A DNA stretch of 64,000 nt from an uncultured Gammaproteobacteria bacterium. Lineage in GTDB: Bacteria; Patescibacteriota; Microgenomatia; CAZETR01; Amesbacteraceae. Every line of letters starts with the position of its first letter. The first letter of the stretch is position 1. The DNA lies in NCBI GenBank assembly GCA_964358085.1, contig CAYHNU010000001.1:11220-75219 (forward strand), read 5' to 3'. The position numbers and the translations under genes are program-made. A model generated the notes under the pieces. It saw only the letters and a list, made by a program, of their open reading frames with translations, made no database searches and was not told the DNA's origin. Positions 1-64,000 of the stretch are shown here, piece after piece.

Positions 1-35
1 CACTCCGATATTCAACATCCAAATTCTCACTCTAG

Positions 36-1250
36 TTGCGCTTCTGGCCTTTATTTGGTTATTATGGCGCTATTATGCCAGAGATTAAACGTCCTCTCAT
101 AGTTGCGGCCATTTTCTATTTTTTCATCGCTCCTTTTTTCTTCCACCCCGATATCAAAATTATTTACTACCTCTCCCAATTTTTATCCCAGGGGACAGTC
201 AATATCTATCAGTATATCGCCGCCAATCCGGACAAAGCCCTGCTTGGCTCCTTTGTCTATCCGCCTTTGTCCTATTTTGTCATGGGGCTAGTTTACCCCG
301 TGGTTAATTTTTTGGCTGGCTCGGGATTTACTCCTTGGCTGGGTATGGGCAACGATGCCGTGGATATTGCCGGCATTTTCCGCTATTTGTTTCTCATCAA
401 AACTCCGCTCATTCTGGCTTTGTTAGCTACCGGTTGGGCGCTATCCCGGATATCCTCCCGGCGGGTAGTGCTGTGGATCTGGTTTTTTAACCCCATCACC
501 ATTTACGTAGTCGGCTTTATGGGCCAGATAGATATTTTACCGGTCTTGCTTTCTGTTTTGGCTCTGCTCCTTGCCAAACCCAAGCCGTTTTTGGCCGCCG
601 TACTTTTGGGATTGGGCGCAGCCCTCAAAACTTATCCACTCCTGCTTTTGCCTTTCCTGGCTCTCTTGTCCACTTCCAATCTTAAGCGGTCGGCTCTGAT
701 ATTTCTAGCTGGGTTGTCACCATATATTTTATTAGTCGCTCCATTTCTTACCACTCCAGCTTTTTATTCCGACACCCTAACCTCCGGGCTTACCCAGCGG
801 GTACTGCAACTCTCACTTCCCTTGGGTTATTCGGAAAACTTGTATCTAGTTCCGATAGTCTTAACTGGATTGCTCCTGGCCGCAGGTGTTTTGCACCGCG
901 GCCAAATTCACCGCTTGTCAGCTTACTGGATGGCCGCTTCTTTACTGCCGGTGGTTCTGTCTCACTTCCATCCCCAGTGGATTTTATGGTCCATGCCCTT
1001 TATTAGTCTGTGGATTGCTTCCAAATCGGACTGGCTGTCATTATTACTTTTTTCCGCCAGTTTTCTAGCGACAGTGTTTTTGTTTGCCGATAAATTTCTC
1101 ACCTGGGGACTGATTAGCCCCTTTAATCCCCAAATTCTCTTCCTGCCCGCTTTTTCAAATCCTTTATTGCAAAGCCTCTCTCACTCCGTCTTGGTGGGAG
1201 TTGGCTTGTGGATCAGCTTATGCGCGTGTTTTTCCTCGGACCGGTCATAG
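36..1250 (+). CDS. Polytopic membrane glycosyltransferase, GT-C type (GT87/DUF2029-like mannosyltransferase candidate)
   Basis: 404-aa ORF, about 10 hydrophobic segments. 'LLAKPKPFLAAVLLGLGAALKTYPLLLLPFLA' resembles DUF2029/GT87 polyprenyl-P-mannose-dependent transferases. Start is ambiguous (TTG at 36 or ATG at 75). Confidence 0.45.
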   Translation: MRFWPLFGYYGAIMPEIKRPLIVAAIFYFFIAPFFFHPDIKIIYYLSQFLSQGTVNIYQYIAANPDKALLGSFVYPPLSYFVMGLVYPVVNFLAGSGFTPWLGMGNDAVDIAGIFRYLFLIKTPLILALLATGWALSRISSRRVVLWIWFFNPITIYVVGFMGQIDILPVLLSVLALLLAKPKPFLAAVLLGLGAALKTYPLLLLPFLALLSTSNLKRSALIFLAGLSPYILLVAPFLTTPAFYSDTLTSGLTQRVLQLSLPLGYSENLYLVPIVLTGLLLAAGVLHRGQIHRLSAYWMAASLLPVVLSHFHPQWILWSMPFISLWIASKSDWLSLLLFSASFLATVFLFADKFLTWGLISPFNPQILFLPAFSNPLLQSLSHSVLVGVGLWISLCACFSSDRS

Positions 1251-1783
1251 TTTTAGCCGCTCTCGTCTTGGCTTCCTTGGCCAGCCGCAACCGGTTGGAT
1301 ACCGAAGTCTCCGGCAGTTCTTACTTACCACTCGTTGAAACCCGCCCCATCACTTTCACCCCCATCCATTCGGGTCTAAATATCATCCTTCTTCGCATGA
1401 AGAATCCGAACCTGGCGGACACGTCCGATTTTGTTTTTACACTTAAAGACCAAGCTAACCAGACAGTCCGGGAGCTTAATTTTTCCGGCCGCAACATCGG
1501 TGATCCCAGCGACGTCCGTTTGCAGTTTACCCCCATTCTGGATTCCGCTAATCAACCCCTGACTCTGACCATCATCTCTCCATCTACCTCCGTAAAAATC
1601 GAAAACGGTTTTCGTGCTTACTACCGCACTTCCGGTCTGTCACTTAATTTGGCCCCGCTTACCCGTGATCCTGTCTTTATGGTCGTGTGGGCGTTGCTTG
1701 TATTCGGGCTGACTCGTATCCCTGCGGATCCCAAGTCTTCCCCAAAGTTGCCTCTTCCGGCAAACTGTACACGCCGCCGATAA
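1208..1783 (+). CDS. Hypothetical membrane-anchored exported protein
   Basis: 191-aa ORF with N-terminal hydrophobic anchor 'VFFLGPVIVLAALVLASLA' followed by a soluble Ser/Thr/Pro-rich domain. Its 3' end overlaps the convergent gene 1677..3065 by about 107 bp, so it could be spurious. Confidence 0.3.
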   Translation: MDQLMRVFFLGPVIVLAALVLASLASRNRLDTEVSGSSYLPLVETRPITFTPIHSGLNIILLRMKNPNLADTSDFVFTLKDQANQTVRELNFSGRNIGDPSDVRLQFTPILDSANQPLTLTIISPSTSVKIENGFRAYYRTSGLSLNLAPLTRDPVFMVVWALLVFGLTRIPADPKSSPKLPLPANCTRRR

Positions 1784-3065
1784 ACAACGTGTTTGGCAGA
1801 TTTTGGTCGTCAGGCCAATATATTTTGCGAAATTCAAACTTGCCGAAGTCATATCCTTGCCGTGGTGCTTTTTGATATTCTTCCGGCGGTATTTTGAGAT
1901 AAAACAAAGTAAAAATATACGGCTGGGCCTGCCCAGTTTCCCACACCACGTGGCCATAATTATCGAGTATCGGAGAGATAATCCGCGCCACTTCTTTAAA
2001 TCCCCACTGCCAATCGCCGTAATGGTTATACGGCATCTGCCACAAGGCAGCCAGCACAAACCATCCCAAACTGATAACCGCCCAAGGAATAATCAGCCAC
2101 TTGAGCCATGTTTTAAGTTGTACCCACCCCACCGCGATTAACATGGTATTGGCCGCCCATAACGGCAGCACCCGCACCGGGTTGAACCAGCTCTGGGTAA
2201 TGACCGCCGGCAACGGGGCCAAAGCCAGCCAGGCCACTAACACTTTGTTTTTCCGCCAGTTTTTAATTAGCCACCAAATTCCTGATCCCCAGAAAAATAT
2301 TTCCCATCCGTAATACAGGCCAAATCCATCTACTCGTTGGTTGGGTTCATTGGTGCCCCGGACAAACAAGTTAGCTGGGGAAAAATACGAGAAATATTTC
2401 TGTCCTGCTTCCCGCCAGCTCCCGCCAGCCGATGTCCATCTGGCCCATCCCCCGCTAGACATAGCTATGCCGAACAGAACGATGGCTAAAATTACCCCCA
2501 AGCTCCGCCGGCCCCAGATGAGAAATGGCCATAAATAAATCTTAGCCGAGTGATAGGCAAACACATTTATTCCCGCTATCACCAACCCCAACGTATATTT
2601 CCCTTCTAGAATAAGACACATGGTCGCCAGGATTAATGTCAGAGACAAATTGGCTTCCCATGCCCCGCGCGAGTAAAAAATAGCCCACGGTTCGACAGCC
2701 ATCATTCCCGCCGCGATTAATCCTATTCGCTTCCCCAGCAACTTGGCTGAAATTAAATACAGCAAACCGATACTGGCCACTCCGGCCATCGCCGACAGTA
2801 ATCTGGTATTTATCTCGTTTAAGCCGAATATCCCCACAATCGGAGCCGTCAGATATGCATATAGCGGGGGTTTATAGTCATCGAACGAGCGCAACGATAG
2901 CGGCCACTTTGTTCCATACTCATCCGCCCCGGTTTTCCACAATGAATAAGCGTTATACCCTAGAGCCGCCTCGTCCCAGTTCACCGACCCCGGAGATTTG
3001 TCCAGCCAAACCAGCCGCAAGACGGCTCCCACCACCAGAATGACGATTAATATTTTGCGATCCAT
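1677..3065 (-). CDS. GT39/GT83-family (PMT/ArnT-like) polyprenyl-phosphate-sugar-dependent glycosyltransferase, paralog 1
   Basis: 462 aa, multi-TM. N-terminal loop 'WDEAALGYNAYSLWKTGADEYG', then 'YSRGAWEANLSL'. C-terminal module 'QPYIFTLFYLKIPPEEYQ' is shared with the paralogs at 4310, 7362, 8854 and 10410. ATG confirmed at 3065 (reverse complement). Confidence 0.7.
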   Translation of the reverse strand: MDRKILIVILVVGAVLRLVWLDKSPGSVNWDEAALGYNAYSLWKTGADEYGTKWPLSLRSFDDYKPPLYAYLTAPIVGIFGLNEINTRLLSAMAGVASIGLLYLISAKLLGKRIGLIAAGMMAVEPWAIFYSRGAWEANLSLTLILATMCLILEGKYTLGLVIAGINVFAYHSAKIYLWPFLIWGRRSLGVILAIVLFGIAMSSGGWARWTSAGGSWREAGQKYFSYFSPANLFVRGTNEPNQRVDGFGLYYGWEIFFWGSGIWWLIKNWRKNKVLVAWLALAPLPAVITQSWFNPVRVLPLWAANTMLIAVGWVQLKTWLKWLIIPWAVISLGWFVLAALWQMPYNHYGDWQWGFKEVARIISPILDNYGHVVWETGQAQPYIFTLFYLKIPPEEYQKAPRQGYDFGKFEFRKIYWPDDQNLPNTLFIGGVYSLPEEATLGKTWDPQGYESARIQATPTRP

Positions 3066-4267
3066 AATCCTTTTCCGTAGCCGTAAACCAACTCGTCATC
3101 GGCCTCTATTTTTTTAATAATTTTATCCTCCGGTATTCCCGCCATCTCCTTTGGTAAACCGACGTAAACATTTCCCGGGACGGGAGTAAATTCTCGCACC
3201 TCGATTTTTGAGTTGGGCAATATTTTGTAAAACTTTAACATCTCCTCCATTGGCCCGAATTTGCTCGTCACTACCACCCCCGGCACTTGATCTAGGTTAT
3301 CTTTTAGCCACAAATAAGTTTGCCGGTACAAATACACATCTGAATACTGCCACTTCAATTGATTAAAGAACATTTCTCTGTAAAAAAATCCGGCTCCAAC
3401 CAAGTATAAAGCACACACCAAACGCTTGTCCAAAACTTTCACCGCTTGGGCTACCAACATCACAATCGCTGGAATAAATAGTATCCCCCCGATCGTAAAA
3501 AATTTCTTGTCCAGAAATATTCCCCCCAGCCATCCGCCGATTATCCACCACTTTGTTCCTCCGGAACCGAACTTCACTAGCCCATAGATTATCACAGGCA
3601 CTTCCCAGTAATAGATAAGAGGCAATAATCCCTTGGGGGGCAAACCGCTCATTCCCGTTATTATCCTCGCGGCCAGGGGAGCAGTCCATTGTTCAAAATC
3701 CAGTAAAGCTATGCTTCTTTGTAAAACCGTGTTTATCGCCAGTCCTGGTTTGTTGTACAAGATTTTTCGCGCTAACGCCGGCAGGATATAAGTTTTTCCA
3801 GTGGCCAGAAAATTAGTTTTTTGGATTGCGTCTACTTTTTGGCCCAAGTAACCCCAGTTTAATTTATCAAACAAATTGTCGGTAGTGATTTTTGCCAAGC
3901 TCACCCGATCGGCTGCCAGGGCCAGTATCACAAGTACAATGGCCACAGCCTTTTGCCATCTTTTAGTGGCTGTCCAGGCCCATAATCCCGCCGCCAGAGC
4001 TGTCGTCTCCCATACGTGCCACAAGCTTAAGGTATTCAACCATGGATTAGCCGCTGCAATCACCGCCGCCCAGCCCGACCTGGTCTTTTTGGCCAGCAAG
4101 ATTACAATCACCGCCTGCGCGAGCCACCCCCAAATCCTAATTTGTGTCTCGCCCCATCCCCAACTTCCAAACCCTTGGGCCAACTCCACGCTTACCCCTA
4201 ACGGCTTTCCTATCGTCAGTCCCAATCGCACCACCATCACAATTCCTGCAGTAATTCCCGGCCACAT
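3047..4267 (-). CDS. Polytopic membrane protein, divergent relative of the PMT-like paralogs (shares only the C-terminal soluble module)
   Basis: About 406 aa with a multi-TM N-terminal half. C-terminal 'VVVTSKFGPMEEMLKFYKILPN' parallels the '...QPYIFTLFY..P' C-terminal domain of the neighbouring GT39-like proteins. Lacks the N-terminal DE-loop motif. ATG at 4265-4267 (reverse complement), TTG alternative at 4270. Confidence 0.45.
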   Translation of the reverse strand: MWPGITAGIVMVVRLGLTIGKPLGVSVELAQGFGSWGWGETQIRIWGWLAQAVIVILLAKKTRSGWAAVIAAANPWLNTLSLWHVWETTALAAGLWAWTATKRWQKAVAIVLVILALAADRVSLAKITTDNLFDKLNWGYLGQKVDAIQKTNFLATGKTYILPALARKILYNKPGLAINTVLQRSIALLDFEQWTAPLAARIITGMSGLPPKGLLPLIYYWEVPVIIYGLVKFGSGGTKWWIIGGWLGGIFLDKKFFTIGGILFIPAIVMLVAQAVKVLDKRLVCALYLVGAGFFYREMFFNQLKWQYSDVYLYRQTYLWLKDNLDQVPGVVVTSKFGPMEEMLKFYKILPNSKIEVREFTPVPGNVYVGLPKEMAGIPEDKIIKKIEADDELVYGYGKGLWIAKY

Positions 4268-4270
4268 CAA

Positions 4271-4300
4271 TTGATATTAAGCTCACGGACCTCGTATAAT
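4271..4300 (+). promoter_or_regulatory. Candidate sigma70-like promoter (TTGATA - 18 bp - TATAAT) in the divergent gap, driving the long plus-strand operon
   Basis: ttgata at 4271-4276 and tataat at 4295-4300, with an 18-bp spacer. ATG of the downstream gene at 4310. Confidence 0.3.
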
Positions 4301-4309
4301 CAAGTCTAC

Positions 4310-5860
4310 ATGCGCCGTTTACTGATTCTGGCCCTGGTCATCGGATCACTCACGCGTTTACTATGGCTCACTCGTTACCCGGTTGGATTTACTCCGGATG
4401 AAGCCGCTTTTGGCTACAACGCTTATTCTCTTCTGCTCACCGGCCGTGATGAATGGGGAGTCCCGTGGTGGCAATTGTTTTTTACCAACCTCCGTTCCTT
4501 TGGGGATTACAAACTCCCCCTTTACACTTTCTTGGCTATTCCTTCCGTTAAAATTTTCGGTTTGACTGAATTTGCTGTCCGTTTGCCCAACGCGGTCTTT
4601 GGCATTCTGGCCATAGGCGCCGTTTATCTGCTGGCCAATAAACTTTTTCCCCGCTCCGGTTCCATCGCCGCCCTCCTTCTGGCCATCTCTCCCTGGCATG
4701 TCCAGCTTTCCCGGGGGGCTTTCGAAGCCAATCTGGCTACCTTTCTCTTGCCTATGGGGATTTACCTGTTTCTAGAGAACAAGACCCTCTTTTCCACCCT
4801 ATTCTTTACCGCTGCCGCCTATTCCTATCATTCAGCCAGGCTAATTTTACCCTTCATTTTGGTCTTTATCTTTGTCAACTTCCGCAACAAATTCAAACCT
4901 CTCCTGCTTATTCCCCTTATAGTTTCACTATGGGGATTAAGTTCGGCCCGGGTGGCCGACGTGAGCATTTTCAGCCCCACTGATAACTGGTTGGGAGTGG
5001 CCACCCGCCGTTTTGAGGCCCGGGCTCTGGGTCTTCCGGACCAGATTGCCCGCGTTTTTTCCAACAAGCTGGTTTATTCCCTCTCCACTTTTTCTCAAAA
5101 TTATATTTCTTACTTTTCCCCCAATTTCCTTTTTACCTCTGGAGCTGGTGAGCCCTTTTACGGCATGATGCCGGGCAGGGGAGTGCTTTACTTAATTGAA
5201 CTGCCAATTTTGGTTTTGGCTCTGCTTTACTTTATCCGCAAACCCTCCCGATCAGTTTTCCTGTTACTAATACTCATAGCCCTGGCTCCTATCCCCGCCG
5301 CTCTGGCCAAAGGTCCGGGAGCCGCCGCCAACCGCGCCGTAATTATGCTTCCCTGGTTAATCATTCTTCTTTCCACCGCCATCGTCCGCCTCCCCCGCCA
5401 GTGGCTGACTCTCGTGATCGGCGCCTATATTACCAGCTTCGTTTTCTTTGGAGAGGATTATTTATACCACTCACCCTATCTTGCCGCTCCCTCCATGTCC
5501 TACGGCTGGCGGGATTTAATGCCGCGGCTTCAGGCCTTTACTGACCGTTTCCCCGACGTGCGTTTCAGCAGATCGCTCTCCGAGCCGCACATTTTCGTGG
5601 CCTTTTACACCCGCTTTGATCCCCGGGAGTATCAAAAAGCTTCTGCTTCTTGGCCTCGCAACGTTAAGTTTCTGGACCAATTCGACGGCTACTATTTAGG
5701 CAAATACCGGTTCGGAGTTATTCATCCCGCCGATCCGGTAACCATTCCTACTTTGTACATCGGCAAACCCGAAGATTTTTCGCCGGATTTCCCCGAATAT
5801 TTCCACATTAATTACCCGTCTTCCCGTCCAGCTATCATAGTTGCTCAGAAGCTTCCATGA
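4310..5860 (+). CDS. GT39/GT83-family (PMT/ArnT-like) glycosyltransferase, paralog 2
   Basis: 'PDEAAFGYNAYSLLLTGRDEWG', 'LSRGAFEANLATFLL', C-terminal 'EPHIFVAFYTRFDPREYQ'. Multi-TM. ATG at 4310 (TTG alternative at 4271). Confidence 0.7.
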   Translation: MRRLLILALVIGSLTRLLWLTRYPVGFTPDEAAFGYNAYSLLLTGRDEWGVPWWQLFFTNLRSFGDYKLPLYTFLAIPSVKIFGLTEFAVRLPNAVFGILAIGAVYLLANKLFPRSGSIAALLLAISPWHVQLSRGAFEANLATFLLPMGIYLFLENKTLFSTLFFTAAAYSYHSARLILPFILVFIFVNFRNKFKPLLLIPLIVSLWGLSSARVADVSIFSPTDNWLGVATRRFEARALGLPDQIARVFSNKLVYSLSTFSQNYISYFSPNFLFTSGAGEPFYGMMPGRGVLYLIELPILVLALLYFIRKPSRSVFLLLILIALAPIPAALAKGPGAAANRAVIMLPWLIILLSTAIVRLPRQWLTLVIGAYITSFVFFGEDYLYHSPYLAAPSMSYGWRDLMPRLQAFTDRFPDVRFSRSLSEPHIFVAFYTRFDPREYQKASASWPRNVKFLDQFDGYYLGKYRFGVIHPADPVTIPTLYIGKPEDFSPDFPEYFHINYPSSRPAIIVAQKLP

Positions 5861-7407
5861 AAAAAATCCTCTTACTGCTTCTCATCCCCACATTTTCTTT
5901 GATGTTGCGTCCCGGTATTTTTACGATGCACGATTTCCACGTCTTCCGCCAGTTTGAATTTGGCAAATGCGTTGCCGCCAAAACTTTTCCTTGCCGCTGG
6001 GCGCCGGATGCGGGGATGGGTTACGGCGAGCCGGTATTTAATTTCTACGGTCAGTTTCCTTACTGGATTGGCCAGATATTTCACGCCTTCGGTTTACAAA
6101 CAATTGATTCTGTCAAAGCCAATTTTATTTTGACAATAATAGTTTCAGCCGTGGCCATGTTTTACTTGGGCAAAAAATACTGGGGAAATCTAGGCGGGGT
6201 AGTAGCGGCTCTTTTTTATGTTTACGCTCCTTACCGGGCAGTGGACGTCTGGGTTCGCGGTTCTCTCAACGAAGCATATGCCCTGGCCTTATTTCCTTTG
6301 ATTTTTCTCTCGTTGGATAATTTCCTTGACGATCACCAACCCCGGCATCTCTGGTGGTTAGTTTTATTTGCTTCCGCTCTACTCATAACCCACAACATAT
6401 CCGCACTCATGATTGCCCCGTTTTTGGCTATATGGGTTTTCAAAAAATCTCCCGTGCCTTTCTCTCGCCTCATCGCCGCCGGAGCTGCCGTCTTTCTTTT
6501 AAGCGCTTTTTATTTGCTGCCCGTTATTTTTGAAAGTCACCTGGTTACTTTAAACCGCACCACCACCGACTATTATTCTTACCAGCTCCATTGGACCACT
6601 CTCAAGCAGCTCTTTATCTCCCGCTTTTGGGGTTATGGCGGCTCCGTTTGGGGCCCTAACGACACCATGAGTTTCTCCGTCGGTTACCTACAGTGGATCG
6701 TGCCGGTTCTAGTAGGTATATATTTTTTAATTAGGAAATTCAGGCATTCATTAGGTCAATTAGAAATTAGGTCAATTAGAAATTTTGCAGTATTCATTTC
6801 ATCAGCCTTCTTCGCTATTTTTCTCACTCACGGCAAGTCGGAATTTATCTGGAAACTTTTCCCTCCTTTAGCTTACGTCCAGTTCCCCTGGCGTTTCCTA
6901 GCCGTGGCAACCTTCTTTCTGGCCCTCTCTTCCGGCGCCATCGCGCAAGTGTTTCCCAAAAAATTATCAATCATCTTAATCAGCTTAGTTATCTTAATTA
7001 ACTTCTCCTTCTTCCGTCCCGATATTTGGCGTAACATCACGGACCGTGAACAATTTTCAGGAGCCTTGTGGGACGAGCAACGTTCTTCGGCTCTAAATGA
7101 TTTTTGGCCCCGCACAGCTCCCCAGTTACCCCGTTTTTTCGCCCCATCCCAACCTCAGGTTCTTCTTACTACAGATACTTACCAAAAAATCCAATACCCC
7201 ATTGTTTATTTCCCCGGCTGGAAATCGGAAGTTGAACTTTTCCCCTTCGGTCCGCTGGGTTTAATTACCGCCCGAGTCCCGCTAGACACGCAAATTACCC
7301 TGAAATTTACCGATACGCCTGTCCGGATCATCGGCAACATTACTAGTCTGGTCGCTGTGCTATGTCTCATCTTAAGTGGCTATTACTTATTGTCGCGGCG
7401 GGTTTAA
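5857..7407 (+). CDS. Large polytopic membrane protein of unknown function (possible GT-C glycosyltransferase)
   Basis: 516 aa, about 12 hydrophobic segments. N-terminal 'HDFHVFRQFEFGKCVAAKTFPCRWAPDAGMGYGEPVFNFYG'. ATGA overlap with the upstream stop. Contains a perfect 16-bp x2 tandem repeat at 6751-6782. Confidence 0.45.
   Translation: MKKILLLLLIPTFSLMLRPGIFTMHDFHVFRQFEFGKCVAAKTFPCRWAPDAGMGYGEPVFNFYGQFPYWIGQIFHAFGLQTIDSVKANFILTIIVSAVAMFYLGKKYWGNLGGVVAALFYVYAPYRAVDVWVRGSLNEAYALALFPLIFLSLDNFLDDHQPRHLWWLVLFASALLITHNISALMIAPFLAIWVFKKSPVPFSRLIAAGAAVFLLSAFYLLPVIFESHLVTLNRTTTDYYSYQLHWTTLKQLFISRFWGYGGSVWGPNDTMSFSVGYLQWIVPVLVGIYFLIRKFRHSLGQLEIRSIRNFAVFISSAFFAIFLTHGKSEFIWKLFPPLAYVQFPWRFLAVATFFLALSSGAIAQVFPKKLSIILISLVILINFSFFRPDIWRNITDREQFSGALWDEQRSSALNDFWPRTAPQLPRFFAPSQPQVLLTTDTYQKIQYPIVYFPGWKSEVELFPFGPLGLITARVPLDTQITLKFTDTPVRIIGNITSLVAVLCLILSGYYLLSRRV
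6751..6782. repeat. Perfect 16-bp x2 tandem duplication ttaggtcaattagaaa inside the CDS 5857..7407 (contains the ttagaaattag core)
   Basis: Direct read. Encodes SLGQLEIRSIRNF. Confidence 0.8.
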
Positions 7408-8864
7408 CTCTAAGGCTCGCTGCCATTAATTTTTTACCGCCTAGTCTCAACTGGGACGAAGTGTCACTGGGTTACAACGCTTATTCACTTCTCAAAACGG
7501 GCCGGGATGAATGGGGGACAATCCTGCCCACCATTATTCGCGCTTATGGAGACTACAAGTTACCTATTTACGTTTATTTAGCTGTTACTTCGCCGTTCTT
7601 TATCCGTTTACCTTCAATTATTTTCGGCACTCTGCTTATCATAGTTACATATCTATTAGGTCGACGGCTGGCTTCTCCGTTCGTTGGTCTGACTTCAGCT
7701 CTGCTGATAGCCATTTCCCCCTGGACCTGGTGGATATCCCGCATCGCTCTGGAGGCCAACGTGGGAGCCCTGCTTATCGCCATAGGCATCTACTGTCTAC
7801 TTGCCCGCAAACTTAATCTGGGAATACTTTTTCTGGGTCTATCCGTTTGGGCTTATAATTCCGCCCGCGTCTTCTCTCCGCTTTTCTTGACCGGCTACTG
7901 GTTAATCAATCGTCCCAAACTAACTCCTATCCACTATTCTCTAATTTCTATTTTCTTTATTCCTATGATTTTCCAACTCTTATCCTCCTCCGGCCAGGCT
8001 CGCTTAAACTGGCTGACCATTCTTGATTCTGGGGCCATCACCCAGATAAACCAGCTGCAATCCCGTCCCGGCGGCCGACTGGTGTACAACAAAGCCACTT
8101 ATTTCCTCTATCGCTTCGGCCAAAACTATATTTCCTATCTCTCTCCCAATTTCCTGTTTCTTAAAGGCGGCAATCATTATCAATTCAGTGTCCAAAACTA
8201 TGGCTTGCTATATTTAATTTGTCTGCCATTTTTTTATATTGGGATTTGGTATTTATTTAGAAATTATAAATTAGAAAGTAGAAATTCGTTGCTGTTGTGG
8301 TTACTGCTGGCGCCGGTCGCTGGCAGCCTTACCCGCGATGCACCCCACGTCCTGCGTGCCATCCCTTTGCTTCCTCTCCCCATGATCCTCACCGCCATCG
8401 GCCTGGACCGCTTCGGCCGCAATGTTAAGGTTCTCTTCTTCGTCGTCTTACTACTATCAACTATGAACTATTTATTCGTAACTAAAAGTTATCGCAATAA
8501 CTTTTCGGATGCCTGGCAATACGGTTATTCTCAAGTAATTCAATTTATTAAACCGCTGTATTCCCAATACGATCAAATCGTTTTTACCAAGAAATATGGC
8601 GAACCGCACGAATTCGTGGCTTACTTCTGGCCCTGGGATCCCGCCGATTTTTCCCAAAATAAGTCTTGGGACTACCACGCTAATTGGTATTGGGTGAACA
8701 GTCTGGACAAGATTAAGTTCGTCAACGATTGGGAGATTAGCACCATGGCGTTTAAACCAAACACTTTAGTTATTTCCAGTCCTGAAAGTGAAATTTCCGG
8801 CCGCGAGATAAAAAGGATTAATTTTCTCAATGGCCAGCCAGCCTTTATTATTTATGAAATCTAA
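7362..8864 (+). CDS. GT39/GT83-family (PMT/ArnT-like) glycosyltransferase, paralog 3
   Basis: 'WDEVSLGYNAYSLLKTGRDEWG', 'ISRIALEANVGALLI', C-terminal 'EPHEFVAYFWPWDPADFSQ'. ATG confirmed at 7362. Confidence 0.7.
   Translation: MSHLKWLLLIVAAGLTLRLAAINFLPPSLNWDEVSLGYNAYSLLKTGRDEWGTILPTIIRAYGDYKLPIYVYLAVTSPFFIRLPSIIFGTLLIIVTYLLGRRLASPFVGLTSALLIAISPWTWWISRIALEANVGALLIAIGIYCLLARKLNLGILFLGLSVWAYNSARVFSPLFLTGYWLINRPKLTPIHYSLISIFFIPMIFQLLSSSGQARLNWLTILDSGAITQINQLQSRPGGRLVYNKATYFLYRFGQNYISYLSPNFLFLKGGNHYQFSVQNYGLLYLICLPFFYIGIWYLFRNYKLESRNSLLLWLLLAPVAGSLTRDAPHVLRAIPLLPLPMILTAIGLDRFGRNVKVLFFVVLLLSTMNYLFVTKSYRNNFSDAWQYGYSQVIQFIKPLYSQYDQIVFTKKYGEPHEFVAYFWPWDPADFSQNKSWDYHANWYWVNSLDKIKFVNDWEISTMAFKPNTLVISSPESEISGREIKRINFLNGQPAFIIYEI
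8256..8287. repeat. AT-rich degenerate repeat tttagaaattataaattagaaagtagaaatt inside PMT-like paralog 3 (encodes FRNYKLESRN)
   Basis: Contains the ttagaaa/agaaatt cores seen at 6751, 13742 and 42941. Confidence 0.55.
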
Positions 8865-10413
8865 AATTCTGCTCATATTTATTGTTTTACTCGGGTCTGG
8901 ATTGAGATTGTTTCACTTAGGCTCTCGCCCATTGGGTTTCACTTGGGACGAAGCCGCACTCGGCTACAACGCCTACTCGCTTCTCAAAACCGGCCGTGAC
9001 GAATACGGAAAAATTTTGCCCGTGGTTCTCAAATCTTTCGGCGACTATAAACCCGGAGTTTATGCTTACCTGGCTGTTCCCAGCATCGCCACTCTCGGCC
9101 TGTCTGAATTTGCCACCCGCCTTCCCTCGGCCATTTTTGGCACCTTGCTCGTTATCGTTGTTTACCTTCTTACTCGAAACGCATTTACTGCTCTGCTTTT
9201 AGCCATCAATCCCTGGTCACTCTATTTCTCCCGTGGAGCGTGGGAAGCCAACATCGCTTTGGTTTTCACCACCCTGGGTGCCCTTTTGTTTATCAAACGC
9301 CGGTATTTAACATCGGCCCTCTTCTTTGGCCTGACATTTCTCACTTACCAAGGAGCTAAAATGTTCACCCCCTTGCTTCTGGTTTCCCTTTTTTTGATTT
9401 ACCGTCCCAATATTAAATTATTAATCAAACCCCTAATTTTCCTGTTTCTCCTGTTTCTCCCCATCCTCCTGGGTCTTGGCACCCAATCCGGCCGTTTGAA
9501 AGTCTTTAGTGTCTTCAGCTACACCCGCCGTCCTGACACCATTGTGGAAATAAAACGCCAGGACAAAAATAACCCTTTCCTTTTCACTCTCTTCGATTCA
9601 GAAATCATTGATCAGGGCAGGGGAGTGCTGCAAAGATATTTAAATCACCTCTCGCCTTATTTCCTGTTCTTCGCCGGTGATTGGCAAAACCTGCGCCATT
9701 CTGTTCCGTACTACGGTTACTTCCACCTCCCCGAAATACTGACCATTCTCATTGGCCTCGTCGTCTTACTACGAACCAATAACCAACTAACTAAGCTTCT
9801 GATAGCTTGGTTGCTTTTGGCTGCTTTGCCTTCGACTCTGTCACGCGACCTGGTCTCCGGCGTTCGCTCATTGCCCCTTCTCGTTCCGCTAATTATCATT
9901 TCCGGAATCGGCCTTGCCCAACTATTTCGTCATCGTTTCCTCTTATACTCTTACACTCTTATACTCTTGTTTTTCTTTGTTTATTATCTCGACTTATTTT
10001 ATGTTCACTCTCCCAATTTCACTGCCGCCGATATGCTTTATCCATACAAACCGGCCTTGACCCTGATTAAACAACATCTGGGGGAATATCAGCGAGTCAT
10101 TATCTCCGATAAGCTCGGCCAGCCATATATTTTTACCCTTTTTTATCTGCGCATTGACCCACTGGAGTACCAGCGTCAAAGCCAGTTGACAGCCAATCCC
10201 CAGGGGGACGTGGGCCATGTTGACCGCTTTGACCAATTTGTTTTTCGCCCGCTTTTTTTGCCCGAGGATAGGTATCTACGTTCCACAATTTTGATAGGGG
10301 ACAGATACGAGCTACCTGACCCAGATCTACCATCTATTCCCAACCTAGTCATGCTGGGGGACATTAAATATCCCAATGGCGCCCCGGGTCTGAAAGTGAT
10401 CGGTCTCAAGTGA
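8854..10413 (+). CDS. GT39/GT83-family (PMT/ArnT-like) glycosyltransferase, paralog 4
   Basis: 'WDEAALGYNAYSLLKTGRDEYG', 'FSRGAWEANIALVF', C-terminal 'QPYIFTLFYLRIDPLEYQ'. ATG at 8854 (earlier ATG at 8830 possible). Confidence 0.7.
   Translation: MKSKILLIFIVLLGSGLRLFHLGSRPLGFTWDEAALGYNAYSLLKTGRDEYGKILPVVLKSFGDYKPGVYAYLAVPSIATLGLSEFATRLPSAIFGTLLVIVVYLLTRNAFTALLLAINPWSLYFSRGAWEANIALVFTTLGALLFIKRRYLTSALFFGLTFLTYQGAKMFTPLLLVSLFLIYRPNIKLLIKPLIFLFLLFLPILLGLGTQSGRLKVFSVFSYTRRPDTIVEIKRQDKNNPFLFTLFDSEIIDQGRGVLQRYLNHLSPYFLFFAGDWQNLRHSVPYYGYFHLPEILTILIGLVVLLRTNNQLTKLLIAWLLLAALPSTLSRDLVSGVRSLPLLVPLIIISGIGLAQLFRHRFLLYSYTLILLFFFVYYLDLFYVHSPNFTAADMLYPYKPALTLIKQHLGEYQRVIISDKLGQPYIFTLFYLRIDPLEYQRQSQLTANPQGDVGHVDRFDQFVFRPLFLPEDRYLRSTILIGDRYELPDPDLPSIPNLVMLGDIKYPNGAPGLKVIGLK
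9441..9460. repeat. Perfect 10-bp x2 tandem duplication cctgtttctc in PMT-like paralog 4
   Basis: Direct read. Encodes FLFLLFL. Confidence 0.6.
9941..9969. repeat. Intragenic 8-bp tandem repeat (tcttaYac)x3.5 in PMT-like paralog 4
   Basis: tcttatac, tcttacac, tcttatac, tcttg. Encodes LYSYTLILL. Confidence 0.6.
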
Positions 10414-12005
10414 AAAATTTTTTGCTGATTCTCATTCTCGTCCTGGCATCCGTTTTACGGCTTTATAAACTTTCCTCCTATCCCGCCGGCCTGAACGCCG
10501 ACGAAGCGGCTCTGGGCTACAACGCCTACTCACTCCTTCTCACCGGAAAGGATGAGCATGGTCATCCTTGGCCGGTCAATCTGGAATCTTTTGGCGACTT
10601 CAAACCTGCCGGTTACGCGTATCTGCTTATTCCCTTTATCAAAGTTTTCGGCCTGACGGAATTCGCCGTCCGTCTCCCCTCGGCCGTCTTTGGGATATTG
10701 GGAGTGTTATTCATTTATTTATTAACTAAGGAATTAATTAACAAGGACTGTGGATTGATTGCAGCTCTTATGCTTACAATTTCGCCGTGGCACCTGCACT
10801 TCTCCCGCGGCGGTTGGGAAGTCAATGTAGCCACCACTCTCATACTTATCGGCGCCTGGCTTTTTCTTAAAAAACGCTTTGCCCTTTGCACTTTGCCTTT
10901 TGCCCTTTCTATGTACACCTACCAGTCTGCCCGCCTCATCGTTCCCCTCATGGGATTGGGTCTATTTTTTCTCTACCGCCCCAAACGAATTTTTATGGCT
11001 TTTGTTTTGGGCTTCTTACTCCTAATCCCTCTAACCTATAACCTAGTCACTACCGACGCCGCCTCCCGTTTGTCCGGCGTGGGGCTTCTGGCCGATGAGG
11101 GGCCTCTCAACCGGGCCAAGGAATTGCGCGGCCAGCATCCCGCTTGGAGCTCTCCTTTGTCCAGAATTTTACACAACCGCCCGGTTTTATATTCCATCCA
11201 ATTTTTGAAAAACTACACCGACCATTTTTTCGGCGACTTTCTTTTTGTTAACGGCGACGTTATACCCCGTAACCGCGTCCCCGAAACCGGCCTGCTCTAT
11301 TTCACCGACTTTATTTTCTTAGGGTTAGGAGCGGTTTATCTACTACGAACTATGAACCATGAACCAAGAACTAAATTGGTTTGGTTATGGCTTGCCATCG
11401 CCCCAATTGCTGCAGCTCTCACTTTCCAAACCCCCCACGCCCTCCGCGCCCAAAACATGGTCATCCCACTGACAATTATTTTGTCATTTGGCATTTATTC
11501 ATTTTTTATTGATTTAAAATTAAAAATTAAAAATTTAAAATTGTTCCGTTTAGTTATTGGAGGTTTTGTGATAGTTTATCTTTGGCAGGTGGCGCGCTAC
11601 TTGCACGAATATTACGTCCATTATCCCCAAACTTATCCATACGCCTGGGAATACGGCTTTAAAGAACTGGTGGCTTACGTGGGATCGGTTCAGGACAAAT
11701 ATGAAAAGATTTTAGTCACCGACAAATATGATCAGCCATACATCATTTTTCTCTTTTATTCCAAATACCCGCCCCAAAACTTCCAGGGCCGCCATACGCT
11801 GACTTTCCGCGACAAATACAACTTTTCCACTGTTCGTGACTACGACAAATTTCATTTTTCCGCCACCCCCTGGACAAAAGTCAGCGACATCCATTCGTCC
11901 CTCATAGTAGCCGCCCCGGAAGATATTCCCGACGTGGGTGTTAATATAGTTAAAACCATTAATTTCCCAAATGACCAACCAGCGTTTAAAATAATTAGTA
12001 ATTAA
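10410..12005 (+). CDS. GT39/GT83-family (PMT/ArnT-like) glycosyltransferase, paralog 5
   Basis: 'ADEAALGYNAYSLLLTGKDEHG', 'FSRGGWEVNVATTLI', C-terminal 'QPYIIFLFYSKYPPQNFQ'. GTG start overlapping the upstream TGA (GTGA). Confidence 0.7.
   Translation: MKNFLLILILVLASVLRLYKLSSYPAGLNADEAALGYNAYSLLLTGKDEHGHPWPVNLESFGDFKPAGYAYLLIPFIKVFGLTEFAVRLPSAVFGILGVLFIYLLTKELINKDCGLIAALMLTISPWHLHFSRGGWEVNVATTLILIGAWLFLKKRFALCTLPFALSMYTYQSARLIVPLMGLGLFFLYRPKRIFMAFVLGFLLLIPLTYNLVTTDAASRLSGVGLLADEGPLNRAKELRGQHPAWSSPLSRILHNRPVLYSIQFLKNYTDHFFGDFLFVNGDVIPRNRVPETGLLYFTDFIFLGLGAVYLLRTMNHEPRTKLVWLWLAIAPIAAALTFQTPHALRAQNMVIPLTIILSFGIYSFFIDLKLKIKNLKLFRLVIGGFVIVYLWQVARYLHEYYVHYPQTYPYAWEYGFKELVAYVGSVQDKYEKILVTDKYDQPYIIFLFYSKYPPQNFQGRHTLTFRDKYNFSTVRDYDKFHFSATPWTKVSDIHSSLIVAAPEDIPDVGVNIVKTINFPNDQPAFKIISN
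10877..10910. repeat. Intragenic 7-bp tandem repeat (ctttgcN)x4-5 in PMT-like paralog 5
   Basis: ctttgcc, ctttgca, ctttgcc, ttttgcc, ctttct. Encodes FALCTLPFALS. Confidence 0.6.
11344..11376. repeat. Motif ctacgaactatgaaccatgaaccaagaact (encodes LRTMNHEPRT) within PMT-like paralog 5
   Basis: 24 of 27 nt identical to 60661-60687. Related copy at 13756-13785. Confidence 0.7.
11516..11543. repeat. 28-bp heptad element aaaatta-aaaatta-aaaattt-aaaattg, in frame within the PMT-like gene (encodes LKIKNLKL)
   Basis: Differs from the 42937-42964 copy only at the first base of each heptad. Same reading frame. Confidence 0.8.
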
Positions 12006-12006
12006 C

Positions 12007-12843
12007 ATGAAGGACCAAAAGAAATTAGCCATATTTGAAGGGAAAAAGATTCGCCGGCATTGGAATGGTGAACAAGAAAAATGGTATTTCTCTGTCGTGG
12101 ATGTAGTATCCGCTTTAACAGATAGCATCGATCCAAGAAACTATTGGAAGGTTCTTAAAAACAGGTTAAAGAATGAAGGAAGCGAGGTGGTTACAAAGTG
12201 TAACCAACTGAAAATGCAGGCTGCAGACGACAAATATTATCTTACCGATGTAGCCGATACAGAAGTAATGTTTCGTATTATTCAGTCTATTCCTTCTCCA
12301 AACGCCGAACCGTTTAAACTCTGGTTAGCCAGGGTTGGCTATGAGCGGATCGAGGAGTCTCAAGATCCAGAACTGGCCATTAACCGGGCTTTAAAAGCCT
12401 ACCTGAGAAAGGGTTATAGCAGAGATTGGATTAACCAACGTTTAAAAAGCATTGAAATTCGAAAAGCCCTGACGGATGAATGGGAAAACAGAGGAGTTAA
12501 GGCTGGCGACGAGTTTGCCATTCTGACTGATGATATTACCTTTGCTTGGGCGGGGATAACTACCAAGCGGTATAAAAATTACAAAGGGCTTAAGAAGGAA
12601 AACCTGCGAGACAATATGACTAATTTGGAATTGGTCTTGGATATGCTGGCCGAAACGGCTACCACCGAAATTTCCCAAAAGCGTAAATCGCAGACATTTA
12701 TGGGTAATCGGCGAGTTGCGAAAGAGGGTGGAGGCATAGCCGGCAATGCCAGAAAACAGATTGAGGCCAAGACTGGCAGGAGAATTGTGAGTAAATACAA
12801 GTTTATCCCTGCAAGTGCTCGAAAAACATTAAAAAACGTATGA
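12007..12843 (+). CDS. DinD-like / BRO-N domain protein (DNA-damage-inducible protein D family)
   Basis: 278 aa. N-terminal 'FEGKKIRRHWNGEQEKWYFSVVDVVSALTDS...NYWKVLKNRL' matches the BRO-N/DinD pattern. Central 'FAILTDDITFAWAGITTKRYKNYKGLKKENL...LAETATTE' matches my recollection of E. coli DinD. Starts 1 bp after the upstream stop, and its stop overlaps the next start (ATGA). Confidence 0.55.
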   Translation: MKDQKKLAIFEGKKIRRHWNGEQEKWYFSVVDVVSALTDSIDPRNYWKVLKNRLKNEGSEVVTKCNQLKMQAADDKYYLTDVADTEVMFRIIQSIPSPNAEPFKLWLARVGYERIEESQDPELAINRALKAYLRKGYSRDWINQRLKSIEIRKALTDEWENRGVKAGDEFAILTDDITFAWAGITTKRYKNYKGLKKENLRDNMTNLELVLDMLAETATTEISQKRKSQTFMGNRRVAKEGGGIAGNARKQIEAKTGRRIVSKYKFIPASARKTLKNV

Positions 12844-13619
12844 AAAAAATAAAACTCTCCGTAGTTCTGGCCACTCACAACGAGGAGGCCAATATTGTGA
12901 GATGTCTTGAGTCGGTCAAAAACATCGCCGACGAGATAGTTATCGCTGACGAACAATCTTCGGATAAAACAGTGAAGATTGCCAAAAAATTTGCAGCCAA
13001 AGTTATCTCTGTCCCACATAACGATAACTTTCATATCACTAAAAATATCGCTATTGCGTCAGCAACAGGGGACTGGATTCTCCAACTGGATGCCGACGAA
13101 GTCGTCTCCCCCGAACTGGCCCGGGAAATCCAATCCCACCTGAAAGGTGGCCGGAAGGACTCCTTTCAGGTGAACGGCTATTGGATGAACAGAAAAAATT
13201 GGTTTTTAAATCGGTTCTTAACCAAAGGCGGTCAATACCCGGATCCCACTCTCCGCTTCTACCGCCGGGGACTAGGACACCTTCCGGCCGCAAATGTCCA
13301 CGAACAAGCTACCGTCAATGGACCGGTCGGCCGCCTCAAGCACGATTTACTTCACTATCACCACACCACCTTTTCTAAATACATGGATGGATTCAACCGC
13401 TATTCTTCTTTCGCCGCTTCTCAAATGCAAGCTCGTCATGAACCCCTTAATCTACTTAATGCACTTAATCACTTAATCCCTCTCCCCCTATTTACTTTTC
13501 TGAATATCTATTTCCGTCATCTAGGTATGGTTGATGGATATTCCGGATTTGTTTTTGCCCTCTTTTCCGGCCTCACCCATGCCGTTGCCTACATTAAATA
13601 CTGGCAAAGGTCATTATGA
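12840..13619 (+). CDS. GT2 glycosyltransferase, polyprenyl-phosphate sugar synthase-like (ArnC/GtrB-like, C-terminal TM helices)
   Basis: 'KLSVVLATHNEEANIVRCLESV', 'QLDADE' DxD-type motif, C-terminal hydrophobic pair 'LIPLPLFTFLNIYF...FVFALFSGLTHAVAYI'. Confidence 0.6.
   Translation: MKKIKLSVVLATHNEEANIVRCLESVKNIADEIVIADEQSSDKTVKIAKKFAAKVISVPHNDNFHITKNIAIASATGDWILQLDADEVVSPELAREIQSHLKGGRKDSFQVNGYWMNRKNWFLNRFLTKGGQYPDPTLRFYRRGLGHLPAANVHEQATVNGPVGRLKHDLLHYHHTTFSKYMDGFNRYSSFAASQMQARHEPLNLLNALNHLIPLPLFTFLNIYFRHLGMVDGYSGFVFALFSGLTHAVAYIKYWQRSL
13446..13477. repeat. Intragenic tandem repeat (cttaatNNN)x4 in the GT2 gene (encodes LNLLNALNHL)
   Basis: cttaat recurs at 13446, 13455, 13464 and 13472. 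Confidence 0.6.
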
Positions 13620-14605
13620 TCAAAGTCGGTTTTATTACATCTCCCCTGCACGACGCCAATGCTGCCCGCGGCGTCGGCTCCTACACCCGCCGCCTCCTAG
13701 AAAGACTCAAAGTTCAAAGTTCAAGGTTCAATATTGAGATTTTAGAAATTAAAAATGACCATGAACTACAAACTATGAACTATGAACTCGTCCACTACCC
13801 ATACTTCGACTTATTTCGGCATACCTTGCCAATTTTTAATAAATCCAAAATTGTAGTCACCCTTCACGATGTGATACCGTTGGAATTTCCTGATCACTAC
13901 CCCCCCGGTCTCCGCGGCAGGCTTAATCTGCAGTTGCAAAAATTGGCCCTGGCCAACGTAGAACGTGTCATTACCGTTTCCTATGCTTCAGTACAAGCAA
14001 TACGAAAGTATCTGCTTGTACCTCACGCTAAACTCAAACTGGTTTACGAAGCCGCCGACCCCATGTTTAAAAAGATTTCTAAACCCAAAAACAAATATCA
14101 TCTGCCCAAAAAATTCGTTCTCTACGTCGGAGATGTGAATTGGAATAAAAATATACCCAATTTAGTTAAAGCTTGTGAACAAATAAATTACCCATTGGTA
14201 ATAGTGGGTAAACAAGCAACTGAAGTAGAAAAACTGGACCTAAACCACGCTGAACTGCGGCATTTACAAGGAGTAGATTGGTCGGCCGTTATCCGCTCGG
14301 GTTTTGTGGCAGACGAAGATTTGGTACATATCTACAATTTGGCCACCGTTTACTGCCAGCCGTCCTTATCCGAAGGCTTTGGCCTGCCTGTCGTGGAAGC
14401 CCTGGCCTGCGGCACCCCTGTAGCCTGCAGCAATACTTCATCCTTGCCGGAAATAGCGGAGGATAACGCCACATATTTCAATCCCTATGACGTCGATGAT
14501 ATGTCCCAAGCTATAATTAACGCTAAGCCTCCACAAAGCAAGCCAATGTTTTCATGGGAGGAAACTGCCAAATTGACTCTGATGGTTTATCGGGAAATAT
14601 TATGA
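13616..14605 (+). CDS. GT4 (GT-B fold) glycosyltransferase
   Basis: C-terminal 'QPSLSEGFGLPVVEALACGTPVACSNTSSLPEIAED' is the typical GT4 E-x7-E region. ATGA overlap at both ends. N-terminal region carries repeat insertions (13708-13785). Confidence 0.65.
   Translation: MIKVGFITSPLHDANAARGVGSYTRRLLERLKVQSSRFNIEILEIKNDHELQTMNYELVHYPYFDLFRHTLPIFNKSKIVVTLHDVIPLEFPDHYPPGLRGRLNLQLQKLALANVERVITVSYASVQAIRKYLLVPHAKLKLVYEAADPMFKKISKPKNKYHLPKKFVLYVGDVNWNKNIPNLVKACEQINYPLVIVGKQATEVEKLDLNHAELRHLQGVDWSAVIRSGFVADEDLVHIYNLATVYCQPSLSEGFGLPVVEALACGTPVACSNTSSLPEIAEDNATYFNPYDVDDMSQAIINAKPPQSKPMFSWEETAKLTLMVYREIL
13708..13785. repeat. Composite repeat block in the GT4 N-terminus: (caaagtt)x3, then tta gaa att aaa aat core, then cat gaa cta caa act atg aac tat gaa ctc
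   Basis: Direct read. Encodes KVQSSRFNIEILEIKNDHELQTMNYEL. Confidence 0.7.
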
Positions 14606-15714
14606 AGTTTACAGCAATTCTAAAATATTTTGTCCTCTGGCAGGCGGCAATAATCATTATGGCCATTGCCGCCCAATATTCTTCCCTGCCTTTGCGGGAG
14701 ACGTATTTAGGCAGCGGTACCCAAGGGTATATGGAGAAACCTTGGTTCTACTCCCGGGAGAACTTCGACGGAATGCACTACACGTACATCGCCCGCCGGG
14801 GCTATGGCTACTCCCAACAGGCCTTCTTCCCCCTTTATCCGGCCATCATGCGCCGCATCATGACTTTGCCGATTCTCAACAACGCTGTTCTTGCTGGGAT
14901 CCTAGTCTCGGTAGTATCTTTCTTAGCCGGACTATACCTTTTTACCAAGCTCGCTCTATTAGATTACTCTCCTACAGTGATCAAGTGGACTGTTTTAGCA
15001 CTTTTGTTTTTTCCCACCAGTTTCTTCTTCACCTCCATTTATACCGAAGGTCTGTTCTTTTTCCTGACCATCGCCGCCTTTTACTCCGCCCGCACCCGCC
15101 GCTGGTTGCTGGCAGGCATATTTGGGGCCTTGGCCAGCTACACCCGCTTCATCGGCATTTTTCTCCTTCCCGCACTTCTTATCGAATGGTGGCAGCAGGG
15201 CCGCCGCTTTAGGCACTTCTTGCCTCTTCTTTTGATTCCACTTGGCCTGGGAATTTACATGAATTATCTAAATAAGACAGTAGGGGATCCGTTGGCCTTT
15301 TTCCACGTCCAGGTCAATTTTGCCCAGTTAAGAAGCGAGAAACTGATTCTCCTCTACCAAGTCTTCTGGCGTTACGTAAAAATGCTCTTTACCGTTAACC
15401 GGTCTGACCCCCTGTATTTGACCATTATCCTGGAACTTGTCACCGGAGTAGCCTTTCTAGCCACCACTGTCTACTCTTTCATCAAGCACCGTCTATCCTA
15501 CGCCGTCTTCAACTTCCTAGCCTACCTCACTCCCACTCTTACCGGTAGCTTCACATCTTTGCCCCGTTACGTCCTCCTCTGTTTCCCGTCGTTCTTGCTT
15601 ATCGGCGAATTATCGTCCCGCTCTCCCTTGGCTCGCAAGATCATTTTCGGCACCTTCGCCCTGGCCTTCATTATTTTTCTCTCCCTCTTCGCCCGGGGAT
15701 ATTGGGTATCATAA
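14602..15714 (+). CDS. GT-C membrane mannosyltransferase candidate, PIG-V (GT76)-like
   Basis: Multi-TM. 'FDGMHYTYIARRGY' resembles the conserved WDxxHYLxIAxxGY motif of the PIG-V/Mannosyl_trans2 family. ATG at 14602 overlaps the upstream TGA. Confidence 0.45.
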   Translation: MKFTAILKYFVLWQAAIIIMAIAAQYSSLPLRETYLGSGTQGYMEKPWFYSRENFDGMHYTYIARRGYGYSQQAFFPLYPAIMRRIMTLPILNNAVLAGILVSVVSFLAGLYLFTKLALLDYSPTVIKWTVLALLFFPTSFFFTSIYTEGLFFFLTIAAFYSARTRRWLLAGIFGALASYTRFIGIFLLPALLIEWWQQGRRFRHFLPLLLIPLGLGIYMNYLNKTVGDPLAFFHVQVNFAQLRSEKLILLYQVFWRYVKMLFTVNRSDPLYLTIILELVTGVAFLATTVYSFIKHRLSYAVFNFLAYLTPTLTGSFTSLPRYVLLCFPSFLLIGELSSRSPLARKIIFGTFALAFIIFLSLFARGYWVS

Positions 15715-16458
15715 ATGAATACAGCTGATTTATCGGTGGTCATGCCGGTATATAAACAAGAAAATAAAGTGGTGCTGTATCTTAAAAATTTGGATAAAAT
15801 TTTGGCAGAATTAAACATAAACTATGAAATTATTTGTGTAGTTGATGGTTTTTTAGATAATACTTTTAAAAATGCAAAAAAATACATTAATAAAAGAATT
15901 AAAGTAATTGGTTATGAGAAAAACCAGGGTAAAGGTAACGCGGTTAGATTTGGAATGTCACACGCGAAAGGAAAGATAATAGGTTTTGTAGACGGAGGAT
16001 TTGACCTTAAATATACATCGATTCCCTTAGCTTTGAAACACATGAAGTGGTATGACGCGGATATTATTATTGGGTCCAAACGCCATCCAGCATCCAAAGT
16101 AGCATATCCCTGGCAAAGGCGAATTTTGTCCTGGGGATATCAGATAGGAGTGAGGTTGTTATTTGGAATTAATATCCGGGATTCACAAGTAGGCATTAAG
16201 TTTTTTAAACGCGAAGTGATAAAAAAAATAATGCCTAAACTTTTGATAAAGGAGTTTGCTTTTGATATCGAAATGTTAGCGGTTGCCAACAGAATGGGCT
16301 TTTCCCGGATTTATGAATTTCCTATTGAATTGGAATTAGAATTTGGCACATCTTCAATTGCATCAATTGGTTTTTTTAAAACTGTTTGGAACATGCTGTG
16401 GGACACCTTGGCCGTCTTTTACCGTCTGGAAATCCGGCACTACTACGACGATGTGTAA
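15715..16458 (+). CDS. GT2 glycosyltransferase (short, DPM1/GtrB-like)
   Basis: 'LSVVMPVYKQENKV', 'VVDGFLDNT', 'GKGNAVRFGMSHAKG', 'FVDGGFD'. 247 aa soluble GT-A. Confidence 0.6.
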   Translation: MNTADLSVVMPVYKQENKVVLYLKNLDKILAELNINYEIICVVDGFLDNTFKNAKKYINKRIKVIGYEKNQGKGNAVRFGMSHAKGKIIGFVDGGFDLKYTSIPLALKHMKWYDADIIIGSKRHPASKVAYPWQRRILSWGYQIGVRLLFGINIRDSQVGIKFFKREVIKKIMPKLLIKEFAFDIEMLAVANRMGFSRIYEFPIELELEFGTSSIASIGFFKTVWNMLWDTLAVFYRLEIRHYYDDV

Positions 16459-18208
16459 TTTTTTAGTAGCGGCCATACTATTTTTTATTTTGGTTCCCGG
16501 CGTATATGCTTCGGAGGAATTTATAAATATTGTCAATCCGGTGCGGACTTCTACTTATAACTCCAATCCAGCAGCCAGCCTGCGGGCCCAGTACAGCATA
16601 ATTTCCCAATACCGGTTAGCAGCAACTTGGTTATTGACCTACGATGTATTAGGCCGACCGGAAATGGTCACCGAATTTAAAAAATTCTCGCCCAATCAAG
16701 AACTCGGTATTTTCTTAGAGATTGCTCCTGGATTTGCTAAAGCTGCGGGAGTTGAGTATCACAATACCGGTTCTTGGCATTTTGCCAACGCAGTATTTTT
16801 ATCCGGTTACACACAAGAAGAAAGAATCAAGTTCATGGATACGGTATTTGCCAAGTTTAAAGAACAATTTGGTTACTACCCAGTTTCCGTCGGGTCCTGG
16901 TGGACGGATAGTTATTCCCTAAGTTACATGAGACAAAAATACGGTATTATTGCCAATCTGGGGGTTGCCGACCAGTACTCGACTGATAATTATCAGGTGT
17001 GGGGGACTTATTGGTCCACCCCCTATTATCCCAGCAAACTTCACGCCGGTATTCCGGCGGCCAGCCCGGACAATAAAATAGGAGTAGTCACTCTCCAATG
17101 GGCTCCCCGCGAGCCTCGGCGGGGGTATTACAGCAGTCTATATAGTACCCAAGATTATTTCACCACTCCAAAGCTTGATGTCAATTATTTCTCCCAGCTG
17201 ATCGATATATTTTCTCAAGTCACAGTTGGTTTAGAAAGCGATTTCACCCCCGATGTTTATGGGGGTGAATATGCCAAACAAATGCAGATTGTGACTCAAA
17301 AAAGCGCAACCAAGGTGACCATGAAAAACTTTGCCGAATGGTACACAGATAAATTTCCCGGGATATCACCAGAACAAAAGATCGAATCGGACGGTATGGT
17401 CTGGTATCAATCACCTTTTTACAGGTTGGGCATAGACAAAACAAACAGCAAAATCATTGATTTCAGAATTTATCCCGCGGATTATAGAGAGCCTTATTAT
17501 TTATGGCCAAATAGAGAAAAAGATTTGCGCATAAATATTCCCTCTTTGATTGATTCCATCCAAAACCCTTCAGAAATTTGGAATATCACAGACCTAAATA
17601 TCAAGACTATGCCAAAATATTTTGAATCCGCAAATAAACCTCCCCAAAGATTTTTCAAATCAAACTTTATTTTGGTAAAGAAATCAGGCAATACTTGGCG
17701 CGTAGAGATAAGTAACAACTTTAAAGACGGAGAGATATTTAGCGATTGGAGTCTGGAAACGAAACACTTATTCAAATCCTCTAAAAATCTCATCAAAACA
17801 ATGATTTCTTTTGACTGGAATAAATTCAAAAAAGAAAAATACTGGATTTCTCCGGAGGAACTAATAGCTTTGGAAAAATTTAGATTAATGCCAAAAGGCA
17901 AGGTATTAGTTTACGACCACGAGTGTCTGCAATGTGAATATTTCGGAAAATATCGCCCGGCAGCATTTGCCAATTCTCGGAAATACGTAAGCAGATTTTC
18001 CCAAAAAACAATAATTTATAATTACTCTGTGTTTAAAGCCAAAGATAGACCCACAGCTAAAAAGCAATTACAAAAAACTGGGGCTAAATACGTTTACTTA
18101 GTTAAGTATAATCAATATCAGGAATCGTTACCATTTTCACCGGGGGATTTGGGAGTTGAGAAGATATTCGAAAATGCCAATGTACAAATATGGATCAAAA
18201 AGATATAA
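16451..18208 (+). CDS. Hypothetical exported protein (signal peptide), unknown function, embedded in glycan locus
   Basis: ATG at 16451 gives 'MCNFLVAAILFFILVPGVYASEEF', a signal-peptide-like N-terminus. About 585 aa, Tyr/Trp-rich soluble domain. I did not recognise a family. Confidence 0.45.
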   Translation: MCNFLVAAILFFILVPGVYASEEFINIVNPVRTSTYNSNPAASLRAQYSIISQYRLAATWLLTYDVLGRPEMVTEFKKFSPNQELGIFLEIAPGFAKAAGVEYHNTGSWHFANAVFLSGYTQEERIKFMDTVFAKFKEQFGYYPVSVGSWWTDSYSLSYMRQKYGIIANLGVADQYSTDNYQVWGTYWSTPYYPSKLHAGIPAASPDNKIGVVTLQWAPREPRRGYYSSLYSTQDYFTTPKLDVNYFSQLIDIFSQVTVGLESDFTPDVYGGEYAKQMQIVTQKSATKVTMKNFAEWYTDKFPGISPEQKIESDGMVWYQSPFYRLGIDKTNSKIIDFRIYPADYREPYYLWPNREKDLRINIPSLIDSIQNPSEIWNITDLNIKTMPKYFESANKPPQRFFKSNFILVKKSGNTWRVEISNNFKDGEIFSDWSLETKHLFKSSKNLIKTMISFDWNKFKKEKYWISPEELIALEKFRLMPKGKVLVYDHECLQCEYFGKYRPAAFANSRKYVSRFSQKTIIYNYSVFKAKDRPTAKKQLQKTGAKYVYLVKYNQYQESLPFSPGDLGVEKIFENANVQIWIKKI

Positions 18209-19212
18209 ATTTTCCCGGAGTTAGCATCATTATTCCGGTTTTAAATAACGAACGTACTATCAAAAAGTGCTTGGAAGGTATTACGCTTCAAGATTATCCT
18301 AAAAACAAAGTCGAGGTCCTGATTCTTGATGGGGGAAGCACTGACAAAACCATAGCAATCGCAAAATCTTTTAGAAGCATAAACCTCCACATTGTAAAGG
18401 GTGGTTATCGCAACAATATGGAGGCCAGGAGATCTATAGGCTTCCGAAAAGCAAAGTACAATTTAGTATTGGTTTTGGATTCGGACAATTACTTATACAG
18501 TTCAGATAGTCTTCGAAAGTTAGTCAAGCCCATGCTCGGCGAGGATCATCTGATTGGGTCATTCACTCTTCACTACCACTATGATTCCCAATTGCCGTTT
18601 TTTACTAGATATATATCTTTATTTGGCAACCATGATCCCGTTGCCTATTATCTACACAAAGCTGATCGGCAAAAAATTACTCAAAAAACTTGGCCACACA
18701 AAAACCAAATTGTGTCTACAAAACCGGAATGGACTGTCGTCCAATTTAATAAACAAAATTTCCCAACCCTCGGCAGCAACGGGTTTCTCATAAACAAGAA
18801 ATATCTGCGCTTAAAAAATCTTAAACCGGAGAATTTTTTACATACTGATATTCTCTATGATCTTCTCGATAGGGGGTTAAATAAATATGCGGTGGTTGAT
18901 GCTCAAGTTGTTCACGATAGCAGTTCCAGCATTAAACGACATTTAGAAAAAAGGTATGAATATATGCAACTTCACCATATTTCTCTGGCTAAAATAAGGC
19001 GCTATAAAGTCTTCGATTCCAACTCGCCTCAGGATCGTTTCCATCTTACCAAATTTATTTTTTATACCATTACTATTGTCAAGCCTCTCCATGAATCAAT
19101 CGAGGGATTCTTCAAAAAACCCGACCTCGCCTGGTTTATTCACCCCTTTTTGTGCTGGGCATTTTTAATCACTTATTCATTTGCAGTAGTCAATCCTCAC
19201 AAAAAAAGATGA
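18190..19212 (+). CDS. GT2 glycosyltransferase with C-terminal membrane segment
   Basis: 'VSIIIPVLNNERTI', 'LDGGSTDKT', 'LDSDN'. C-terminal hydrophobic 'WFIHPFLCWAFLITYSFAVV'. Confidence 0.6.
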   Translation: MDQKDINFPGVSIIIPVLNNERTIKKCLEGITLQDYPKNKVEVLILDGGSTDKTIAIAKSFRSINLHIVKGGYRNNMEARRSIGFRKAKYNLVLVLDSDNYLYSSDSLRKLVKPMLGEDHLIGSFTLHYHYDSQLPFFTRYISLFGNHDPVAYYLHKADRQKITQKTWPHKNQIVSTKPEWTVVQFNKQNFPTLGSNGFLINKKYLRLKNLKPENFLHTDILYDLLDRGLNKYAVVDAQVVHDSSSSIKRHLEKRYEYMQLHHISLAKIRRYKVFDSNSPQDRFHLTKFIFYTITIVKPLHESIEGFFKKPDLAWFIHPFLCWAFLITYSFAVVNPHKKR

Positions 19213-20324
19213 ACATATTAATTCTGAATTGGAAGGACCTTAAGCATCCACAAGTAGGGGGAGCTGAAATCATAGTTTACGAATTGGCAAAGAGGCTGGT
19301 ATCGATGGGACATGAAGTAACATGGTTTTGTAGAATCTTCAAGTATGGAAAGCCAGAAGAAATCATCAACGGAATTAAAGTTGTAAGAAGAGGTAATTTA
19401 ATAACCATGTATCTTCACGCGCCGGTATACTATTGGAAACTTCAGAAAAAACCAGACGTGGTAGTAGACATATCTAATACCATATATTGGCAAACCCCTT
19501 TATGGGCTTGGAAATCCGAAAAAATTGCTTATCTTAATCAATTGGCACAAGAAGTTTTTTATTACGAGTATCCAATCTTGATATCTCGATTTGGTAAGTT
19601 AATAGAAAAACTTCAGTATTTAGTATATTTAAATACAAAGTTTGTTTGTTACGCCCAGAGTACAAAAACAGACTTGATATCAATGGGAATAAACAATTCC
19701 AAAATAAGCGTATTCTCATTGGGAGTTGATCACGATAGATACTTTCCCGGTAAAAAGTCAAAAACTCCATTATTTATATGCGTTAACCGACTGGTGAAGA
19801 TGAAAAGAACCGATTTGGCTATCAGAGCTATGGGTGAAGTTTGTAAAAACTTTCCCAAAGCCAGATTAGTAATCGTAGGATATGGTTACGATAGAATAAG
19901 GCTTGAGAAATTAAGAGACAGTTTAGGTCTGGAAGACTCAGTGAGATTTGCGGATGAAAACATTTTGTTTTTCACCAAAAACTCAAACGACAAAAAAGTT
20001 TCACTTATGCAACAAGCTTGGGCATTAGTTTTTCCTTCAGTCAAAGAGGGATGGGGGATGACAGTTACTGAAAGTGCTGCCTGTGGGACTCCGTCTATTG
20101 TAACCGACGTGACAGGCCTTAGAAATTCTGTACTTAAAAATGAAACAGGTTTGGTGGTATCCGCCAATCCAACAGTGGAAGAACTTTCGGAAGCTATGGA
20201 AAATATACTCTCTGATTCTAACTTAAGAAACCGGCTATCGAAAAACGCACTAAAATACGCACAGAAATTTACTTGGGACAAAAGTTGTCAGCAATTCCAA
20301 AAAATCATCACCCACACATCATGA
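19209..20324 (+). CDS. GT4 glycosyltransferase, member 1 of a tandem triplet
   Basis: 'MNILILNWKDLKHPQVGGAEI...', C-terminal 'FPSVKEGWGMTVTESAACGTPSIVTDVTG'. ATGA overlaps at both ends. Confidence 0.65.
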   Translation: MNILILNWKDLKHPQVGGAEIIVYELAKRLVSMGHEVTWFCRIFKYGKPEEIINGIKVVRRGNLITMYLHAPVYYWKLQKKPDVVVDISNTIYWQTPLWAWKSEKIAYLNQLAQEVFYYEYPILISRFGKLIEKLQYLVYLNTKFVCYAQSTKTDLISMGINNSKISVFSLGVDHDRYFPGKKSKTPLFICVNRLVKMKRTDLAIRAMGEVCKNFPKARLVIVGYGYDRIRLEKLRDSLGLEDSVRFADENILFFTKNSNDKKVSLMQQAWALVFPSVKEGWGMTVTESAACGTPSIVTDVTGLRNSVLKNETGLVVSANPTVEELSEAMENILSDSNLRNRLSKNALKYAQKFTWDKSCQQFQKIITHTS

Positions 20325-21451
20325 ATATCTTAATGCTTTCCTGGAGAGGACCAGGTCATCCCAACTCCGGTGGTGCAGAAATAAACACGCTTGAAAATGT
20401 CACTGCATGGACCAATGCCGGACACAGCGTTACCTGGTTCACCTCGACCTTTCCGGGGGCAATCCCTTTCGAAGTTGTTAATAAAGTGAAAATTGTTAGA
20501 CGCGGATCCCAAAATTTTAAAGTTAATTTAGCAGCATTTACTTGGTACCTCTCTGGATCCCATGAGAAATTTGACATCGTCGTTGATCAATTCCATGGAT
20601 TACCCTTCTTTACTCCTCTGTACGTTAAGGTTCCTAAACTTGCATTTATTCATGAAGTAGCCCGTGAGGTTTGGTGGTTAAACCCCTGGCCTAAACCGTT
20701 TAACCTCATTCCAGCTATAGTCGGCAGCTTTCTTGAGCCGTGGATATTTCGCATTCTTTACAAAAAGATTCCTTTTATGACAGTATCTAATTCAACCAAA
20801 GAAGATTTAATTAAATACGGAATTCCTGAAAAAAACATATCGGTATTTCTTAGCGGAGTTAATCTTTCTATTCCGTCTCCTTTACCAACCAAAAACAAGG
20901 TTCCAACGATTGTATTTTTAGGAGCATTATCTAAAGACAAGGGAATTGAAGACGCGTTACTCACCTTTTCTTTTATTAGTAAACTCCGTCCATCTTGGAA
21001 ATTCTGGGTGATAGGTAAGGGGGAAACTAACTATCAACTCTATTTAGACACTCTTTGTCAGAAACTGCAGGTAGACAAAAAGGTCAAGTTTTTGGGCCCG
21101 GTATATTCATTGAAGAAATTTAAGCTACTGTCACGGTCGCACATTTTGATTAATCCTTCGATCCGTGAGGGCTGGGGCCTGGTCAATATTGAAGCCAACG
21201 CCGTAGGAACTCCGGTAGTAGGATACTATGTTCCGGGTACTAAGGATTCAGTTCGTCATCAAGTTACCGGTCTCCTCTGTCCTCCACATCATCCGGAATT
21301 GCTGGCCAGAAATGCGATTCGGTTGATTGAAGACAAAAAATTATATAAACGACTTGTCTCCAATTCTCTGCGCTGGAGTAAACAATTTTCTTGGGACAAG
21401 TTTACTAAACAAAGCTTAACTCTTATTGAAAACCTAGCGGGCAAGAAATGA
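20321..21451 (+). CDS. GT4 glycosyltransferase, member 2 of a tandem triplet
   Basis: 'MNILMLSWRGPGHPNSGGAEI', 'NPSIREGWGLVNIEANAVGTPVVGYYVPG'. Confidence 0.65.
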   Translation: MNILMLSWRGPGHPNSGGAEINTLENVTAWTNAGHSVTWFTSTFPGAIPFEVVNKVKIVRRGSQNFKVNLAAFTWYLSGSHEKFDIVVDQFHGLPFFTPLYVKVPKLAFIHEVAREVWWLNPWPKPFNLIPAIVGSFLEPWIFRILYKKIPFMTVSNSTKEDLIKYGIPEKNISVFLSGVNLSIPSPLPTKNKVPTIVFLGALSKDKGIEDALLTFSFISKLRPSWKFWVIGKGETNYQLYLDTLCQKLQVDKKVKFLGPVYSLKKFKLLSRSHILINPSIREGWGLVNIEANAVGTPVVGYYVPGTKDSVRHQVTGLLCPPHHPELLARNAIRLIEDKKLYKRLVSNSLRWSKQFSWDKFTKQSLTLIENLAGKK

Positions 21452-22578
21452 ACATTCTTATGCTTTCCTGGCGCGGTCCCGGCCACCCCAACTATGGCGG
21501 AGCCGAGATCGTTTCACATGAACATGCCAAAGCCTGGGTAGCTGCTGGTCACCAAGTAACCTTATTCACCTCCTATTTTCCTGGCGTTCCTCAAGAAGAG
21601 TTTGTTGACGGGGTGAAAATAATTCGCAGTGGAAACCAACTAATTACGATTCAACTTGCGGCTATGTATTGGTATTTGTTTGGCCGCCATTCCAAATATG
21701 ATTTGGTTATTGATCAATTTCATGGTATCCCTTTTTTTACTCCGCTTTTTGTCAGAACCAAAAAATTGGCATTTATCCATGAAGTGGCTAAAGAAGTTTG
21801 GTGGATAAATCATTTACGCTTCCCCATTAATTACATATTTGGCACAGCCGGGTTTATTTCCGAACCCTTAATTTTTCGATTTTTTTATCGTCACATCCCT
21901 TTTTTTACCGTATCCCAGTCCACAAAACAAGATTTGATCAAGTGGTCCATCCCTGCTTCAAATATTCATATAATACCTAACGGAGTCACCACTTTACCTG
22001 CTAAATTTGCCAAAGAAAAAATCCCAACCGTGATTTTTTTAGGCGCTATCGCTCAAGATAAGGGAATTGAAGATACACTGTTTGCCTTTTCACACATTGT
22101 CAAACTACATCCCCAGTGGCGTTTATGGGTTGTTGGTAAGAGTGAACCGACCTATCAGGCTAAGCTGGATGAACTCGGCCTTCACTTAGGAATTAATTCT
22201 CGGCTCAAATTCTGGGGCTTTGCGAATGAGCCAAAAAAATTCGAACTTTTATCCCGGGCCAATGTGATGCTTAACCCATCAGCCAGAGAAGGCTGGGGAT
22301 TAGTGAATATTGAAGCTAATTCCGTCGGCACACCCGTTGTCGCCTACGATGTTCCCGGTTGTCGTGACTCTATCCAAGACCAGATCACCGGATTTCTTTG
22401 TCCCAAAGGCGATATTTCCTGTCTTGCTAAAACCTGCGTCCGCCTTGTGAGTGATAATAAGTTGTATGAAAAAATGTCAGCTCAAGCAATAAAATGGTCT
22501 CAGCAATTTTCCTGGACCAAATCAACTTCTATTAGCCTCAAGCTTATTGAGACTTTACACACAACAAATCCGCGTTGA
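21448..22578 (+). CDS. GT4 glycosyltransferase, member 3 of a tandem triplet
   Basis: 'MNILMLSWRGPGHPNYGGAEI', 'NPSAREGWGLVNIEANSVGTPVVAYDVPG'. N-terminus nearly identical to member 2. Confidence 0.65.
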   Translation: MNILMLSWRGPGHPNYGGAEIVSHEHAKAWVAAGHQVTLFTSYFPGVPQEEFVDGVKIIRSGNQLITIQLAAMYWYLFGRHSKYDLVIDQFHGIPFFTPLFVRTKKLAFIHEVAKEVWWINHLRFPINYIFGTAGFISEPLIFRFFYRHIPFFTVSQSTKQDLIKWSIPASNIHIIPNGVTTLPAKFAKEKIPTVIFLGAIAQDKGIEDTLFAFSHIVKLHPQWRLWVVGKSEPTYQAKLDELGLHLGINSRLKFWGFANEPKKFELLSRANVMLNPSAREGWGLVNIEANSVGTPVVAYDVPGCRDSIQDQITGFLCPKGDISCLAKTCVRLVSDNKLYEKMSAQAIKWSQQFSWTKSTSISLKLIETLHTTNPR

Positions 22579-23404
22579 AGAGTGAATCCTGGGGGTAATC
22601 TATCAATATTTTTTGAATTGAAAGGGTAGACACTTTTTTGGTAATGTTATTGATTTCGAAAATTTTGAATTTACTCTTCTTAAGAAGATTTAGATACTCC
22701 CGACCAGAACTTCCACACAGGCGCAACCCTCTTGGCCAGAACTCGGTTAAAAGCTTCAGTTTTTTACTTTTCCTTATTATTTCTGATGCACCAGTTAAAG
22801 TTTTTGTCTCCGAGCCTTGAATGTCCATCTTAATGACATTAATTCTTTTCTCTTTATTTTTTAAAAAAGTGTCCAATTTGATTGTACCTATAGAAATAGA
22901 TACCCGATTGCCTTCTGGGTCATAAATACGTTGATCGCCGAAATTGTCTTCATTACTCAAAAAAAGTTTGGCAGTACCATCTCTATCCGACACGGCTTTG
23001 TTAATTAGTACTACGTTTTTATATCCATTTAACTCCACGTTTTTTTTAAGTAATTCGAAATTTTTGGGAAGTGGTTCAAACGCATATACCCTTCCTTTAT
23101 CCCCCACTTTTTTCGCGGCAATTAATGTGTAATACCCAATGTGTGCTCCTATATCAACGACAATGTCTCCCAAATTAATACTTTGTTTAAAAAGTTCCGT
23201 TTCAAATTCTTCCCATTTTCCACTCAACAATAACTCCAGTGAAATAACTCGGTCATCTTTATCAATATACATCCGGTGGCCATCGACTATTACTGATTCT
23301 GGTTTAAAAAAATTTATAATTCTGGAGGCGATGTTCTTAGTATGAGGATTTTCATAGATGGGGTGTACGATTTTCCATAAAATTCCTCTAAACATAAGTA
23401 CCAT
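22544..23404 (-). CDS. FkbM-family SAM-dependent methyltransferase
   Basis: 'VVDIGAHIGYYTLIAAKKVGDKGRVYAFEPLPKNF'. The 'FG(N/T)...D(I/V)(E/Q)G.E' tail 'KMDIQGSET' is typical of the Methyltransf_21/FkbM family. Confidence 0.6.
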   Translation of the reverse strand: MVLMFRGILWKIVHPIYENPHTKNIASRIINFFKPESVIVDGHRMYIDKDDRVISLELLLSGKWEEFETELFKQSINLGDIVVDIGAHIGYYTLIAAKKVGDKGRVYAFEPLPKNFELLKKNVELNGYKNVVLINKAVSDRDGTAKLFLSNEDNFGDQRIYDPEGNRVSISIGTIKLDTFLKNKEKRINVIKMDIQGSETKTLTGASEIIRKSKKLKLLTEFWPRGLRLCGSSGREYLNLLKKSKFKIFEINNITKKVSTLSIQKILIDYPQDSLFNADLLCVKSQ

Positions 23405-23453
23405 TATACAGCCAAAATACTTTGTTGTTTGGTGTTAGAATAAGAAGTTATAC

Positions 23454-24431
23454 ATGGCAGTAGAAGCTCGAATTAATACAGTCTCTAATGGGGACACGGA
23501 GATTCTCGTCCCCCTGCACGGAGGTACCTATCAAGTGGTTTGGGAACGTTCTTGGGGGAGTGGTGTTTTTAATCCTTCCCCAAATCAATTTTCAGACTTT
23601 GCCCGAGGCATTAATTATGTAAAAGGGGGCGAGCACAAACTTCTTTTTGGTGTCACTCTTAACGGTGCCTGCCCGGCCGATTGTCTGGATTGCCCCTTCG
23701 GGCGCACAATTATGGCAAAACTTTATACCAGTCTAACTGACAAACAACTCACCCTAGCTCGTCCAATCAGCTCTTCAGAATTACAATCTGCTCTCGAGCG
23801 TGCAAAAGAAATAGCCATAAAGAATGGTATTCTAAGCCAAAACGAAGTGTTTGCAGCAGGAGCCCTTCTGGCGGGAGATCCTGGTTATAGCCCTCACATT
23901 CCCGACCTCATAGCCACGGTTAGCGGTTTTACTGGTTGTGAAGCCTGCCGTTGGTCTACGGTTGCGCCCGATACTGAAAACAATGTCTTGGGGGCTTTTA
24001 TAGAGGGAGCAACTCGAGCCAAGGAAGCCAACCCGACCCACACGCTCAGTTTTCAAGTCTCCCTTCATAGTACCGACCATCAGGAACGTATCAACCACAC
24101 GGGTGTTTCTCGTCTTCTGTCGATGCAAGAAATCTCAATGACATCTCAAAGAATCAGAAAAATTACTGGTAGAAAATTATCTCTTTCCTTTGTATTGCAT
24201 GAAGGATCTGTATTAGATCCACAAGTATTAAATGATAATTTCTCTCCTGACAACAACCTTATCTCTCTACGACCTATCTATTCTCGCATTACCAATCCCA
24301 TAAATCCGGACAGGTTGATAGAACTTTATTCAAAATTAAGAAGCGACAATTGGGATGTGGTTTATATGCCCCCAAGTCAAAGCTATACAGAAGGTGGGCG
24401 GCCAATTGAATTACACAACATGAGAAGCTAG
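23454..24431 (+). CDS. Hypothetical protein with CX3CX2C cysteine motif (possible divergent radical-SAM-like or metal-binding enzyme)
   Basis: 325 aa. 'GVTLNGACPADCLDCPFGR' = C-x3-C-x2-C, plus a later 'GCEACRW'. Visibly higher GC than flanking genes. Lone plus-strand gene between two minus-strand genes. Confidence 0.35.
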   Translation: MAVEARINTVSNGDTEILVPLHGGTYQVVWERSWGSGVFNPSPNQFSDFARGINYVKGGEHKLLFGVTLNGACPADCLDCPFGRTIMAKLYTSLTDKQLTLARPISSSELQSALERAKEIAIKNGILSQNEVFAAGALLAGDPGYSPHIPDLIATVSGFTGCEACRWSTVAPDTENNVLGAFIEGATRAKEANPTHTLSFQVSLHSTDHQERINHTGVSRLLSMQEISMTSQRIRKITGRKLSLSFVLHEGSVLDPQVLNDNFSPDNNLISLRPIYSRITNPINPDRLIELYSKLRSDNWDVVYMPPSQSYTEGGRPIELHNMRS

Positions 24432-25216
24432 GCGGGTGGATTGTAATAGCCCATTGCTGCCTTAATGGCCATTAAGAGGACATCAATTTTTTTTCTAAAT
24501 CCCACAATCTTAGTAGGGGTTTTGCCCTGCGGAGGGTAACATCGCACAACTGGAATCTCGACACTTCGTAGTCCCAATCGGTTGGCGCGAGCGGTCACAT
24601 AAAACAAAATTTCGTAATTGCTAAAAACATTTCTAAATAATTTCAACCTTGAATTAAGAAGTAATTTTCGGCTATGGGCCCGAAAACCATTACTTGTGTC
24701 CGTGTATATCTTACCAGCCGCTAAATTGAGAATTGGAGTGAACAAGTATCTGTTTGCAAATTTCCTTTCTAGCGGGGTATTGACCGCCCGGCCACCTTTT
24801 GCGTATCTGGATCCTTGAATATAATCAAAACCCTCATCTAGTTTTTTTATAAAACTCGAAATTGCTTCTACCCCATCTTTACCATTTCCATCCATCTGCA
24901 CTACCCCTCGATAACCATTTTTAAGCGCAAAGGTATAAGCCATCCGGTACTGCGCCCCCAATTTGCCCGGACCGGTTTTTACAAGCAAAGCTGTCACTCC
25001 TTGATTTTTCAAAAATTTCGGATCAGTCGAACCGTCAGTGCTACCTCCGTCGGCAATAATAATGTCCACCAACTTCGCATACTTCTTTACTTTTTGTAGT
25101 TGTTTCTTAAACTTATCTCCTTCATTAATAACAGGGATGACCAGACAATATTTGGTCTTTCTTTTCTTAAACTCGATCTTTTTAAAACTCGGCACCTCCC
25201 AATCCTTTTTCACCAC
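24428..25216 (-). CDS. GT2 polyprenyl-phosphate sugar synthase (DPM1/GtrB-like)
   Basis: 'YCLVIPVINEGDKF', 'IIADGGSTDGS', 'VVQMDGNG', 'GSRYAKGG'. 262 aa soluble. Divergently paired with the GtrA-like gene. Confidence 0.65.
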   Translation of the reverse strand: MVKKDWEVPSFKKIEFKKRKTKYCLVIPVINEGDKFKKQLQKVKKYAKLVDIIIADGGSTDGSTDPKFLKNQGVTALLVKTGPGKLGAQYRMAYTFALKNGYRGVVQMDGNGKDGVEAISSFIKKLDEGFDYIQGSRYAKGGRAVNTPLERKFANRYLFTPILNLAAGKIYTDTSNGFRAHSRKLLLNSRLKLFRNVFSNYEILFYVTARANRLGLRSVEIPVVRCYPPQGKTPTKIVGFRKKIDVLLMAIKAAMGYYNPPA

Positions 25217-25291
25217 TCAATTATACAGAAGAACTTACAACATCTGTATAATTGTCTTGTGGTACAAACTTTTATACAATTCGTGCGGTTT

Positions 25292-25648
25292 ATGTTTGTG
25301 GGCGGATTGGCAGTAGGGGTTGATTTTGTGGTTTATTTTGGGTTGTTATTTTTACTACCAGTTATTCCTATTTCTTTGGCCAAAGCTATATCTTACATCT
25401 GTGGAGCAACTGTTTCATTTATTGGCCACCGGTATTTTGTATTTGAAGCCCACGACCGCCACCCGCAGCATCAAATCCTGCCCTTCAGTGTTCTCTACAG
25501 CAGTTCTTTAGTAGCCAATAACTTAACCAACCTAGTTATTTTAAATCTGACGGGAGTAAAAATCTTGGCCTGGTTTGTGGCCATCTGCTTATCAACTACA
25601 ATAAATTATCTGGGCATGAAATTTGGGGTGTTCAGGAAAATTAATTAA
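25292..25648 (+). CDS. GtrA-family small membrane protein (polyprenyl-P-sugar flippase-like)
   Basis: 118 aa, 4 TM. 'FVRFMFVGGLAVGVDFVVYFGLL', 'GHRYFVFE'. 'KILAWFVAICLSTTINYLGMKFGVF' is typical of GtrA-like proteins. ATG at 25292. Confidence 0.6.
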   Translation: MFVGGLAVGVDFVVYFGLLFLLPVIPISLAKAISYICGATVSFIGHRYFVFEAHDRHPQHQILPFSVLYSSSLVANNLTNLVILNLTGVKILAWFVAICLSTTINYLGMKFGVFRKIN

Positions 25649-25692
25649 ATCATACCTCTTTACACTTTATAAAAATATGATATATATGACGT

Positions 25693-26733
25693 ATGAAAGT
25701 TTTAGTGACAGGTGGAGCGGGATTTGCAGGAAGTCATGTTTGTGAGTATTACAAAAACGCCGGAGCAAAAGTTATTGCTTATGACAGCTTAACTAAATTT
25801 GAACTGCGTCGTACTGGATATTCTACAGAAAAAGCTCGATTTCATAATGTAGACTTTCTAAAAAAGATAGGTATTGATGTTGTTAAAGAAGACATTCGGG
25901 ACCGGGAGACACTGGAGTCATACGCAAAAAAAGCTGATTTTATTATTCATACAGCCGCCCAACCAGCGATGACTATTTCTTGGGAAGATCCGGAATTGGA
26001 TTTCACCACCAACGTCGTGGGGTCATTTAATGTACTAGAAATTGCACGTAAATATAAAATACCTACAGTATCTTGTGCGACCATTCACATTTATGGCAAC
26101 AAAATCAATGATGAGGTCAAAGAAGGGAAAACTCGCTATATCAGACGCCCAACAGAGATTGATGAAAATCATAGATTAGTTGAAGGATTGTTGACCCCAT
26201 TGCATGCTTCTAAACACACCCTAGACCTTTACACTCAAACTTACATCGATACATACAAACTCCCTTTGGCGTCTTTTAGACTCACAGGTCTGTATGGATC
26301 TCGTCAATTCGGTGGTGAAGATCATGGTTGGGTGGCCAATTTCGCCATTCGTTCCGTCATGGGTTATCCATTAACTATCTTTGGTACCGGCAAACAAGTG
26401 CGAGATATTTTGCATATTTCAGATCTTACCCGAGCTTTCGACGCTTTTTACAAAAAACAAAAAGCCGGAGTGTACAATATTGGCGGGGGAACTAAAACCA
26501 CTCTCTCACTAATTGAATGTATCCATTTGATTGAAAAAATATTGGGCAAGAAATCTAAAATTAAATACCAGCCTTCGCGGATGGGGGACTTGGTATATTT
26601 TGTTTGTAACACGACCAAAGCCCAGAAAAATCTAGGCTGGTCTGCCAAAGTTACTCCGGATAAAGGTGTTAGGGAACTAGTTAATTGGGTTCAAGAAAAT
26701 AAACATCTTTTCGAGATCAAAGATGCAAAGTAG
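25693..26733 (+). CDS. NAD-dependent sugar-nucleotide epimerase/dehydratase (extended SDR; CDP-paratose-epimerase/UDP-Glc-4-epimerase-like)
   Basis: 'MKVLVTGGAGFAGSH' Rossmann motif. 346 aa extended SDR length. Confidence 0.65.
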   Translation: MKVLVTGGAGFAGSHVCEYYKNAGAKVIAYDSLTKFELRRTGYSTEKARFHNVDFLKKIGIDVVKEDIRDRETLESYAKKADFIIHTAAQPAMTISWEDPELDFTTNVVGSFNVLEIARKYKIPTVSCATIHIYGNKINDEVKEGKTRYIRRPTEIDENHRLVEGLLTPLHASKHTLDLYTQTYIDTYKLPLASFRLTGLYGSRQFGGEDHGWVANFAIRSVMGYPLTIFGTGKQVRDILHISDLTRAFDAFYKKQKAGVYNIGGGTKTTLSLIECIHLIEKILGKKSKIKYQPSRMGDLVYFVCNTTKAQKNLGWSAKVTPDKGVRELVNWVQENKHLFEIKDAK

Positions 26734-27502
26734 TGTCAAGATCGGTGTCATTCCTGCCGCTGGATCTGGTAGACGACTGGGTTATCTATCGGGACTTCTT
26801 CCTAAAACCTTATTTCCTCTATACGACCGTCCTATCATTCATTACGTTGTAGATCAAATGCAGAAGGCGGGGATTGAAGACATTTACATTATTGTTAATG
26901 TTTACAAAGAAAAAGTCATAGAGTACTTCAAGCCAGTGCAAATGGATCTGAGATCCAATATTCATTTTATCGAGCAGAAGGAGTTAAATGGTACCGGGGA
27001 GTCCATTCTTTTAGCTGAAAAATATGTAAAAAAGGAACCTTTCATGGTCATATACGGTGACGATTGTACTATTACTGAGTCACTGGAGCCCATGATCAAT
27101 AATTTTTTAAAGACTAACGCTTCAGTAATGGAGGGTGTGGTCAAAGAGACGGATTTAGACATACTTCGACATACATGCTCTGTAAAAATGGCTAAAAATG
27201 GCAAAATGATCGAGATTATTGAAAAACCCGAATTCCCCCCTTACATGCTTAGGGGCTGTGGGGTTTACTTATTTAGACCCGATATTTTTTCTCAAATCAG
27301 ACAAACTCCAATTCATCCAATTCGTAAAGAAAGAGAAATTACATACACTATCAATAACCTTGCAAAACAAAATAAGGCATATGGGTTTCTAATAAATGGT
27401 TACAACATTAACATTAATGATTACGATGAATTACTTAAAGCCAGTCAGCTTCTAAAGGATAGTAAAAAGAATTCAAAAAAGGTTATTGAAGTTCTCTTCT
27501 AG
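26723..27502 (+). CDS. Sugar-1-phosphate nucleotidyltransferase
   Basis: 'IGVIPAAGSGRRLGYLSGLLPKTLFPLYDRPIIHYVV' is the G-x-G-x-R-L NTP_transferase signature. Confidence 0.6.
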   Translation: MQSSVKIGVIPAAGSGRRLGYLSGLLPKTLFPLYDRPIIHYVVDQMQKAGIEDIYIIVNVYKEKVIEYFKPVQMDLRSNIHFIEQKELNGTGESILLAEKYVKKEPFMVIYGDDCTITESLEPMINNFLKTNASVMEGVVKETDLDILRHTCSVKMAKNGKMIEIIEKPEFPPYMLRGCGVYLFRPDIFSQIRQTPIHPIRKEREITYTINNLAKQNKAYGFLINGYNININDYDELLKASQLLKDSKKNSKKVIEVLF

Positions 27503-27503
27503 A

Positions 27504-28346
27504 TTATCTTGGTCTCGAAAGATAAACCAATGGAGTATACAAGCCCCGAGACGCCAACCATTTTAGAAAACCACCCATCTTCAAGGTGCGAATAATCTTA
27601 GAAATAAATTGAATGTAAATACTACGACCGTAAATCTCGTTTGATGTCAACTGACGCGACCACTCTGGCAGACCTAAGTTTTCAAATTCAAATCCTTGTT
27701 TCCTTAAAGCTAACTCAACCGATTTATGTGTTACAAATCTTAGCTCGTCAAAAAACTTCTTATTAGTTCTTCCGGCAAGTTGGCAACACCACCATTTCCA
27801 TATGTCTGGACCGGGAGGGAAAAAGATATAAAAATGTGGTTCATAAGGAATATTATAATTCGGTGTTTCAATAAATAATCTTCCCTCTTTTTTGATTACT
27901 TTTCGCAACTTTCTTAAATAATCATTTAGGTCAGCGACATGCTCAACTGTTTCGAAAGAGGAAATAAAATCGAATTTCCCCTTTAATCTAAAGGCATCAG
28001 GAGTAGATTGAATTCTGGAGGGAGAAATATTATTTGCTCTCAGCATTTCTTTTGCAATATTTCGGGCAACGGGATCAATTTCGTATCCGTAATAATTATA
28101 TCCGGCCAAATTGGCTGCAGCCACAAGTGTGCCTATACCGCAACCGGCGTCCAAACAAATATTATTCTGTCTCACTCCAATCACTTTCAATCTTTTTATT
28201 TGTACAATTGCACTTTCCAATCTGTGTTTAGCAAAATCTGACATTGCGTACGATTTGGGAATAACTCCGCTATAAGTGGCTTCATAGTATTTGACAATTT
28301 TTTCCCACAGATACTGGGAAATTTTTACTTTATTAATTTTTAACAT
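27504..28346 (-). CDS. Class I SAM-dependent methyltransferase
   Basis: 'CLDAGCGIGTLVAAANLAGYNYYGYEIDP' (motif I). 280 aa. Confidence 0.6.
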   Translation of the reverse strand: MLKINKVKISQYLWEKIVKYYEATYSGVIPKSYAMSDFAKHRLESAIVQIKRLKVIGVRQNNICLDAGCGIGTLVAAANLAGYNYYGYEIDPVARNIAKEMLRANNISPSRIQSTPDAFRLKGKFDFISSFETVEHVADLNDYLRKLRKVIKKEGRLFIETPNYNIPYEPHFYIFFPPGPDIWKWWCCQLAGRTNKKFFDELRFVTHKSVELALRKQGFEFENLGLPEWSRQLTSNEIYGRSIYIQFISKIIRTLKMGGFLKWLASRGLYTPLVYLSRPR

Positions 28347-30099
28347 TTTTTAATTTTCTTAATAGTTCTCTTTTTTCATCAGTTACGTCTATTAAATTTC
28401 TACTTTGAAGTCTGTACACGTAGATGTTTTCTAATTTTACCGGAAAGTAGGGGCCTGGCATAAATCTCTTTAATGATTGTCCGTCCAAATACGCCGACTC
28501 CACCTCTAGCCAAATATTAGTAGCAGCGATATTGTACCAAGGAGCGAAATCAAATTGGAAGGATGCAATCACTGGAAACCCAAAAATAAAGGCATGTTGT
28601 AAAATTTCGGGATCATCTCCCTCAAAATAAAATACTAAAGGCTCTTTGGGGTTGCCAAAGTTCTTAGCCCGTTTGATTGAACCTCTTAATCGATCTGTAA
28701 GTTCAATTCCCCTAACTTCTGACAAGTGATATAGGTATCTATAGCTGGTTTTGGCGTGCAGGCTAAACAACAGTCCAAACATCATAATCAAAACTAACTT
28801 TCTTTTTAAATCTGTTTTAGTGGCCAGTGGTACAGCCATAAGCCAGGCAAGCCCGGCTCCTGAAACGATCAAATATCTACCGGTTATTTCATACAAAAAG
28901 CCAGGGTTGCGCAGCCAAGGCGCAATGAAGCCACCAATCATCATAAAAACGGACAGCACCAATATCAATCGCAAATTATTTTGCCCTTTTAGTTGGATCC
29001 ACCATAAAATTACCCAGATTAAGAAATATCCACCAATTAAATAGGTAAATAGTTCAAATGGTTCTACGGGTGAGGAAGTTTTTGCTATAAATTCTTGCCA
29101 CACATATGCAGTCCAGCCGCCACCCACGAGGAGTCCACTAACTAGTTCGATCCTTTTTGACTTAAAGAAAACCAGCCAGATTGCAAAGCCGGCAAAGACG
29201 GGAATAACCGCTCTTCTAAAAGTTCTAGGCAGTCCCCAATGCTCAAGCCTCTGGTACATAAAATCATTGGGTAAAATAATCTTGCCAAGTTGGCTTATGG
29301 GAGAAAGAAAGATTTTATAATTTTTTTCTTGGTAATGTTTGATGACTAAGCCGTAGTTTTTGATAAGAGCGGCCGTGCCGCGAGCACCGACTGCCCCCCC
29401 AATACTGGTATATTTTAGAATCGATGTAGTAAGAAGAATATATAATCCAATTCGAAAAACCGTTAGAACTGTTTTCTTCCAGTTGAAATTTGTTATCAGC
29501 CAGTATATTTCCAAACCAATCATCAGGGCTGGCAAAAACAGCATGCGGATAGGCTGGGAAATGATGGCAATTACAAATAGTAATGCCAAAATTGTCCATA
29601 TCCAAAGATTATTTTTAGAGCGGGTTATAGTAAAAACACCTAACAAGGTATTCATAACCGCAATGGCCGCGTAGGACGGCATGTTAAATGACCAGTCGGT
29701 TGTTTCCAGACCTGTCACTGTTATAGAAAAAAACGCTGCCGATCCCAGACTAGCCCATTTGTTTCTAGTCAATTTATATACTGGCCATAAAAAAGACAAC
29801 GATGCCGTAAGCCTTAATAAAAAAGAAAAAATATAATAAACCTTATGATTAAATCCAAAATAGTGGTGAATAGTAGCAGTCAACGTATCCATTGGTCCAT
29901 AGTCGCTAAAGAAAAATGACAAGTTGTTCAGTTTTTCACCCCCCCATCCATTTGTATAAAAATCGTATCTCCACAGGCCTAAATAGTCATCGCCAGTCAA
30001 AGCTAAATTAAAGCTAGGTAGTAGGGTGACAAAATATATGCCAAATAATAAGAAAATCCCCACGACCCAAAATTTATGCGTTTTCATAAACATCATCAT
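28333..30099 (-). CDS. Polytopic membrane protein, GT-C-like candidate (shares the GDD N-terminal loop with the giant membrane proteins)
   Basis: 588 aa, at least 12 hydrophobic segments. 'LALTGDDYLGLWRYDFY' near the first loop, comparable to 'GGDDMRLYYMYP' at 46224 and 'GGDDSRLFYLYP' at 48442. Confidence 0.45.
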   Translation of the reverse strand: MMMFMKTHKFWVVGIFLLFGIYFVTLLPSFNLALTGDDYLGLWRYDFYTNGWGGEKLNNLSFFFSDYGPMDTLTATIHHYFGFNHKVYYIFSFLLRLTASLSFLWPVYKLTRNKWASLGSAAFFSITVTGLETTDWSFNMPSYAAIAVMNTLLGVFTITRSKNNLWIWTILALLFVIAIISQPIRMLFLPALMIGLEIYWLITNFNWKKTVLTVFRIGLYILLTTSILKYTSIGGAVGARGTAALIKNYGLVIKHYQEKNYKIFLSPISQLGKIILPNDFMYQRLEHWGLPRTFRRAVIPVFAGFAIWLVFFKSKRIELVSGLLVGGGWTAYVWQEFIAKTSSPVEPFELFTYLIGGYFLIWVILWWIQLKGQNNLRLILVLSVFMMIGGFIAPWLRNPGFLYEITGRYLIVSGAGLAWLMAVPLATKTDLKRKLVLIMMFGLLFSLHAKTSYRYLYHLSEVRGIELTDRLRGSIKRAKNFGNPKEPLVFYFEGDDPEILQHAFIFGFPVIASFQFDFAPWYNIAATNIWLEVESAYLDGQSLKRFMPGPYFPVKLENIYVYRLQSRNLIDVTDEKRELLRKLKNVKN

Positions 30100-30116
30100 T
30101 ATAATATAATCCCCTC

Positions 30117-30950
30117 ATGGTCAAATCACTGGTATCAATCATTATTCCGACATATAACGAGGAAAAAGTTATTGATCGTTTGCTTGTGTCTATCAATAAT
30201 CAGTCTTATCCCAGAATTGAGAGTCTAGTTATAGACGATAGTTCTACGGACGGGACTCTCAAAATAGCTTCTCAAATAGCCACGGTTGTCATCAAGAGAA
30301 AACATGCCGAGAGGAGTATTCAAAGAAACTACGGAGCCTCGATATCTCACGGAGAATATTTGCTCTTTTTGGACGCTGATATGCAACTTGCCCCCGATGT
30401 TGTTTCAGAGTGTATTCAAAGAATACAAAGTGATGCAAGTATTGGGGCAATAGCTATCCCTGAACAGCCAATCGCCAGTAATTTTCTAGAAAAAGTCAAA
30501 GCCTTCGAGAGGTCTTTTTATAGTGAAAAAGGAGATCCAGATACAGATGCCGCTAGGTTTTTCCCAAGGAAACTATTTCAAAAGGCGGGTGGATATGACG
30601 AGACGATTACCGGTCCTGAAGACTGGGACTTGCCAGAAACTATCGTCAAGATGGGCTACAAAATAGGCCGAATTTCCACTCGCATAAGGCATTACGAAAG
30701 GATTCCGTCGCTTTTAAGTCTTATTAAAAAAAAGTATTACTACGGTCTTTCATCACACCGATATTTTAAAAAACACAACCTTTCAATAGTTGGTCCCAAG
30801 ACCATCTATTTTTTACGCCCCGTATTTTACAAAAACTGGCGGCAGTTAGTCCGTAATCCGATTCTTACAGTCGGTATGCTCGTGGTACTCGCATTAGAAC
30901 AATTATTTGGGGGATTAGGATATTTAGTTGGAAAAATTAAGCGGGTATGA
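30117..30950 (+). CDS. GT2 glycosyltransferase with C-terminal TM (ArnC/GtrB-like)
   Basis: 'VSIIIPTYNEEKVIDRLL', 'VIDDSSTDGT', 'FLDADM'. C-terminal 'ILTVGMLVVLALEQLFGGLGYLVG'. Confidence 0.65.
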   Translation: MVKSLVSIIIPTYNEEKVIDRLLVSINNQSYPRIESLVIDDSSTDGTLKIASQIATVVIKRKHAERSIQRNYGASISHGEYLLFLDADMQLAPDVVSECIQRIQSDASIGAIAIPEQPIASNFLEKVKAFERSFYSEKGDPDTDAARFFPRKLFQKAGGYDETITGPEDWDLPETIVKMGYKIGRISTRIRHYERIPSLLSLIKKKYYYGLSSHRYFKKHNLSIVGPKTIYFLRPVFYKNWRQLVRNPILTVGMLVVLALEQLFGGLGYLVGKIKRV

Positions 30951-32050
30951 AAATTCTTCAGCTTACATCTCATTACTATCCAAATCTGGGAGGGGTAGAG
31001 ACTCATCTTCAAGACTTGGTCAAAGAATTAACAAAAAAGAAACATCAAGTATTCGTTCTGACTTATCGGCCATTATCTACTAATTCTTCATGGTCAATTT
31101 GGGAGAACTCCTCGTTCTTAAAAGTTTTTCGTATTCCATGGTTTCCCGGGCTATTTAATAAATTGTCCACCTATTCAGCTTTAGAATTTTTGTACTTGGT
31201 ACCCGGGTTGTTTATTATTCTCCCATTTATATTAATTTTTTTTAAACCCCGGGTAATTCACTCTCATGGGCTGGTTGCCGGATTTGTAGGAGCCTTTTGG
31301 GGAAAATTATTTGGCATCCATACGGTGATTTCTACCCACTCCATTTATCATTTTCCAAAGTCTGGGCTATACCGTGCCGTGTCTAAACATATCTTCTTGA
31401 TGACGAACCAAACTTTGTGTTTGTCCAACCAATCGGTATCTGAAATAGTAAGCTTGGGTATACCAGCTAACCATGTTCATAGATTTACTTACTGGGTCGA
31501 TTTAGACAAGTTCAAGCCAATGTCCAAATCCATCGCAAAGAAAAAATTGAAATGGAAAAGCAAATTCTGCGTATTGTTTGTGGGTAGGTTGGTAAAAGAG
31601 AAAGGAATCATGATATTAGACGAAGCGGCCAGTGCTCTGAAAAAACACGACATTTTAGTTTATGTGGCTGGAAGTGGACCAGAGTTTAGAAACATAAAAA
31701 ATTGCATTCTTCTGGGGTCAGTTTCGCAAGAAAAGTTACCGATATATTACAATGCAGCCGATTTATTAATAGTTCCCTCTATTCATGAGGAAGGATTTGG
31801 TCGGGTCATTCTCGAGTCATTGGCCTGTGGTACTCCAGTCGTAGCAGCCAATCGGGGAGCCATACCCGAAGCCATGGATAATACAGTGGGAAAATTGATT
31901 GATATCACGCCAAAAAATATCGCCAAAACTATTAACGATCTTTATCAACATACCCAATTGCTTGCTAAGTTGGCGAAAAAGTCCCATTCTTTTGCTACTC
32001 GATTTTATTCTCCTGCCAATATTATTGAAATAACCTCTTCATATGAATAA
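30947..32050 (+). CDS. GT4 glycosyltransferase
   Basis: 'MKILQLTSHYYPNLGGVETH', 'VPSIHEEGFGRVILESLACGTPVVAANRGAIPE'. ATGA overlap. Confidence 0.65.
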   Translation: MKILQLTSHYYPNLGGVETHLQDLVKELTKKKHQVFVLTYRPLSTNSSWSIWENSSFLKVFRIPWFPGLFNKLSTYSALEFLYLVPGLFIILPFILIFFKPRVIHSHGLVAGFVGAFWGKLFGIHTVISTHSIYHFPKSGLYRAVSKHIFLMTNQTLCLSNQSVSEIVSLGIPANHVHRFTYWVDLDKFKPMSKSIAKKKLKWKSKFCVLFVGRLVKEKGIMILDEAASALKKHDILVYVAGSGPEFRNIKNCILLGSVSQEKLPIYYNAADLLIVPSIHEEGFGRVILESLACGTPVVAANRGAIPEAMDNTVGKLIDITPKNIAKTINDLYQHTQLLAKLAKKSHSFATRFYSPANIIEITSSYE

Positions 32051-33017
32051 ATATCCCAAGGTCAGTATAATTATTCCTCTGTATGTAATTTCAGATAGAT
32101 TTTTTGAGGACCTTATCAAATTTAACAATCTCGATTATCCTAACTTTGAAATATTGATAGTCTGCGATCAAAAAGTTGCCCTGCCTCGATTCAAGAAGAT
32201 CAAGGCCAGACTTATACTTACCGGTCAATCTAATACTGGTCCTGCCGAAAAAAGGGATATTGCCTTAAAGTATGCCAAAGGTGAATTTTGTGCTTTTATT
32301 GACGATGATGCGTATCCCCATCCCTTGTGGCTAAAAAACGCCGTCCCCAATTTTTTAGACACCTCCATAGTTGCCGTGGGAGGACCTGGAGTAACTCCTC
32401 CAGAGGATACTTATTGGGGACAGATGACCGGTTTGGTCTATGGGTCATTTTTTTGCAGTGGTTTTGCCCAGTATCGGTTTGTAAAAGGAAAAAGACAATA
32501 CGTCAGAGACTACCCCGCCTATAACCTTTTAATCAGGAAAACTGCACTTCTCAAAGTTGGCGGATACGGAAATCATTTTTATGGCGGAGAAGATACTTTT
32601 TTGTGTTTGAAACTGGTTAAGAAGGGGTTCAAGATCTTTTATGATCCTAATGTTTTGATCTTTCACCATCGCAGGCCCTTATTTGTCAGTTACTTAAAAC
32701 AAATAGCCAATGTGGGTAGACATAGGGGATATTTTGCCCGCGTTTTTCCCCAGACCTCCTTCACTTGGGAATACTTTATTCCTTCAATTCTAGCTATAAG
32801 CCTAATCGCTTTAATAGTGCTATCTCCATTTCAAACTTGGGCGCAACTTCTCTTGTTTACCTTACTTCCGTTCTTTTATTTACTTGCTATATTGTCTGTA
32901 ATTAATAAAACAAACATACTAGATGCTCTAATTGTCTCCACAGGCATAATTCTTACCCACATGGTCTATGGATTGAATTTTATTCAAGGCTACCTTACCA
33001 AACAGTTACTGCGATAG
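32043..33017 (+). CDS. GT2 glycosyltransferase with C-terminal membrane domain
   Basis: 'VSIIIPLYV', 'FIDDDAYP', 'GGPGVTPPEDTYWG'. C-terminal TM helices 'FIPSILAISLIALIVLSPF...LLPFFYLLAILSVI'. Confidence 0.55.
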   Translation: MNKYPKVSIIIPLYVISDRFFEDLIKFNNLDYPNFEILIVCDQKVALPRFKKIKARLILTGQSNTGPAEKRDIALKYAKGEFCAFIDDDAYPHPLWLKNAVPNFLDTSIVAVGGPGVTPPEDTYWGQMTGLVYGSFFCSGFAQYRFVKGKRQYVRDYPAYNLLIRKTALLKVGGYGNHFYGGEDTFLCLKLVKKGFKIFYDPNVLIFHHRRPLFVSYLKQIANVGRHRGYFARVFPQTSFTWEYFIPSILAISLIALIVLSPFQTWAQLLLFTLLPFFYLLAILSVINKTNILDALIVSTGIILTHMVYGLNFIQGYLTKQLLR

Positions 33018-34040
33018 GCCTAAGACCTTCTTGATAATCTCTCGTCCCTTACTTCTACTTATAAATCCCCATAACAAAACGTCAGTTATAACCAAAGATA
33101 CTACTGGTCTCCACATAAAAGCCCAGTCGGATTTGACAAATGATTCCCACAATCCTCTCACTAGTTCCGGAAAAAATAAATTTGCATAGACAATCCAGTA
33201 AATAATCTTATCCAGGTCCTTCGGACTGTTAATATCAAACCAAGCATATTTTTTGTCGGTTGTAGAGAAATAATTACCATCCAAGTTTCTTAATCTTTTC
33301 TTGATTAAGTTCCTAAGGCTGGTTACATGATAATGTCTTAATTTTGCTTTCGGCACGTAAGCAAAATTGTGCCAACCGGCTGCTACCACTACCTCCAAAG
33401 CATCAAGATCATAAAAACCCGCTATTTTATCCACCTCTGTTTTCAATAGTTCCTTTTTCTTGTACATAATTCTTCCGCAGGGGGGAATCTTGCCCGGTTC
33501 GAACCAACATAGCTGATAGTTATCAAACTCAGCCACTACAGTATTGGCAATATCATTGGAAAAGAAACGATAAATTGGATCCCTCTGTAATGGGTCATGA
33601 GAAATAAATCGTAAAAGCGAATTGTCTATCTTTGGCAGGCAATCCAAGGCAAACTCTTTGGTAAAACTACCAACTATTTCCTGATCCTTAAGCATTGGCT
33701 CAATCATTAATTGAAAAAAGTTATCTACACATATTTCCATATCCGCGTCCATAAAATAAACAAATTCTCCTCTCGCCATTCTTAATCCAAGCCCTTTATT
33801 AAATTCGGTCCAATACGAGACTGGATGTTGATGTTTACTACGATCGATGTCTATAATTTCTGCTCCGAATTTCCGAGCTAACCCATTGGATCCATCCGTC
33901 GATCCATCGTCCATCAACAAATACTCGATCCTTTCCCTTGGATAAGTCTGTTTAGCTAGGGATGTAAACAATCTCTGCAGATTCTGTTCCTCGTTCAAGA
34001 CTGGTATAATTATCGACAATAAAGGCTTAATAGAACTCAT
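33006..34040 (-). CDS. GT2 glycosyltransferase
   Basis: 'LSIIIPVLNEEQNLQRL', 'LMDDGSTDGS', 'FMDADM'. 344 aa with a C-terminal hydrophobic segment. Confidence 0.6.
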   Translation of the reverse strand: MSSIKPLLSIIIPVLNEEQNLQRLFTSLAKQTYPRERIEYLLMDDGSTDGSNGLARKFGAEIIDIDRSKHQHPVSYWTEFNKGLGLRMARGEFVYFMDADMEICVDNFFQLMIEPMLKDQEIVGSFTKEFALDCLPKIDNSLLRFISHDPLQRDPIYRFFSNDIANTVVAEFDNYQLCWFEPGKIPPCGRIMYKKKELLKTEVDKIAGFYDLDALEVVVAAGWHNFAYVPKAKLRHYHVTSLRNLIKKRLRNLDGNYFSTTDKKYAWFDINSPKDLDKIIYWIVYANLFFPELVRGLWESFVKSDWAFMWRPVVSLVITDVLLWGFISRSKGREIIKKVLGLSQ

Positions 34041-34078
34041 GTTGTTAATTTATACTCGTATCAATTATATCCTACAAT

Positions 34079-34759
34079 ATGGATAAGAAGGATTTTTTAG
34101 GGATTACCTCCGTACCTATTGATGAATATCTAAAGCATGACTACTATCAAAAAATAATCGAATATATACGGGGAAAAAAGCTTCTGGATGTGGGCTGTAT
34201 CGATGACGGTCAAGACGATGTAAACAAGGTTAGACTTTGGAATCATTGGCTATTGTTTAAGGTAAGCAAAAGTATAACTGGCATTGACGTGCGGGTTGGT
34301 CCCATCAAGCAATTGAAGCAAATAGGGTTTAATGTTGTCAGGATGGATGCTCAAAATATGAGGTTCAAAGACAAATTTGAAGTGATTTTTGCGGGCGAAT
34401 TGATCGAGCACCTACCCAACCCAGGGCTATTCCTGCGCAGTGCAGCCAACTTGCTAGACAAGAATGGGTTGATAATATTATCTACACCCAACCCCTTTTC
34501 CCTAAACAGAATAGTGAGAGTATTCCAATCTCTGACCAATGAGCCCGCCGTAAATCCTGATCATACTATGTACTTATCACCCCAAAACATTCGGACTTTG
34601 GCAAAAAAATGCGATTTGGCCGTAATAAGAATTGATTACGCCCACTTTCCATTTACGCGCAACAATCTATTAATTATTTTAAACAAAATCGGCTGCAAAC
34701 TTATTGGCGACAGGTTCAAAGAACAAATGTTAGTTTTTATCCAAAAAAGTTATAGATGA
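34079..34759 (+). CDS. Putative SAM-dependent methyltransferase (atypical motif I)
   Basis: 'KKLLDVGCIDDGQDD' and 'FEVIFAGELIEHLPNP' (methyltransferase motifs I and post-II). 226 aa. Confidence 0.45.
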   Translation: MDKKDFLGITSVPIDEYLKHDYYQKIIEYIRGKKLLDVGCIDDGQDDVNKVRLWNHWLLFKVSKSITGIDVRVGPIKQLKQIGFNVVRMDAQNMRFKDKFEVIFAGELIEHLPNPGLFLRSAANLLDKNGLIILSTPNPFSLNRIVRVFQSLTNEPAVNPDHTMYLSPQNIRTLAKKCDLAVIRIDYAHFPFTRNNLLIILNKIGCKLIGDRFKEQMLVFIQKSYR

Positions 34760-35520
34760 ACCCGTTTACAAAGACTCCGTTTTATCACTATTTTTTAGCT
34801 TTTGACTTAATTTCTAATCCAACAGCTAAAGTGTTAGACTTCGGCTGCGGCAGCGGCCAGTTCCTAGGAAAGTTACACGCGAAGGTCAAAAATGTATACG
34901 GTTACGACGTGGACCCGGAAAAAATTAACTTAGCACAACATCTCCATCCCCATGTCAAATTTAAATTAGGTAGAGTTGGTGCGCCTTTACCATATCCAGA
35001 TGCAACATTTGATGTTGTCAACATGTTTCATATCTTAGAACATGTATCCTCGGAAACAATGGCCATATTAGAAACCCATAGGCTGCTTAAAAAAAATGGC
35101 CTTCTTTTTCTAGCTTCACCTTATCAGGGACTTTTTTCTTGGGCAGATGCGGCGAACCTTCGATACCGCTTTCCCAACCTTCACAAATGGTTTTTTATTA
35201 CTTTTTTGGGAAAATATGAATATGAAAGACGATTTGTTAGTCGTCGTTCAATTGGAATGTATGGCGACTGTACAGATAATCGAAACTGGCACAAGCACTA
35301 CACCGAAGGAGAATTGCGCCAACTACTTGGAAATAAATTTACCATTACTGAAGTTCATAAGTTTTCGCTCTTTTATCCATTCCTGCTTATTCCCTACAAC
35401 TTAATCAACTATTTTTTTAAACCCAAATTCAACTCCATTCTTTGGCTGATTCACTTGGACAACTTAATTAATGCCGGAGGATGGTCTTACAATTTCCTAA
35501 TTGTAGCCAGAAAAAAATGA
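34756..35520 (+). CDS. Class I SAM-dependent methyltransferase
   Basis: 'VLDFGCGSGQFLGKL', 'FDVVNMFHILEHV'. ATGA overlap. Confidence 0.6.
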   Translation: MNPFTKTPFYHYFLAFDLISNPTAKVLDFGCGSGQFLGKLHAKVKNVYGYDVDPEKINLAQHLHPHVKFKLGRVGAPLPYPDATFDVVNMFHILEHVSSETMAILETHRLLKKNGLLFLASPYQGLFSWADAANLRYRFPNLHKWFFITFLGKYEYERRFVSRRSIGMYGDCTDNRNWHKHYTEGELRQLLGNKFTITEVHKFSLFYPFLLIPYNLINYFFKPKFNSILWLIHLDNLINAGGWSYNFLIVARKK

Positions 35521-37508
35521 AATGGTTTCTCACTAGCATTGTTCTATCCTTAAGTTTAGTAGCCATTTGGATGGGGCCCAAAAAGATGTTGGCTCATGCG
35601 GAAGAAGGTCTGCCATTTTATAATCCCTCACGCACTTTCCAAATATACAAGTATATCTGGCAAGACTCGAATTTGGGATTCATTAACCCCTTCTTAACTT
35701 CCAGGCTCACGCTTTACGGGTTCTCTGCCTGGCTTAATTCATTTGAGATCCCTAGCCAGGAGTTGTTTTTCTTTATATTAATTTTAACCCCCCTTGTCGT
35801 TATTCCTCCTCTATCCCAAACTCTCTTTCCCACCTTAAATGGCTCGGTTGGAAAATTTGCCGCTCTTTTTTATGTTTTTAACCTATTTGTCCTAACTCAA
35901 GTCTGGCACCGCTTCATCTACCCGCTGATTTTCCTGTGGTCATATCTCCCTTTGTTTCTTCTACTCTGGCTTAAATGGTTGGAAACAAGAGAAAAGAAGT
36001 ATTTATTTTATTTCATATTATCCAATTTCATTTTTTCAGATGTTTACGGATTAACCTCTTCCATCTTTGCTCTCTGGATACCGGCTGGAATTCTCTGGTT
36101 CAAGAACAGGCGAATCATTCCGGCCGTGGTAGCAATATTTCTCTGGTTAGTGACAACCGTTTGGTGGTGGTACCCATTAGTTGCCATAAAAGATAATCGC
36201 TTTAATAAATTTTTAAACCCGGCTCAAAATTTAATCTCACTTGTAGATGTCAGTAAATACTATCTTAATTCCGACATTTTATTATTAAAGCAAAAATATT
36301 ATTTTTCTCCCCAAACCATCTGGTTCAACTTTTTTTCCCGCCTACCCATAAATTATCTTAGCTGGATTTTTCCCATCTTACTTGCAATTGGTTCAGTTTG
36401 GGCTATCAAATCCAGATCAGGCAGACTATTAATTATTTGGCTTGTAATTGGTTGGTTTTTTATCAAAGGAGCCAATCCTCCTTGGGGTACCCAATTTTAC
36501 GAATGGTTGTTTAAGACCTTTCCCTTCACCATGGTCGTACGCAATCCCTACGAGAAACTTGGAGTGATTTTTCTTCTCCCTTATTGTCTGCTCATGGCTT
36601 TCGGTCTTTCCCGCATTCCACTCCGCTTCGGTAAGATACTTGTGATTTTTCTTGTCGGTTTTGTTTTACTGCGCCCCATGTGGACAGGCCAGGTTTTTTC
36701 CGGCTACCAAGTCCAAGTGCCTTCTTCATATAGTTTAGCAAATAGTTATCTTAACTCCGGTAGCAATTTACGTCTTTTGCAACTACCCTTTTTGCACGGA
36801 GCCGGGACCCAATACACCTGGGGTTATGGCGGCGAAGAACCGTCCAACTTCTTCTTTGATCGTCCATCCCTCTCTGGCACTTACTTTTCTCCCACCGATC
36901 CCTACTTATTTCTTTACAAATACATGCGTTCTCCCAAGACTTACCGCCTGCTCCAGCTCCTTGCTGTAGACACCATAGTTCTTCACAAAGATACTTTACC
37001 GGGACCAGCTTATCAGGAAAACTATGCTGGCTCTCGGGCCCTGCTTAGCCAAATGGAGCATATAAGTCTTGCTAAAACATTCCCCGATCTAGATATTTAC
37101 CAATTAAATCCCAATTTGCCAATTGGCTGGGGATATTTATCAAATCGGACGTTTTCCATCCCATCTCTTTCAGACGGCTTTGATTTGGTAGTCAACAACG
37201 ATTTGTTTAAACTCCATAGCGACTCGTTTGTGCTTTCACCCCAAAACCCAAAGAATCTTGGCGATAGCTTACCAAACTACACCATTACCAAGTTGTCACC
37301 AATTCGATACCTTTACCGCATCAAGCAAGCCACCTCCCCTTATATACTTATTTTGTCCCAAAATTTTAATCTCGGCTGGACGGCCGCCATAGATAAAAAA
37401 GAACTAGAAAATCATTTCCCAATTAATGGGTACGCCAATGGTTGGCTAGTTGATAAACCTGATGACTATGTTATTGATGTAAGTTTTAAAGCCTGGCCAT
37501 GGGATTAA
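35517..37508 (+). CDS. Large polytopic membrane protein with C-terminal extracytoplasmic domain (GT-C-like candidate)
   Basis: About 663 aa. N-terminal multi-TM domain. C-terminal '...FNLGWTAAIDKKELENHFPINGYANGWLVD' resembles the C-termini of the giant proteins ('GFANGWEIN', 'GYANLWEIN'). ATG at 35517 overlaps the upstream TGA. Confidence 0.5.
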   Translation: MKWFLTSIVLSLSLVAIWMGPKKMLAHAEEGLPFYNPSRTFQIYKYIWQDSNLGFINPFLTSRLTLYGFSAWLNSFEIPSQELFFFILILTPLVVIPPLSQTLFPTLNGSVGKFAALFYVFNLFVLTQVWHRFIYPLIFLWSYLPLFLLLWLKWLETREKKYLFYFILSNFIFSDVYGLTSSIFALWIPAGILWFKNRRIIPAVVAIFLWLVTTVWWWYPLVAIKDNRFNKFLNPAQNLISLVDVSKYYLNSDILLLKQKYYFSPQTIWFNFFSRLPINYLSWIFPILLAIGSVWAIKSRSGRLLIIWLVIGWFFIKGANPPWGTQFYEWLFKTFPFTMVVRNPYEKLGVIFLLPYCLLMAFGLSRIPLRFGKILVIFLVGFVLLRPMWTGQVFSGYQVQVPSSYSLANSYLNSGSNLRLLQLPFLHGAGTQYTWGYGGEEPSNFFFDRPSLSGTYFSPTDPYLFLYKYMRSPKTYRLLQLLAVDTIVLHKDTLPGPAYQENYAGSRALLSQMEHISLAKTFPDLDIYQLNPNLPIGWGYLSNRTFSIPSLSDGFDLVVNNDLFKLHSDSFVLSPQNPKNLGDSLPNYTITKLSPIRYLYRIKQATSPYILILSQNFNLGWTAAIDKKELENHFPINGYANGWLVDKPDDYVIDVSFKAWPWD

Positions 37509-38245
37509 AAACAAAAAAATTTAAAAATTGGATCATATCATATCTAAATGAAGCTGAATTAGACGAAATGTTAAAAGAACTTTATGAAAAGAAATACTAC
37601 GATTGGCAAAGTTCAAAAAGTGATCCTGTAATTTTCGATGTAGGCGCATTGATTGGAGAAACAGTTCTATATTTTAAAGAGTTATATCCCAAGGCTCGAA
37701 TCACTGCCTTTGAGCCCAGTCCTCGTAGTTTTAAACTGCTCGAAAGAAACGTTTCTCAAAATCACCTTTCTAATGTCCGTTTAATTAATGTCGCGGTGGC
37801 AAAAAATAACGGGAAAATGAATTTTTATATCAGTAAATCTGAAAATAATCCCTGGGGGAGGGGAGATTCGTTGAAAGAAAACAGATTCAATAACAAGAAA
37901 AAATCTAAAGTAATTAAGGTTTCAACAGTGAAGCTGTCCGATTATATAAAAGAGAAAATAGACTTGCTTAAACTTGACATCGAAGGAGCCGAGACTGAAG
38001 TTATTCAAGAAATTGAACCAAGGCTAAAACATGTTAAACAAATAATTTTAGAATTTCATGCCAGCGTTTATAATCCTGAAAATAGTTTACCTAAAATCAT
38101 GGAAATTTTGAAAAAACATGGATTTAAGACTAAAATCTATCTTAGCCGTTGGTTATTGCCGAATTTTGCTGCCAGTTCAATACTAATATTTTTATCAATC
38201 CTTAAAATAGATGAATATTGGCTTCGTATCTATGCAAAGCATTAA
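37499..38245 (+). CDS. FkbM-family SAM-dependent methyltransferase
   Basis: 'IFDVGALIGETVLYFKELYPKARITAFEPSPRSF', 'KLDIEGAETEV'. Confidence 0.6.
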   Translation: MGLKTKKFKNWIISYLNEAELDEMLKELYEKKYYDWQSSKSDPVIFDVGALIGETVLYFKELYPKARITAFEPSPRSFKLLERNVSQNHLSNVRLINVAVAKNNGKMNFYISKSENNPWGRGDSLKENRFNNKKKSKVIKVSTVKLSDYIKEKIDLLKLDIEGAETEVIQEIEPRLKHVKQIILEFHASVYNPENSLPKIMEILKKHGFKTKIYLSRWLLPNFAASSILIFLSILKIDEYWLRIYAKH

Positions 38246-38804
38246 TGAACATTTTATTTCGTCGGGTAAGTTGATCAAGCAATCACTATCCAAGTTACGC
38301 GACCCCATCAGTCAAGCAGCCAAGTTAATCTCTAAAACTTTTAACTCCGGAGGAAAACTTTTGATTTGTGGTAATGGGGGAAGTGCGGCCGATTCTCAAC
38401 ATTTTGCAGCTGAACTGGTAGGGCACTATTTGACGGAACGAAAACCATTAGCGGCCATAGCCCTTACCACCAACACTTCTTCGTTAACAGCAATAGGAAA
38501 CGATTACGGATTTGATAAAGTTTTTTCTCGCCAAGTTGAGGCATACGCAACAAAAGGCGATGTGCTTTTTTGTATTAGTACCAGCGGTAACTCCGCAAAT
38601 GTAATTGCCGCCGCCAAAACTGCTAAATCATTACAAGTCAAAACAATTGGTCTGACAGGCAACAAGGGAGGTAAGCTAAAATCCCATTGCGACATTAATC
38701 TCATTGTTCCATCAAACCATACTCCCTTTATTCAGGAAATTCATCTCGTTACTATACACATAATCTGCGATCTGGTAGAATCAGGTCTTCTTTCTTCGAT
38801 ATGA
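38232..38804 (+). CDS. gmhA: Sedoheptulose-7-phosphate isomerase (SIS domain, GmhA-like)
   Basis: 'GGKLLICGNGGSAADSQHFAAELVG', 'GDVLFCISTSGNSANVI'. About 190 aa. Confidence 0.7.
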   Translation: MQSINEHFISSGKLIKQSLSKLRDPISQAAKLISKTFNSGGKLLICGNGGSAADSQHFAAELVGHYLTERKPLAAIALTTNTSSLTAIGNDYGFDKVFSRQVEAYATKGDVLFCISTSGNSANVIAAAKTAKSLQVKTIGLTGNKGGKLKSHCDINLIVPSNHTPFIQEIHLVTIHIICDLVESGLLSSI

Positions 38805-40522
38805 AAGTCGTAATCTTATGTGAAGGCTTTGGCACTAGGCTGTCGTCAATAGTTTCCGATAGACCCAAACCTTTAGCCCCGATTGCGGGAAAACCTTTCA
38901 TAGAACACGTCATAAAATGGCTTTGTAGGTACGGTTACAAAGACATAATTTTCTGTGTTAGCTATAAGGCTGACCAAATTATAAAATTTGTGGGAGATGG
39001 TAAGAAATTCGGTATCAAGGCAACATATTCCAGAAGATCCCAACCTTCGGGAACAGGTGGGGCTATCAAGTTTGCCAGTCAACTCTTAAATGGCAAAGAT
39101 GAAAGAGTATTGGTACTTAATGGAGACACTTTATTTGACATTAACTTAAATAAATTTGTTGAATTTCATGATAAAAATAAATCGTTTGCAACTATCGCCC
39201 TTAGTCACGTTTTGGATGTGCATCAATACGGGGAAGTCAGTATCGATTCCGGCTATCAACTAACCAAATTCAGCGAAAAAAACCCAGAAAGCCTATTAAA
39301 TCCCCATGCCGGATTGGTTAATGGTGGTGTCTATCTGCTCAGCCGGGAAGCCTTAAATATATTAAGCAATCTCCAGCCCCCTTTCTCGATAGAGAAAGAC
39401 TTTTTCTCTGTTCAGGTTAACACCCAAAAGATCTTCGGATACGTTTCAGACATAACCCATTACGATATGGGGACACCGTCTGGTTATCGCAAAACTGACA
39501 GAATTTTAAGCGGACAGGAAGAAATCATTATTCGCAGCCGGGCTCCGTTAAGAATTTCTTTTGGAGGGGGAGGCACTGATGTGCCGCCTTTCGATCAAAA
39601 ATATGGCGGCTGTGTGCTTAATTGCACGATCAATAAGTATGTTTATGGTTTACTGAAGCTTCGTGACGACAAAAAAATAAGATTGGTTTCTTCAGACTAT
39701 CGTTTGTCGGTTGTATACAGTGACATTAAGCACTTGGAATTTGATGGACACCTGGACCTCATAAAAGGAATAATCAAGAGGGTAGATGTCAATTATGGAT
39801 TTGAACTTGAAATCAGATCGGATGTCCCACCCAATAGCGGGATGGGATCAAGCGCCAGCGTTTGTGTAGCCGTTATAGGTCTGTTTAACCATTTATTAGT
39901 TGAAAGCAAAATGACTAAATCTCAAATCGCTGAACTTGCATACAAAGTAGAAGTGGAAGATCTCAAAAACCATGGAGGAAGACAGGATCAATACGCTTCG
40001 GTATATGGGGGGCTTAATCTTTTTGAATTCAGAGGAGGCGATTTTGTCAAAGTTAGCCCTTTAAACCCAAAGAGAGAGATCTTTCTCGAGTTAGAAAGGA
40101 ACACTGTATTAGTCTACACGGGGAAAAGAGGAATTTCCGGATTACAACATGACAATAATGAAATTTCTCTACGCAAAAGAACCGAATATTTACAGGCAAT
40201 AAAAATTTTAGGATATGAATCATTTGATTCTTTAATGAGGGGGGATATAAATCGGTTCGGAAATATACTTGAGGAAACTTGGGAGTTAAAGAAAAAAGCA
40301 TTCCCTCAATCAAGCAACAAGTATATTGATTCTTTGTATTTAGCTGCAAAAAAAGCCGGCGCCATTGGAGGGAGAGTAGCCGGTGCGGGGGGCGGGGGAC
40401 ATATGGTCTTTTATTGCCGTCCCGGGACTGAGCATAAGGTGACTAAAGTGTTACAAGCCATGGGTACCAAGTCAGTAGATTTTAGTTTTGATTACCAAGG
40501 ATTAGAAACATGGGAAGTTTGA
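38801..40522 (+). CDS. Bifunctional heptose-1-phosphate nucleotidyltransferase (N-terminal, HddC-like) / D-glycero-D-manno-heptose-7-phosphate kinase (C-terminal GHMP kinase, HddA-like)
   Basis: N-terminal 'MKVVILCEGFGTRLSSIVSDRPKPLAPIAGKPFIEH' (NTP_transferase). C-terminal 'PPNSGMGSSASVCVAVIG' (GHMP ATP motif) and 'AGAGGGGHMVFYC'. 573 aa fusion. ATGA overlap with gmhA. Confidence 0.6.
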   Translation: MKVVILCEGFGTRLSSIVSDRPKPLAPIAGKPFIEHVIKWLCRYGYKDIIFCVSYKADQIIKFVGDGKKFGIKATYSRRSQPSGTGGAIKFASQLLNGKDERVLVLNGDTLFDINLNKFVEFHDKNKSFATIALSHVLDVHQYGEVSIDSGYQLTKFSEKNPESLLNPHAGLVNGGVYLLSREALNILSNLQPPFSIEKDFFSVQVNTQKIFGYVSDITHYDMGTPSGYRKTDRILSGQEEIIIRSRAPLRISFGGGGTDVPPFDQKYGGCVLNCTINKYVYGLLKLRDDKKIRLVSSDYRLSVVYSDIKHLEFDGHLDLIKGIIKRVDVNYGFELEIRSDVPPNSGMGSSASVCVAVIGLFNHLLVESKMTKSQIAELAYKVEVEDLKNHGGRQDQYASVYGGLNLFEFRGGDFVKVSPLNPKREIFLELERNTVLVYTGKRGISGLQHDNNEISLRKRTEYLQAIKILGYESFDSLMRGDINRFGNILEETWELKKKAFPQSSNKYIDSLYLAAKKAGAIGGRVAGAGGGGHMVFYCRPGTEHKVTKVLQAMGTKSVDFSFDYQGLETWEV

Positions 40523-41337
40523 AATGCTTACTAGCTAATACTGGGGATATGGCGCTAAAACGCCGAGCCAGAAGAATAATTACCGAGCTAGACCCCAAGT
40601 CCGGAGACAAGATTCTGGATATCGGTTGTGGAGATGGCTACTATCTTCATATTCTCTCCCACTTAAACATTTCCAACCTGAACCTGTCCGGCACAGATAA
40701 TGACATTAATGGGTTAAATAAAACCAGAAAAAATCTCGATAATCCGAAAATCAAAGTTTATCCTGGCGATTTGATGAAAAAACTCCCATTTGAAAATAAC
40801 AGTTTCGATAAAGCAGTTATGTCCGAAGTAGCCGAGCATTTGCCAAACGACATCAAAGGACTCAAGGAAGTCTACCGAATTCTTAAGCCAGGTGCGATTC
40901 TAAGTCTCACGGTGCCCCACGCAAACTATCCCCTTCTTTGGGACCCACTAAATTGGCTACTCGAAAGGTTATTCGGTGTTCATGTTAAATCTGGTTTCTT
41001 TGCCGGACTTTGGAATCAACATATTCGGCTATATCAGCCCGCTCAAATAGAACGCGTTTTGAAAAAAGCCGGTTTCAAAGTAGAGAAACTTGAATCACTC
41101 ACCTTTTGGTGTTTACCCTTTAACCATTATTTGGTCAACCTCGTCGCACGCTATCTTGCCCGTCAATATAGACAGGGTACTCCAAATGTTTCACTTAATA
41201 AATTTACAATCGCTTCTGCCAAACCATTTTTACTAAATGCTGCCTTTTACATTGTTAATCTCCTAGATCGTCTTAACGATATTTTGCAGCCAAGAGGCAT
41301 TGGAGTTTCGGTATTTGTAAAAGCGATTAAAGTATGA
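40510..41337 (+). CDS. Class I SAM-dependent methyltransferase
   Basis: 'KILDIGCGDGYYLHIL', 'FDKAVMSEVAEHLPND', 'LKPGAILSLTVP'. Confidence 0.6.
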   Translation: MGSLKCLLANTGDMALKRRARRIITELDPKSGDKILDIGCGDGYYLHILSHLNISNLNLSGTDNDINGLNKTRKNLDNPKIKVYPGDLMKKLPFENNSFDKAVMSEVAEHLPNDIKGLKEVYRILKPGAILSLTVPHANYPLLWDPLNWLLERLFGVHVKSGFFAGLWNQHIRLYQPAQIERVLKKAGFKVEKLESLTFWCLPFNHYLVNLVARYLARQYRQGTPNVSLNKFTIASAKPFLLNAAFYIVNLLDRLNDILQPRGIGVSVFVKAIKV

Positions 41338-42158
41338 AGCAGCTAATAGCAAAGATTTGCGACAATCTTTGTTTTGATAAAATATTTTTACTTACTGAGA
41401 ATTTGTCTCTTTTGGAGAAAGTAAAGTATACATTCAGAAAATATTTAACAATAATATTTGGACGGAAAGAAATAGTATATTTAGGTAAGGTTTTCAAATT
41501 TGATAACTCCTTTACTCCAGTGCTTTTGCAAAGTTATCCCCATGAGATTGGTACATTGGATAGAGAAATAAATTTGAATACGATTCATTCGGTTTTGGAT
41601 ATAGGGGCAAATATAGGTCAGTGGTCATTCACATTGAAGTCTTTATTTTCTCATCTGAACGTAATATCACTTGAGCCTAACCCTAAAGTTTTTCCCCTGT
41701 TGCGCGAGAATGCAAAGGGTTTTTCTAAGTGGAAATGTTACAATTTTGGGGTAGGTGATGGGGGTAGACACAAGTACATATATTATTCAGGGAATGGCTC
41801 TTCAGAAGCTAGTATTTATAACAAAATTAGCACCAACAATAAGAAAAAAGATAAAATAGTACCAGTACGCCTAGTAGTTTTAAATAATGGAAAAATAGGT
41901 GGAACTCAAATACCCAATTCGTTTGATTTAGTAAAAATTGACACTGAAGGGTCTGAGCTTGAAGTGTTACATTCAATTAGTAAACTTCATTTTAAGTACT
42001 TGGAAGTAGAAGTATCACTTAAACGAAATAGAGGAGTAACTGTAAAGGATGTCAAAAACTTTTTTAAAAGGCATACTCGTTTTCAGCCAAAATTATTACA
42101 TTTAGATATATTTAATAGTAATTCACCTGTAGCTGATGCAATTTTTTCATTAACATGA
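41334..42158 (+). CDS. FkbM-family SAM-dependent methyltransferase
   Basis: 'VLDIGANIGQWSFTLKSLFSHLNVISLEPNPKVF', 'KIDTEGSELEVL'. ATGA overlaps at both ends. Confidence 0.6.
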   Translation: MKQLIAKICDNLCFDKIFLLTENLSLLEKVKYTFRKYLTIIFGRKEIVYLGKVFKFDNSFTPVLLQSYPHEIGTLDREINLNTIHSVLDIGANIGQWSFTLKSLFSHLNVISLEPNPKVFPLLRENAKGFSKWKCYNFGVGDGGRHKYIYYSGNGSSEASIYNKISTNNKKKDKIVPVRLVVLNNGKIGGTQIPNSFDLVKIDTEGSELEVLHSISKLHFKYLEVEVSLKRNRGVTVKDVKNFFKRHTRFQPKLLHLDIFNSNSPVADAIFSLT

Positions 42159-43363
42159 AGATAAATAAGATTTATTTTTGGTCAATGGCTTCCCATGGCG
42201 CTGGAATTTCTGGAGGCGACAGAATCTTTATGGAATTTGTCAAAAGATGGAGGACAAAGCATCCAGTTACGGTTGTAACTTGGGCAGAAGGGGAGTCCAT
42301 GATGGCTAGAAACAACCTTCTTGAATCCGCAAATGTTTCCTTTCAACGTCTATTGGTTCCAAAAATTATTCGCTTTAATTTTTTATTGTGCTATCTATAT
42401 AGAATAATTATTGGTATTTTCACTGCACTAACCATGCGTCTTGATAGCCCATTAGAACTGTATTTATATTCCTCTTCCGAGTTTTGGATGGACTCACTAC
42501 CTTCTTTTATTTTAAAACTTCGTTACCCCACTATCAATTGGATTGCAACCTGGTACCAAACCGCTCCAAATCCTCTTGTTGGTTTTTCAAATGGCCGTTA
42601 TCGCATAACGGCTTTATTACTATGGCTTTCTCAATTACCAATTAAGCCATTAATTGGTAATTTTGCCGATGTTGTTTTGGTAAACAACGATACCGAAAAA
42701 AAGATATTCCCAAAATCTCAAACAATTGTAGTTTTGGGCGCAGTTGACACCAAACTGATTGAAACCTATATTGCTAAAAATCCTAAAACAAAAAAGAAGT
42801 ATGCAGCTGTCTTTCAAGGTAGATTTCATCCCCAAAAAGGAGTAGTGGAACTCATAGATGTATGGAAAAAAGTGGTTGAGAAAATCCCGGATGCCAAATT
42901 GGCCATGATAGGGGATGGCCCGCTTATGGAAAGTGTGAAATTAGAAATTAGAAATTTGAAATTGGAGAATAATGTTAAATTGTTAGGATATGTTTTTGAC
43001 GGCGATGAGAAATACAAACTATTTGCTCAAAGCAAAATTGTAGTTCACCCGGCCTTTTATGATTCTGGGGGTATGGCCTCGGCTGAAGCTATGGCCTTTG
43101 GTTTACCTTGCATAGGCTTTAATTTACCCGCTTATGAATCGTATTATCCCAAAGGTATGATTAAAATCCCCATCGGTGACTTGAATTCCTTTGCTGAAAC
43201 GATAGTTGACCTACTTAAAAATAATTCCAAACGAAATCTCGTGGGGAATCAGGCGGGAAAATTTATTCGTGGGTCTTATTCTTGGGACTATCGTGCTCGA
43301 GAGATTTTACGGCAAATAGTTGGAACGACAAATCCGGAAAGAAAAAAAGTAGAATCTCAGTAA
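42155..43363 (+). CDS. GT4 glycosyltransferase
   Basis: 'FQGRFHPQKGVVELIDVWKKV', 'HPAFYDSGGMASAEAMAFGLPCIGFNLPAY'. Contains the 28-bp (gaaattN)x4 element at 42937-42964. Confidence 0.6.
   Translation: MKINKIYFWSMASHGAGISGGDRIFMEFVKRWRTKHPVTVVTWAEGESMMARNNLLESANVSFQRLLVPKIIRFNFLLCYLYRIIIGIFTALTMRLDSPLELYLYSSSEFWMDSLPSFILKLRYPTINWIATWYQTAPNPLVGFSNGRYRITALLLWLSQLPIKPLIGNFADVVLVNNDTEKKIFPKSQTIVVLGAVDTKLIETYIAKNPKTKKKYAAVFQGRFHPQKGVVELIDVWKKVVEKIPDAKLAMIGDGPLMESVKLEIRNLKLENNVKLLGYVFDGDEKYKLFAQSKIVVHPAFYDSGGMASAEAMAFGLPCIGFNLPAYESYYPKGMIKIPIGDLNSFAETIVDLLKNNSKRNLVGNQAGKFIRGSYSWDYRAREILRQIVGTTNPERKKVESQ
42937..42964. repeat. 28-bp heptad element gaaatta-gaaatta-gaaattt-gaaattg, in frame within the GT4 gene (encodes LEIRNLKL)
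   Basis: Direct read of the sequence. Near-identical copy at 11516-11543. Confidence 0.8.
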
Positions 43364-43964
43364 CAGCCGAAAATAACCCCCAAAATATCCAAGGAGAGAA
43401 TCTGATTGATGCTTCGTCGTTTCGTAAATATTTAAGTCCTCTCAAGCCATATACTTGGTACCCCATATCTTGGAGGTCTTTTTTACTCCAACCTGAATGA
43501 TGAACTTGATACGGATTGCCATCATACGCCTTTTGATCAATGTAGCCTTGAGGAGTCATTAATATAACTTTTTTACGCGCGATCTTCTCCATCTGGGAAA
43601 TCATTTTTAAGGCCTCTTGCTTTGTTAAGTGCTCGATAACATCGATTGATATTAAGGTGTCAAAACTTTTATTTTTGTAATACTTACCTAGTTTTCTTAC
43701 ATCTCCTAATTTGTAAGTATCGTGATAGTGATTTCTTTTGCTAATCTCTATGCACCTAGGATAGATGTCAATTCCCTCACTGGAAAAAGTTTTAGCAAGT
43801 CTTCCCAGAGATGAGTCATTGCCACATCCAACATCCAGAACGCTTTTTGAGTTAGCCAATTCTTTTTCCAGTCTTGAAAAAAAGAAAATATTTTCAAATT
43901 GGCGAAAAAAATTTTTAAATCGTTCTTTTTTATTGTGATTTAGAAAAAGCTTTGGAAAATTCAT
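43263..43964 (-). CDS. Class I SAM-dependent methyltransferase
   Basis: 'VLDVGCGNDSSLGRLAKTF', 'FDTLISIDVIEHLTKQE'. ATG chosen at 43964 (reverse complement); the ORF extends to 44018. 3' end overlaps the convergent gene 42155..43363 by about 100 bp. Confidence 0.5.
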   Translation of the reverse strand: MNFPKLFLNHNKKERFKNFFRQFENIFFFSRLEKELANSKSVLDVGCGNDSSLGRLAKTFSSEGIDIYPRCIEISKRNHYHDTYKLGDVRKLGKYYKNKSFDTLISIDVIEHLTKQEALKMISQMEKIARKKVILMTPQGYIDQKAYDGNPYQVHHSGWSKKDLQDMGYQVYGLRGLKYLRNDEASIRFSPWIFWGLFSAVTEILLFFFPDLSFQLFAVKSLEHDSPKNKTHE

Positions 43965-45144
43965 TATCCCAAGTATTGACTTTTGCAAATTTAAGTAATA
44001 CTTTATGCATCTTAACATATAATATTGGGCTAGAAAACAGTGTTATAACAGCGTCGGTCAGCCCCTCTTTGTTGTCCGGAGCAATGATAGATCCCCCTAT
44101 TTCTTGTAAATTTTTTCCCAATGGCGGTACCGCAGTGGTAATAATTGGTAGCCCTGCTGCGGCATATGATCTCATTTTTGAAGCGTCGGCATATTTTCTA
44201 GTAGAGTCTGGAAAATCTCGATATGGAGCAACTGCTACATAGCAATGGCTAAGAATTTCTGCCATATCAATGTTTTTTACAACATAACCGTAAAAAACCA
44301 CCTTAGATTCGATTCCCAAAGATTTAACCAAGTTTTTCAATCGTTCAAGGTTTTTTTGTCCACCTCCAATAACGTGGAGTGTTGTTTTAGCAAATTTTTT
44401 AAGAACCAAAGGCATGGCCTCAATTGCTAGATCAGGTCCACTTTCTTCTCCAAGCGTTCCCATGTATACGAGAGAAAAAGGAAGCCGTTTATTTATAGGG
44501 GCAGAAAGTAATTGTTGTGGGTATATTCCAATAGGAACATGGATGACCGGAGATGATTTCTTTTCATCTAAGCCCAATGCAATTCTGGCTGGTTGCATAG
44601 CTTTTGATACGTCCCAAATGTAATCAGCGTGTACGGCACAATATTGATCTAAGAATAAATATATTTTATTAAAGATACCTTTGTATCTGCTTGGCGAATA
44701 GTCCAAGACATAGTATATGACTTTATTAACTTTTCCCAATTTCTTTAGTATTATGCCGGCTAACGTGTTAATACATTCTAGTCCAATGAAATAATCGTAT
44801 TTGAATTTATTCATAAGTGTCCAATCAAACACAGAAAAGAAATCTCTTATCTTGAAAAAAAGCTGTGTCCCTTGAAAATTAGTCAATTTTAAAAAGGGCA
44901 ATAATAAAAACATCCACCAAGAAGAAGAATGGGAAACGTATTTTAATTGTTGATTGGAATACTCTTCAATTATCGGCATGACGACCTCACTTCCTGGGTG
45001 TGGCTGATCAATCAGGACAAGACGTTTAACGCGGGGCACTAAGAAATCCCTCAAGGGTTCAACGTTTCCATTGGTTGGCATACGTGTGCCGTTTGTCCAC
45101 ATGGAAAACGTTACAAATAGTATCGTTGAGTTTTTAGATAGCAT
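43930..45144 (-). CDS. GT4 glycosyltransferase
   Basis: 'LHVIGGGQKNLERLKNLV', 'VAPYRDFPDSTRKYADASKMRSYAAAGLPIITTAVPP'. Confidence 0.6.
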   Translation of the reverse strand: MLSKNSTILFVTFSMWTNGTRMPTNGNVEPLRDFLVPRVKRLVLIDQPHPGSEVVMPIIEEYSNQQLKYVSHSSSWWMFLLLPFLKLTNFQGTQLFFKIRDFFSVFDWTLMNKFKYDYFIGLECINTLAGIILKKLGKVNKVIYYVLDYSPSRYKGIFNKIYLFLDQYCAVHADYIWDVSKAMQPARIALGLDEKKSSPVIHVPIGIYPQQLLSAPINKRLPFSLVYMGTLGEESGPDLAIEAMPLVLKKFAKTTLHVIGGGQKNLERLKNLVKSLGIESKVVFYGYVVKNIDMAEILSHCYVAVAPYRDFPDSTRKYADASKMRSYAAAGLPIITTAVPPLGKNLQEIGGSIIAPDNKEGLTDAVITLFSSPILYVKMHKVLLKFAKVNTWDNEFSKAFSKSQ

Positions 45145-46207
45145 TTAAATTAGCTAAAAAGATAGATGCCGTTTTTTTCCAACTGAAAGCAGAAGCACGT
45201 TTTAATCCCTTTTCTTTAAGGCTATTTCGAAGGTTCTTGTCTTTTAAAGTTTTAAGCATTGCCGTTGTTAACTCCGTTTGGTTTTTCACCAAAATTCCTG
45301 CATCTCCTACTAATTCCGTAAGCGAAGAATTGGCATATGAGATCACCGGAGTCCCACACTTCATGGCTTCTAAAATAGGCAGGCCAAATCCTTCGTACAG
45401 TGAAGTACAAACAAATATGTCTGCTCCACAATATAAACTAGACAATTGGGAATAATCTGGCCTGCAAACGTAGATAATTTTATCGTAAATACCTAATTTT
45501 TTTGATAACTGAACGATTTCTTGATAATTTTTGCCTTCTGTGATGCCCACAATTACCAATTGAAGGGATTTATTTAACTGTTCACATACTTCCGAAAAAG
45601 CCAATAATAAGTCGACCATATTTTTTCGAGGAATGAATGTGCCGGGAAATGCAAGGGCAAACGGTTGATTAATGTTGTATTGTTTTAAATTGATCACTAT
45701 TTTCTGAGTAGGTTGAATACAAATTTCATCTGGTGAAGCAAGAGGGGTTATAAAAATCTTATGGGGGTCAATTTTTAGAATTTTAATAATGTCGTTTTTG
45801 GAGTTTTTGGAGAATGTAGATATCTTTACAGCTCTGTGAGCTGAAATAAAATACATGATAAATAAATAAATCTTAGTTATACCCAAGATACCAGAATCGT
45901 AAACAAACGACATGTCTGGAATAGTCAGGACTATGGGAACAGAAAGTAAAAATGGTATGGGTGGATTTAAAAAAATACCTATGTTGAATTTTTTTTCTCT
46001 AAATACATTAAACAATTTAATTTGTAACCAATATTGTTCGCTGATCAACCACCACAACCCTCCCCAACGCTTTGTTGTTTGATCTTTTAAAATAAAATAT
46101 TGATTTTTCTTGTCAATTATTCGTAGATTATTAATCAACCTTTGGGCATAGACGGCCATACCACCTTTGTGGTTAGATACAATTCTAAAGTCTACTCCAA
46201 TATTCAT
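45134..46207 (-). CDS. GT4 glycosyltransferase
   Basis: 'MNIGVDFRIV...', 'VCTSLYEGFGLPILEAMKCGTPVISYANSSLTELVGD'. Confidence 0.6.
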   Translation of the reverse strand: MNIGVDFRIVSNHKGGMAVYAQRLINNLRIIDKKNQYFILKDQTTKRWGGLWWLISEQYWLQIKLFNVFREKKFNIGIFLNPPIPFLLSVPIVLTIPDMSFVYDSGILGITKIYLFIMYFISAHRAVKISTFSKNSKNDIIKILKIDPHKIFITPLASPDEICIQPTQKIVINLKQYNINQPFALAFPGTFIPRKNMVDLLLAFSEVCEQLNKSLQLVIVGITEGKNYQEIVQLSKKLGIYDKIIYVCRPDYSQLSSLYCGADIFVCTSLYEGFGLPILEAMKCGTPVISYANSSLTELVGDAGILVKNQTELTTAMLKTLKDKNLRNSLKEKGLKRASAFSWKKTASIFLANLNAI

Positions 46208-46223
46208 ATGTTAAGATTCTAGC

Positions 46224-48449
46224 ATGAGAAAAGTAATTATTATTCTAATAATATTGGCACTCGGTATTACCCCATTACTTACACAGGGTAATTTATATTT
46301 TGTAGGAGGAGACGACATGAGACTTTACTACATGTATCCCAAGGAATACATCCAAAATTTACTTTTGAATATAGTAACCGACAATTCAATTAGTGGAGGC
46401 AATATGGGCTACTATCCTGCCACCCATCCGGTTCCTCTAGTTGCATTAATATGGTTGGTAAAGACGCTAGTGCCTGCTAATACGCAGTTTGTTATGTATG
46501 GAATAAATTGGTCATTGTCCTTCCTCTTCTTCTACTTATTAATGGGTTTCTGGATATCAGATAAGTCTCGATTCAGTTTTTTTGCCAAAGTGGCTTCATG
46601 TCTGATTTATATATTTTCCCCATTTCTGTTCATGACCTTCTATAAACATCAAATGATCGTATTATTTTTAATAACCGCTTTCCCGGGGGTATTATATTTT
46701 TTTATCAAAAGTGTTCGACAACGTAATCCCCTATACGTTTTTTCGGCTTGTTTAATAATCTCTATCTTTAGTACTAATCTAAGCTCAATTCCGTGGATGC
46801 TTCCAATGTTTATTACAAGTACCCCATTGTTGTTTTGGGAGTTTTATAAGGACAAAAAGACTTTCTTTTGGCATGCCATTATTTTTGTAATTTGCTACTT
46901 TTTATTAAATATTTCCTGGATATTCCATTTAGTTTACTTGACTATCTATAATACTGGTTTAGTAGATGGTTTGAGTAGCTATCTTACGCCAGAGTTTTTG
47001 AAAGCAAATATTGCTGGTATTTTGGGGACATCCCGCCAATACAGTCCACTTAATGGTGTAGTTAGTCAACTGGTTATTGGGCTTACAAAAAACCTAACTA
47101 TAGTTTCATATGTCAATTTAATATTTATTTTCTTGATTGTTGCAGCTGGAGTTTTTATCAAAAAAGAGAGAAACAATATTTTAATTTCAGGATTCATTTT
47201 GGGTTTATTATCGCTACTTATTTCATGGATCATGTTAGCTCCCAATATTCAGACTTGGGGGCCTGATGCGTTCATCTGGTTATCTCTTAGAGTGCCCTTC
47301 TTTACCATGTTTAGAAATATGTCTGATAAATTTGCCTTACCAATGGCCTTTTTTTATGCTCTAACTTTGGGATCAAGCTTGGTAATTTTGGCCAATAGGT
47401 TTGCCAACAAGGCCTTACGATTGATTGTGCGTTGTTCGCTAAGTGTTGTAATTTTGATAAATATTTATCCACTACTGCAAAATCGATCTGAACATGTTGG
47501 GGTGGCAGCCAAGATGTCAGGTAGTTTTAATGATGATTTTAATGCCTTGGCTGATTATTTATTGACGTTAAAGAACCCATCAAGAATATTGTGGTTGCCA
47601 CTAAACTTTCCATCTTTTATTAATATTGAAGACAAGTATAATCCCGGTCATTATTACTCTGGCCCTTCACCCTTGCGTTTTTTAAGCAATCGTCAAGATT
47701 ATGCTGGACAATTTAGTTTTATTTCTTCAAATGACTTTGGAATTGCTGATAAGATTTTTCCTATGATAGATGCCAAAGATTTTAAAAGTTTTGGCAAACT
47801 AATTCAATTACGAAACGCGAGATATATCATTTTAGATAAGCAACAGCTTCCGGAGACTATGAAGCCATATCTTTATAACCACTACAGCATTGAATATGGG
47901 AAGTTAAAGATGCAAACAGAAGAATTTGTTAATGAATTCATTGGAAAGAAGCTTCAAGAATTTGGCACACGCTATGTTTTATATGAGATTAATCCGAAAT
48001 ATAATAATGATCGAATATATTTAACTGATAGTTACGAAATTTTTCCTAAAAACTTGCCAAATATTGAATACGAAAAAGTATCTGATTCTTTATACAATAT
48101 TAGCCTGAAAAGTATTAGTAAATCACGGAAATTAGTGTTTTTGGACTCTTACTATAAAGATTGGACACTTTATGTAAAAGGAGATTCAGAGACAAAGGCA
48201 TACCAAAAAGGTAAAAACGTTCCTGTCCAAGGATTTGCCAACGGTTGGGAAATTAATTTAGATGAGATTATAAAGAATTTTTCCAAGGGTTACTATACTA
48301 CCAACATGGACGGGTCAATAAATATTAAAATGACTCTCTACTTCGAACCCAGCAAATATAACAAGCCTACGCGTATTATTAGCGCGATGACCTTTGTAAT
48401 ACTTGGTTTGTCTCAATTGATTTTACTTGCAAAAAGAAACAATGTTTAA
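46224..48449 (+). CDS. Giant polytopic membrane protein, paralog 1 of 3 (GT-C-like; YfhO/AftD-type architecture hypothesis)
   Basis: 741 aa. 'LYFVGGDDMRLYYMYPKEY', 'FRNMSDKFALPMAFFYAL', C-terminal 'VQGFANGWEINLDEI'. More than 12 TM segments plus a C-terminal soluble domain. Confidence 0.55.
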   Translation: MRKVIIILIILALGITPLLTQGNLYFVGGDDMRLYYMYPKEYIQNLLLNIVTDNSISGGNMGYYPATHPVPLVALIWLVKTLVPANTQFVMYGINWSLSFLFFYLLMGFWISDKSRFSFFAKVASCLIYIFSPFLFMTFYKHQMIVLFLITAFPGVLYFFIKSVRQRNPLYVFSACLIISIFSTNLSSIPWMLPMFITSTPLLFWEFYKDKKTFFWHAIIFVICYFLLNISWIFHLVYLTIYNTGLVDGLSSYLTPEFLKANIAGILGTSRQYSPLNGVVSQLVIGLTKNLTIVSYVNLIFIFLIVAAGVFIKKERNNILISGFILGLLSLLISWIMLAPNIQTWGPDAFIWLSLRVPFFTMFRNMSDKFALPMAFFYALTLGSSLVILANRFANKALRLIVRCSLSVVILINIYPLLQNRSEHVGVAAKMSGSFNDDFNALADYLLTLKNPSRILWLPLNFPSFINIEDKYNPGHYYSGPSPLRFLSNRQDYAGQFSFISSNDFGIADKIFPMIDAKDFKSFGKLIQLRNARYIILDKQQLPETMKPYLYNHYSIEYGKLKMQTEEFVNEFIGKKLQEFGTRYVLYEINPKYNNDRIYLTDSYEIFPKNLPNIEYEKVSDSLYNISLKSISKSRKLVFLDSYYKDWTLYVKGDSETKAYQKGKNVPVQGFANGWEINLDEIIKNFSKGYYTTNMDGSINIKMTLYFEPSKYNKPTRIISAMTFVILGLSQLILLAKRNNV

Positions 48450-51400
48450 TTTCGTATTTTTTGTCAGGCTATTGGCAATTTGGGGAACGATTTTAGTTGT
48501 TTTTACTACTTTTTCTGTATACCAAGATATTAAACAGAATAAGCTGCTGAATTATACCGATACATATTCATCTTCTTCGGTGGATATTAAATCAGAATAT
48601 AAATCTTCTGGTATTTTAAAGTACGTATTTAAATTTTTGGCGCATGATGACTATCTTGGAACAATGACGTTTAAGTATTTCCGTCTTCGGGAAAATCAAG
48701 GACAGGTAATTTTTAGAATTAAAGAAATCTCTCAAAAAGATTGGTATGCTGAAAACCGTTATGATTTCTCTTACTTCGTCAATGATGATATTTATCAATT
48801 TGGTTTTCCTGAAATAAAAAATTCCAAAGGCAAACAGTTTATTGTTGAATTTGAAATTGTTTCCCAGACATTAATGAAAGATCAGAGATCACTAGACCTA
48901 AAGACAGCACCAATTTTAACCGTTAAATACGTATTTCCGCGCGATACTTACTACAAATCAGTTGGGAAGCTGTCAACAATTGTTTTAAACAGATCCATTT
49001 CAGTATTGACCGAGATGGATTATGTTAAGGTGTTTATTTCTTCGTTCCTAATTGCCATGTTTTTCCTTATTGCCCTTAGTCGTCAAGAAAATGAAACCGG
49101 GCCAAAAATAATAATTCGACAAAAGGTTTTACAAAAAAACGTACAAATTTTGAGTAATTGGACAAATAAAATTAATCCCTTTATTGTCCCTGGAGTTGTT
49201 TTGATAATCTTGTCGTTAGGATTTGTCTCTGGTAATTATGTATTGGCTGAACGAATGTCAGTTCAATTGTGGGCTACCTTATTTGGAAGTGTTGTTTTTT
49301 ACATTCTTCAGGTAACTATCTTTAATAGGCTGTCAAATTTGATAAAACATATTAATACAATTAGTGCTAATACTCTATCGATTTTGGACGACTTAATGAA
49401 CAAAAAACTTTTGTTATTAATGGGGACACTGTTTGTAATAGTATCGGGTATGTCTGCCACATATTATTTAGGTGGAGATGATTCCCGTTTATTTTACTTA
49501 TACCCTCAAGAATTTTTGGACAACTATATATCTAAAATTGTGTCCGATACTGGAGTTAGTCAACTTACAAACCTTATTCCTCCAACATCATTATCGGCCT
49601 TTACGATAATTATGATAGGCCTAAGAAACATATTGTATCAGTTCAATCTTCAGGCGTTGTTAAATTCGGCAAATCTTGTAGGTGGATTTTTTGCCTTTTA
49701 TTATTTATTAAATTACTTATTGAAACCAACAGATAAATACGAACGCGTAATTTGCGTCTTGGCTTCGTTTATGTATGTTTTTTCTATTTTTAATTTTTAT
49801 ACTCTATTAAATTCCAGATTGATAGCGGAATATTTAATAAGCTTGTTTCCACTATCTTTATATTTAGGTATTAAGGCAATACGTGAAGGAAAATTTTATT
49901 TATTTATTTTGGCTACACTTATTTGGTCGGCCTTTAGTTTCCTTTCCGTCACTCTTCCTTTATCTGGCGCAGTTTTGATTACTTCTATTCCTTTACTTAT
50001 TTTCGCGACATGGAAACACAAAATCAGGATAATTGCATATTTAGTGGGAGCAGGTCTACTGTTTGCTGTTCTAAATTTACATTGGTTTATGTTTATCCCG
50101 TATACAAACTTTTCTAAAAACATACCCGGTTCGTATACACCAAGCCTTACTTCTGTGGAATTCCGCAAGCAAAATGAGATTGGTATCAGAACAGTTTCCG
50201 ACATAAATAATAGTTTCTTTCCATTGCTAAATTCGTATCATCGAAAAATTCAGATAAATTTTAATTGGCCCCATTTACCTATATATTTATCTTGGTATTC
50301 AAAAATCTTAATACTTGGATATTTATTGATAGCTGTAGTCATCATAGCCGGCATTAGGATAGAAAAGAATAAACAAAGAAAAGGTATTTATGTTGCCTTA
50401 GTGATTAATTTTGTTTTAGCCGTTTATTTTTTTACGGTCAACATTGGTCCTTGGGGAGTTGATGTATTCTTGTGGTTGTCTAATCATATTCCTGGGTTTG
50501 TAATTTTCCGCAACATGTTTGATAAATTCGCATATGCAATGGCATTCCAATGGGCATTCTTAATTTCAGTCAGCTTAATTGTCATTGTTAAGTCCATTAA
50601 AAAAACTATGTTTAAAGAATATTTGTTATTTGCAATTTTTTTGATTGCAATAATCAATGCCAAACCCTTCCTTTTGAGAGAATTTGTAAATCTGCCGTAC
50701 TGGACTAGTAAATATAGCCATGATGGGATTACAGCTTTTAATAGTGATTATTTAGATTTGCTAAAATTTGTAAAAAATCAAGATGGCGTTGGTCGTTATT
50801 TATCACTACCTTTGTTAACTGGCAATAGTGTGATTGTAGAGGGAGAAAAACAAAAGGACCATTATTACGCTGGTGTATCACCACTTTTATTATTAACTGG
50901 TAAGAACGATATGTCTGGACTAATGAGCTTTGGTGAACATTCAAATAAAGTTTTTAAATGGCTTACTAAAAAAGATTACGATAGTTTTGGACAATTATTA
51001 CAACAATATAACGTTAAATATATAATTTTAAGTAACTCAACGTCTGAAGATCTTCAGCCAAGTTTCATGTTTTCTGATGGTTTGTTTTACTTGCAGACTA
51101 AAAGTTTTTATCAAAGCATAATTGGTCAGAAAGTAAGAGATTTTGGATCCAGGTACAGTTTATTTGAAATAAATTCTAAATATTTAAGTGAAAAGATATA
51201 TATTACCGATAGCCCTGGATCGTTTGTAAATCAAGAGGCCAATTTGTCTTTTAAAAAACTTGCTACTCATGAATATGAAATCGAAGTCTCGGATCTTAGA
51301 AAACAACTTTCACTGGTATTCTTAGACCCTTATCTTAAAGAATGGCAATTGCTCACACCGAGTGGAAAAGAACTGTCCACTGAATATCATCACCCTGTTT

Positions 51401-51630
51401 TTGGCTACGCCAATTTATGGGAAATTAATCCTCAAATTATTCAGATTGACTTTCCTAAGTCAGATTATCAAATAATGTCAGATGGAAGTTTGAAATTAAA
51501 GTTAAAGCTATACTTTCAACCATATAATTATTTTTGGACAGTAAATATTATATCTGCATCGGCATATGCGTTAGGAATAGCTTATGTATTGTTATCTATA
51601 TTCATTAAATTTATTAAAAAACAGAAATGA
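48442..51630 (+). CDS. Giant polytopic membrane protein, paralog 2 of 3 (extra N-terminal soluble domain)
   Basis: About 1062 aa. 'YYLGGDDSRLFYLYPQEF', 'FRNMFDKFAYAMAFQWAF', C-terminal 'VFGYANLWEINPQI'. ATG at 48442 (TTG alternative at 48427). Very AT-rich. Confidence 0.55.
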   Translation: MFNFVFFVRLLAIWGTILVVFTTFSVYQDIKQNKLLNYTDTYSSSSVDIKSEYKSSGILKYVFKFLAHDDYLGTMTFKYFRLRENQGQVIFRIKEISQKDWYAENRYDFSYFVNDDIYQFGFPEIKNSKGKQFIVEFEIVSQTLMKDQRSLDLKTAPILTVKYVFPRDTYYKSVGKLSTIVLNRSISVLTEMDYVKVFISSFLIAMFFLIALSRQENETGPKIIIRQKVLQKNVQILSNWTNKINPFIVPGVVLIILSLGFVSGNYVLAERMSVQLWATLFGSVVFYILQVTIFNRLSNLIKHINTISANTLSILDDLMNKKLLLLMGTLFVIVSGMSATYYLGGDDSRLFYLYPQEFLDNYISKIVSDTGVSQLTNLIPPTSLSAFTIIMIGLRNILYQFNLQALLNSANLVGGFFAFYYLLNYLLKPTDKYERVICVLASFMYVFSIFNFYTLLNSRLIAEYLISLFPLSLYLGIKAIREGKFYLFILATLIWSAFSFLSVTLPLSGAVLITSIPLLIFATWKHKIRIIAYLVGAGLLFAVLNLHWFMFIPYTNFSKNIPGSYTPSLTSVEFRKQNEIGIRTVSDINNSFFPLLNSYHRKIQINFNWPHLPIYLSWYSKILILGYLLIAVVIIAGIRIEKNKQRKGIYVALVINFVLAVYFFTVNIGPWGVDVFLWLSNHIPGFVIFRNMFDKFAYAMAFQWAFLISVSLIVIVKSIKKTMFKEYLLFAIFLIAIINAKPFLLREFVNLPYWTSKYSHDGITAFNSDYLDLLKFVKNQDGVGRYLSLPLLTGNSVIVEGEKQKDHYYAGVSPLLLLTGKNDMSGLMSFGEHSNKVFKWLTKKDYDSFGQLLQQYNVKYIILSNSTSEDLQPSFMFSDGLFYLQTKSFYQSIIGQKVRDFGSRYSLFEINSKYLSEKIYITDSPGSFVNQEANLSFKKLATHEYEIEVSDLRKQLSLVFLDPYLKEWQLLTPSGKELSTEYHHPVFGYANLWEINPQIIQIDFPKSDYQIMSDGSLKLKLKLYFQPYNYFWTVNIISASAYALGIAYVLLSIFIKFIKKQK

Positions 51631-51926
51631 TTGTATTAATGATTATTTTGGTTTTTTTTGATGCGTTTTTTTTGCCCGCTAAAAATCTCTTTTCCAATTT
51701 AATTTTTGTTTTAATCTTAGGGTTGGGAATTTGGAAAATCCATTATTATAAAAATTGGTTCATGTTGTCTTTAGTTTTTATTACCGCAGCAGTTGTCTTT
51801 TATTTGATTGGTAGTGAGTCTGCAAATGAAGTTATTGTCCAGAAGTTTTCGGACTGGACATTGATATCATTATTATTGGGTGCGTTGCGGTTGATCAAAT
51901 TACCAAATGATAAAAATAGGATTTAG
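51627..51926 (+). CDS. Small hypothetical membrane protein
   Basis: 99 aa with 3 hydrophobic segments. ATGA overlap with the upstream stop. Confidence 0.3.
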   Translation: MIVLMIILVFFDAFFLPAKNLFSNLIFVLILGLGIWKIHYYKNWFMLSLVFITAAVVFYLIGSESANEVIVQKFSDWTLISLLLGALRLIKLPNDKNRI

Positions 51927-52064
51927 TTTTTTTTCGTTTTTTTTGGCTTTAACAAGTCTTCTGTTGTGGTTTGGAAAGACGGCTAAAGCTCAATTTTTGA
52001 TAGAGATAGCTTTTGGCGTGATTGCAACATGTTTAGTTAGTTATTTATTTAGATTGACCAGAAA

Positions 52065-54647
52065 ATGATTCCCTTAATCGGTGCACATGACTTTCCATAT
52101 CTTTTTTTAGATCAAGCTGCTGGCCTGTTTAGATTGCCTCTTACTTGGGCGACACAAAGCCATGACTCTCTGGGGGTATTTACTTTATCTACTCTCTGGA
52201 ATTGGCCATACGGACTTCTTTACGGATTGGCTGGAAAAATCGGCTTAAACTTTACTCTTTCTACATTATTTTTCGGCATTCTCCCCGTATTTATCTTAGG
52301 CTGGTTTACTATTGGCAAACTACTCAAAAGCCATTCTCTCTCATCTCCTGCAAGATTTGTGGGTCAATTCCTATTTATAGCCAACACATACATCCTGATG
52401 CTCATTGATGGAGGCCAACTTAGTCTGGCCGTAGCCTATTCTTTCTTCCCTCTGGTTATTCTTTATCTTCCCTCCCGATTAAACTTTGTTTTGGCTATCA
52501 TTGCCATATCTTTCCTCGATATTCGTTATTTATACATCTTATTTATACCCATTGGCTTAAAAATATTTTTCGATTTTCGTCATACATTTAAATACTTAAT
52601 TACCGGATTATTCACGGGCTTAATTCTTATAGGTCTTCATAGTTATTGGATTTTGCCTTCCATCCTCTCCAAAGGTCCCTCTTTGCCCTCTACTTATACT
52701 CGTCCTGCTCAAGTAGACGCCCTTAGTTTTGCTAGCCTCTCTCATGCCTTTCTGTTGATTCATCCTCACTGGCCAAAGAATATTTTCGGCCAAGTAGCTA
52801 CTCCGTCGCCCTATTTCCTTCTCCTACCCATCCTTACCTTCCTTCCATTAGTCGTGTTTCGCAAAAATGTCACAATTGGTTATTGGTCAACACTAGCCAT
52901 CATCGCAGCCTTTCTTGTGAAGGGGAGTGGCTCACCTTTTCCTCAAGTATATAGTTGGTTGTTCTCTCATATTCCTGGTTTTTCTCTTTTTCGCGATCCG
53001 ACAAAATTTTTCCCCTTACTCGCCTTGTCATATAGTGTGTTGATCGCCTTTTCGGCAGACTTTATCTACATGCGCCGCAGGTCTTGGTTTATATTTATTC
53101 CTTTGTATTTAACGCTCCTGTTGGTCCCTATTTTTTTAGGTGAAACAACCGGCTTGTTTTCAAAAGCTCGTAATCAAGACTCTTATCTCAAGTTGGCAAG
53201 CTTTATGAACAACGATCTTTCTCCCGGAAGCTTGCTATGGGTGCCCTCCAAACCCCCCCTTGGCTATTCCAGCCCCACCCATCCGTCCATAGACGCCTTA
53301 ACTTTACTCGACAAAAGACCATTCGCCACTGGGGTGGTAGGTAGCTATGAACTCTTAAACTTTCTACGCGACGCTACCTATTCGGGAGAGCTTCTCAATA
53401 TCGCATCCATAAAATATTTAGCCATATCTAGCGTTGATCCCAAAAGGGACAGCTTAAAAATTGAAGACATTCAATACCGCGATATTTTTACTAAACAACT
53501 AACCTCCTTACCTTGGGTCAGCTCATATCAGAAATTTGGTCCTGTCACCCTCTTGCAAACCAAAATCCATCAACCCCTCTTTTTTATTCCGTCTACTACA
53601 ACTTTTGTGGTCGGTCCCGATGATATTTATAATACAGAAGTTAAATTGAGCAATAAGGCCCTAGTTTTTGTGGAAAGCCAACCTAATCTATTATCTCAAA
53701 TTCGCCAATTTCCTCAAGCCAAAATTCTTTTAAATCATAAAACTAATCTGGATGCAGCTGCCGCCCTTCTCCCCCGCGAAAGCTTTCTCTTTCCCAGCCC
53801 ACTTTTAAATTTTAGTCCTGATTCTTCCGGATGGTGGAAGAGGGAAGCGTCGGATTTAATTTCCTGGCGGGACTTTCTCCAACAAAAGTATAATTTAGAT
53901 AATCAAGATTTTGATTATGGAGGAGGATGGTCGATCTCGGAAGGCGCGCATACTTTAACGGTAAAACAGTCATCCAGTTGCCAATCGGATTGTATTCTTC
54001 TAGCTCGGGTCATGACTAGCCCCCAAGGAGGAAAAATACACTTTTCTAATTCCCAGCAAGCAATAGGTGAAATAGATACTATCAACTCCAATCCATCCCC
54101 ATCCACCATAACTCGTAAACTCACAGGTTATCAAGACACAGCCGACCAAATCTTTACTTACAATCGGGCGGATTTTCTCTGGCATGAAGTTGGCCAGCTA
54201 TCTGATTCCTCGCCAATTAGTATTTCCACCGAAGGCAATATTAATGTTGTAAATTCTCTGGCTGTTATTCCGTCGCGCTCATGGGAAAAACTTAAATCTC
54301 AAGCGGTCCAATTGGTAACAATTGCGTCTTCGCCTTCCAATGACAACCCCCAAGTGTCTTACCAGCAATTAGGCCCCGCTCATTATCGTGTAAAGGTGAC
54401 TGGATTGACCCATCCCGCGACTCTGGCTTTTGTTCAAAATTACGATCCTTTTTGGAAACTATCCGGCCAAACGCCCATTCCTTTATACGGTATGATTAAT
54501 GGCTTTTCCATTCCTGGCGCCGGTGAATATGATCTAATTTTTTCACCGCAGAAATATGTGAATTTTGGATTGGCAATAAGCGTTACAACTCTTCTTGTCT
54601 TGTTATTACTCCTATATAATGGCCATCGTAAACATGATTCAAAATAA
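52065..54647 (+). CDS. Giant polytopic membrane protein, paralog 3 of 3 (large C-terminal soluble domain)
   Basis: 860 aa. 'LFRDPTKFFPLLALSYSV' parallels the FRNMxDKFA motif of paralogs 1 and 2. C-terminal 'LYGMINGFSIPGAGEYDLIF', then a final TM 'LAISVTTLLVLLLLLY'. Confidence 0.5.
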   Translation: MIPLIGAHDFPYLFLDQAAGLFRLPLTWATQSHDSLGVFTLSTLWNWPYGLLYGLAGKIGLNFTLSTLFFGILPVFILGWFTIGKLLKSHSLSSPARFVGQFLFIANTYILMLIDGGQLSLAVAYSFFPLVILYLPSRLNFVLAIIAISFLDIRYLYILFIPIGLKIFFDFRHTFKYLITGLFTGLILIGLHSYWILPSILSKGPSLPSTYTRPAQVDALSFASLSHAFLLIHPHWPKNIFGQVATPSPYFLLLPILTFLPLVVFRKNVTIGYWSTLAIIAAFLVKGSGSPFPQVYSWLFSHIPGFSLFRDPTKFFPLLALSYSVLIAFSADFIYMRRRSWFIFIPLYLTLLLVPIFLGETTGLFSKARNQDSYLKLASFMNNDLSPGSLLWVPSKPPLGYSSPTHPSIDALTLLDKRPFATGVVGSYELLNFLRDATYSGELLNIASIKYLAISSVDPKRDSLKIEDIQYRDIFTKQLTSLPWVSSYQKFGPVTLLQTKIHQPLFFIPSTTTFVVGPDDIYNTEVKLSNKALVFVESQPNLLSQIRQFPQAKILLNHKTNLDAAAALLPRESFLFPSPLLNFSPDSSGWWKREASDLISWRDFLQQKYNLDNQDFDYGGGWSISEGAHTLTVKQSSSCQSDCILLARVMTSPQGGKIHFSNSQQAIGEIDTINSNPSPSTITRKLTGYQDTADQIFTYNRADFLWHEVGQLSDSSPISISTEGNINVVNSLAVIPSRSWEKLKSQAVQLVTIASSPSNDNPQVSYQQLGPAHYRVKVTGLTHPATLAFVQNYDPFWKLSGQTPIPLYGMINGFSIPGAGEYDLIFSPQKYVNFGLAISVTTLLVLLLLLYNGHRKHDSK

Positions 54648-55296
54648 ATATTTGGGATATTTTAAAAAGCATTATCACGCAAAGTTTAGCGCTGAGGATA
54701 TAGAATCATCACAAAAATGGTTATATCCACAATGGAAATTAATCAAAGAAAAGACAACATTATCAAAAAAAAGCAAAGTGCTGGAAATTGGCGCAGGTTT
54801 TGGAGGTTTCTATAGTTATTTATCTCAAGTGATCGAAGGTAACTCGTATACGGGTATAGAATTAGATAAAGAAGTTGTTAAATTTTGTAAGGATTTTTTT
54901 AAAACCGGAAACTTTACGAACATAAGCATCGAGAGATTCAACTCCAAAAATAAGTTCAACTACATTTTTGCCTTCGAAGTTCTCGAGCACCTAAATGATC
55001 CTTTTGAAACCATTGGTAAAATACACTCTTTACTAGACAAAACAGGTGTATTTGTAGGAACTTCTCCTTACCCATATCTAAAAAATGTTTTTGCCGATCG
55101 CACGCATAGATACGTACTCCATCCTGTAAATTGGACTAAACTTTTTATAGAGGCAGGTTTCAAGCATGTTTCGATTTATCCTATGAGTTTCATACCGTTT
55201 ATTTGGAGACTCAATAAACATCTTAATTTTAGAATACCATTTTATATTCCTTTCAATGGTTTTATTTCCACTGCCCTTATAATTGCATCAAAATGA
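54595..55296 (+). CDS. Class I SAM-dependent methyltransferase
   Basis: 'VLEIGAGFGGFYSYL', 'FNYIFAFEVLEHLNDP'. Start uncertain (54595, 54619 or 54634). Confidence 0.55.
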   Translation: MSCYYSYIMAIVNMIQNKYLGYFKKHYHAKFSAEDIESSQKWLYPQWKLIKEKTTLSKKSKVLEIGAGFGGFYSYLSQVIEGNSYTGIELDKEVVKFCKDFFKTGNFTNISIERFNSKNKFNYIFAFEVLEHLNDPFETIGKIHSLLDKTGVFVGTSPYPYLKNVFADRTHRYVLHPVNWTKLFIEAGFKHVSIYPMSFIPFIWRLNKHLNFRIPFYIPFNGFISTALIIASK

Positions 55297-55958
55297 AGGC
55301 AACAGACTTATCCTTATTCAATTTCTATAATCAAAAACATTTGACTGAAATTTCGAAAAAGGGATACTATAAAGAGCTGTCGTTATCCCAAAAACTACAA
55401 ATAATTGATGTTGCTTGTAACGATGGCACATTGACTAAAATATATAATAAATATGGAGATATTTATGGTGTTGATATGAATAAGAGATCGGTTACGGCCT
55501 GTAGAAAAAAGGGTATAGTTTGCATACATTCAGATATTGATTCTTTACCAGTAAAGTATCAGAATAAATTTGATGTTGTGGTTGCCACGGATATAATTGA
55601 ACATGTATTTAATACTGACAAATTCTTAATTAATCTAAAGAAGCTTCTTAGACCATGTGGGACATTACTGCTTACTACGGCAAACGTGGCCTCTATCGGC
55701 AGAAGAATAATGCTACTTCTTGGCAAGAATCCATTTCTAGAATATTCGACTAGATATCCAAATGTCGAAATTAACGTGGGTCACATTCGATACTACACAG
55801 TAAAAGATATGAAGATTCAACGGTCAGGATTGGGATTTAAGGACATCCGTATATATGGTGACAAGATAAATATTACAAGCACTATTTCGATTCCTCATGT
55901 AATTGCAAAGTGGTTTCCAAATATCTCCAGATACATGTTTGTGGAGTGCAGGATATAA
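55293..55958 (+). CDS. Class I SAM-dependent methyltransferase
   Basis: 'IIDVACNDGTLTKI', 'FDVVVATDIIEHVFNTD', 'LRPCGTLLLTT'. ATGA overlap. Confidence 0.55.
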   Translation: MKATDLSLFNFYNQKHLTEISKKGYYKELSLSQKLQIIDVACNDGTLTKIYNKYGDIYGVDMNKRSVTACRKKGIVCIHSDIDSLPVKYQNKFDVVVATDIIEHVFNTDKFLINLKKLLRPCGTLLLTTANVASIGRRIMLLLGKNPFLEYSTRYPNVEINVGHIRYYTVKDMKIQRSGLGFKDIRIYGDKINITSTISIPHVIAKWFPNISRYMFVECRI

Positions 55959-55971
55959 TTGTGTAGAGCAA

Positions 55972-57240
55972 ATGAACCAAAAACTCTTGGCCATATTCCA
56001 AACCCAAACATTGCGGCAATCGATTATCACAATTGTATCCACTTTTACCACCGCCGGCTTGGGCGCGGTATTTTATCTCCTTCTGGCCAGGATTATAGGT
56101 GCCCATGAATATGGATTATTCTCGGTAGTAGTTTCAATCTTGACCATTATTGTAACCTTTACTGACGTGGGTATGGGACAGGGGTTAGTTAAATTTGTAG
56201 CGGAAAATAGCGGCAGCGATAAATATCAACCTTATGTCAAAATTGCCCTGTTCACCAAAATTGCTATCGGCCTGGTGGTCAGTTTGGTTCTGTGGGCGTT
56301 TGCGAAGTCCCTGGCGGTTTCTCTCCTGCGCCAGCCGGAGGTAGCCAAGCTCCTGTCTATCACCGGATGGGGAGTTCTATCGATCATGCTTTTTAGTCTT
56401 TCCATATGTGTTTTTCAGGGACTGCAGAAGTTTATGCTCTGGGGCGGGCTGCAGGTTGGAGCTAATTTTTTCCGACTGCTTCTCCTCGGTTTTCTTCTGC
56501 TCGTCGCGGTGAAAATTGATTCAGTTTGGATGTTGGTCCTGTTTATTGCCGCTCCGCTTTCCGGATTTTTACTTTCCTGGTTTTGGCTGCCGGTCAGTAT
56601 TCTTAAAGCCAAAGTTACTTCCGTTCACTGGCACAATTTTTGGAATTTTAACAAGTGGACTGCCGCGCTTGGTATCACGGCCACTCTTGCTAGCCGCCTG
56701 GATACTCTACTCACCGCCCGATTTCTAACTCTATCTCAAACCGGTGTTTACGCCATGGCCATCACCATGGTGGCTTTTTTGCCCCAGCTGTCTTCGGCCA
56801 TCGGAGCCGTGACCGCGCCTAAATTTGCTTCATTTTCTGACTCCGATCACTCTCAAAAATATCTTGTCAAATCCACTCTTTTTTCGTTTGGTATTAGTGT
56901 AGGTGTGGCCCTAGCCATGATTCCGGCGGCCATGCTTGTCATCCGGTTTACCGGTCGGGATTTTTCTGCCTCTTTTACACCTTTCTTAATTCTGCTTCTG
57001 TCACTGGCAATATTCACTTCGCTTAACCCCGTCCGCGACAGCATTTTATATTTTTACAAACGCCCCCAGTTCTTCTTTTGGGCCAATCTCGCTCAAGCCG
57101 CTATCATTGTTGGGGCCGGGTTTTTGCTCATTCCCCGTTTCGGGGTCATTGGCACATCGTTGGCAGTGTTAATTAGCCACGTGTTTTTCGCTATCGCCAG
57201 TTGGTGGGAATATGAAAATTGTCGCGCACACGCTAGTTAA
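55972..57240 (+). CDS. Polysaccharide/oligosaccharide flippase, MOP superfamily (Wzx-like)
   Basis: About 422 aa, 12-14 TM. 'SIITIVSTFTTAGLGAVFYLLLARIIGAHEYGLFSVVVSI' is a typical Polysacc_synt N-terminus. ATG at 55972. Confidence 0.6.
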   Translation: MNQKLLAIFQTQTLRQSIITIVSTFTTAGLGAVFYLLLARIIGAHEYGLFSVVVSILTIIVTFTDVGMGQGLVKFVAENSGSDKYQPYVKIALFTKIAIGLVVSLVLWAFAKSLAVSLLRQPEVAKLLSITGWGVLSIMLFSLSICVFQGLQKFMLWGGLQVGANFFRLLLLGFLLLVAVKIDSVWMLVLFIAAPLSGFLLSWFWLPVSILKAKVTSVHWHNFWNFNKWTAALGITATLASRLDTLLTARFLTLSQTGVYAMAITMVAFLPQLSSAIGAVTAPKFASFSDSDHSQKYLVKSTLFSFGISVGVALAMIPAAMLVIRFTGRDFSASFTPFLILLLSLAIFTSLNPVRDSILYFYKRPQFFFWANLAQAAIIVGAGFLLIPRFGVIGTSLAVLISHVFFAIASWWEYENCRAHAS

Positions 57241-58021
57241 AAACGAACAAAGATGGGTGTGGTATGCAATAACCTCGGTTATTGATTTTGTAGATGAAAT
57301 TAAAGTATGGGATACAGGATCAAGCGATCAAACATTAGAGGTGGTTAAATCGATTGAGTCGCCTAAACTGACCATTAGGCAAACTTTGACTAAAAACCCA
57401 AAAGCCATAACGGCAATTAGACAAAAGATGCTTGAGGAAACAACAGGGGGGTGGGTTTTGATTTTGGACGGAGACGAAATTTGGACCGAAGGAGCCATTA
57501 GAGAGTCTCGTAAACTTATTGAGGGCGAAAAAAGTCTGCGATATTTGGCCAATAGGTACATTAATTTTATGGGTGACGTTTATCACACTCAAGATCCAAA
57601 AGCGGAAATGTACAATATTGCGGGTTTTAAAGGAAATGTAAATTTGAGGCTGGTCAATTTAGACGCCTACAAAAAAGTAAGTTTTGAGGGTGACTTAAGC
57701 AATGAGTGGATGGCTGACGAAAACGGGAATAAATTGCAAGATGAATCCATGGGGGTAGCTATAGTTGAGGAACCTTATCTTCATGCCACCAGACTTCCCA
57801 GATCGGGAAGTGAAACAGGTGATGAAATAACGTTTATGCGAAAAACGAAATATAAATGTGATTTGGGAACACGGTTTCCCAAAAATTTTATATATCCTAA
57901 AGTATTTTATTTCCCCAAACCAATTAATGTTCCCAGTCCATGGGCGAGGAGAAGTATTACTTTTGTAGCAAACGCAGCTTGGCAAACGCCCCTTCGCGCC
58001 ATAAAAAACTATGTCCTATAA
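57212..58021 (+). CDS. GT2-like glycosyltransferase
   Basis: 'MKIVAHTLVKNEQRWV', 'WDTGSSDQT', 'ILDGDE'. 269 aa. Confidence 0.5.
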   Translation: MKIVAHTLVKNEQRWVWYAITSVIDFVDEIKVWDTGSSDQTLEVVKSIESPKLTIRQTLTKNPKAITAIRQKMLEETTGGWVLILDGDEIWTEGAIRESRKLIEGEKSLRYLANRYINFMGDVYHTQDPKAEMYNIAGFKGNVNLRLVNLDAYKKVSFEGDLSNEWMADENGNKLQDESMGVAIVEEPYLHATRLPRSGSETGDEITFMRKTKYKCDLGTRFPKNFIYPKVFYFPKPINVPSPWARRSITFVANAAWQTPLRAIKNYVL

Positions 58022-58775
58022 CCGTCGTAAATACTATGCCCTAGCTGCAAAAGCCAGTAAGCAGATAGGGGAGCATCCTGGCCTTTTGTATTTACAGAAA
58101 ATTGCCGGCCAGTCATCTAAGGTGTTAGATGTAGGTTGTGGCGAAGGGTCACGTTTAGTAACTTTGTTGCCTCCAGGCCAGTTTGCTTGGGGAGTGGATA
58201 TTGACAAATACGCTATCAATCTTGCCAAAAAACAGTATCCGGATCAGCATTTTCAAATCTATTCAGGAGAAAAATTGCCTTATAAATCAAATACCTTTGA
58301 TCTAGTTTATTCTGCTTTTGTTCTCGAGCATGTCCAAATTCCGGCAAATTTATTAAATGAAATGATCCGCGTCTGCCAGCCCAGAGGGAGCGTCATCCTT
58401 CTTTGTCCGAATTTCGGTGCTCCGAACAGAAGATCCCCAAATTCAATTCAAAATTCCATTTCAAAGCTCCTCACAGGTTTTATTAACGATTTTTTCAGTA
58501 CTTCTATTTTCCGTTGGGAAAAGGTCCAACCTAAACCGGTTTACAATCTGCCGGACGACGACACAACAATTGAACCTTATTTATTATCGCTCATTCGTTA
58601 TTTCCAAAGCAAAAAATTAACAATTAATTTAGCATCGTCTTTATGGAATCTGGAAGTACCAAGCCTTAATCCTCGAAAAATAATTGTCAAAATACTAGGC
58701 CAGTTAGGCATTTTTCCATTTAAATACTGGGGTCCTCAAATTTTTGTTTCAGCCATTAAAACCGTATCTGACTAA
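58011..58775 (+). CDS. Class I SAM-dependent methyltransferase
   Basis: '[16 protein letters not shown]', '[14 protein letters not shown]', '[13 protein letters not shown]'. Confidence 0.6.
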
Positions 58776-59453
58776 ACACCACACCGTCCACAGGCCGTCT
58801 TTCCAATTGATCTTTTTTCCTTCAGCATAGCTTCTTCCGGAGTAACTAATTCCCACTTCATAAATCCGTACTCCCATTCGAGCGACTTTAATTGTAAATT
58901 CCGGCTCAACGCCAAACCTTTTTTCCTGCAAGTTCAACTTATTAGCCACGTCTTTAGTAAAAGCCTTGTAGCAAGTCTCAATATCCGTCAGATTCAAATT
59001 TGTCAGACAATTGGACAGTAGCGTGATAAATTTATTACCCACATAGTGCCAGAAATATAACACCCGATGCGGCTGGCCTCCGGTAAACCTGGATCCAAAC
59101 ACCACGTCGGCTTTCTTGGCCAAAATCGGCGCCAGCAATAATTCGTATTCATCAGGATCGTATTCCAAATCTGCATCCTGAATTATAAACGTGTCCCCGG
59201 AAGCTATTTTTAGCGCATCTCTCACTGCCGCCCCCTTCCCCTCGTTCTTGGATTTATTAATCGTTTTTAATTTTTTGGATCTTGAACTTTGCTCGCGAAG
59301 CGCGACGGAGTCGATCTTGAACCTTGTCTTATCGGTAGATCCATCATTCACCACAATTATTTCTTTAACTAATTTGTTAGATTGCACTTTTCGAAGTACT
59401 CGGGCAATTGTCTTTTCCTCGTTGTACGCTGGTATAATTACAGTTAGTTTCAC
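58749..59453 (-). CDS. GT2 polyprenyl-phosphate sugar synthase (DPM1/GtrB-like)
   Basis: '[18 protein letters not shown]', '[10 protein letters not shown]', '[11 protein letters not shown]', '[10 protein letters not shown]'. 234 aa soluble. Confidence 0.65.
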
Positions 59454-59468
59454 AAATCAGATTATACA

Positions 59469-60464
59469 ATGAAGATCGCCATTTTGAGCTTTTATTCTGG
59501 TAATCTCTATCGTGGCGTTGAGACTTATGTCCACGAGCTTAGTAATTGTTTGGTTAATTTGGGAGAACAAGTGGTTGTGTATCAAAATGGTCAGAAGCAT
59601 AAGAATTCAAAATACACGACGGTTTCTATTGGATTACCAATTGACTGGTCTCGGCTTGGTGGGGGGTGGACACCGTGGGATTATTGGAAATTGTTAGTTA
59701 AAAACTTTACGAAGATCTCCTTGCAAAAAATTGATCCAGACACTGAGATAATAATACCAACAAATGGAATGTGGCAGAGCTTGTATAGCCGTTTGTGGGC
59801 ATGGAGGAATAAAAAAAAGATGGTGATTTCCGGACAATCGGGGCCTGGATTAGACGATAGAATAAATTTATGGACTTTTCCGGATATGTTTGTTGGAATG
59901 ACGGATTATCAATGCCAATGGGCCAAAAAAGCTAATCCATTTGTAAAAATTGTAAAAATTCCCAATGGAGTGGATTTAGATAAATTTACTCCCGCCACAG
60001 AACCTATCAAACTCAACCTAAAAAAGCCTATCATCCTAAATGTGGGCGTGGTGACACCATTTAAACGCCAAGATCTTTTGCTTGATGCGGCTAAAAAAAT
60101 TAAAGCCTCAGTCTTATTAGTTGGAAAGGGAGGAACTATGGATTTTGTTCATTCAGATATGCCGAAAGTATATACGGCATGCGATTTATTTTCTTATCCT
60201 ACGTCACCTCAAGAATCTTTCGGCATCGCCATGCTGGAAGCCATGGCCAGCGGACTGGCTGTGGTAGCTACCGACGACCCTATTCGTCGGGAAATAGTAG
60301 GGGAAGCAGGCTTGTTTGTCGACCCAACAAATGCCACAGCTTACGCCCAAGCTTTAAAAAAGGCATTGCATATCAGCTGGGGCGATAAGCCCCGCCGGCA
60401 GGCCGAAAAGTTTTCCTGGGACAAAATTGCTAAACTTTATGATCTCTGTTTCCATAATTGCTAA
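59469..60464 (+). CDS. GT4 glycosyltransferase
   Basis: 'YPTSPQESFGIAMLEAMASGLAVVATDDPIRREIVGEAG'. Confidence 0.6.
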   Translation: MKIAILSFYSGNLYRGVETYVHELSNCLVNLGEQVVVYQNGQKHKNSKYTTVSIGLPIDWSRLGGGWTPWDYWKLLVKNFTKISLQKIDPDTEIIIPTNGMWQSLYSRLWAWRNKKKMVISGQSGPGLDDRINLWTFPDMFVGMTDYQCQWAKKANPFVKIVKIPNGVDLDKFTPATEPIKLNLKKPIILNVGVVTPFKRQDLLLDAAKKIKASVLLVGKGGTMDFVHSDMPKVYTACDLFSYPTSPQESFGIAMLEAMASGLAVVATDDPIRREIVGEAGLFVDPTNATAYAQALKKALHISWGDKPRRQAEKFSWDKIAKLYDLCFHNC

Positions 60465-61077
60465 AGATAAATCCGTTATCCTTCCGAGTTGTCTGGAAAG
60501 CGTTCGGCAGGTGTTTGACGACGTGGTTATCGTTACCAACGCCGACCATAAATTTATAAATTACGCTGACCAAAAAAATTACGCAGCAAGCAAATGCAAA
60601 TACGACTGGGTTTTGTCTTTAGACGCGGACGAAGAGCTTTCTCCAGAGCTTATCCACGAACTACGAACCATGAACCATGAACTATACGCCGCCTTTAAAA
60701 TCCCCAGATTAAATATCATTTTTGGCCGTCCCATGTTCCACACTAACTGGGAACCCTCTGCCGATACCCACATCTGGTTATATGACAAGACCAAGTGCAA
60801 ATGGGAGGGCAATGTTCACGAAGAAGTCGTCGCCAATGGCCCGGTGGGAACTTTACGGGCTCGCAAAATTCATCACAGTTACCAGACCGTTGAAGAATTT
60901 ATGGACAAAATGAACAATTACACCTCCCGCGAAACTAAAATAGTCAATCCGCTTTTTGATTTTCTCCGTCGCTACATCTGGCACAAGGGATTTTTGGACG
61001 GTTGGCACGGGTTATTCTTAAGTTATTTGATGGCTGTTTATCATACAGTGACATGGGTAAAGAAAAATTCTTCCTGA
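60439..61077 (+). CDS. GT2-like glycosyltransferase (short, LPS-core-type family 2 architecture)
   Basis: 'MISVSIIAKDKSVILPSCLESV', 'LSLDADEELSPEL'. ATG at 60439 overlaps the upstream gene by 26 bp. Contains the ctacgaaccatgaaccatgaacta motif. Confidence 0.5.
   Translation: MISVSIIAKDKSVILPSCLESVRQVFDDVVIVTNADHKFINYADQKNYAASKCKYDWVLSLDADEELSPELIHELRTMNHELYAAFKIPRLNIIFGRPMFHTNWEPSADTHIWLYDKTKCKWEGNVHEEVVANGPVGTLRARKIHHSYQTVEEFMDKMNNYTSRETKIVNPLFDFLRRYIWHKGFLDGWHGLFLSYLMAVYHTVTWVKKNSS
60661..60687. repeat. Motif ctacgaaccatgaaccatgaactatac (encodes LRTMNHELY) within the GT2-like gene
   Basis: Direct read. Shares ctacgaacNatgaaccatgaac with 11344-11376. Confidence 0.7.
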
Positions 61078-62372
61078 TCTTAATTCTTATTCTGGGGTTG
61101 GGTTTGCGCTTGATTAAATTAGATCAAAGTTTTTGGTTGGATGAAGCCTCACAGGCCCAACTCTCTTCCATGTCTCTTTCCCAGATCTGGTCTAATCGTC
61201 CCGGAGATTTCCAGCCCCCTCTGTTTTATTTCCTCGCCCACTACTGGCTGCAACTTGGTCGGTCCGAAACTTGGCTGCGCCTACTACCGGTTTCTTTCGG
61301 CCTTCTAAACATCGCAACAATTTACTACCTGGCCAAGGCAATCAATCCCAAATTGGGTCTGATTGCCGCTTTCTTGCTGGCCACTAATCCCTTCCATGTC
61401 TATTACTCCCAGGAATTTCGCATGTATTCGTTACTTGCCCTCTTGGGAACCCTTTCTATGTGGGCCTTTTATAAAAAACACTGGTCTCTCTTTCTGCTCA
61501 ACGCTCTTCTGTTATACACTCACTACGCGTCTGTCTTTCTTATTGCTTCCCAATTTGTTTACTCTCTCGTCTTTAACCGCAAGTTAATTAAATACCTTAC
61601 TTGGCACTTAGCCCTTAGCACTGTCCTATATTCCCCTTGGCTTCCCCAATTCCGGCATCAGCTCCAATCAGGAGCCAACATCGATACTTATTTACCGGGG
61701 TGGCGAAGTATCTTAACTCTTTCCCCGCTTAAATCCCTGCCCTTGATATTGTTTAAGTTTGTCGCCGGCCGCATAGACCTGCTCCCTAGATATATCTACG
61801 CCGTATATATCGCCTTTGTACTCCTAGTCACCGCTGCAGGTTTGCTCCTGGCCCGGGGCAAGCGCCGCCTGCTCTACACCTGGCTGTTTGTCCCCATAGC
61901 GGGCAGTATTCTTGTCTCCTTTTTCATTCCCCAAACCCAGCCGTTCCGCTTGATTTTTACTCTGCCAGCTTTGATCATCCTTTTGGCCGAAGTTACCATT
62001 AGATTTCCCAAAATATTTCTGACTCTGCTTATTTATATTTCCATCGTCGGCAATTACACCTATTTCACCCGCCCCCGCCTGCAGCGGGAACAGTGGCGAG
62101 AGAGTCTGGAGTTTATCCGCAGCCAACCTGCCACCATGGTGGTTAAGTTCCCCGGTCCCTTTGCTCCCATGACCTGGTATGCTCCGGATCTGCCGGTGAT
62201 TACTGCGTCCTCTTTCCCGGCTGAAATAGCTGATTTTTACCTTTTCCAATATCTATCTGGCCTGACTGACCCGCAATATAAAATCGACTCCCAAGTTCAG
62301 GCCGCAGGTTACATCTTACAAAAAAGGTATAATTTCGAAGGAGTGGGTTTTATTGACTATTATCAAAAATGA
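61053..62372 (+). CDS. GT39/GT83-like polytopic glycosyltransferase, divergent sixth paralog
   Basis: 'FLILILILGLGLRLIKLDQSFWLDEASQA', 'YYSQEFRMYSLLALLGTL'. Multi-TM plus a C-terminal soluble domain. ATG at 61053 (TTG alternative at 61002). Confidence 0.5.
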   Translation: MGKEKFFLILILILGLGLRLIKLDQSFWLDEASQAQLSSMSLSQIWSNRPGDFQPPLFYFLAHYWLQLGRSETWLRLLPVSFGLLNIATIYYLAKAINPKLGLIAAFLLATNPFHVYYSQEFRMYSLLALLGTLSMWAFYKKHWSLFLLNALLLYTHYASVFLIASQFVYSLVFNRKLIKYLTWHLALSTVLYSPWLPQFRHQLQSGANIDTYLPGWRSILTLSPLKSLPLILFKFVAGRIDLLPRYIYAVYIAFVLLVTAAGLLLARGKRRLLYTWLFVPIAGSILVSFFIPQTQPFRLIFTLPALIILLAEVTIRFPKIFLTLLIYISIVGNYTYFTRPRLQREQWRESLEFIRSQPATMVVKFPGPFAPMTWYAPDLPVITASSFPAEIADFYLFQYLSGLTDPQYKIDSQVQAAGYILQKRYNFEGVGFIDYYQK

Positions 62373-63331
62373 AAGTTGGTTTAGACGTTTCATCTATTAT
62401 TTACGGTACTGGTGTTTCCAATTACACCTTGGAGCTGCTGCAACACCTGCCGCAGGAAATTGTTGTCCCCTTTGGCTTTTCTCTGCGCCGACGGCAAGAT
62501 CATTTTTTTCCGTTTCCGCCGACGCTGATGCATTATCTCTGGAATAAACTCCACATCGTCAACGTAGAAACTTTAATTGGTAAAATCGACGTCTATCACT
62601 CTTCTGATTGGACCCAGGGACCCAGTCGAGCAAAAAAAGTTACCACTGTTCACGATCTATCCCCCTTTTTATATCCGGCTGAAACCGACCCCCAAATTGT
62701 GGCAGTCCACACTGCCCGTATGAAATGGGTAGTTAAAGAGTGCGATAAAATAATCTGTGTTTCTAACTCTACGGTCGGGGATCTGCACAGGCTATTTCCC
62801 CAGACTGTAGGGAGGACAATCGTTATTCCCGAGGCCTTAGCCGATAAATATTTGACTCTCAAGCCCCAAATTACCAAAAATGCCAATTACGTTTTTGCTA
62901 TCGGTGCCCGCCAGCCACGTAAAAACATTGACCGCCTGAAAAAAGCCTGTGAGAACATACACCAAAAATTAATCGCTGTCGGAGAAGGAAGTGATATTGG
63001 GTACGTTTCAGACCAGGACTTAGTTAATTATTTAGCCGGCGCCTCGGCTTTTGTATATCCGTCTTTATATGAAGGTTTTGGGTTACCCATTTTAGAAGCT
63101 TTCCACTACAAAATCCCCGTTGCCTGTTCAAACACTTCTAGTTTGCCCGAAGTAGCGGGTGACGCCGCCGCCTATTTTGATCCCTTGTCCGTCGAATCCA
63201 TAGCCGCCGGCATAACCCGGGCCATTAAAGACCGGGAGCGGTTAATCGCAGCGGGTAGCAAGCAGTTAGCCAAATTTAGTTGGGATAATGCCGCCCAGGA
63301 AACCCTCAAAGTTTACCAATCACTATGCTAA
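62369..63331 (+). CDS. GT4 glycosyltransferase
   Basis: 'MKVGLDVSSIIYGTGVSNYTLELL', 'YPSLYEGFGLPILEAFHYKIPVACSNTSSLPEVAGD'. ATGA overlap. Confidence 0.6.
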   Translation: MKVGLDVSSIIYGTGVSNYTLELLQHLPQEIVVPFGFSLRRRQDHFFPFPPTLMHYLWNKLHIVNVETLIGKIDVYHSSDWTQGPSRAKKVTTVHDLSPFLYPAETDPQIVAVHTARMKWVVKECDKIICVSNSTVGDLHRLFPQTVGRTIVIPEALADKYLTLKPQITKNANYVFAIGARQPRKNIDRLKKACENIHQKLIAVGEGSDIGYVSDQDLVNYLAGASAFVYPSLYEGFGLPILEAFHYKIPVACSNTSSLPEVAGDAAAYFDPLSVESIAAGITRAIKDRERLIAAGSKQLAKFSWDNAAQETLKVYQSLC

Positions 63332-64000
63332 TCGGAATTGATGCCAACGAAGCCAATCTCACTCCCAATTTAGTGGGCATAAATGAGTATGCCTATAATT
63401 TGCTGTGGGCAATTTACAATCTGAAATCAAATCACAAATTCGTGACTTATCTGAAGACCCCGCCTCAAAAATCCCTCCCACCTGAAAGGTGGGATTGGAA
63501 GTATCGGGTTATCCCTTTCCCCAAATTCTGGACCCAAACCCGCTTACCGTGGGATTTATATACCCACCAACCCCGTCCGGATGTGTTTTTCAGTATGACT
63601 CATTACGCACCCCGTTTTTCGCCCATTCCCACAGTCGTGGCCATTATGGATTTGGGTTTCTTGCAAACTCCCGAACAGTTCACTTCCAAAGACTTTAATC
63701 AATTAAAGAGCTGGACAGCTTACTCTGTCAAAAATGCTGCCAAAATAATCGCCATTTCTCAATATACAAAACAGGATATTATTAAAAATTATCACCGCGA
63801 CCCGCAAGACATTGTGGTTACATTATTAGGCTATAACACGAAACTCTTTAAACCGAGCCACAAGCCCCGTAAGCCTTATATTCTGTTTTTAAGTAGTTTA
63901 AAGCCCAACAAAAACGTCGAGGGTCTTATCCGCGCTTTTTATAACCTAACACCTAGAACCTATAACCTAGTCATCGCCGGTAAAAAGGCTTGGCTGTACG
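63325..64000 (+). CDS. GT4 glycosyltransferase (3'-truncated by the window edge)
   Basis: ATG at 63325 gives 'MLIGIDANEANLTPNLVGINEYAYNLL...'. Same N-terminal architecture as 62369 and 13616. Open to the end of the window. Confidence 0.5.
   Translation, partial: MLIGIDANEANLTPNLVGINEYAYNLLWAIYNLKSNHKFVTYLKTPPQKSLPPERWDWKYRVIPFPKFWTQTRLPWDLYTHQPRPDVFFSMTHYAPRFSPIPTVVAIMDLGFLQTPEQFTSKDFNQLKSWTAYSVKNAAKIIAISQYTKQDIIKNYHRDPQDIVVTLLGYNTKLFKPSHKPRKPYILFLSSLKPNKNVEGLIRAFYNLTPRTYNLVIAGKKAWLY

Follow-up and report, generated by a model that had tools for sequence, protein, structure and literature searches.

Heptanucleotide arrays at recurrent sites within glycosyltransferase genes of a Candidatus Amesbacteria contig and related loci

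Described systems with short repeats

In Escherichia coli K1, the gene of the phase-variable capsule O-acetyltransferase, neuO, carries 3-53 perfect AAGACTC units in a 5' leader, the copy number of which is highly polymorphic, with 65.6% of genomes being in the OFF state (PMC13001214). The arrays described here, from a stretch of 64,000 nucleotides (hereafter the window) that belongs to a contig of Candidatus Amesbacteria (Microgenomates, CPR), resemble neuO in being heptanucleotide tandem repeats that are read in three phases within a coding sequence, so that the frame needs particular unit counts, and in residing in a surface-glycan-modifying gene. They share with neuO a repeat unit inside an ORF whose length is not a multiple of three. 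They differ from it in having only four to five, often imperfect, units, in being of fixed length at internal structural sites, and in that none of 132 arrays was OFF.

Heptameric simple sequence repeats (SSRs) are over-represented in many bacteria according to PMC4692102, which cites Mrazek 2007, and a polymerase-footprint slippage hypothesis has been put forward for them. Examples include GGGNATC of Xanthomonas and Nostoc, the cyanobacterial STRR, and TAACTGA of Beggiatoaceae (PMC4679880). A period-7-specific excess is common to these repeats and to the present arrays, and four units are preferred in Xanthomonas. The known heptameric SSRs are, however, intergenic, under-represented in coding regions, variable in copy number, G-rich and G4-forming, with one or a few genome-specific units each, whereas the present arrays lie in ORFs, contain little G, draw on dozens of different units among them, and keep both their position and their length.

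Three further comparisons are pertinent. Rickettsia palindromic elements are palindromic insertions of about 100-150 bp, missing from orthologues and located on protein surfaces; the likeness lies in short repeated DNA within unrelated coding genes whose frame is left intact, but the present arrays are not palindromic, and the one at the GT4 site is in a core helix and shows no presence/absence polymorphism. Diversity-generating retroelements (DGRs), which are common in CPR, have variable regions of about 100 bp that are adenine-specific and non-periodic, and that are paired with a reverse transcriptase and a template repeat. The trait in common is that, in CPR genomes, a short stretch of protein is hypervariable while its length stays fixed. 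The variation here has a 7-nt period and is not adenine-specific, and a dispersed-repeat comparison within the window found no pair of template and variable repeats and no repeat of about 100 bp covering the arrays. Lastly, concerted evolution by slipped-strand or misaligned conversion likewise renders units within an array closer to one another than orthologous units are between species, yet tandem repeats evolving in this manner usually vary in copy number, in contrast to the fixed length of the translated, structured segments considered here.

Census of period-7 arrays and their DNA-level nature

The preliminary description drew attention to two AT-rich 28-mers in unrelated genes of the window, at 11516-11543 and 42937-42964. 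Both are present as described, within long plus-strand ORFs (PMT_2/GT39 and Glycos_transf_1/GT4, respectively; Table 1), are identical at 24 of 28 positions with the first base of each heptad being the sole difference, and share one codon phase, giving the peptides (K)LKIKNLKL and (K)LEIRNLKL. The related cores that had been listed beside them were borne out at 8257-8285 and 13742-13756, whereas the stretch at 6760-6784 holds a partial core only, inside a perfect 16-nt tandem repeat. As for recurrence of the 28-mer itself, a degenerate search of the window allowing up to three mismatches returned these two sites only, and no match in 100 shuffles.

The two 28-mers are members of a larger set: the window contains 10 or more tandem arrays of period 7, of about four units each and with at least five unrelated units among them. 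Scanning of the window gave 7-10 arrays at period 7, against 0-1 at periods 5, 6 and 8-12.

Table 1. Period-7 arrays and the genes bearing them in the window (all on the + strand).
Feature	Position	Strand	Remarks	Evidence
Array TTAGAAA TTATAAA TTAGAAA GTAGAAA (RNYKLESRN)	8257..8284	+	PMT-like paralogue 7362-8864
Short array CTACTAT CAACTAT GAACTAT (D10)	8451..8471	+	PMT-like paralogue 7362-8864
GT39/PMT_2-like (GT-C) membrane glycosyltransferase ORF	10410..12005	+	At least 4 heptamer arrays	Profile match
Array CTTTGCC CTTTGCA CTTTGCC TTTTGCC (FALCTLPFAL)	10877..10904	+	Hot spot 1; start of transmembrane helix
AACCTAT-type heptamer-like stretch (LIPLTYNLV)	11021..11049	+	Family D7	25/29 match to 63945-63973
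Array ACTACGA ACTATGA ACCATGA ACCAAGA (LRTMNHEPRTK)	11342..11374	+	Hot spot 2
Array AAAATTA x2, AAAATTT, AAAATTG (LKIKNLKL)	11516..11543	+	GT-C/PMT-like hot spot 3	Sequence, AlphaFold, orthologues
Three abutting arrays (TCAAAGT-type, TTAGAAATTAAAAAT, ATGAACT-type)	13702..13788	+	GT4 ORF 13616-14605, N-terminal part
GT4 (Glycos_transf_1) ORF	42155..43363	+	Family of highest array density, 44 per 100 kb
Array GAAATTA x2, GAAATTT, GAAATTG (LEIRNLKL)	42937..42964	+	In GT4 gene	Sequence, orthologues, structure
Array CCACGAA CTACGAA CCATGAA CCATGAA (HELRTMNHELY)	60654..60685	+	GT2-like ORF 60427-61077
Array TATAACC TAACACC TAGAACC TATAACC (YNLTPRTYNL)	63943..63970	+	GT4-like ORF, starting near 63328 and leaving the window at its end

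Related loci totalling 2.5 Mb yielded 132 period-7 arrays, almost all of which lie within intact ORFs; every locus was taken around one of two gene families, and genome-wide claims are therefore extrapolations. Arrays at periods 7, 6 and 8 numbered 85 (runs of N excluded), 27 and 7 in 80 genome loci, and 47, 2 and 0 in 80 independent metagenome loci, and period 7 was the only one with uninterrupted runs of 21 or more matches. Long ORFs ran through 106 of the 132 arrays, compared with 61% of random windows, and none of the 132 lay at a frameshift junction. The longest perfect tracts within ORFs measure 28-37 nt, most arrays being imperfect. Dozens of unrelated units are represented, AAATTNN being the commonest class, and G makes up 9% of array bases; no Rfam match was obtained for the arrays.

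It could be argued that the arrays are an artefact of chance and codon usage, in which AT-rich codons for peptides rich in K, L, I, N and E mimic AAATT repeats. This would suit the prominence of the AAATTNN class and the ancestral state of the GT4 peptide pattern VKxxIxxLxL, and array peptides recoded by codon resampling still had a lag-7 identity of 0.50 over a background of 0.27. When whole genes were resampled synonymously with their proteins kept, however, 3.8 period-7 arrays remained on average (maximum 6) out of the 125 observed in genes, so that the periodicity is a property of the DNA and not of AT-rich codon usage, and the earlier claim that the likeness between unrelated genes exceeds chance and codon usage is upheld. 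At period 6, 14.4 arrays remained against 19 observed, which the proteins thus explain, and no excess was seen at periods 6, 8 and 9. Codon shuffling of the window left exactly one array in every shuffle against seven observed, the survivor apparently lying outside the shuffled ORFs. Perfect arrays of 28-37 nt with units that are not AT-rich also exist in number, such as CACCAAT, GACATTG and GCAAAGT. An origin in codon usage is hardly credible on these grounds, and is refuted by the whole-gene resampling.

The close likeness of the two 28-mers to each other can be traced to unit class and phase. Each array is built from the most frequent type of unit (TT plus five purines, or AAATTNN), and the imperfection that they share in unit 3 (ATTT) is obligatory for any (RAAATTA)n array in this phase, since a TAA or TAG stop codon would otherwise arise; two arrays of the same class and phase thus require the same A-to-T change and come to look alike.

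Hot spots in the GT4 and PMT-like families

The distribution of the arrays over genes is highly uneven. The number of arrays per 100 kb was 44, 13.7 and 8.1 in three glycosyltransferase families, compared with 0.5 in the 548 genes that do not belong to the 22 largest families and 0.3 in a family of 200 genes that has no Pfam match. In the GT4 family, arrays occupy four hot spots, at which up to 35% of orthologues have one; at lags of 6, 8 and 9, no orthologue had an array at these hot spots. The segment from GDGPLM to GYV measures 84 nt in all 80 orthologues and has the same length in 24 protein homologues, and arrays of other units stand at the orthologous position in about 27 of the 80. In the predicted structure (pLDDT 98), the GT4 array corresponds to the end of the core Rossmann helix 258-267 and the ensuing turn. 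Among 81 PMT-like orthologues, 28 arrays fell into four alignment regions. Sequences with and without an array do not differ in length at hot spots 1 and 2, and orthologues of equal length have other units there, namely CGTTTTG/AGCTTTG, TTGTATC, GCCTTTT x4 and CTCTTTG x4 at hot spot 1, and CTACTCA (L062) and CCAAAGA (L007) at hot spot 2. Hot spot 3 (residues 369-378 in the AlphaFold model) lies at the turn that joins helix 342-372 to helix 376-408. The length of this turn is variable, array-bearing sequences being about 3.5 aa longer on average (p = 0.002); 44 aa is nevertheless a common length among more distant aligned orthologues too, so that an insertion is not established at hot spot 3, although some net insertion may have occurred there. 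Hot spots are retained across Amesbacteria, Woesebacteria, Shapirobacteria and related groups, and no unit or core is common to them, even inside one genome.

The preliminary description had attributed the 28-mers to a small, insertionally active or mobile element of about 28 bp that is translated in frame in unrelated genes, by analogy with palindromic or repeat elements of certain reduced genomes, of which the Rickettsia palindromic elements are the example considered above. Stretches of 21-29 nt that are nearly identical in unrelated genes of the window, the sharing of arrays within genomes above expectation, and the longer array-bearing turns of hot spot 3 would agree with such an element. 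A 28-bp insertion is impossible in frame, however, because 28 is not a multiple of three. At the GT4 site, no indel was present in 80 orthologues plus 24 homologues and the array lies at the end of a core helix; PMT hot spots 1 and 2 had no length difference either, dozens of unrelated units were found, with different units at orthologous sites of equal length, and similarity of flanks, inverted or terminal repeats and target duplications were absent at both 28-mers. Mobility is accordingly very improbable and, for the GT4 site, largely refuted by constant length and core-helix placement.

Concerted change, putative mechanism and meaning

Unit identity inside arrays was 0.79-0.86, against 0.46-0.61 between orthologues at matched unit positions, the whole-gene nucleotide identity being 0.72-0.76. 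Length is conserved while units change in concert at the GT4 hot spot, and likewise at two of the three hot spots that were tested in PMT-like genes. Entire segments also appear as discrete alleles: two orthologues (L100 and L111) have flanks that are about 90-100% identical around a patch of about 63 nt that is 52% identical, and the window arrays are 92-100% identical to those of loci L167 and L168 in genes that are only 73-75% identical, with 57 of 59 nt matching L167 (gene identity 73% overall) in the hot spot 3 region. Between unrelated genes of the window, 11345-11373 pairs with 60656-60684 (27/29), and 11021-11049 with 63945-63973 (25/29). Cross-family pairs in one genome with at least 19 of 21 identical positions numbered 8, against 1.57 expected from permutations in which family and GC served as strata (P about 0.001). 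This test partly rests on the window, itself picked for a pair of this kind; when the window is left out, the figure is 5 of 89 against a background of 1.9%. The likeness across genes above expectation indicates that some copying or convergence at the DNA level is real.

The probable account is that the two 28-mers are two of many in-frame heptanucleotide arrays (four to five units, about 28-37 nt) and not copies of a mobile element, that arrays of this kind are a trait of Microgenomates (CPR) genomes, concentrated at a few fixed GT4 and GT-C (PMT-like) hot spots, and that discrete array alleles have been exchanged between lineages by homologous recombination. Misalignment or template switching during replication or repair, in a 7-nt register, would overwrite a unit with its neighbour; in a rarer step, the overwriting source would be an array of like sequence that belongs to a different gene of the cluster. 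The outcome would be a short-patch conversion without net change of length, from which selection would retain those products that have no stop in any phase and suit the structure at the site, with T-rich units in membrane helices and A-rich ones in turns. The choice of register 7 over 6 or 8 is left outside the account of this mechanism, and a generic polymerase bias alone gives no account of the near-absence of arrays from most gene families.

The same concerted pattern might instead be a by-product of frequent switching at classical contingency loci, where slippage by ±7 nt toggles surface-glycosylation genes as in neuO of E. coli K1 (PMC13001214). Glycosyltransferase genes, in which the in-frame heptamers lie, are typical targets of phase variation, successive steps of -7 and +7 would homogenise units at constant length, and two loci, L052 and L054, are alone in having long intergenic arrays (7-8 units), a short way upstream of the PMT-like gene. 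This is nonetheless unlikely, given the four to five, mostly imperfect, units, the placement in core structural elements rather than N-terminal leaders, and the association of 0 of 132 arrays with a frameshift compared with 65.6% of neuO genomes OFF. At the contig level, six contigs of the window's population from different samples were identical to the window save for a single-base gap in one, and neither a slippage intermediate (±7 nt) nor a copy-number variant was seen among the contigs compared, an absence that, like that of arrays at frameshifts, also weighs against the misalignment mechanism put forward above.

Direct selection for the arrays as such should also be given consideration, either as a hypervariation device, in which one substitution in a unit, once homogenised, alters about three residues together, or as cis elements in mRNA or DNA that are read by a genome-specific factor. 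Their extreme specificity for gene family and position, the persistence of the hot spots across Amesbacteria, Woesebacteria, Shapirobacteria and relatives, the occurrence of discrete alleles in several lineages at identities above background, and the reuse of the same units by genes of one cluster all speak for it. The hot spots have no conserved unit or core, though, even in one genome, no associated enzyme or template and no Rfam match were found, and persistence together with tolerance could yield the same distribution without any function, which leaves such selection possible but on the whole doubtful.

Going beyond the probable account of short-patch conversion, we offer more speculatively, as a rather unlikely proposal, that in Microgenomates a process at the DNA level, dedicated or partly dedicated to this task, turns defined segments of 28-37 nt in particular glycosyltransferase genes into heptamer arrays, acting by templated conversion in a 7-nt register within arrays and between arrays of one gene cluster. 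Because every base of a unit comes to stand in the first, second and third codon position along an array, a single substitution spreading through it alters about three residues. If true, this would amount to cassette-like hypervariation of surface or turn segments of enzymes at constant length, and to a hitherto undescribed way for episymbiotic CPR bacteria to diversify their proteins locally, unlike both DGRs and ON/OFF phase variation. Throughout this group of ultra-small groundwater bacteria, the arrays themselves lead short segments of the sugar transferases to evolve at an unusually high rate.

Period-7 repeats in the window and its relatives

Re-reading of the sequence confirmed the two 28-mers of the preliminary description, with their reported sequences and common codon phase, but as part of a larger period-7 pattern. 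The first base of each heptad is the third codon position in both, and the encoded peptides are FFIDLKLKIKNLKLFRL (PMT-like gene) and LMESVKLEIRNLKLENN (GT4 gene). A search with the degenerate 28-mer, allowing up to three mismatches, returned only these two sites in the window and no match in 100 shuffles. Uninterrupted (AAAATTA)n and (GAAATTA)n carry a TAA or TAG in every third unit, which in the phase common to the pair is unit 3; unit 3 of both arrays reads ATTT. Of the related cores reported alongside them, those at 8257-8285 and 13742-13756 are real, and that at 6760-6784 proved to be part of a perfect 16-nt tandem repeat.

Coordinates of the arrays and of neighbouring features (window positions unless a related locus is named)
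Position	Feature	Gene or setting	Unit, sequence or product
4271-12005	Five consecutive co-directional paralogues, ~500-530 aa each	GT-C/PMT-like; start and stop codons overlapping	Four of five with a common 63-nt conserved block encoding DEAALGYNAYSLL..G.DE
6750-6784	Perfect 16-nt tandem repeat, x2.2	ORF 5857-7407 (PMT-like/PTPS_related, intact)	ATTAGGTCAATTAGAA; read in two different phases: HSLGQLEIRSIRNF
8257	Period-7 array	Hot spot 2 of a 4271-12005 paralogue	
8451	Period-7 array		
10877	Period-7 array	PMT hot spot 1	
11342	Period-7 array	PMT hot spot 2	(CTACGAA)(CTATGAA)(CCATGAA)(CCAAGAA)
11516-11543	Period-7 array, first 28-mer	PMT hot spot 3; + strand ORF 10410-12005, PMT_2/PMT/STT3 matches, GT-C membrane glycosyltransferase	AAAATTA AAAATTA AAAATTT AAAATTG
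13702-13788	Three abutting heptamer arrays, different units, 87 nt	N-terminal region of GT4 ORF 13616-14605	LERLKVQSSRFNIEILEIKNDHELQTMNYEL
42937-42964	Period-7 array, second 28-mer	+ strand ORF 42155-43363, Glycos_transf_1, GT4	GAAATTA GAAATTA GAAATTT GAAATTG
46000-52000	GC 0.31-0.34	Around ORFs 46224-48449 (741 aa) and 48427-51630 (1067 aa), both without Pfam match	
60654	Period-7 array		
63943	Period-7 array		
L052 3738-3791; L054 9911-9958	Heptamer arrays, ~7-8 units	Not in a long ORF; PMT-like orthologue 50-100 nt downstream	GTGAAAA/GTGATAA
L062 ~11100-11150; also L008	Two in-frame palindromes, mutual reverse complements, replacing the heptamer array	PMT hot spot 3	L062 AAAGGAGACTCCTTT ... 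AAAAGGAGTCTCCTTTT, L008 AAGGATTATCCTT ... AAAAGGATAATCCTTTT; peptides KETPFKFKRSLLF and KDYPFSPFSLKRIILF

Tandem Repeats Finder and a simple lag scan located an excess of imperfect period-7 tandem repeats in the window, of about four units each, with units as different as RAAATTA, GAACYAT, CTTTGCC, TCAAAGT, and AACCTAK, while periods 5, 6, and 8-12 gave zero to one match at equal stringency. Codon shuffling within the window ORFs left one array in every shuffle compared with seven observed, the survivor being taken to lie outside the shuffled ORFs. At the position of the three abutting arrays, the orthologue in the related locus L167 has unrelated sequence of similar length.

The survey covered 80 loci around PMT-like orthologues in species-representative genomes (1.5 Mb; Amesbacteria, Woesebacteria, Shapirobacteria, Blackburnbacteria, Collierbacteria, and others) and 80 independent metagenome loci around GT4 orthologues (0.93 Mb), an array being defined by at least four units and at most three mismatching comparisons. 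The genome loci plus the window held 85 arrays of period 7 (runs of N excluded), 27 of period 6, and 7 of period 8; the corresponding numbers in the metagenome loci were 47, 2, and 0. Perfect tracts of 28-37 nt occurred at period 7 only, examples being CACCAAT x5, ATTGGAA x4-5, GACATTG x4, AAATTAC x4, and TACTTTT x5, and the commonest unit class was AAATTNN (about 24 of the 85 arrays). Long open frames are traversed by 106 of the 132 arrays as against 61% of random windows, and at none of the 132 did a frameshift junction coincide with the array.

The decisive control was the synonymous resampling of every codon of all 1816 genes with the codon usage of each locus, which left 3.8 period-7 arrays (maximum 6) where 125 were observed. 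The similarity of the two 28-mers had been ascribed to the DNA level rather than to chance or codon usage, and this is upheld: such arrays are far more frequent than AT-rich codon usage predicts. Period-6 arrays, by comparison, are explained by the proteins (14.4 after resampling, 19 observed). An amphipathic or coiled-coil heptad was rejected on two grounds, namely that the hydrophobic residues of AAATTNN arrays fall on i and i+2 of seven, with no a/d pattern, and that the periodicity depends on synonymous sites. A structured RNA or tRNA was likewise discarded, as no Rfam family scored above the gathering score and no tRNA gene was found in the 64-kb window.

Units on the coding strand are A-rich and G-poor, the T-rich ones lying in membrane helices and the A-rich ones in turns, as expected if each base of the unit serves once as second codon position. 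Translation of a heptamer through all three phases yields an invariable seven-residue cycle, and genes with a given unit therefore show the same peptide (AAATTGG gives KLEIGNW; CACCAAT, QSPITNH; AAATTAC, KLQITNY). This cycle, the abundance of the AAATTNN class, and the stop codon that both must avoid in unit 3 account for the likeness of the two 28-mers.

Placement in the enzymes and the question of insertion

The pair had been read as a small, insertionally active element tolerated in frame, a reading that fails at the GT4 site and is unproven at the PMT-like site. An insertion of 28 nt breaks the reading frame, so the arrays are not in-frame insertions of that kind. The GT4 array peptide aligns without gaps to 24 homologues, and the stretch from GDGPLM to GYV measures 84 nt in 80 of 80 orthologues; the arrays at this site are not insertions. 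Placement in a surface loop had also been envisaged. In the AlphaFold model (pLDDT 87.7, local pLDDT 98), the array instead takes up the last part of helix 258-267 together with the turn that leads into strand 274-278; the helix is the standard one of the C-terminal Rossmann domain and no surface-loop addition.

The three main arrays of the PMT-like protein lie at helix-turn-helix junctions. At PMT hot spots 1 and 2, sequences with an array do not exceed those lacking one in length. The excess at hot spot 3, where the AAAATTA array lies, is about 3.5 residues (p = 0.002). Hot spot 3 spans 44 residues in the window, also a common length among more distant aligned orthologues, and is 3-9 residues shorter in the closest relatives of the window. 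Insertion at this one site is thus possible, though not established. A general model of in-frame expansion by 21 bp, from one to four units, was rejected given the lack of length gain at the GT4 site and at PMT hot spots 1 and 2, and the existence of perfect five-unit arrays within ORFs. Six related loci (L001-L006) are 100% identical to the window except for one single-base gap in L004 and, being identical copies, are uninformative on copy-number variation.

Concerted evolution and exchange of array sequences

The 81 PMT-like orthologues carry 28 arrays in four alignment regions. The GT4 family likewise has four hot spots, with arrays in up to 35% of orthologues and none at lags 6, 8, and 9. 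Orthologues of equal length carry different units at one site: at PMT hot spot 2 the window has variants of CTACGAA, and the related loci L062 and L007 have (CTACTCA)n and (CCAAAGA)n, respectively. The GT4 helix similarly holds arrays of AAATTAG type (window and the loci L092 and L104), AAATTAA type, perfect AAATTAC x4 (KLQITNYKLQ), GCAAAGT (AKCKVQS), GTGAAAA type, or AAATCAC, most orthologues having no array there. Identity between units is 0.79-0.86 within an array and 0.46-0.61 between orthologues at the matching unit position, with nucleotide identity over the whole gene at 0.72-0.76; units within an array are therefore more alike than orthologous units, which is the signature of concerted evolution.

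Gradual neutral divergence with homogenisation is insufficient as the sole source of the unit differences. The GT4 genes of loci L100 and L111 share flanks of about 90-100% identity around a patch of about 63 nt that is only 52% identical, and the L100 patch matches a third locus, L113; a difference of this kind amid near-identical flanks implies patch exchange. The window arrays are 92-100% identical to those of loci L167 and L168, the genes themselves being 73-75% identical. These genes are mosaics, with array alleles shuffled between lineages. Among the GT4 orthologues of L100, L111, L113, and L116, pairwise sliding-window identity ranges from about 0.35 to 1.0 along the 1.2-kb gene (L113 against L116 runs at 0.98-1.0, then 0.5-0.6, then 0.98), a strong mosaicism which indicates that diverged alleles recombine often in groundwater Microgenomates.

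Array sequences are also shared between genes of one genome. A first test of intragenomic copying with consensus units was negative (p = 0.29), with a background inflated by orthologous arrays. In a refined test restricted to array pairs from different gene families, with permutation stratified by family and GC, 8 of 110 within-locus cross-family pairs were identical at 19 or more of 21 positions where 1.57 were expected (P < 1/3000); without the window, the sharing was 5 of 89 against a background of 1.9%. Further pairs in the window are 11345-11373 with 60656-60684 (27/29) and 11021-11049 with 63945-63973 (25/29). Some sharing of array sequence within a genome is therefore real, and its simplest reading is that arrays in the same gene cluster undergo ectopic short-patch conversion, the alternative being a genome-specific bias. 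The 16-nt repeat contains an 18-mer, TTAGGTCAATTAGAAATT, with exact copies in L007 (14169) and L167 (5602), in both at the N-terminal hot spot of GT4 and as a QLxQLxQLEI array of 9-nt period; as evidence of copying it was set aside, about 4-5 chance 18-mer matches being estimated for 64 kb against 5 Mb, so that alone it is not significant.

Gene families, proposed mechanism, and implications

Array density per 100 kb of coding sequence is 44 in the 42155-type GT4 family, 13.7 in the 13616-type GT4 family, 8.1 in GT-C, and 6.0 in one GT2 family, falling to 0.3 in a 200-gene family without Pfam match (window member 35481-37508) and 0.5 in the 548 genes that belong to none of the 22 largest families. 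A generic mutational bias acting alone does not predict such a distribution, which calls either for a rare origin followed by persistence and spread where the protein tolerates arrays, or else for targeting or selection. The window ORFs with a Pfam match are mostly glycosylation enzymes (GT2, GT4, and GT-C glycosyltransferases, methyltransferases, and sugar-nucleotide enzymes), and at least two members of the tandem GT-C group have an array at hot spot 2. Base composition is uneven along the window: GC content is 0.44-0.51 over the first 16 kb, which include these paralogues, and the first 12 kb have a strongly negative GC skew (-0.17 to -0.24).

The best-supported account is misalignment or template switching in a 7-nt register: a unit would be overwritten by its neighbour or, now and then, by one from a similar array of another gene in the cluster, in either case with no net change in length. 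Products would then be filtered by selection for structural fit and an open frame, and homologous recombination may move whole array alleles between lineages. Heptameric simple sequence repeats (SSRs) are over-represented in many bacteria, and it has been proposed that the polymerase footprint is linked to this (PMC4692102). The present arrays share with these the period-7 excess and with neuO, the classical phase-variation comparison (PMC13001214), a repeat translated in frame; they differ in lying inside ORFs at fixed position and length, in the variety of their units, and in their restriction to a few glycosyltransferase families within one CPR lineage. With short, imperfect tracts and not a single OFF allele among the 132 arrays, phase variation in the classical neuO manner is unlikely to be their main role. 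Resemblance to a promoter-proximal, potentially phase-variable SSR is confined to the long arrays upstream of the PMT-like orthologues in loci L052 and L054. A cyanobacterial origin (STRR/HIP1) was rejected, as the window contains no GCGATCGC and its contig belongs to a Hainich groundwater Amesbacteria MAG; this contig is 111 kb long and derives from the 0.1 µm fraction (GCA_038055335.1), and the best homologues are from Candidatus Amesbacteria, Microgenomates (Patescibacteria/CPR).

No description of such arrays for CPR was found in the searchable literature. The apparent mobile element in translated sequence turns out to be a repeat process that acts in place at the DNA level, and period-7 arrays should be looked for wherever a similar "in-frame element" is called in a CPR genome. 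The arrays also create spurious short peptide matches between unrelated proteins (KLEIGNWKL, LRTMNHE, QSPITNH) that can mislead clustering: single-linkage BLAST clustering of all loci at E 1e-8 chained 1207 of the 1816 proteins into one cluster, to which array peptides such as KLKIKNLKL, KLEIGNWKL, and LRTMNHE may add spurious links. It is unusual to find microsatellite-like arrays of conserved position and length, but not sequence, in core structural elements of enzymes. If real, the process would offer a natural system for the study of slippage or conversion in a 7-nt register and would bear on the long-noted and unexplained excess of heptameric SSRs in bacteria; the cell-surface glycosylation machinery of these uncultivated episymbionts might also vary rapidly through it.

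Follow-up and report, generated by a model that had tools for sequence, protein, structure and literature searches.

In-frame heptanucleotide arrays in glycosyltransferase genes of a Microgenomates bacterium and its relatives

Three unrelated enzyme genes within one 64,000-nt stretch of DNA (herein, the window) share a nucleotide motif together with the peptide that it encodes. Our analysis shows the motif to be an in-frame (YATGAAC)3-4.6 array, one of several genome-specific heptamer families, with the common peptide as its by-product and, probably, with slippage or template switching at its origin. This is a DNA-level heptanucleotide-repeat phenomenon, i.e., the coding-region version of the heptamer SSR excess already known from bacteria, in which heptamer families fill tolerant helix-end and turn positions of Microgenomates glycosyltransferase genes as a lineage-wide habit.

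RESULTS

The shared motif is a tandem heptamer array

A search of the window for the pattern CTACGAACNATGAACYATGAAC returned 11343-11364 and 60661-60682 (0 mismatches each) and 13766-13787 (1 mismatch); with unit-shifted overlaps included, there were 5 matches at 3 loci, compared to 0 in 100 dinucleotide-preserving shuffles. The copies are nonrandom at the nucleotide level, bearing out a preliminary description of this DNA in which a recurrent motif was noted. An independent repeat search placed 11345-11373, 13761-13789 (76%), and 60656-60684 (93%, 27/29 nt) in one repeat family. Arrays A and C are identical at 21/22 nt over the core, for which the 24 of 27 nt given previously was about right; the sites reported there were also correct, with positions off by 1-4 nt. 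Overlooked in that description were the tandem, period-7 nature of the motif and a fourth, weaker copy (copy D; Table 1), the site of which also carries the array in loci L083 and L089. Rather than a 22-nt word, the motif is a head-to-tail array of the heptamer YATGAAC in 3-4.6 units; TRF reported period 7 with 4.0-4.6 copies at 11342, 13761, and 60654, and lattice alignment agrees. All three sites thus hold a 7-nt unit in at least three head-to-tail copies, as in bacterial heptanucleotide SSRs. The window contains three strong period-7 runs versus 0 in shuffles, and its arrays are of 3-5 units and lie within ORFs, except for one at 63943 to which no complete ORF is assignable.

Table 1. Heptamer arrays and their host genes, in window coordinates
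Feature	Coordinates	Strand	Repeat	Gene context and translation
Host gene 1	10410..12005	+		PMT_2/GT39-like membrane glycosyltransferase (Pfam)
Host gene 2	13616..14605	+		GT4 glycosyltransferase (Pfam)
Host gene 3	60427..61077	+		GT2 glycosyltransferase (Pfam); paralog of 12840..13619
Array A	11342..11373	+	(CYATGAA) x4.6: CTACGAA CTATGAA CCATGAA CCAAGAA CTA	In frame in host gene 1; LLRTMNHEPRT, aa 311-321
Array B	13760..13789	+	CATGAAC TACAAAC TATGAAC TATGAAC T	In frame in host gene 2; HELQTMNYEL, aa 49-58, conserved HYP directly after
Array C	60654..60684	+	CCACGAA CTACGAA CCATGAA CCATGAA CTA	In frame in host gene 3; HELRTMNHEL, aa 77-86
Copy D (weaker)	8451..8471	+	CTATCAA CTATGAA CTAT	PMT paralog 7362..8864; LLSTMNYL
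TTAGAAA array (first family)	8257..8286	+	(TTAGAAA) x4.3	PMT paralog 7362..8864; FRNYKLESRNS
ATTAAAA array	11512..11542	+	(ATTAAAA) x4.4	PMT 10410..12005; DLKLKIKNLKL, aa 368-378
GT4 N-terminal arrays	13707..13759	+	(AAGTTCA) x3.6 at 13707-13731; TTAGAAA TTAAAAA at 13742-13759	Host gene 2
GAAATTA array	42937..42963	+	(GAAATTA) x3.9	Second GT4 gene 42155..43363; KLEIRNLKLE
CTTTGCC array	10877..10908	+	(CTTTGCC) x4.6	PMT 10410..12005; FALCTLPFALS, within a predicted transmembrane helix

The host genes (Pfam PMT_2, GT4, and GT2) and the encoded peptides are those named in the preliminary description. The PMT gene beginning at 10410 belongs to a tandem set of four paralogs (4271, 7362, 8830, and 10410), and the cluster also contains a Bro-N gene. 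Homologues of window genes are found in Patescibacteria/Amesbacteria, and the host is a groundwater bacterium of the Microgenomates (CPR), near Ca. Amesbacteria. A cyanobacterial origin of the sequence was considered and rejected on the grounds of these homologues and of HIP1 (GCGATCGC), which has zero occurrences in the window.

A second group of repeats, previously termed the first motif family, is itself a separate heptamer array, (GAAATTA/ATTAAAA)n; there are four tracts of this type in the window and four YATGAAC arrays. As was claimed, the two families recur together in the gene cluster, with the 13742-13759 tract beside array B and the 11512-11542 tract 169 bp from array A. The GT4 N-terminal tracts lie directly upstream of array B, and at the first of these (13707-13731), orthologues have (AGGCTCA)n or (ATGCTCA)n instead. 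In PMT paralog 7362..8864, the (TTAGAAA) array fills the loop that corresponds in alignment to array A. In PMT 10410..12005, the loop holding the (ATTAAAA) array is hypervariable, with indels among orthologues.

The peptide follows from the repeat

Since three 7-nt units make seven codons, any frame of the array reads as the cyclic peptide L-*-T-M-N-H/Y-E. Departures from the repeat concentrate at the would-be TGA codon, which appears as CGA, AGA, CAA, or TCA: lattice deviations occur at 25/55 would-be TGA positions versus 38/316 positions elsewhere (odds ratio 6.1, p = 5e-8). Among the four copies in the window, 6 of the 7 internal mismatches fall on would-be TGA codons, including the single mismatch of copy D (TCA). 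Selection has swapped TGA for CGA, AGA, CAA, or TCA, and in PMT-loop orthologues, stop-free units form near-perfect arrays. A conserved Arg in the PMT loop is written as CGA, AGA, AGG, or CGC, whichever is nearest to the local unit; more broadly, the peptide at orthologous sites differs along with the DNA unit, with codon choice set by the lattice. The shared peptide L-R-T-M-N-H-E-L is a translation by-product of (YATGAAC)3-4.

That L-R/Q-T-M-N-H/Y-E-L should instead be a conserved functional peptide common to the three enzymes is highly improbable, even with an identical LLRTMNHEPRTK in PMT orthologues P0146 and P0169 (just 65-67% identical overall) and HEL[LR]TMNYE in GT2 orthologues that are 59% identical. 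The site encodes a different peptide in most orthologues, the copies resemble one another as DNA and use fixed codons, the codon for Arg changes with the local heptamer, and the three host enzymes have unrelated folds and structural contexts. The preliminary description had proposed that one and the same peptide in all orthologues would mark a genuine functional motif; what we find is a peptide that varies with the DNA unit, and we rejected this candidate. A peptide motif common to unrelated proteins can thus be purely the by-product of a DNA repeat, in which a heptamer array read in frame gives a 7-residue cycle and deviations from the repeat flag removed stop codons.

As to position, array A in the AF2 model takes in the final residues of helix 294-313, loop 314-318, and the first residues of helix 319-337; in the model for array C (mean pLDDT 90.9), the array covers the C-terminal half of helix 73-81 and loop 82-88. 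The arrays occupy tolerant helix-end/turn positions of glycosyltransferases.

Units change in place without insertion

Comparison of 120 orthologous GT2 proteins and 11 DNA loci revealed zero indels at the array C site. There, L003, L004, and L009 have NATNAAC-periodic DNA and L011 and L012 have the GAAATTR family, with periodicity not seen at this site in distant homologues. The PMT loop measures 45 nt in orthologues with an array versus 39 nt in most others, a difference of at most 6 nt, and neither target duplication nor terminal repeats were found among the loop orthologues. At least 12 units occupy this loop in the same register across genomes, including CYATGAA, CCAAAGA, CTACTCA, CCTAGCA, TTCAAAN, CTAYAAG, TTAAAAT, ATCTACN, and AAATCAA; loops with an array have a lag-7 match fraction of 0.6-0.8, compared to 0.15-0.4 for those without, and many PMT orthologues are without any array at the loop. 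At the GT4 array B site, L106 has the same array and other genomes have other units. At each site, orthologues (some compared loci may be paralogs) hold one or the other of the two motif families or quite different units, and the two families are independent heptamer arrays. In a rough NJ tree of the PMT gene with the loop excluded, unit types are mosaic and not monophyletic, and this scatter weakened the case for a single ancient origin and vertical descent of the YATGAAC loop.

These comparisons bear directly on the earlier proposal of a fragmented composite element. Had a composite mobile element of the MITE or small-dispersed-repeat kind left fragments in the three genes, the adjacency of the two families in GT4, their 169-bp separation in PMT, and the Bro-N gene inside the cluster would find a ready explanation. 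However, (i) no insertion-sized indel is present relative to orthologues or paralogs, (ii) terminal inverted repeats and target duplications are absent, and (iii) the two families vary independently per site among genomes. With the 120 GT2 orthologues free of indels and the flanks consisting of ordinary conserved coding sequence, insertion of a mobile element was rejected as a candidate and is, in our estimation, scarcely credible; the presence/absence polymorphism that had been anticipated among orthologues was not seen as insertion at either the GT2 or the PMT site.

Period 7 is in excess across the lineage

In 1.25 Mb of Microgenomates loci, sampled as ~10-20 kb per genome centred on glycosyltransferase clusters, period 7 was observed 213 times versus 45 in shuffles (4.7-fold) and period 14 was observed 64 times versus 9.3, with periods 8, 10, 11, and 13 at 1.1-1.5x over shuffles; in non-CPR loci, period 7 was observed 54 times versus 36.7 (1.5-fold). 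Period 7 thus stands above both its neighbouring periods and the shuffles, as is characteristic of the heptamer SSR class, and the window alone shows the excess too. The excess of period 7 is less marked outside PMT/GT homologues (66 versus ~40 for periods 8 and 10).

Units are also shared within genomes. The extent of within-locus sharing was reached in 0/2000 permutations, and sharing between PMT and GT4 sites gave p ~0.02, the latter occurring in only 4/33 genomes that fall in two clades. The YAT[G/C]AAC family has 31 matches across loci, including at additional non-orthologous sites. Within the ~10-20 kb available per genome, one unit is hence found at many dispersed loci of a genome, as in STRR-type repeats.

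Arrays are stable between strains

None of the orthologous PMT loops carried a frameshifted allele (0/79, a count in which rare OFF variants would be invisible given that metagenome assemblies are consensus sequences). Copy-number variation was not found, with array loops at a constant 45 or 48 nt, and near-identical strain pairs displayed neither indels nor substitutions across 1,473 array bases, for which 5.5 substitutions were expected. The copy-number instability between strains or orthologues that belongs to the SSR class was therefore not detected, nor was the combination of long perfect tract, variable unit number, and out-of-frame alleles that defines a contingency locus.

Phase variation was considered all the same, in which slippage by one heptamer would toggle surface-glycosylation genes, much as in NeuO of E. 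coli K1. A 7-nt unit does not make a whole number of codons, surface-glycan genes with redundant paralogs harbour the arrays, and the site-specific differences in unit between genomes resemble known contingency loci, where different strains carry different units at one site. We nonetheless consider this very unlikely, as the units are imperfect and number just 3-4.6, frame and length are preserved across all 79 PMT loops, and close strains are without indels. Given no copy-number variation, no frameshifted loci, and no strain-level differences, the arrays are not phase-variable, and the candidate was rejected.

NeuO itself, the phase-variable capsule O-acetyltransferase of E. coli K1, carries (AAGACTC)n at 3-53 units and is OFF, i.e., out of frame, in 65.6% of genomes (PMC13001214). 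The resemblance lies in a coding heptanucleotide repeat, with its 7-residue cycle, in a surface-glycan-modifying enzyme; NeuO, however, has perfect units at its 5' end, is often found out of frame, and switches measurably (PMC13001214), unlike the imperfect, internal arrays described here, which are invariant in length and in frame.

DISCUSSION

In the scenario that we favour, the arrays would arise and be homogenised by misaligned replication or template switching in a 7-nt register, the bias previously put forward for the heptamer SSRs of bacteria. Now and then, tracts of ~30 nt would be copied between arrays of one genome, and selection would then retain those products that preserve frame and length, contain no stops, and fall at positions that the protein can accommodate. 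Neither a function of the peptide nor a function of the repeat would be needed. Plain slippage predicts copy-number polymorphism, yet none is seen. Gradual local homogenisation has to contend with the same unit and the same CGA fix in unrelated genes, as well as the mosaic tree, for which one-step copying of a tract is a better fit; short-tract copying between arrays is plausible.

A related account, and one that we hold possible but less probable, is that ectopic gene conversion over short tracts, or template switching, carried one ~28-30-nt module, CAYGAACTACRAACYATGAACYATGAACT, from gene to gene, in which case the three copies would not be independent local arrays. This account overlaps with our preferred explanation and is closest to the repeat-mediated recombination between genes suggested in the preliminary description, a suggestion that gains some support from the shared CGA fix and its offset, the sharing of units, and the mosaic tree. 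Specifically, CGA or its derivative CAA stands at the place of the stop in both GT2 (window, L003, L004, and L009) and GT4 (window and L106), at an identical offset and in tracts of identical length; arrays A and C agree at 27/29 nt; array B is accompanied by array A in every genome where it occurs; units are shared within genomes to a significant degree and unit types are non-monophyletic on the PMT tree; and the stability between close strains suggests episodic replacement over continuous slippage. Copying of one module would, however, leave the heptamer periodicity and the near-perfect arrays of many other units unexplained, the PMT/GT4 sharing is limited to 4/33 genomes in two clades, and neither donor-recipient polarity nor conversion-tract boundaries are demonstrable.

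More tentatively still, Microgenomates may possess an active, hitherto undescribed tract-rewriting process, which overwrites tolerant positions of surface-glycosylation enzymes with genome-specific heptanucleotide arrays while leaving gene length unchanged. Were this so, arrays would be kept homogenised both internally and between dispersed loci; coding tracts of 30 nt would in effect evolve in concert, and loop diversity in surface enzymes might be generated in this way.

It is also unlikely, though somewhat less so than phase variation, that the arrays constitute a selected DNA- or RNA-level signal, for instance one that binds a protein, shapes the mRNA, or makes translation pause at the helix-turn-helix junctions of membrane proteins, for which the particular unit would be immaterial. 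The persistence of periodicity and register at a site while the unit changes would suit such a signal, as would the finding that, between close strains, substitutions are rarer in arrays than in flanks; the two GT4 arrays (13707 and 13761) can moreover form a hairpin (z = -2.07). Yet the lack of a conserved unit makes a specific binding site unlikely, the array is absent in many orthologues, and the hairpin is marginal, with its complementarity lost in L106. A structured RNA was rejected for this reason and for the lack of any Rfam match in the window. We know of no DNA- or RNA-signal function of such a kind for heptamer periodicity.

Short heptanucleotide arrays are, in one lineage of the CPR at least, a major source of sequence turnover at tolerant glycosyltransferase positions. 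Coding arrays are inherently constrained in frame, stop codons, and length and, with many orthologous comparisons at hand, offer a tractable system for the origin and spread of repeats and for distinguishing local slippage from tract copying. They would also allow the contribution of repeats to surface variation to be tested in episymbiotic, uncultured bacteria.

Our literature search yielded no paper connecting heptanucleotide repeats with Patescibacteria. According to PMC4692102 (citing Mrazek et al. 2007), heptameric SSRs are in excess in bacteria, about four units are preferred, and polymerase slippage is the hypothesized cause; the examples given include GGGAATC in Xanthomonas and GGGGAYT in Nostoc. 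The excess has been described mainly from intergenic DNA of Xanthomonas and cyanobacteria. As in the SSRs of Mrazek, Guo & Shah (2007) so summarized, the arrays described herein are tandem 7-nt units with period 7 above its neighbours, number about four units, and form genus- or genome-specific unit families dispersed over many loci. The published repeats are, per that summary, mostly intergenic, coding-depleted, and G-rich (quadruplex-forming), with 2-26 copies (PMC4692102), in contrast to arrays that are genic, in frame, A/T-rich, constant in length, and from Patescibacteria, and that recur with different units at the same codon positions of orthologues. Several dispersed heptamer families per genome are likewise a feature of the cyanobacterial STRR families (Mazel et al. 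1990, via PMC4692102); those repeats are long, largely intergenic, and cyanobacterial, none of which holds for the present arrays.

Short tracts of 21-30 nt in our genomes behave as if copied between sites, a property reminiscent of the small dispersed repeats of Nostoc. Those repeats are reportedly associated with heptamer arrays and are said to be insertions (work of Elhai and colleagues from 2008), whereas the tracts studied here overlay existing codons, with no detectable insertion.

Motif copies as in-frame heptamer arrays

The three tracts singled out in the preliminary description as a motif shared by three enzymes are all present, displaced by only 1-4 nt from where it had put them. 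A search of the window with CTACGAACNATGAACYATGAAC (≤3 mismatches) returned 5 matches at 3 loci, with 0/100 dinucleotide-preserving shuffles of the window giving any match at this threshold; an independent repeat-family search recovered the same three-member family, in which arrays A and C are identical at 27/29 nt. A fourth, weaker copy (copy D) lies in a PMT paralog. The three main copies are period-7 arrays of 4.0-4.6 units each (Tandem Repeats Finder [TRF]), with the unit YATGAAC, or equivalently CYATGAA.

As three heptamers occupy exactly 7 codons, a perfect YATGAAC array reads as an L-*-T-M-N-H/Y-E cycle in any frame, and would carry one TGA per 21 nt. Among the window's four copies, 6/7 internal departures from the perfect repeat fall in this would-be TGA codon, which instead reads CGA, AGA, CAA or TCA. 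Across 11 distinct YATGAAC-family arrays from the window and related genomes, stop-phase positions deviate in 25/55 cases vs 38/316 for other positions (odds ratio 6.1, p = 5e-8). Given this concentration of deviations at the TGA codon, the "conserved peptide" is a translated DNA repeat with its stop repaired. What the three enzymes share is a heptamer array read in frame, from which stop codons have been removed by selection. The three-enzyme motif is explained in this way, and the underlying heptamer phenomenon is of moderate interest.

Recurrence of the "first motif family" from the same description also held; its members too consist of heptamer arrays. Every array listed below can be assigned to an ORF except that at 63943 (surrounding sequence runs past the window end), and all those assigned are in frame. 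The two AACCTAN tracts share 86% identity, which may reflect either paralogy or a further dispersed array.

Heptamer arrays in the window, with hosts and encoded peptides
Feature	Position	Host or group	Peptide
Array A	11342..11373	PMT_2/GT39-like membrane glycosyltransferase, 10410..12005	LLRTMNHEPRT
Array B	13760..13789	GT4, 13616..14605	HELQTMNYEL
Array C	60654..60684	GT2, 60427..61077	HELRTMNHEL
Copy D	8451-8471	PMT paralog, 7362..8864	LLSTMNYL
(TTAGAAA)4.3	8257	"first motif family"	
(ATTAAAA)4.4	11512	"first motif family"	
TTAGAAATTAAAAA	13742	"first motif family"	
(GAAATTA)3.9	42937	"first motif family"	
(AAGTTCA)3.6	13707	further array	
(CTTTGCC)4.6	10877-10908	further array	FALCTLPFALS
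AACCTAN tract	11021-11049	further array	
AACCTAN tract	63943 (matching tract 63945-63973)	further array	

Orthologue comparison and structural placement

Across 120 GT2 orthologues, with identities from 81% to about 41%, the array C site shows no indel, and the PMT loop is in frame in paralogs and all 79 related loci, measuring 45 nt (sometimes 48) with an array and 39 nt in most others. There is thus no insertion at the array sites, and the earlier "composite element" reading is left unsupported. A conserved peptide is likewise ruled out, as the array C columns hold variable sequences in GT2 orthologues (ELKTLDYK, ELRTVNQE, ELKTINYE, ELLTMNYE) and EEIKNLDFS in distant homologues. At the DNA level, the GT2 site is NATNAAC-periodic in L003 (80%), L004 (76%) and L009 (65%; L-numbers denote related loci fetched from other genomes), where the stop position reads CGA or CAA; at 61% identity, L011 and L012 instead carry the "first motif family" (GAAATTG..GAAATTAGAAATTGG), and no periodicity was detected in L005-L008 or L010.

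In AlphaFold models, array A begins in the last part of helix 294-313, crosses loop 314-318 and runs into the first part of helix 319-337 (mean pLDDT 72.8), and array C covers the C-terminal half of helix 73-81 and loop 82-88 (mean pLDDT 90.9). The (CTTTGCC)4.6 array encodes aa 156-166 within a predicted transmembrane helix (model helix 157-170), so heptamer arrays are not strictly loop-confined.

Unit turnover at shared sites

PMT loops of the compared genomes were placed in a common heptamer register.

Heptamer units of the PMT loop across genomes
Source	Units
Window	CTACGAA CTATGAA CCATGAA CCAAGAA
L098/L106	CTAAGAA CTATGAA CCATGAA CCACGAA
L090-92	CTACGAA CTTCGAA CTATGAA CCACGAA
L096	CTAAGGA CCAAAGA CCAAAGA CCAAAGA
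L085/L088	CTCCGCA CTACTCA CTACTCA CYACACA
L089	CTTCGCA CTGCGCA CCTAGCA CCTAGCA
L097	(TTCAAAN)n
L111	(CTAYAAG)n
L145	(TTAAAAT)n
L136/139/150/151	(ATCTACN)n
L134	(AAATCAA)4, perfect
L115	(TCYAACA)n

Loops with arrays have a lag-7 match fraction of 0.6-0.8 vs 0.15-0.4 for non-array loops, with near-perfect arrays where the unit has no in-frame stop. For the conserved Arg of "LLRT", the codons CGA, AGA, AGG and CGC occur, always one substitution from the local unit. The pattern is that of homogenisation at the DNA level, constrained at the protein level. The GT4 region displays the same turnover at two adjacent sites: (i) the array B site holds CAYGAACTACGAACCATGAACTATGAACT in L106 and GAAATTA, TGAAAAT, AAAATTA, CACAACT, GAYAACT, GATTTGS or ATCTACG arrays in other genomes, and (ii) at the 13707 site, L101 has (AGGCTCA)3 and L106 has (ATGCTCA/AAGCTCA)n. 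Array sites recurrently hold differing units, with codons following the lattice.

On a rough, loop-free NJ tree of PMT proteins, unit types are non-monophyletic; the window clusters with CTACTCA and CCAAAGA loops, and CYATGAA recurs far from it, in the L098/L106 and L090 lineages. Near-identical strain pairs show 0 indels and 0 substitutions in 1,473 array bases (5.5 substitutions expected from pair-specific rates). Together with the mosaic tree, this indicates arrays that are stable in the short term and replaced wholesale in the long term. Phase variation, by which unit gain or loss would switch the reading frame, is unlikely, as 0/79 loci are out of frame and unit number is constant; in NeuO, which is a true coding switch built on a heptanucleotide, perfect units number 3-53 and 65.6% of genomes are out of frame (PMC13001214).

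Period-7 excess and dispersed families

The period-7 excess marks the lineage. Across 1.25 Mb of Microgenomates loci, de-duplicated and all centred on array-bearing genes, TRF detected 213 period-7 arrays vs a shuffled mean of 45 (4.7x) and 64 of period 14 vs 9.3 (6.9x), with periods 8, 10, 11 and 13 at 1.1-1.5x; non-CPR loci from the same query (0.8 Mb) gave 54 vs 36.7 for period 7. Once homologues of the three host genes are set aside, the excess is weaker (66 period-7 arrays, compared with about 40 for each of periods 8 and 10).

Array pairs within a locus match at ≥6/7 positions in 11.6% of cases vs 4.5% when permuted (0/2000 permutations reach the observed value), as with (ACTTAGC)n in L004 and (GGTTACG)n in L142, each present twice. 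The clearest genome-specific dispersed family is ATTTCAA in L113, with perfect arrays in three genes (4729-4759, 6356-6384, 8598-8614) that have about 4 units in the first two genes and about 2.4 in the last (listed elsewhere as three (ATTTCAA)4). PMT- and GT4-site loops share ≥9 nt in 4/33 genomes, belonging to only two clades (permutation p about 0.02). The YAT[G/C]AAC family has 31 matches across loci, 25 in locus (+) orientation, with new sites including the equivalent post-DXD position of a paralogous GT2 in L085, L098 and L103.

Candidate mechanism and known systems

Misaligned replication or template switching in a 7-nt register probably gives rise to arrays and homogenises them; earlier work on bacterial heptamer SSRs has proposed such a bias (PMC4692102). 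Tracts of about 30 nt may occasionally be copied between arrays within one genome, which would account for the common CGA stop-fix, common offset, within-genome families and mosaic distribution. Only stop-free products keeping frame and length, in tolerant positions, would survive. That the arrays instead constitute a selected nucleic-acid signal is improbable, no positive support for it having emerged.

The nearest known systems are over-represented heptameric SSRs of Xanthomonas and Nostoc, cyanobacterial STRR families and the NeuO repeat, with which the window arrays have in common the period, a length that is typically about four units, and genome-specific dispersed families. Unlike these, the window arrays are coding, in frame, of constant length, from a CPR lineage, and recur at identical codon positions while units turn over. 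Our literature search turned up no publication on heptamer repeats in this CPR lineage.

Genomic context and further observations

The window derives from the 0.1 µm filter fraction of Hainich groundwater, where it is part of a 111-kb contig; it has 40.8% GC and contains no HIP1 site. Annotations of homologues read Patescibacteria, Candidatus Amesbacteria or Microgenomates. Glycosyltransferase genes are densely clustered in the region, four tandem PMT-like paralogs among them. Between these and the GT2/GT4 genes, inside the cluster, lies a protein (12007-12843) with a Bro-N domain, of the kind usually seen in phage or antirepressor-like proteins.

The (AAGTTCA)n array (13707-13731) approximates the reverse complement of array B (13761-13788), making a hairpin possible (MFE -17.2 kcal/mol, z = -2.07); as the complementarity is absent from the L106 orthologue, it is probably incidental. 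A 16-nt tandem repeat, ATTAGGTCAATTAGAA x2.2, occupies 6750-6784 in a PTPS_related membrane gene (5857..7407; SLGQLEIRSIRN, aa ~298), and the TTAGGTCAATTAG... motif also fills the GT4 site-B loop in L083, L084, L087 and L096; these repeats appear to form another dispersed family with a composite 9+7 unit. A Microgenomates-like contig, L017 (CAZAUT010000008.1), is exceptionally rich, with >10 heptamer arrays in 17 kb (e.g., 398-993, 2742-2824, 13732-13776), including (TAAACAA)11.9 and (AGTATCA)6.4, far longer than those of the window. When 44000-52000 is compared with 1-12000 of the window, GC is down to 0.315 over 48-52 kb, around large ORFs (46224..48449, 48427..51630), from ~0.48 over 1-8 kb, and this heterogeneity may mark horizontally acquired genes.

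Follow-up and report, generated by a model that had tools for sequence, protein, structure and literature searches.

A Bro-N gene of the PDC-S13 family inserted at a gene junction within a bacterial glycosylation cluster

Bro-N is a classic domain of phages and viruses, and the question raised by the locus described here is why a gene whose product carries such a domain should lie flush between two glycosyltransferase genes, how it arrived there, and what its protein might do. The window, by which is meant the whole 64-kb stretch of DNA that was analysed, is part of the 111-kb Hainich groundwater contig Hain_H41_01um_R3_157, from a genome of Patescibacteria; the homologs of its GT2 gene indicate Microgenomates/Amesbacteria. 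Along its entire length it is a glycosylation and methyltransferase cluster, with many GT2 and GT4 genes, sugar-nucleotide enzymes, a flippase and at least five PMT-like paralogs, and it includes a block between 1.7 and 12 kb of seven large ORFs (approximately 400-530 aa), three of which lack a precomputed Pfam match. An earlier note on this DNA, made from the sequence alone, had drawn attention to the Bro-N gene as a precisely fitted stranger in the cluster. The explanation favoured here, to which we would assign a probability of about 0.65, is that it is a horizontally acquired passenger gene without a promoter, translationally coupled to its neighbours, the product of which would act on DNA and not on glycans. 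The elements under discussion are the following.

4310..22578, plus strand: 15 co-directional genes that form the putative host operon of the insert, from gene calls and junctions
10410..12005, plus strand: upstream PMT-like glycosyltransferase, 531 aa (Pfam PMT_2/PMT, E 1.4e-9)
12003..12009, plus strand: upstream junction TAA-C-ATG, with the PMT-like stop at 12003-12005, a single C at 12006 and the inserted-gene ATG at 12007
12007..12843, plus strand: inserted gene, an ATG-initiated ORF of 278 aa with a Bro-N domain and a DdrC/DinD-like helical domain
12055..12330, plus strand: Bro-N domain, aa 17-108, a beta-hairpin and winged-helix-like fold (structural domain approximately aa 1-111)
12367..12774, plus strand: C-terminal helical domain, aa 121-256, homologous to the four-helix bundle of the DdrC C-terminal domain (CTD) and to the C-terminal half of DinD
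12840..12843, plus strand: downstream junction ATGA, in which the GT2 ATG (12840-12842) overlaps the inserted-gene TGA (12841-12843)
12840..13619, plus strand: downstream GT2 glycosyltransferase, 259 aa (Pfam Glycos_transf_2, E 2e-24)

Insertion at the PMT-GT2 junction

It is clear that the gene was gained by insertion into the PMT-GT2 junction in the lineage of the window only, because in three syntenic relatives the PMT gene is followed directly by GT2 and the site is empty (Bro-N gene absent in 3/3).

L092, same sample as the window: PMT 83% and GT2 83% identity; 90-nt structured spacer in which GGAGG precedes the GT2 start
L093, another sample: PMT 81% and GT2 77% identity; PMT and GT2 overlap by 35 nt
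L094, another sample: PMT 74% and GT2 71% identity; PMT and GT2 overlap by 35 nt

The insert spans 12006-12839 and amounts to exactly one ORF, the difference from L092, L093 and L094 being a presence/absence polymorphism at a conserved junction. In alignment, the C-terminus of the PMT-like protein (...NDQPAFKIISN) is intact and collinear with those of the same three insert-free relatives, and the N-terminus of GT2, MKKIKLSVVLATHNEE (starting MKKIKLSVVL…), is identical to that of the insert-free L092. The earlier note had suspected an inserted cargo gene, and the synteny check, with its three empty sites, bears this out; its companion claim, that the gene is unrelated to glycan synthesis, agrees with the fact that the clusters of the three syntenic relatives do without it. 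Acquisition of an accessory gene by a hypervariable surface-glycan cluster is ordinary in itself, and the locus is an unusually clean example of it, in that three relatives keep the empty site and the insert is a single ORF.

A strain from another Hainich well, L005, has the identical Bro-N gene at the same place; the idea that it is a recombinant of an empty-site strain was rejected, as it is not L092-like. The structured 90-nt spacer of L092 was also considered as a remnant or a landing site and was set aside, having no similarity to the inserted gene or to other loci. A search for flanking direct or inverted repeats and target-site duplications at 12006 and 12839 gave none that were convincing, and no tRNA genes that might be integration targets were found in the 64 kb.

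The same junction can be read in the opposite direction, with the gene ancestral between PMT and GT2 and precisely lost in the relatives. The junction is certainly variable, as seen from the 35-nt overlap in L093 and L094 and the structured spacer in L092, but a history of loss calls for independent, precise and in-frame-neutral deletions in several lineages. Moreover, the PMT/GT2 overlap of L093 and L094, with its extended GT2 N-terminus, is incompatible with a former insert, the spacer of L092 is unlike the gene, and the closest homologs are found in other classes and in other contexts. Parsimony strongly favours gain in the lineage of the window over a series of precise losses, and an ancestral position is extremely unlikely.

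Base composition provides weak support for a foreign origin. The earlier note described the gene as visibly richer in AT than its neighbours, and the numbers do run in that direction, with a GC content of 0.425 against 0.459 in each flanking gene and a GC3 of 0.434 against 0.517 and 0.485 (z approximately 2.2 and 1.2, by our own two-proportion estimate). The signal is nonetheless a weak one, in that GC3 within the window ranges from 0.26 to 0.61 and the value for the inserted gene falls in the middle of this range. The inserted gene also has a GC skew of +0.15 and an AT skew of +0.20 while both skews are negative in both flanks, a flip towards purines that a soluble protein rich in Lys, Glu and Arg would give among membrane proteins.

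Junctions and expression within the host run

The inserted gene has neither promoter space nor a Shine-Dalgarno sequence of its own. It begins 1 nt past the PMT-like stop and its TGA overlaps the GT2 ATG, a tight fit that had been described correctly in the earlier note; a Shine-Dalgarno scan of the upstream junction (12003..12009) found none, and the downstream junction (12840..12843) is without the Shine-Dalgarno-like GGAGG seen ahead of GT2 in L092. As a candidate promoter for the inserted gene itself, just a 9/12 match at 11964-11992 came to light, and it was rejected, lying within codons that are conserved in the insert-free relatives.

Such tight junctions are not special to the inserted gene, because overlaps are the norm throughout the 15-gene run from 4310 to 22578, where they occur at 11 of the 14 junctions. 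A clear Shine-Dalgarno match is present in 0 of its 15 genes, the longest match being 4-5 nt, and the combination of genes lacking this signal with overlapping junctions implies that translation proceeds by coupling. Ahead of the run, at 4271-4300, there is a promoter-like site (TTGATA-18-TATAAT, 11/12), a consensus match only, of a kind no more frequent than in shuffled sequences. From the gene arrangement, the inserted gene would be co-transcribed with the glycosylation operon; its translation would occur by termination and reinitiation after the PMT-like gene, and GT2 would then be coupled to it through the ATGA overlap.

Two further checks suggested in the earlier note concerned an SOS box and phage genes elsewhere on the DNA, and neither turned up. 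LexA-type boxes of the E. coli (CTGT-N8-ACAG) or Cheo type (GAAC-N4-GTTC) are absent from the window, although the motif of Patescibacteria may differ, and the 1-nt upstream gap leaves no room for an SOS box. Across the 64 kb there are likewise no phage, integrase, restriction-modification (RM) or other defence genes.

The PDC-S13 family and its genomic contexts

The Bro-N-type N-terminus proposed in the earlier note is confirmed by Pfam (PF02498, aa 17-108, E 1.1e-7), at 32.7 bits against a gathering score of 25.6, and the domain has a fold of the Bro-N/KilA-N/APSES type. In an AlphaFold2 monomer model (pLDDT 84) a floppy linker joins the beta/alpha N-domain (aa 1-111) to a helical C-domain (aa 121-256). 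Over almost its whole length (aa 1-272) the protein matches the PADLOC model PDC-S13 (286 positions; E 3.1e-132, 438 bits), and it also matches PHROG 15286, of unknown function (phrog_15286, E 1.4e-116). No nuclease or recombinase domain was detected by Pfam or among the significant fold matches.

The inserted gene is a stand-alone, horizontally acquired member of a widespread and unusually conserved family, PDC-S13/PHROG 15286. A family search returned more than 8000 matches, with 72-81% identity across many classes of Patescibacteria, the best database match being 81% identical at the amino acid level; in species-representative genomes there are at least 594 loci at 60-77% identity. The family extends over Patescibacteria classes, Bacteroidota, Clostridia, Proteobacteria, Leptospiraceae, Marinimicrobia and others, and at E <= 1e-30 it forms 967 clusters at 50% identity. 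Relative to the closest homologs dN is 0.15 and dS is saturated, from which it follows that the gene is under strong purifying selection and that no recent donor is present in the databases. The degree of conservation is that of housekeeping genes (60-80% across phyla), yet the family is accessory and uncharacterised; searches of the literature and of supplements for PDC-S13 returned none, and no paper testing the family was found. With this locus a catalogued, uncharacterised family gains a member whose host operon is unusual.

DinD and Bro-N proteins were described in the earlier note as typically associated with phages or SOS, and for this family the phage association does not apply: members occur in 4 of 50,697 phage records, all of them short unannotated virome fragments, in 24 of 72,556 plasmids, and in IMG/VR as 174 stretches among 2.9 million contigs. 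These counts bear on the possibility that the gene is a remnant of a prophage or phage-derived element which decayed and left an antirepressor-type BRO protein. The Bro-N domain itself, the existence of a PHROG family, the annotation of some homologs as 'antirepressor' and the IMG/VR matches all point that way. The BRO and antirepressor proteins of phages and baculoviruses, however, have Bro-N fused to Ant, KilAC, ORF6C or T5orf172, whereas the C-domain here resembles DdrC and DinD and has no Pfam model; specifically, neither an Ant nor a KilAC C-terminal domain was found by Pfam in the inserted protein. With the family almost absent from sequenced phages, an insert of exactly one ORF, and no phage, integrase or repeat feature in the 64 kb, a decayed phage is a most improbable source.

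The neighbourhoods of homologs are varied. Among 80 loci surveyed, 119 immediate neighbours match 142 Pfam families, in which DNA methyltransferase, RM and integrase genes are slightly over-represented and housekeeping genes also occur; glycan genes are absent from the recurrent neighbour families. In 58 of 67 loci the gene immediately upstream runs in the same direction as the homolog. Homologs at 78-80% identity, the closest ones, have unrelated surroundings: an island with LexA, RM and Abi genes, a position flanked by ResIII and a methyltransferase, and a stretch of housekeeping genes. Annotated contexts are listed below.

L097: homolog of 80% identity, preceded by LexA, an Eco57I-like RM gene, NYN and Abi_C
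L099 and L100: homolog flanked by ResIII and an N6_N4 methyltransferase (gaps of 12 and 5 nt)
L182: homolog flanked by a PDDEXK gene and a RecQ-like helicase; a LexA-methyltransferase fusion lies upstream
L183: homolog inside a glycolysis operon, between PGK and FBA; the operon also has two 92-aa GIY-YIG ORFs
L030, Hainich Patescibacteria: homolog in the order PMT, PMT, GT2, homolog, PMT, flippase, an unassigned gene, GT2, with 4-nt overlaps on both sides
L018, Hainich Patescibacteria: homolog with a sugar transferase and then two GT4 genes after it

At three loci (L097, L182 and L039) a LexA homolog is found within 6 kb of the family member; a rough estimate puts this above what a single-copy gene would give, and it is suggestive only.

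The PDC set was compiled from genes found inside BREX, DISARM and type I RM systems, and all 145 of its systems are candidates (bioRxiv 10.1101/2024.01.29.577857). The inserted protein resembles PDC-S13 in its full-length HMM match and in that some close homologs, like the founding members, sit inside RM systems (ResIII, gene, methyltransferase); it differs in its host operon, a glycosylation cluster without a defence gene within 64 kb. Location in a defence system is a property of some homologs (e.g. L097, L099, L100 and L182) and not of the window. The earlier note had offered the alternative of an anti-phage accessory exploiting the cell-surface operon; the first part accords with the protein being a catalogued candidate, and as to the second, nothing suggests that the operon is exploited beyond the gene riding on its expression.

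A stronger version of that idea would make the gene a genuine accessory of the glycosylation cluster, either regulating the operon by binding DNA or serving as a defence factor that is selected for in surface loci, glycans being phage receptors. Homologs in L030 and L018 are also found in glycan clusters of Hainich groundwater Patescibacteria, and the inserted gene appears to be translationally interlocked with GT2. Nevertheless, the three closest syntenic clusters work without the gene, and the glycan positions are not homologous, the gene following PMT and preceding GT2 in the window and the reverse in L030. No glycan genes recur as neighbours over the 80 loci, and by a rough estimate two to three of approximately 30 Patescibacteria loci is about what chance would give, as glycan clusters, over 64 kb long here, take up much of such small genomes. 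We regard a functional tie to the cluster as very unlikely.

The variety of host operons raises another explanation, namely that the gene is a selfish, self-inserting cassette comparable to a free-standing homing gene and targeted to gene junctions within operons. The ORF-exact insert, its presence or absence at a conserved junction, the wedging of the family into unrelated operons (RM, glycolysis, glycan), the predominantly co-directional upstream neighbours, the lack of an associated mobility gene and the small GIY-YIG ORFs beside the L183 homolog, in a similar position, are all compatible with such a cassette. Against it, the protein has no nuclease or recombinase domain by Pfam or fold search, and there are no target-site duplications or terminal repeats. 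Near-identical copies in different contexts are also missing, the best match being at 81% with dS saturated, and tight junctions are in any case the norm in this operon. Self-insertion is accordingly judged quite unlikely. On the passenger reading, the position of the gene would reflect the lodging of its family inside operons together with the plasticity of surface-glycan loci, with no functional partnership.

DinD, DdrC and a putative role on DNA

Two characterised proteins are related to the inserted one. DinD of E. coli (b3645) is of similar length (274 aa against 278 aa), itself has Bro-N at the N-terminus (E 1.5e-7) and is homologous over the C-terminal half. In the inserted protein this domain contains K193-G-L-K-K-E-N-L-R-D202-N-M-T-x-x-E208-L, and the two proteins share the motif KGLKK-x3-(L/I)-x-D-x-M-x3-EL. 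BLASTP against DinD gave 26% identity over 186 aa (E 5e-6); comparison of the family profile with the single DinD sequence gave 75%, and profile-profile comparison with a DinD alignment by hhalign gave 92.7% (E 4e-7, 139 columns). The DinD family is likewise unusually conserved and patchy, with 74-84% identity from Enterobacteria to Chlorobiaceae. The differences are equally plain. Identity to the inserted protein is approximately 22-26%, and NCBIfam, the library that NCBI uses to name DinD proteins, returned no family for the inserted protein at E <= 1. The DinD-like core of the earlier note thus stands at the level of a superfamily, on the BLASTP and hhalign results, and not as orthology; by sequence comparison the inserted protein is a distinct family, related to DinD at the superfamily level only. 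The DinD gene is LexA-regulated and monocistronic and has its own promoter, whereas the inserted gene lacks both an intergenic region upstream and a LexA-type box. To our knowledge, the only known activity of DinD is the inhibition and disassembly of post-synaptic RecA filaments.

The strongest relationship, which the earlier note overlooked, is to DdrC of Deinococcus radiodurans (PDB 7QVB, 7UDI, 8U0G), the best-characterised relative of the inserted protein. In a Foldseek search with the model, the top six matches were all DdrC (E 1e-6 to 4e-4, approximately 250 columns), and the next match was at E 0.5. Similarity to the solved DdrC structures is full-length and remote, with TM scores of 0.37-0.52 and 14-15% identity. 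A search of PDB sequences with the single sequence found no match; DdrC was reached by the family profile only, built from 38 representatives (E 5.1e-4, aa 139-254 against 114-223). A DinD profile run against the same PDB sequences did not reach DdrC, so that the link between DinD and DdrC passes through the PDC-S13 family only. Near-invariant residues of the family that align to DdrC are W141, R145, R152, L155, L173, K193, K196, R201, D202, T205, E208 and L209.

DdrC, an asymmetric domain-swapped dimer, binds nicks or double-strand breaks in pairs and in this way compacts or circularises DNA (PMC11347143; PMC9303277). All DNA binding by DdrC depends on R128, R142, R164 and K170 in its CTD, and recognition of lesions depends on its N-terminal domain (NTD), through R14 and R81 (PMC11347143). 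Of these CTD contacts, R128, R164 and K170 align with K153, K190 and K196, which vary little or not at all among close homologs, and R142 aligns with a variable position, D168. The residues of the DdrC NTD cannot be mapped by sequence; the family-invariant R16 and R90 are candidates for a lesion-reading role in the N-domain. DdrC is shorter (231 aa against 278 aa, with approximately 14% identity), and its negatively charged NTD has been described as Dachshund-like (PMC9303277) whereas the N-domain of the inserted protein scores as Pfam Bro-N. DdrC is further reported to be radiation-induced and restricted to Deinococcus, in contrast to a PDC-S13 family of many phyla and variable contexts, and it has been stated to lack homologs outside Deinococcus as well as structural homologues (PMC11347143, PMC9303277). 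The profile and model comparisons point instead to a single superfamily comprising the PDC-S13 family, DinD and DdrC, in which case DdrC would have relatives well outside Deinococcus. No bacteriology paper discussing both DdrC and DinD was found in the searched library, and the link may already stand in InterPro or AFDB. The significance of the widespread PDC-S13 family is that it bridges two DNA-damage-induced proteins of unclear function.

For the promoterless passenger, an action on DNA is proposed because DinD and DdrC, the two characterised relatives, are both DNA or recombination factors that are induced by DNA damage. By analogy with DdrC, the inserted protein would be a dimeric DNA-binding protein, with K153, K190 and K196 of the C-terminal domain holding the duplex and the Bro-N domain reading a feature of that DNA, for example a nick or an end. 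Its cellular role would concern damaged or foreign DNA, as a sentinel for genome maintenance or against phages, and not glycan synthesis. Several observations count against this explanation as a whole: the remoteness of the similarity to DdrC, the non-conserved R142 contact, the inhibition of RecA filaments by DinD, which is a mechanism different from that of DdrC, the weak composition signal, the lack of a recent donor and the glycan contexts of L030 and L018.

A broader proposal, speculative and on balance unlikely, is that DdrC, DinD and PDC-S13 constitute one ancient, horizontally circulating superfamily of dimeric sensors of DNA lesions and ends. The PDC-S13 branch of it would spread as promoterless single-ORF cassettes, translationally coupled at gene junctions of operons (RM, glycolysis, surface-glycan) and serving as sentinels for damaged or invading DNA. 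If the link between the three is true, the nick- and break-sensing of DdrC offers a hypothesis that could be tested directly on DinD and on thousands of PDC-S13 proteins.

States of the PMT|GT2 junction

The junction between the PMT-like and GT2 genes, which in the window holds the inserted gene, is differently built in L092, the closest relative with an empty site, where a unique spacer lies between the two genes.

L092:2410-2499, 90-nt spacer at the PMT|GT2 junction

This spacer has a very stable predicted fold (MFE -39.9 kcal/mol) and ends in GGAGG, ahead of the GT2 start. The junction thus differs among relatives, and three states of the site can be told apart: overlap of the two genes, a structured spacer, and the Bro-N gene. 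When 11150-13960 of the window is compared with L005, which represents a variant strain sampled at a different Hainich well, identity is 100% over about 11700-13000, the inserted gene included, and short patches of 26-40% mismatch lie at 11500-11600, 13300-13400 and 13600-13960. The patches could be hypervariable segments or reflect recombination within the glycosyltransferase genes, and since the L005 contig is of low coverage they may also be an assembly artefact.

Neighbours and domain partners of the family

Homologs of the inserted gene are found in other genomic settings, and in three Patescibacteria loci (L097, L182 and L039) a LexA homolog lies within 6 kb of the family member.

L097:320-967, LexA homolog
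L182:2069-3562, LexA homolog fused to an N6_N4 DNA methyltransferase (497 aa), an unusual architecture
L039:5296-5865, LexA homolog directly 3' of the family member

In L183 (Berkelbacteria) the family member sits in a glycolysis operon, between PGK and FBP aldolase, and two 92-aa GIY-YIG ORFs are likewise placed between genes of this operon.

L183:262-540, GIY-YIG ORF, between TIM and GAPDH
L183:7356-7634, GIY-YIG ORF, between FBA and PfkB

This one housekeeping operon is host to several small invaders, the family member and the GIY-YIG ORFs. The C-domain also occurs with another partner: two proteins annotated as KilA-N domain-containing, on Bacteroides and Planktothrix plasmids (H27, NZ_CP103284.1; H28, NZ_LR882935.1), match the query only over aa 110-225, so the DdrC/DinD-like C-domain is also fused to KilA-N, which replaces Bro-N. 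PADLOC PDC-S04 has the N-domain alone in common with the query. Among the DinD proteins (P0391-P0510) identity stays at 74-84% across a range that reaches from Enterobacteria to Pseudomonas, Limnobacter and MAGs of Chlorobiaceae, and in both the DinD family and that of the inserted gene conservation is unusually high for an accessory gene.

Composition of the glycosylation cluster

The window (1-64000) is a single giant cluster of glycosylation and methyltransferase genes. At least five PMT-like paralogs are present in it; the block at 1.7-12 kb has seven large ORFs, of which three are without a precomputed Pfam match. For three very large ORFs farther along, no Pfam match is on record.

46224-54647, three ORFs of 741, about 1062 and 860 aa

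GC content is about 0.48-0.51 in the left part (1-15.7 kb), drops to 0.30-0.35 at 41-52 kb and then rises again, the 741-aa and about 1062-aa ORFs falling in the lowest-GC stretch of the window (0.31-0.34). GC3 of individual genes spans 0.26 to 0.61, which suggests that the glycosylation cluster is itself of mosaic origin.
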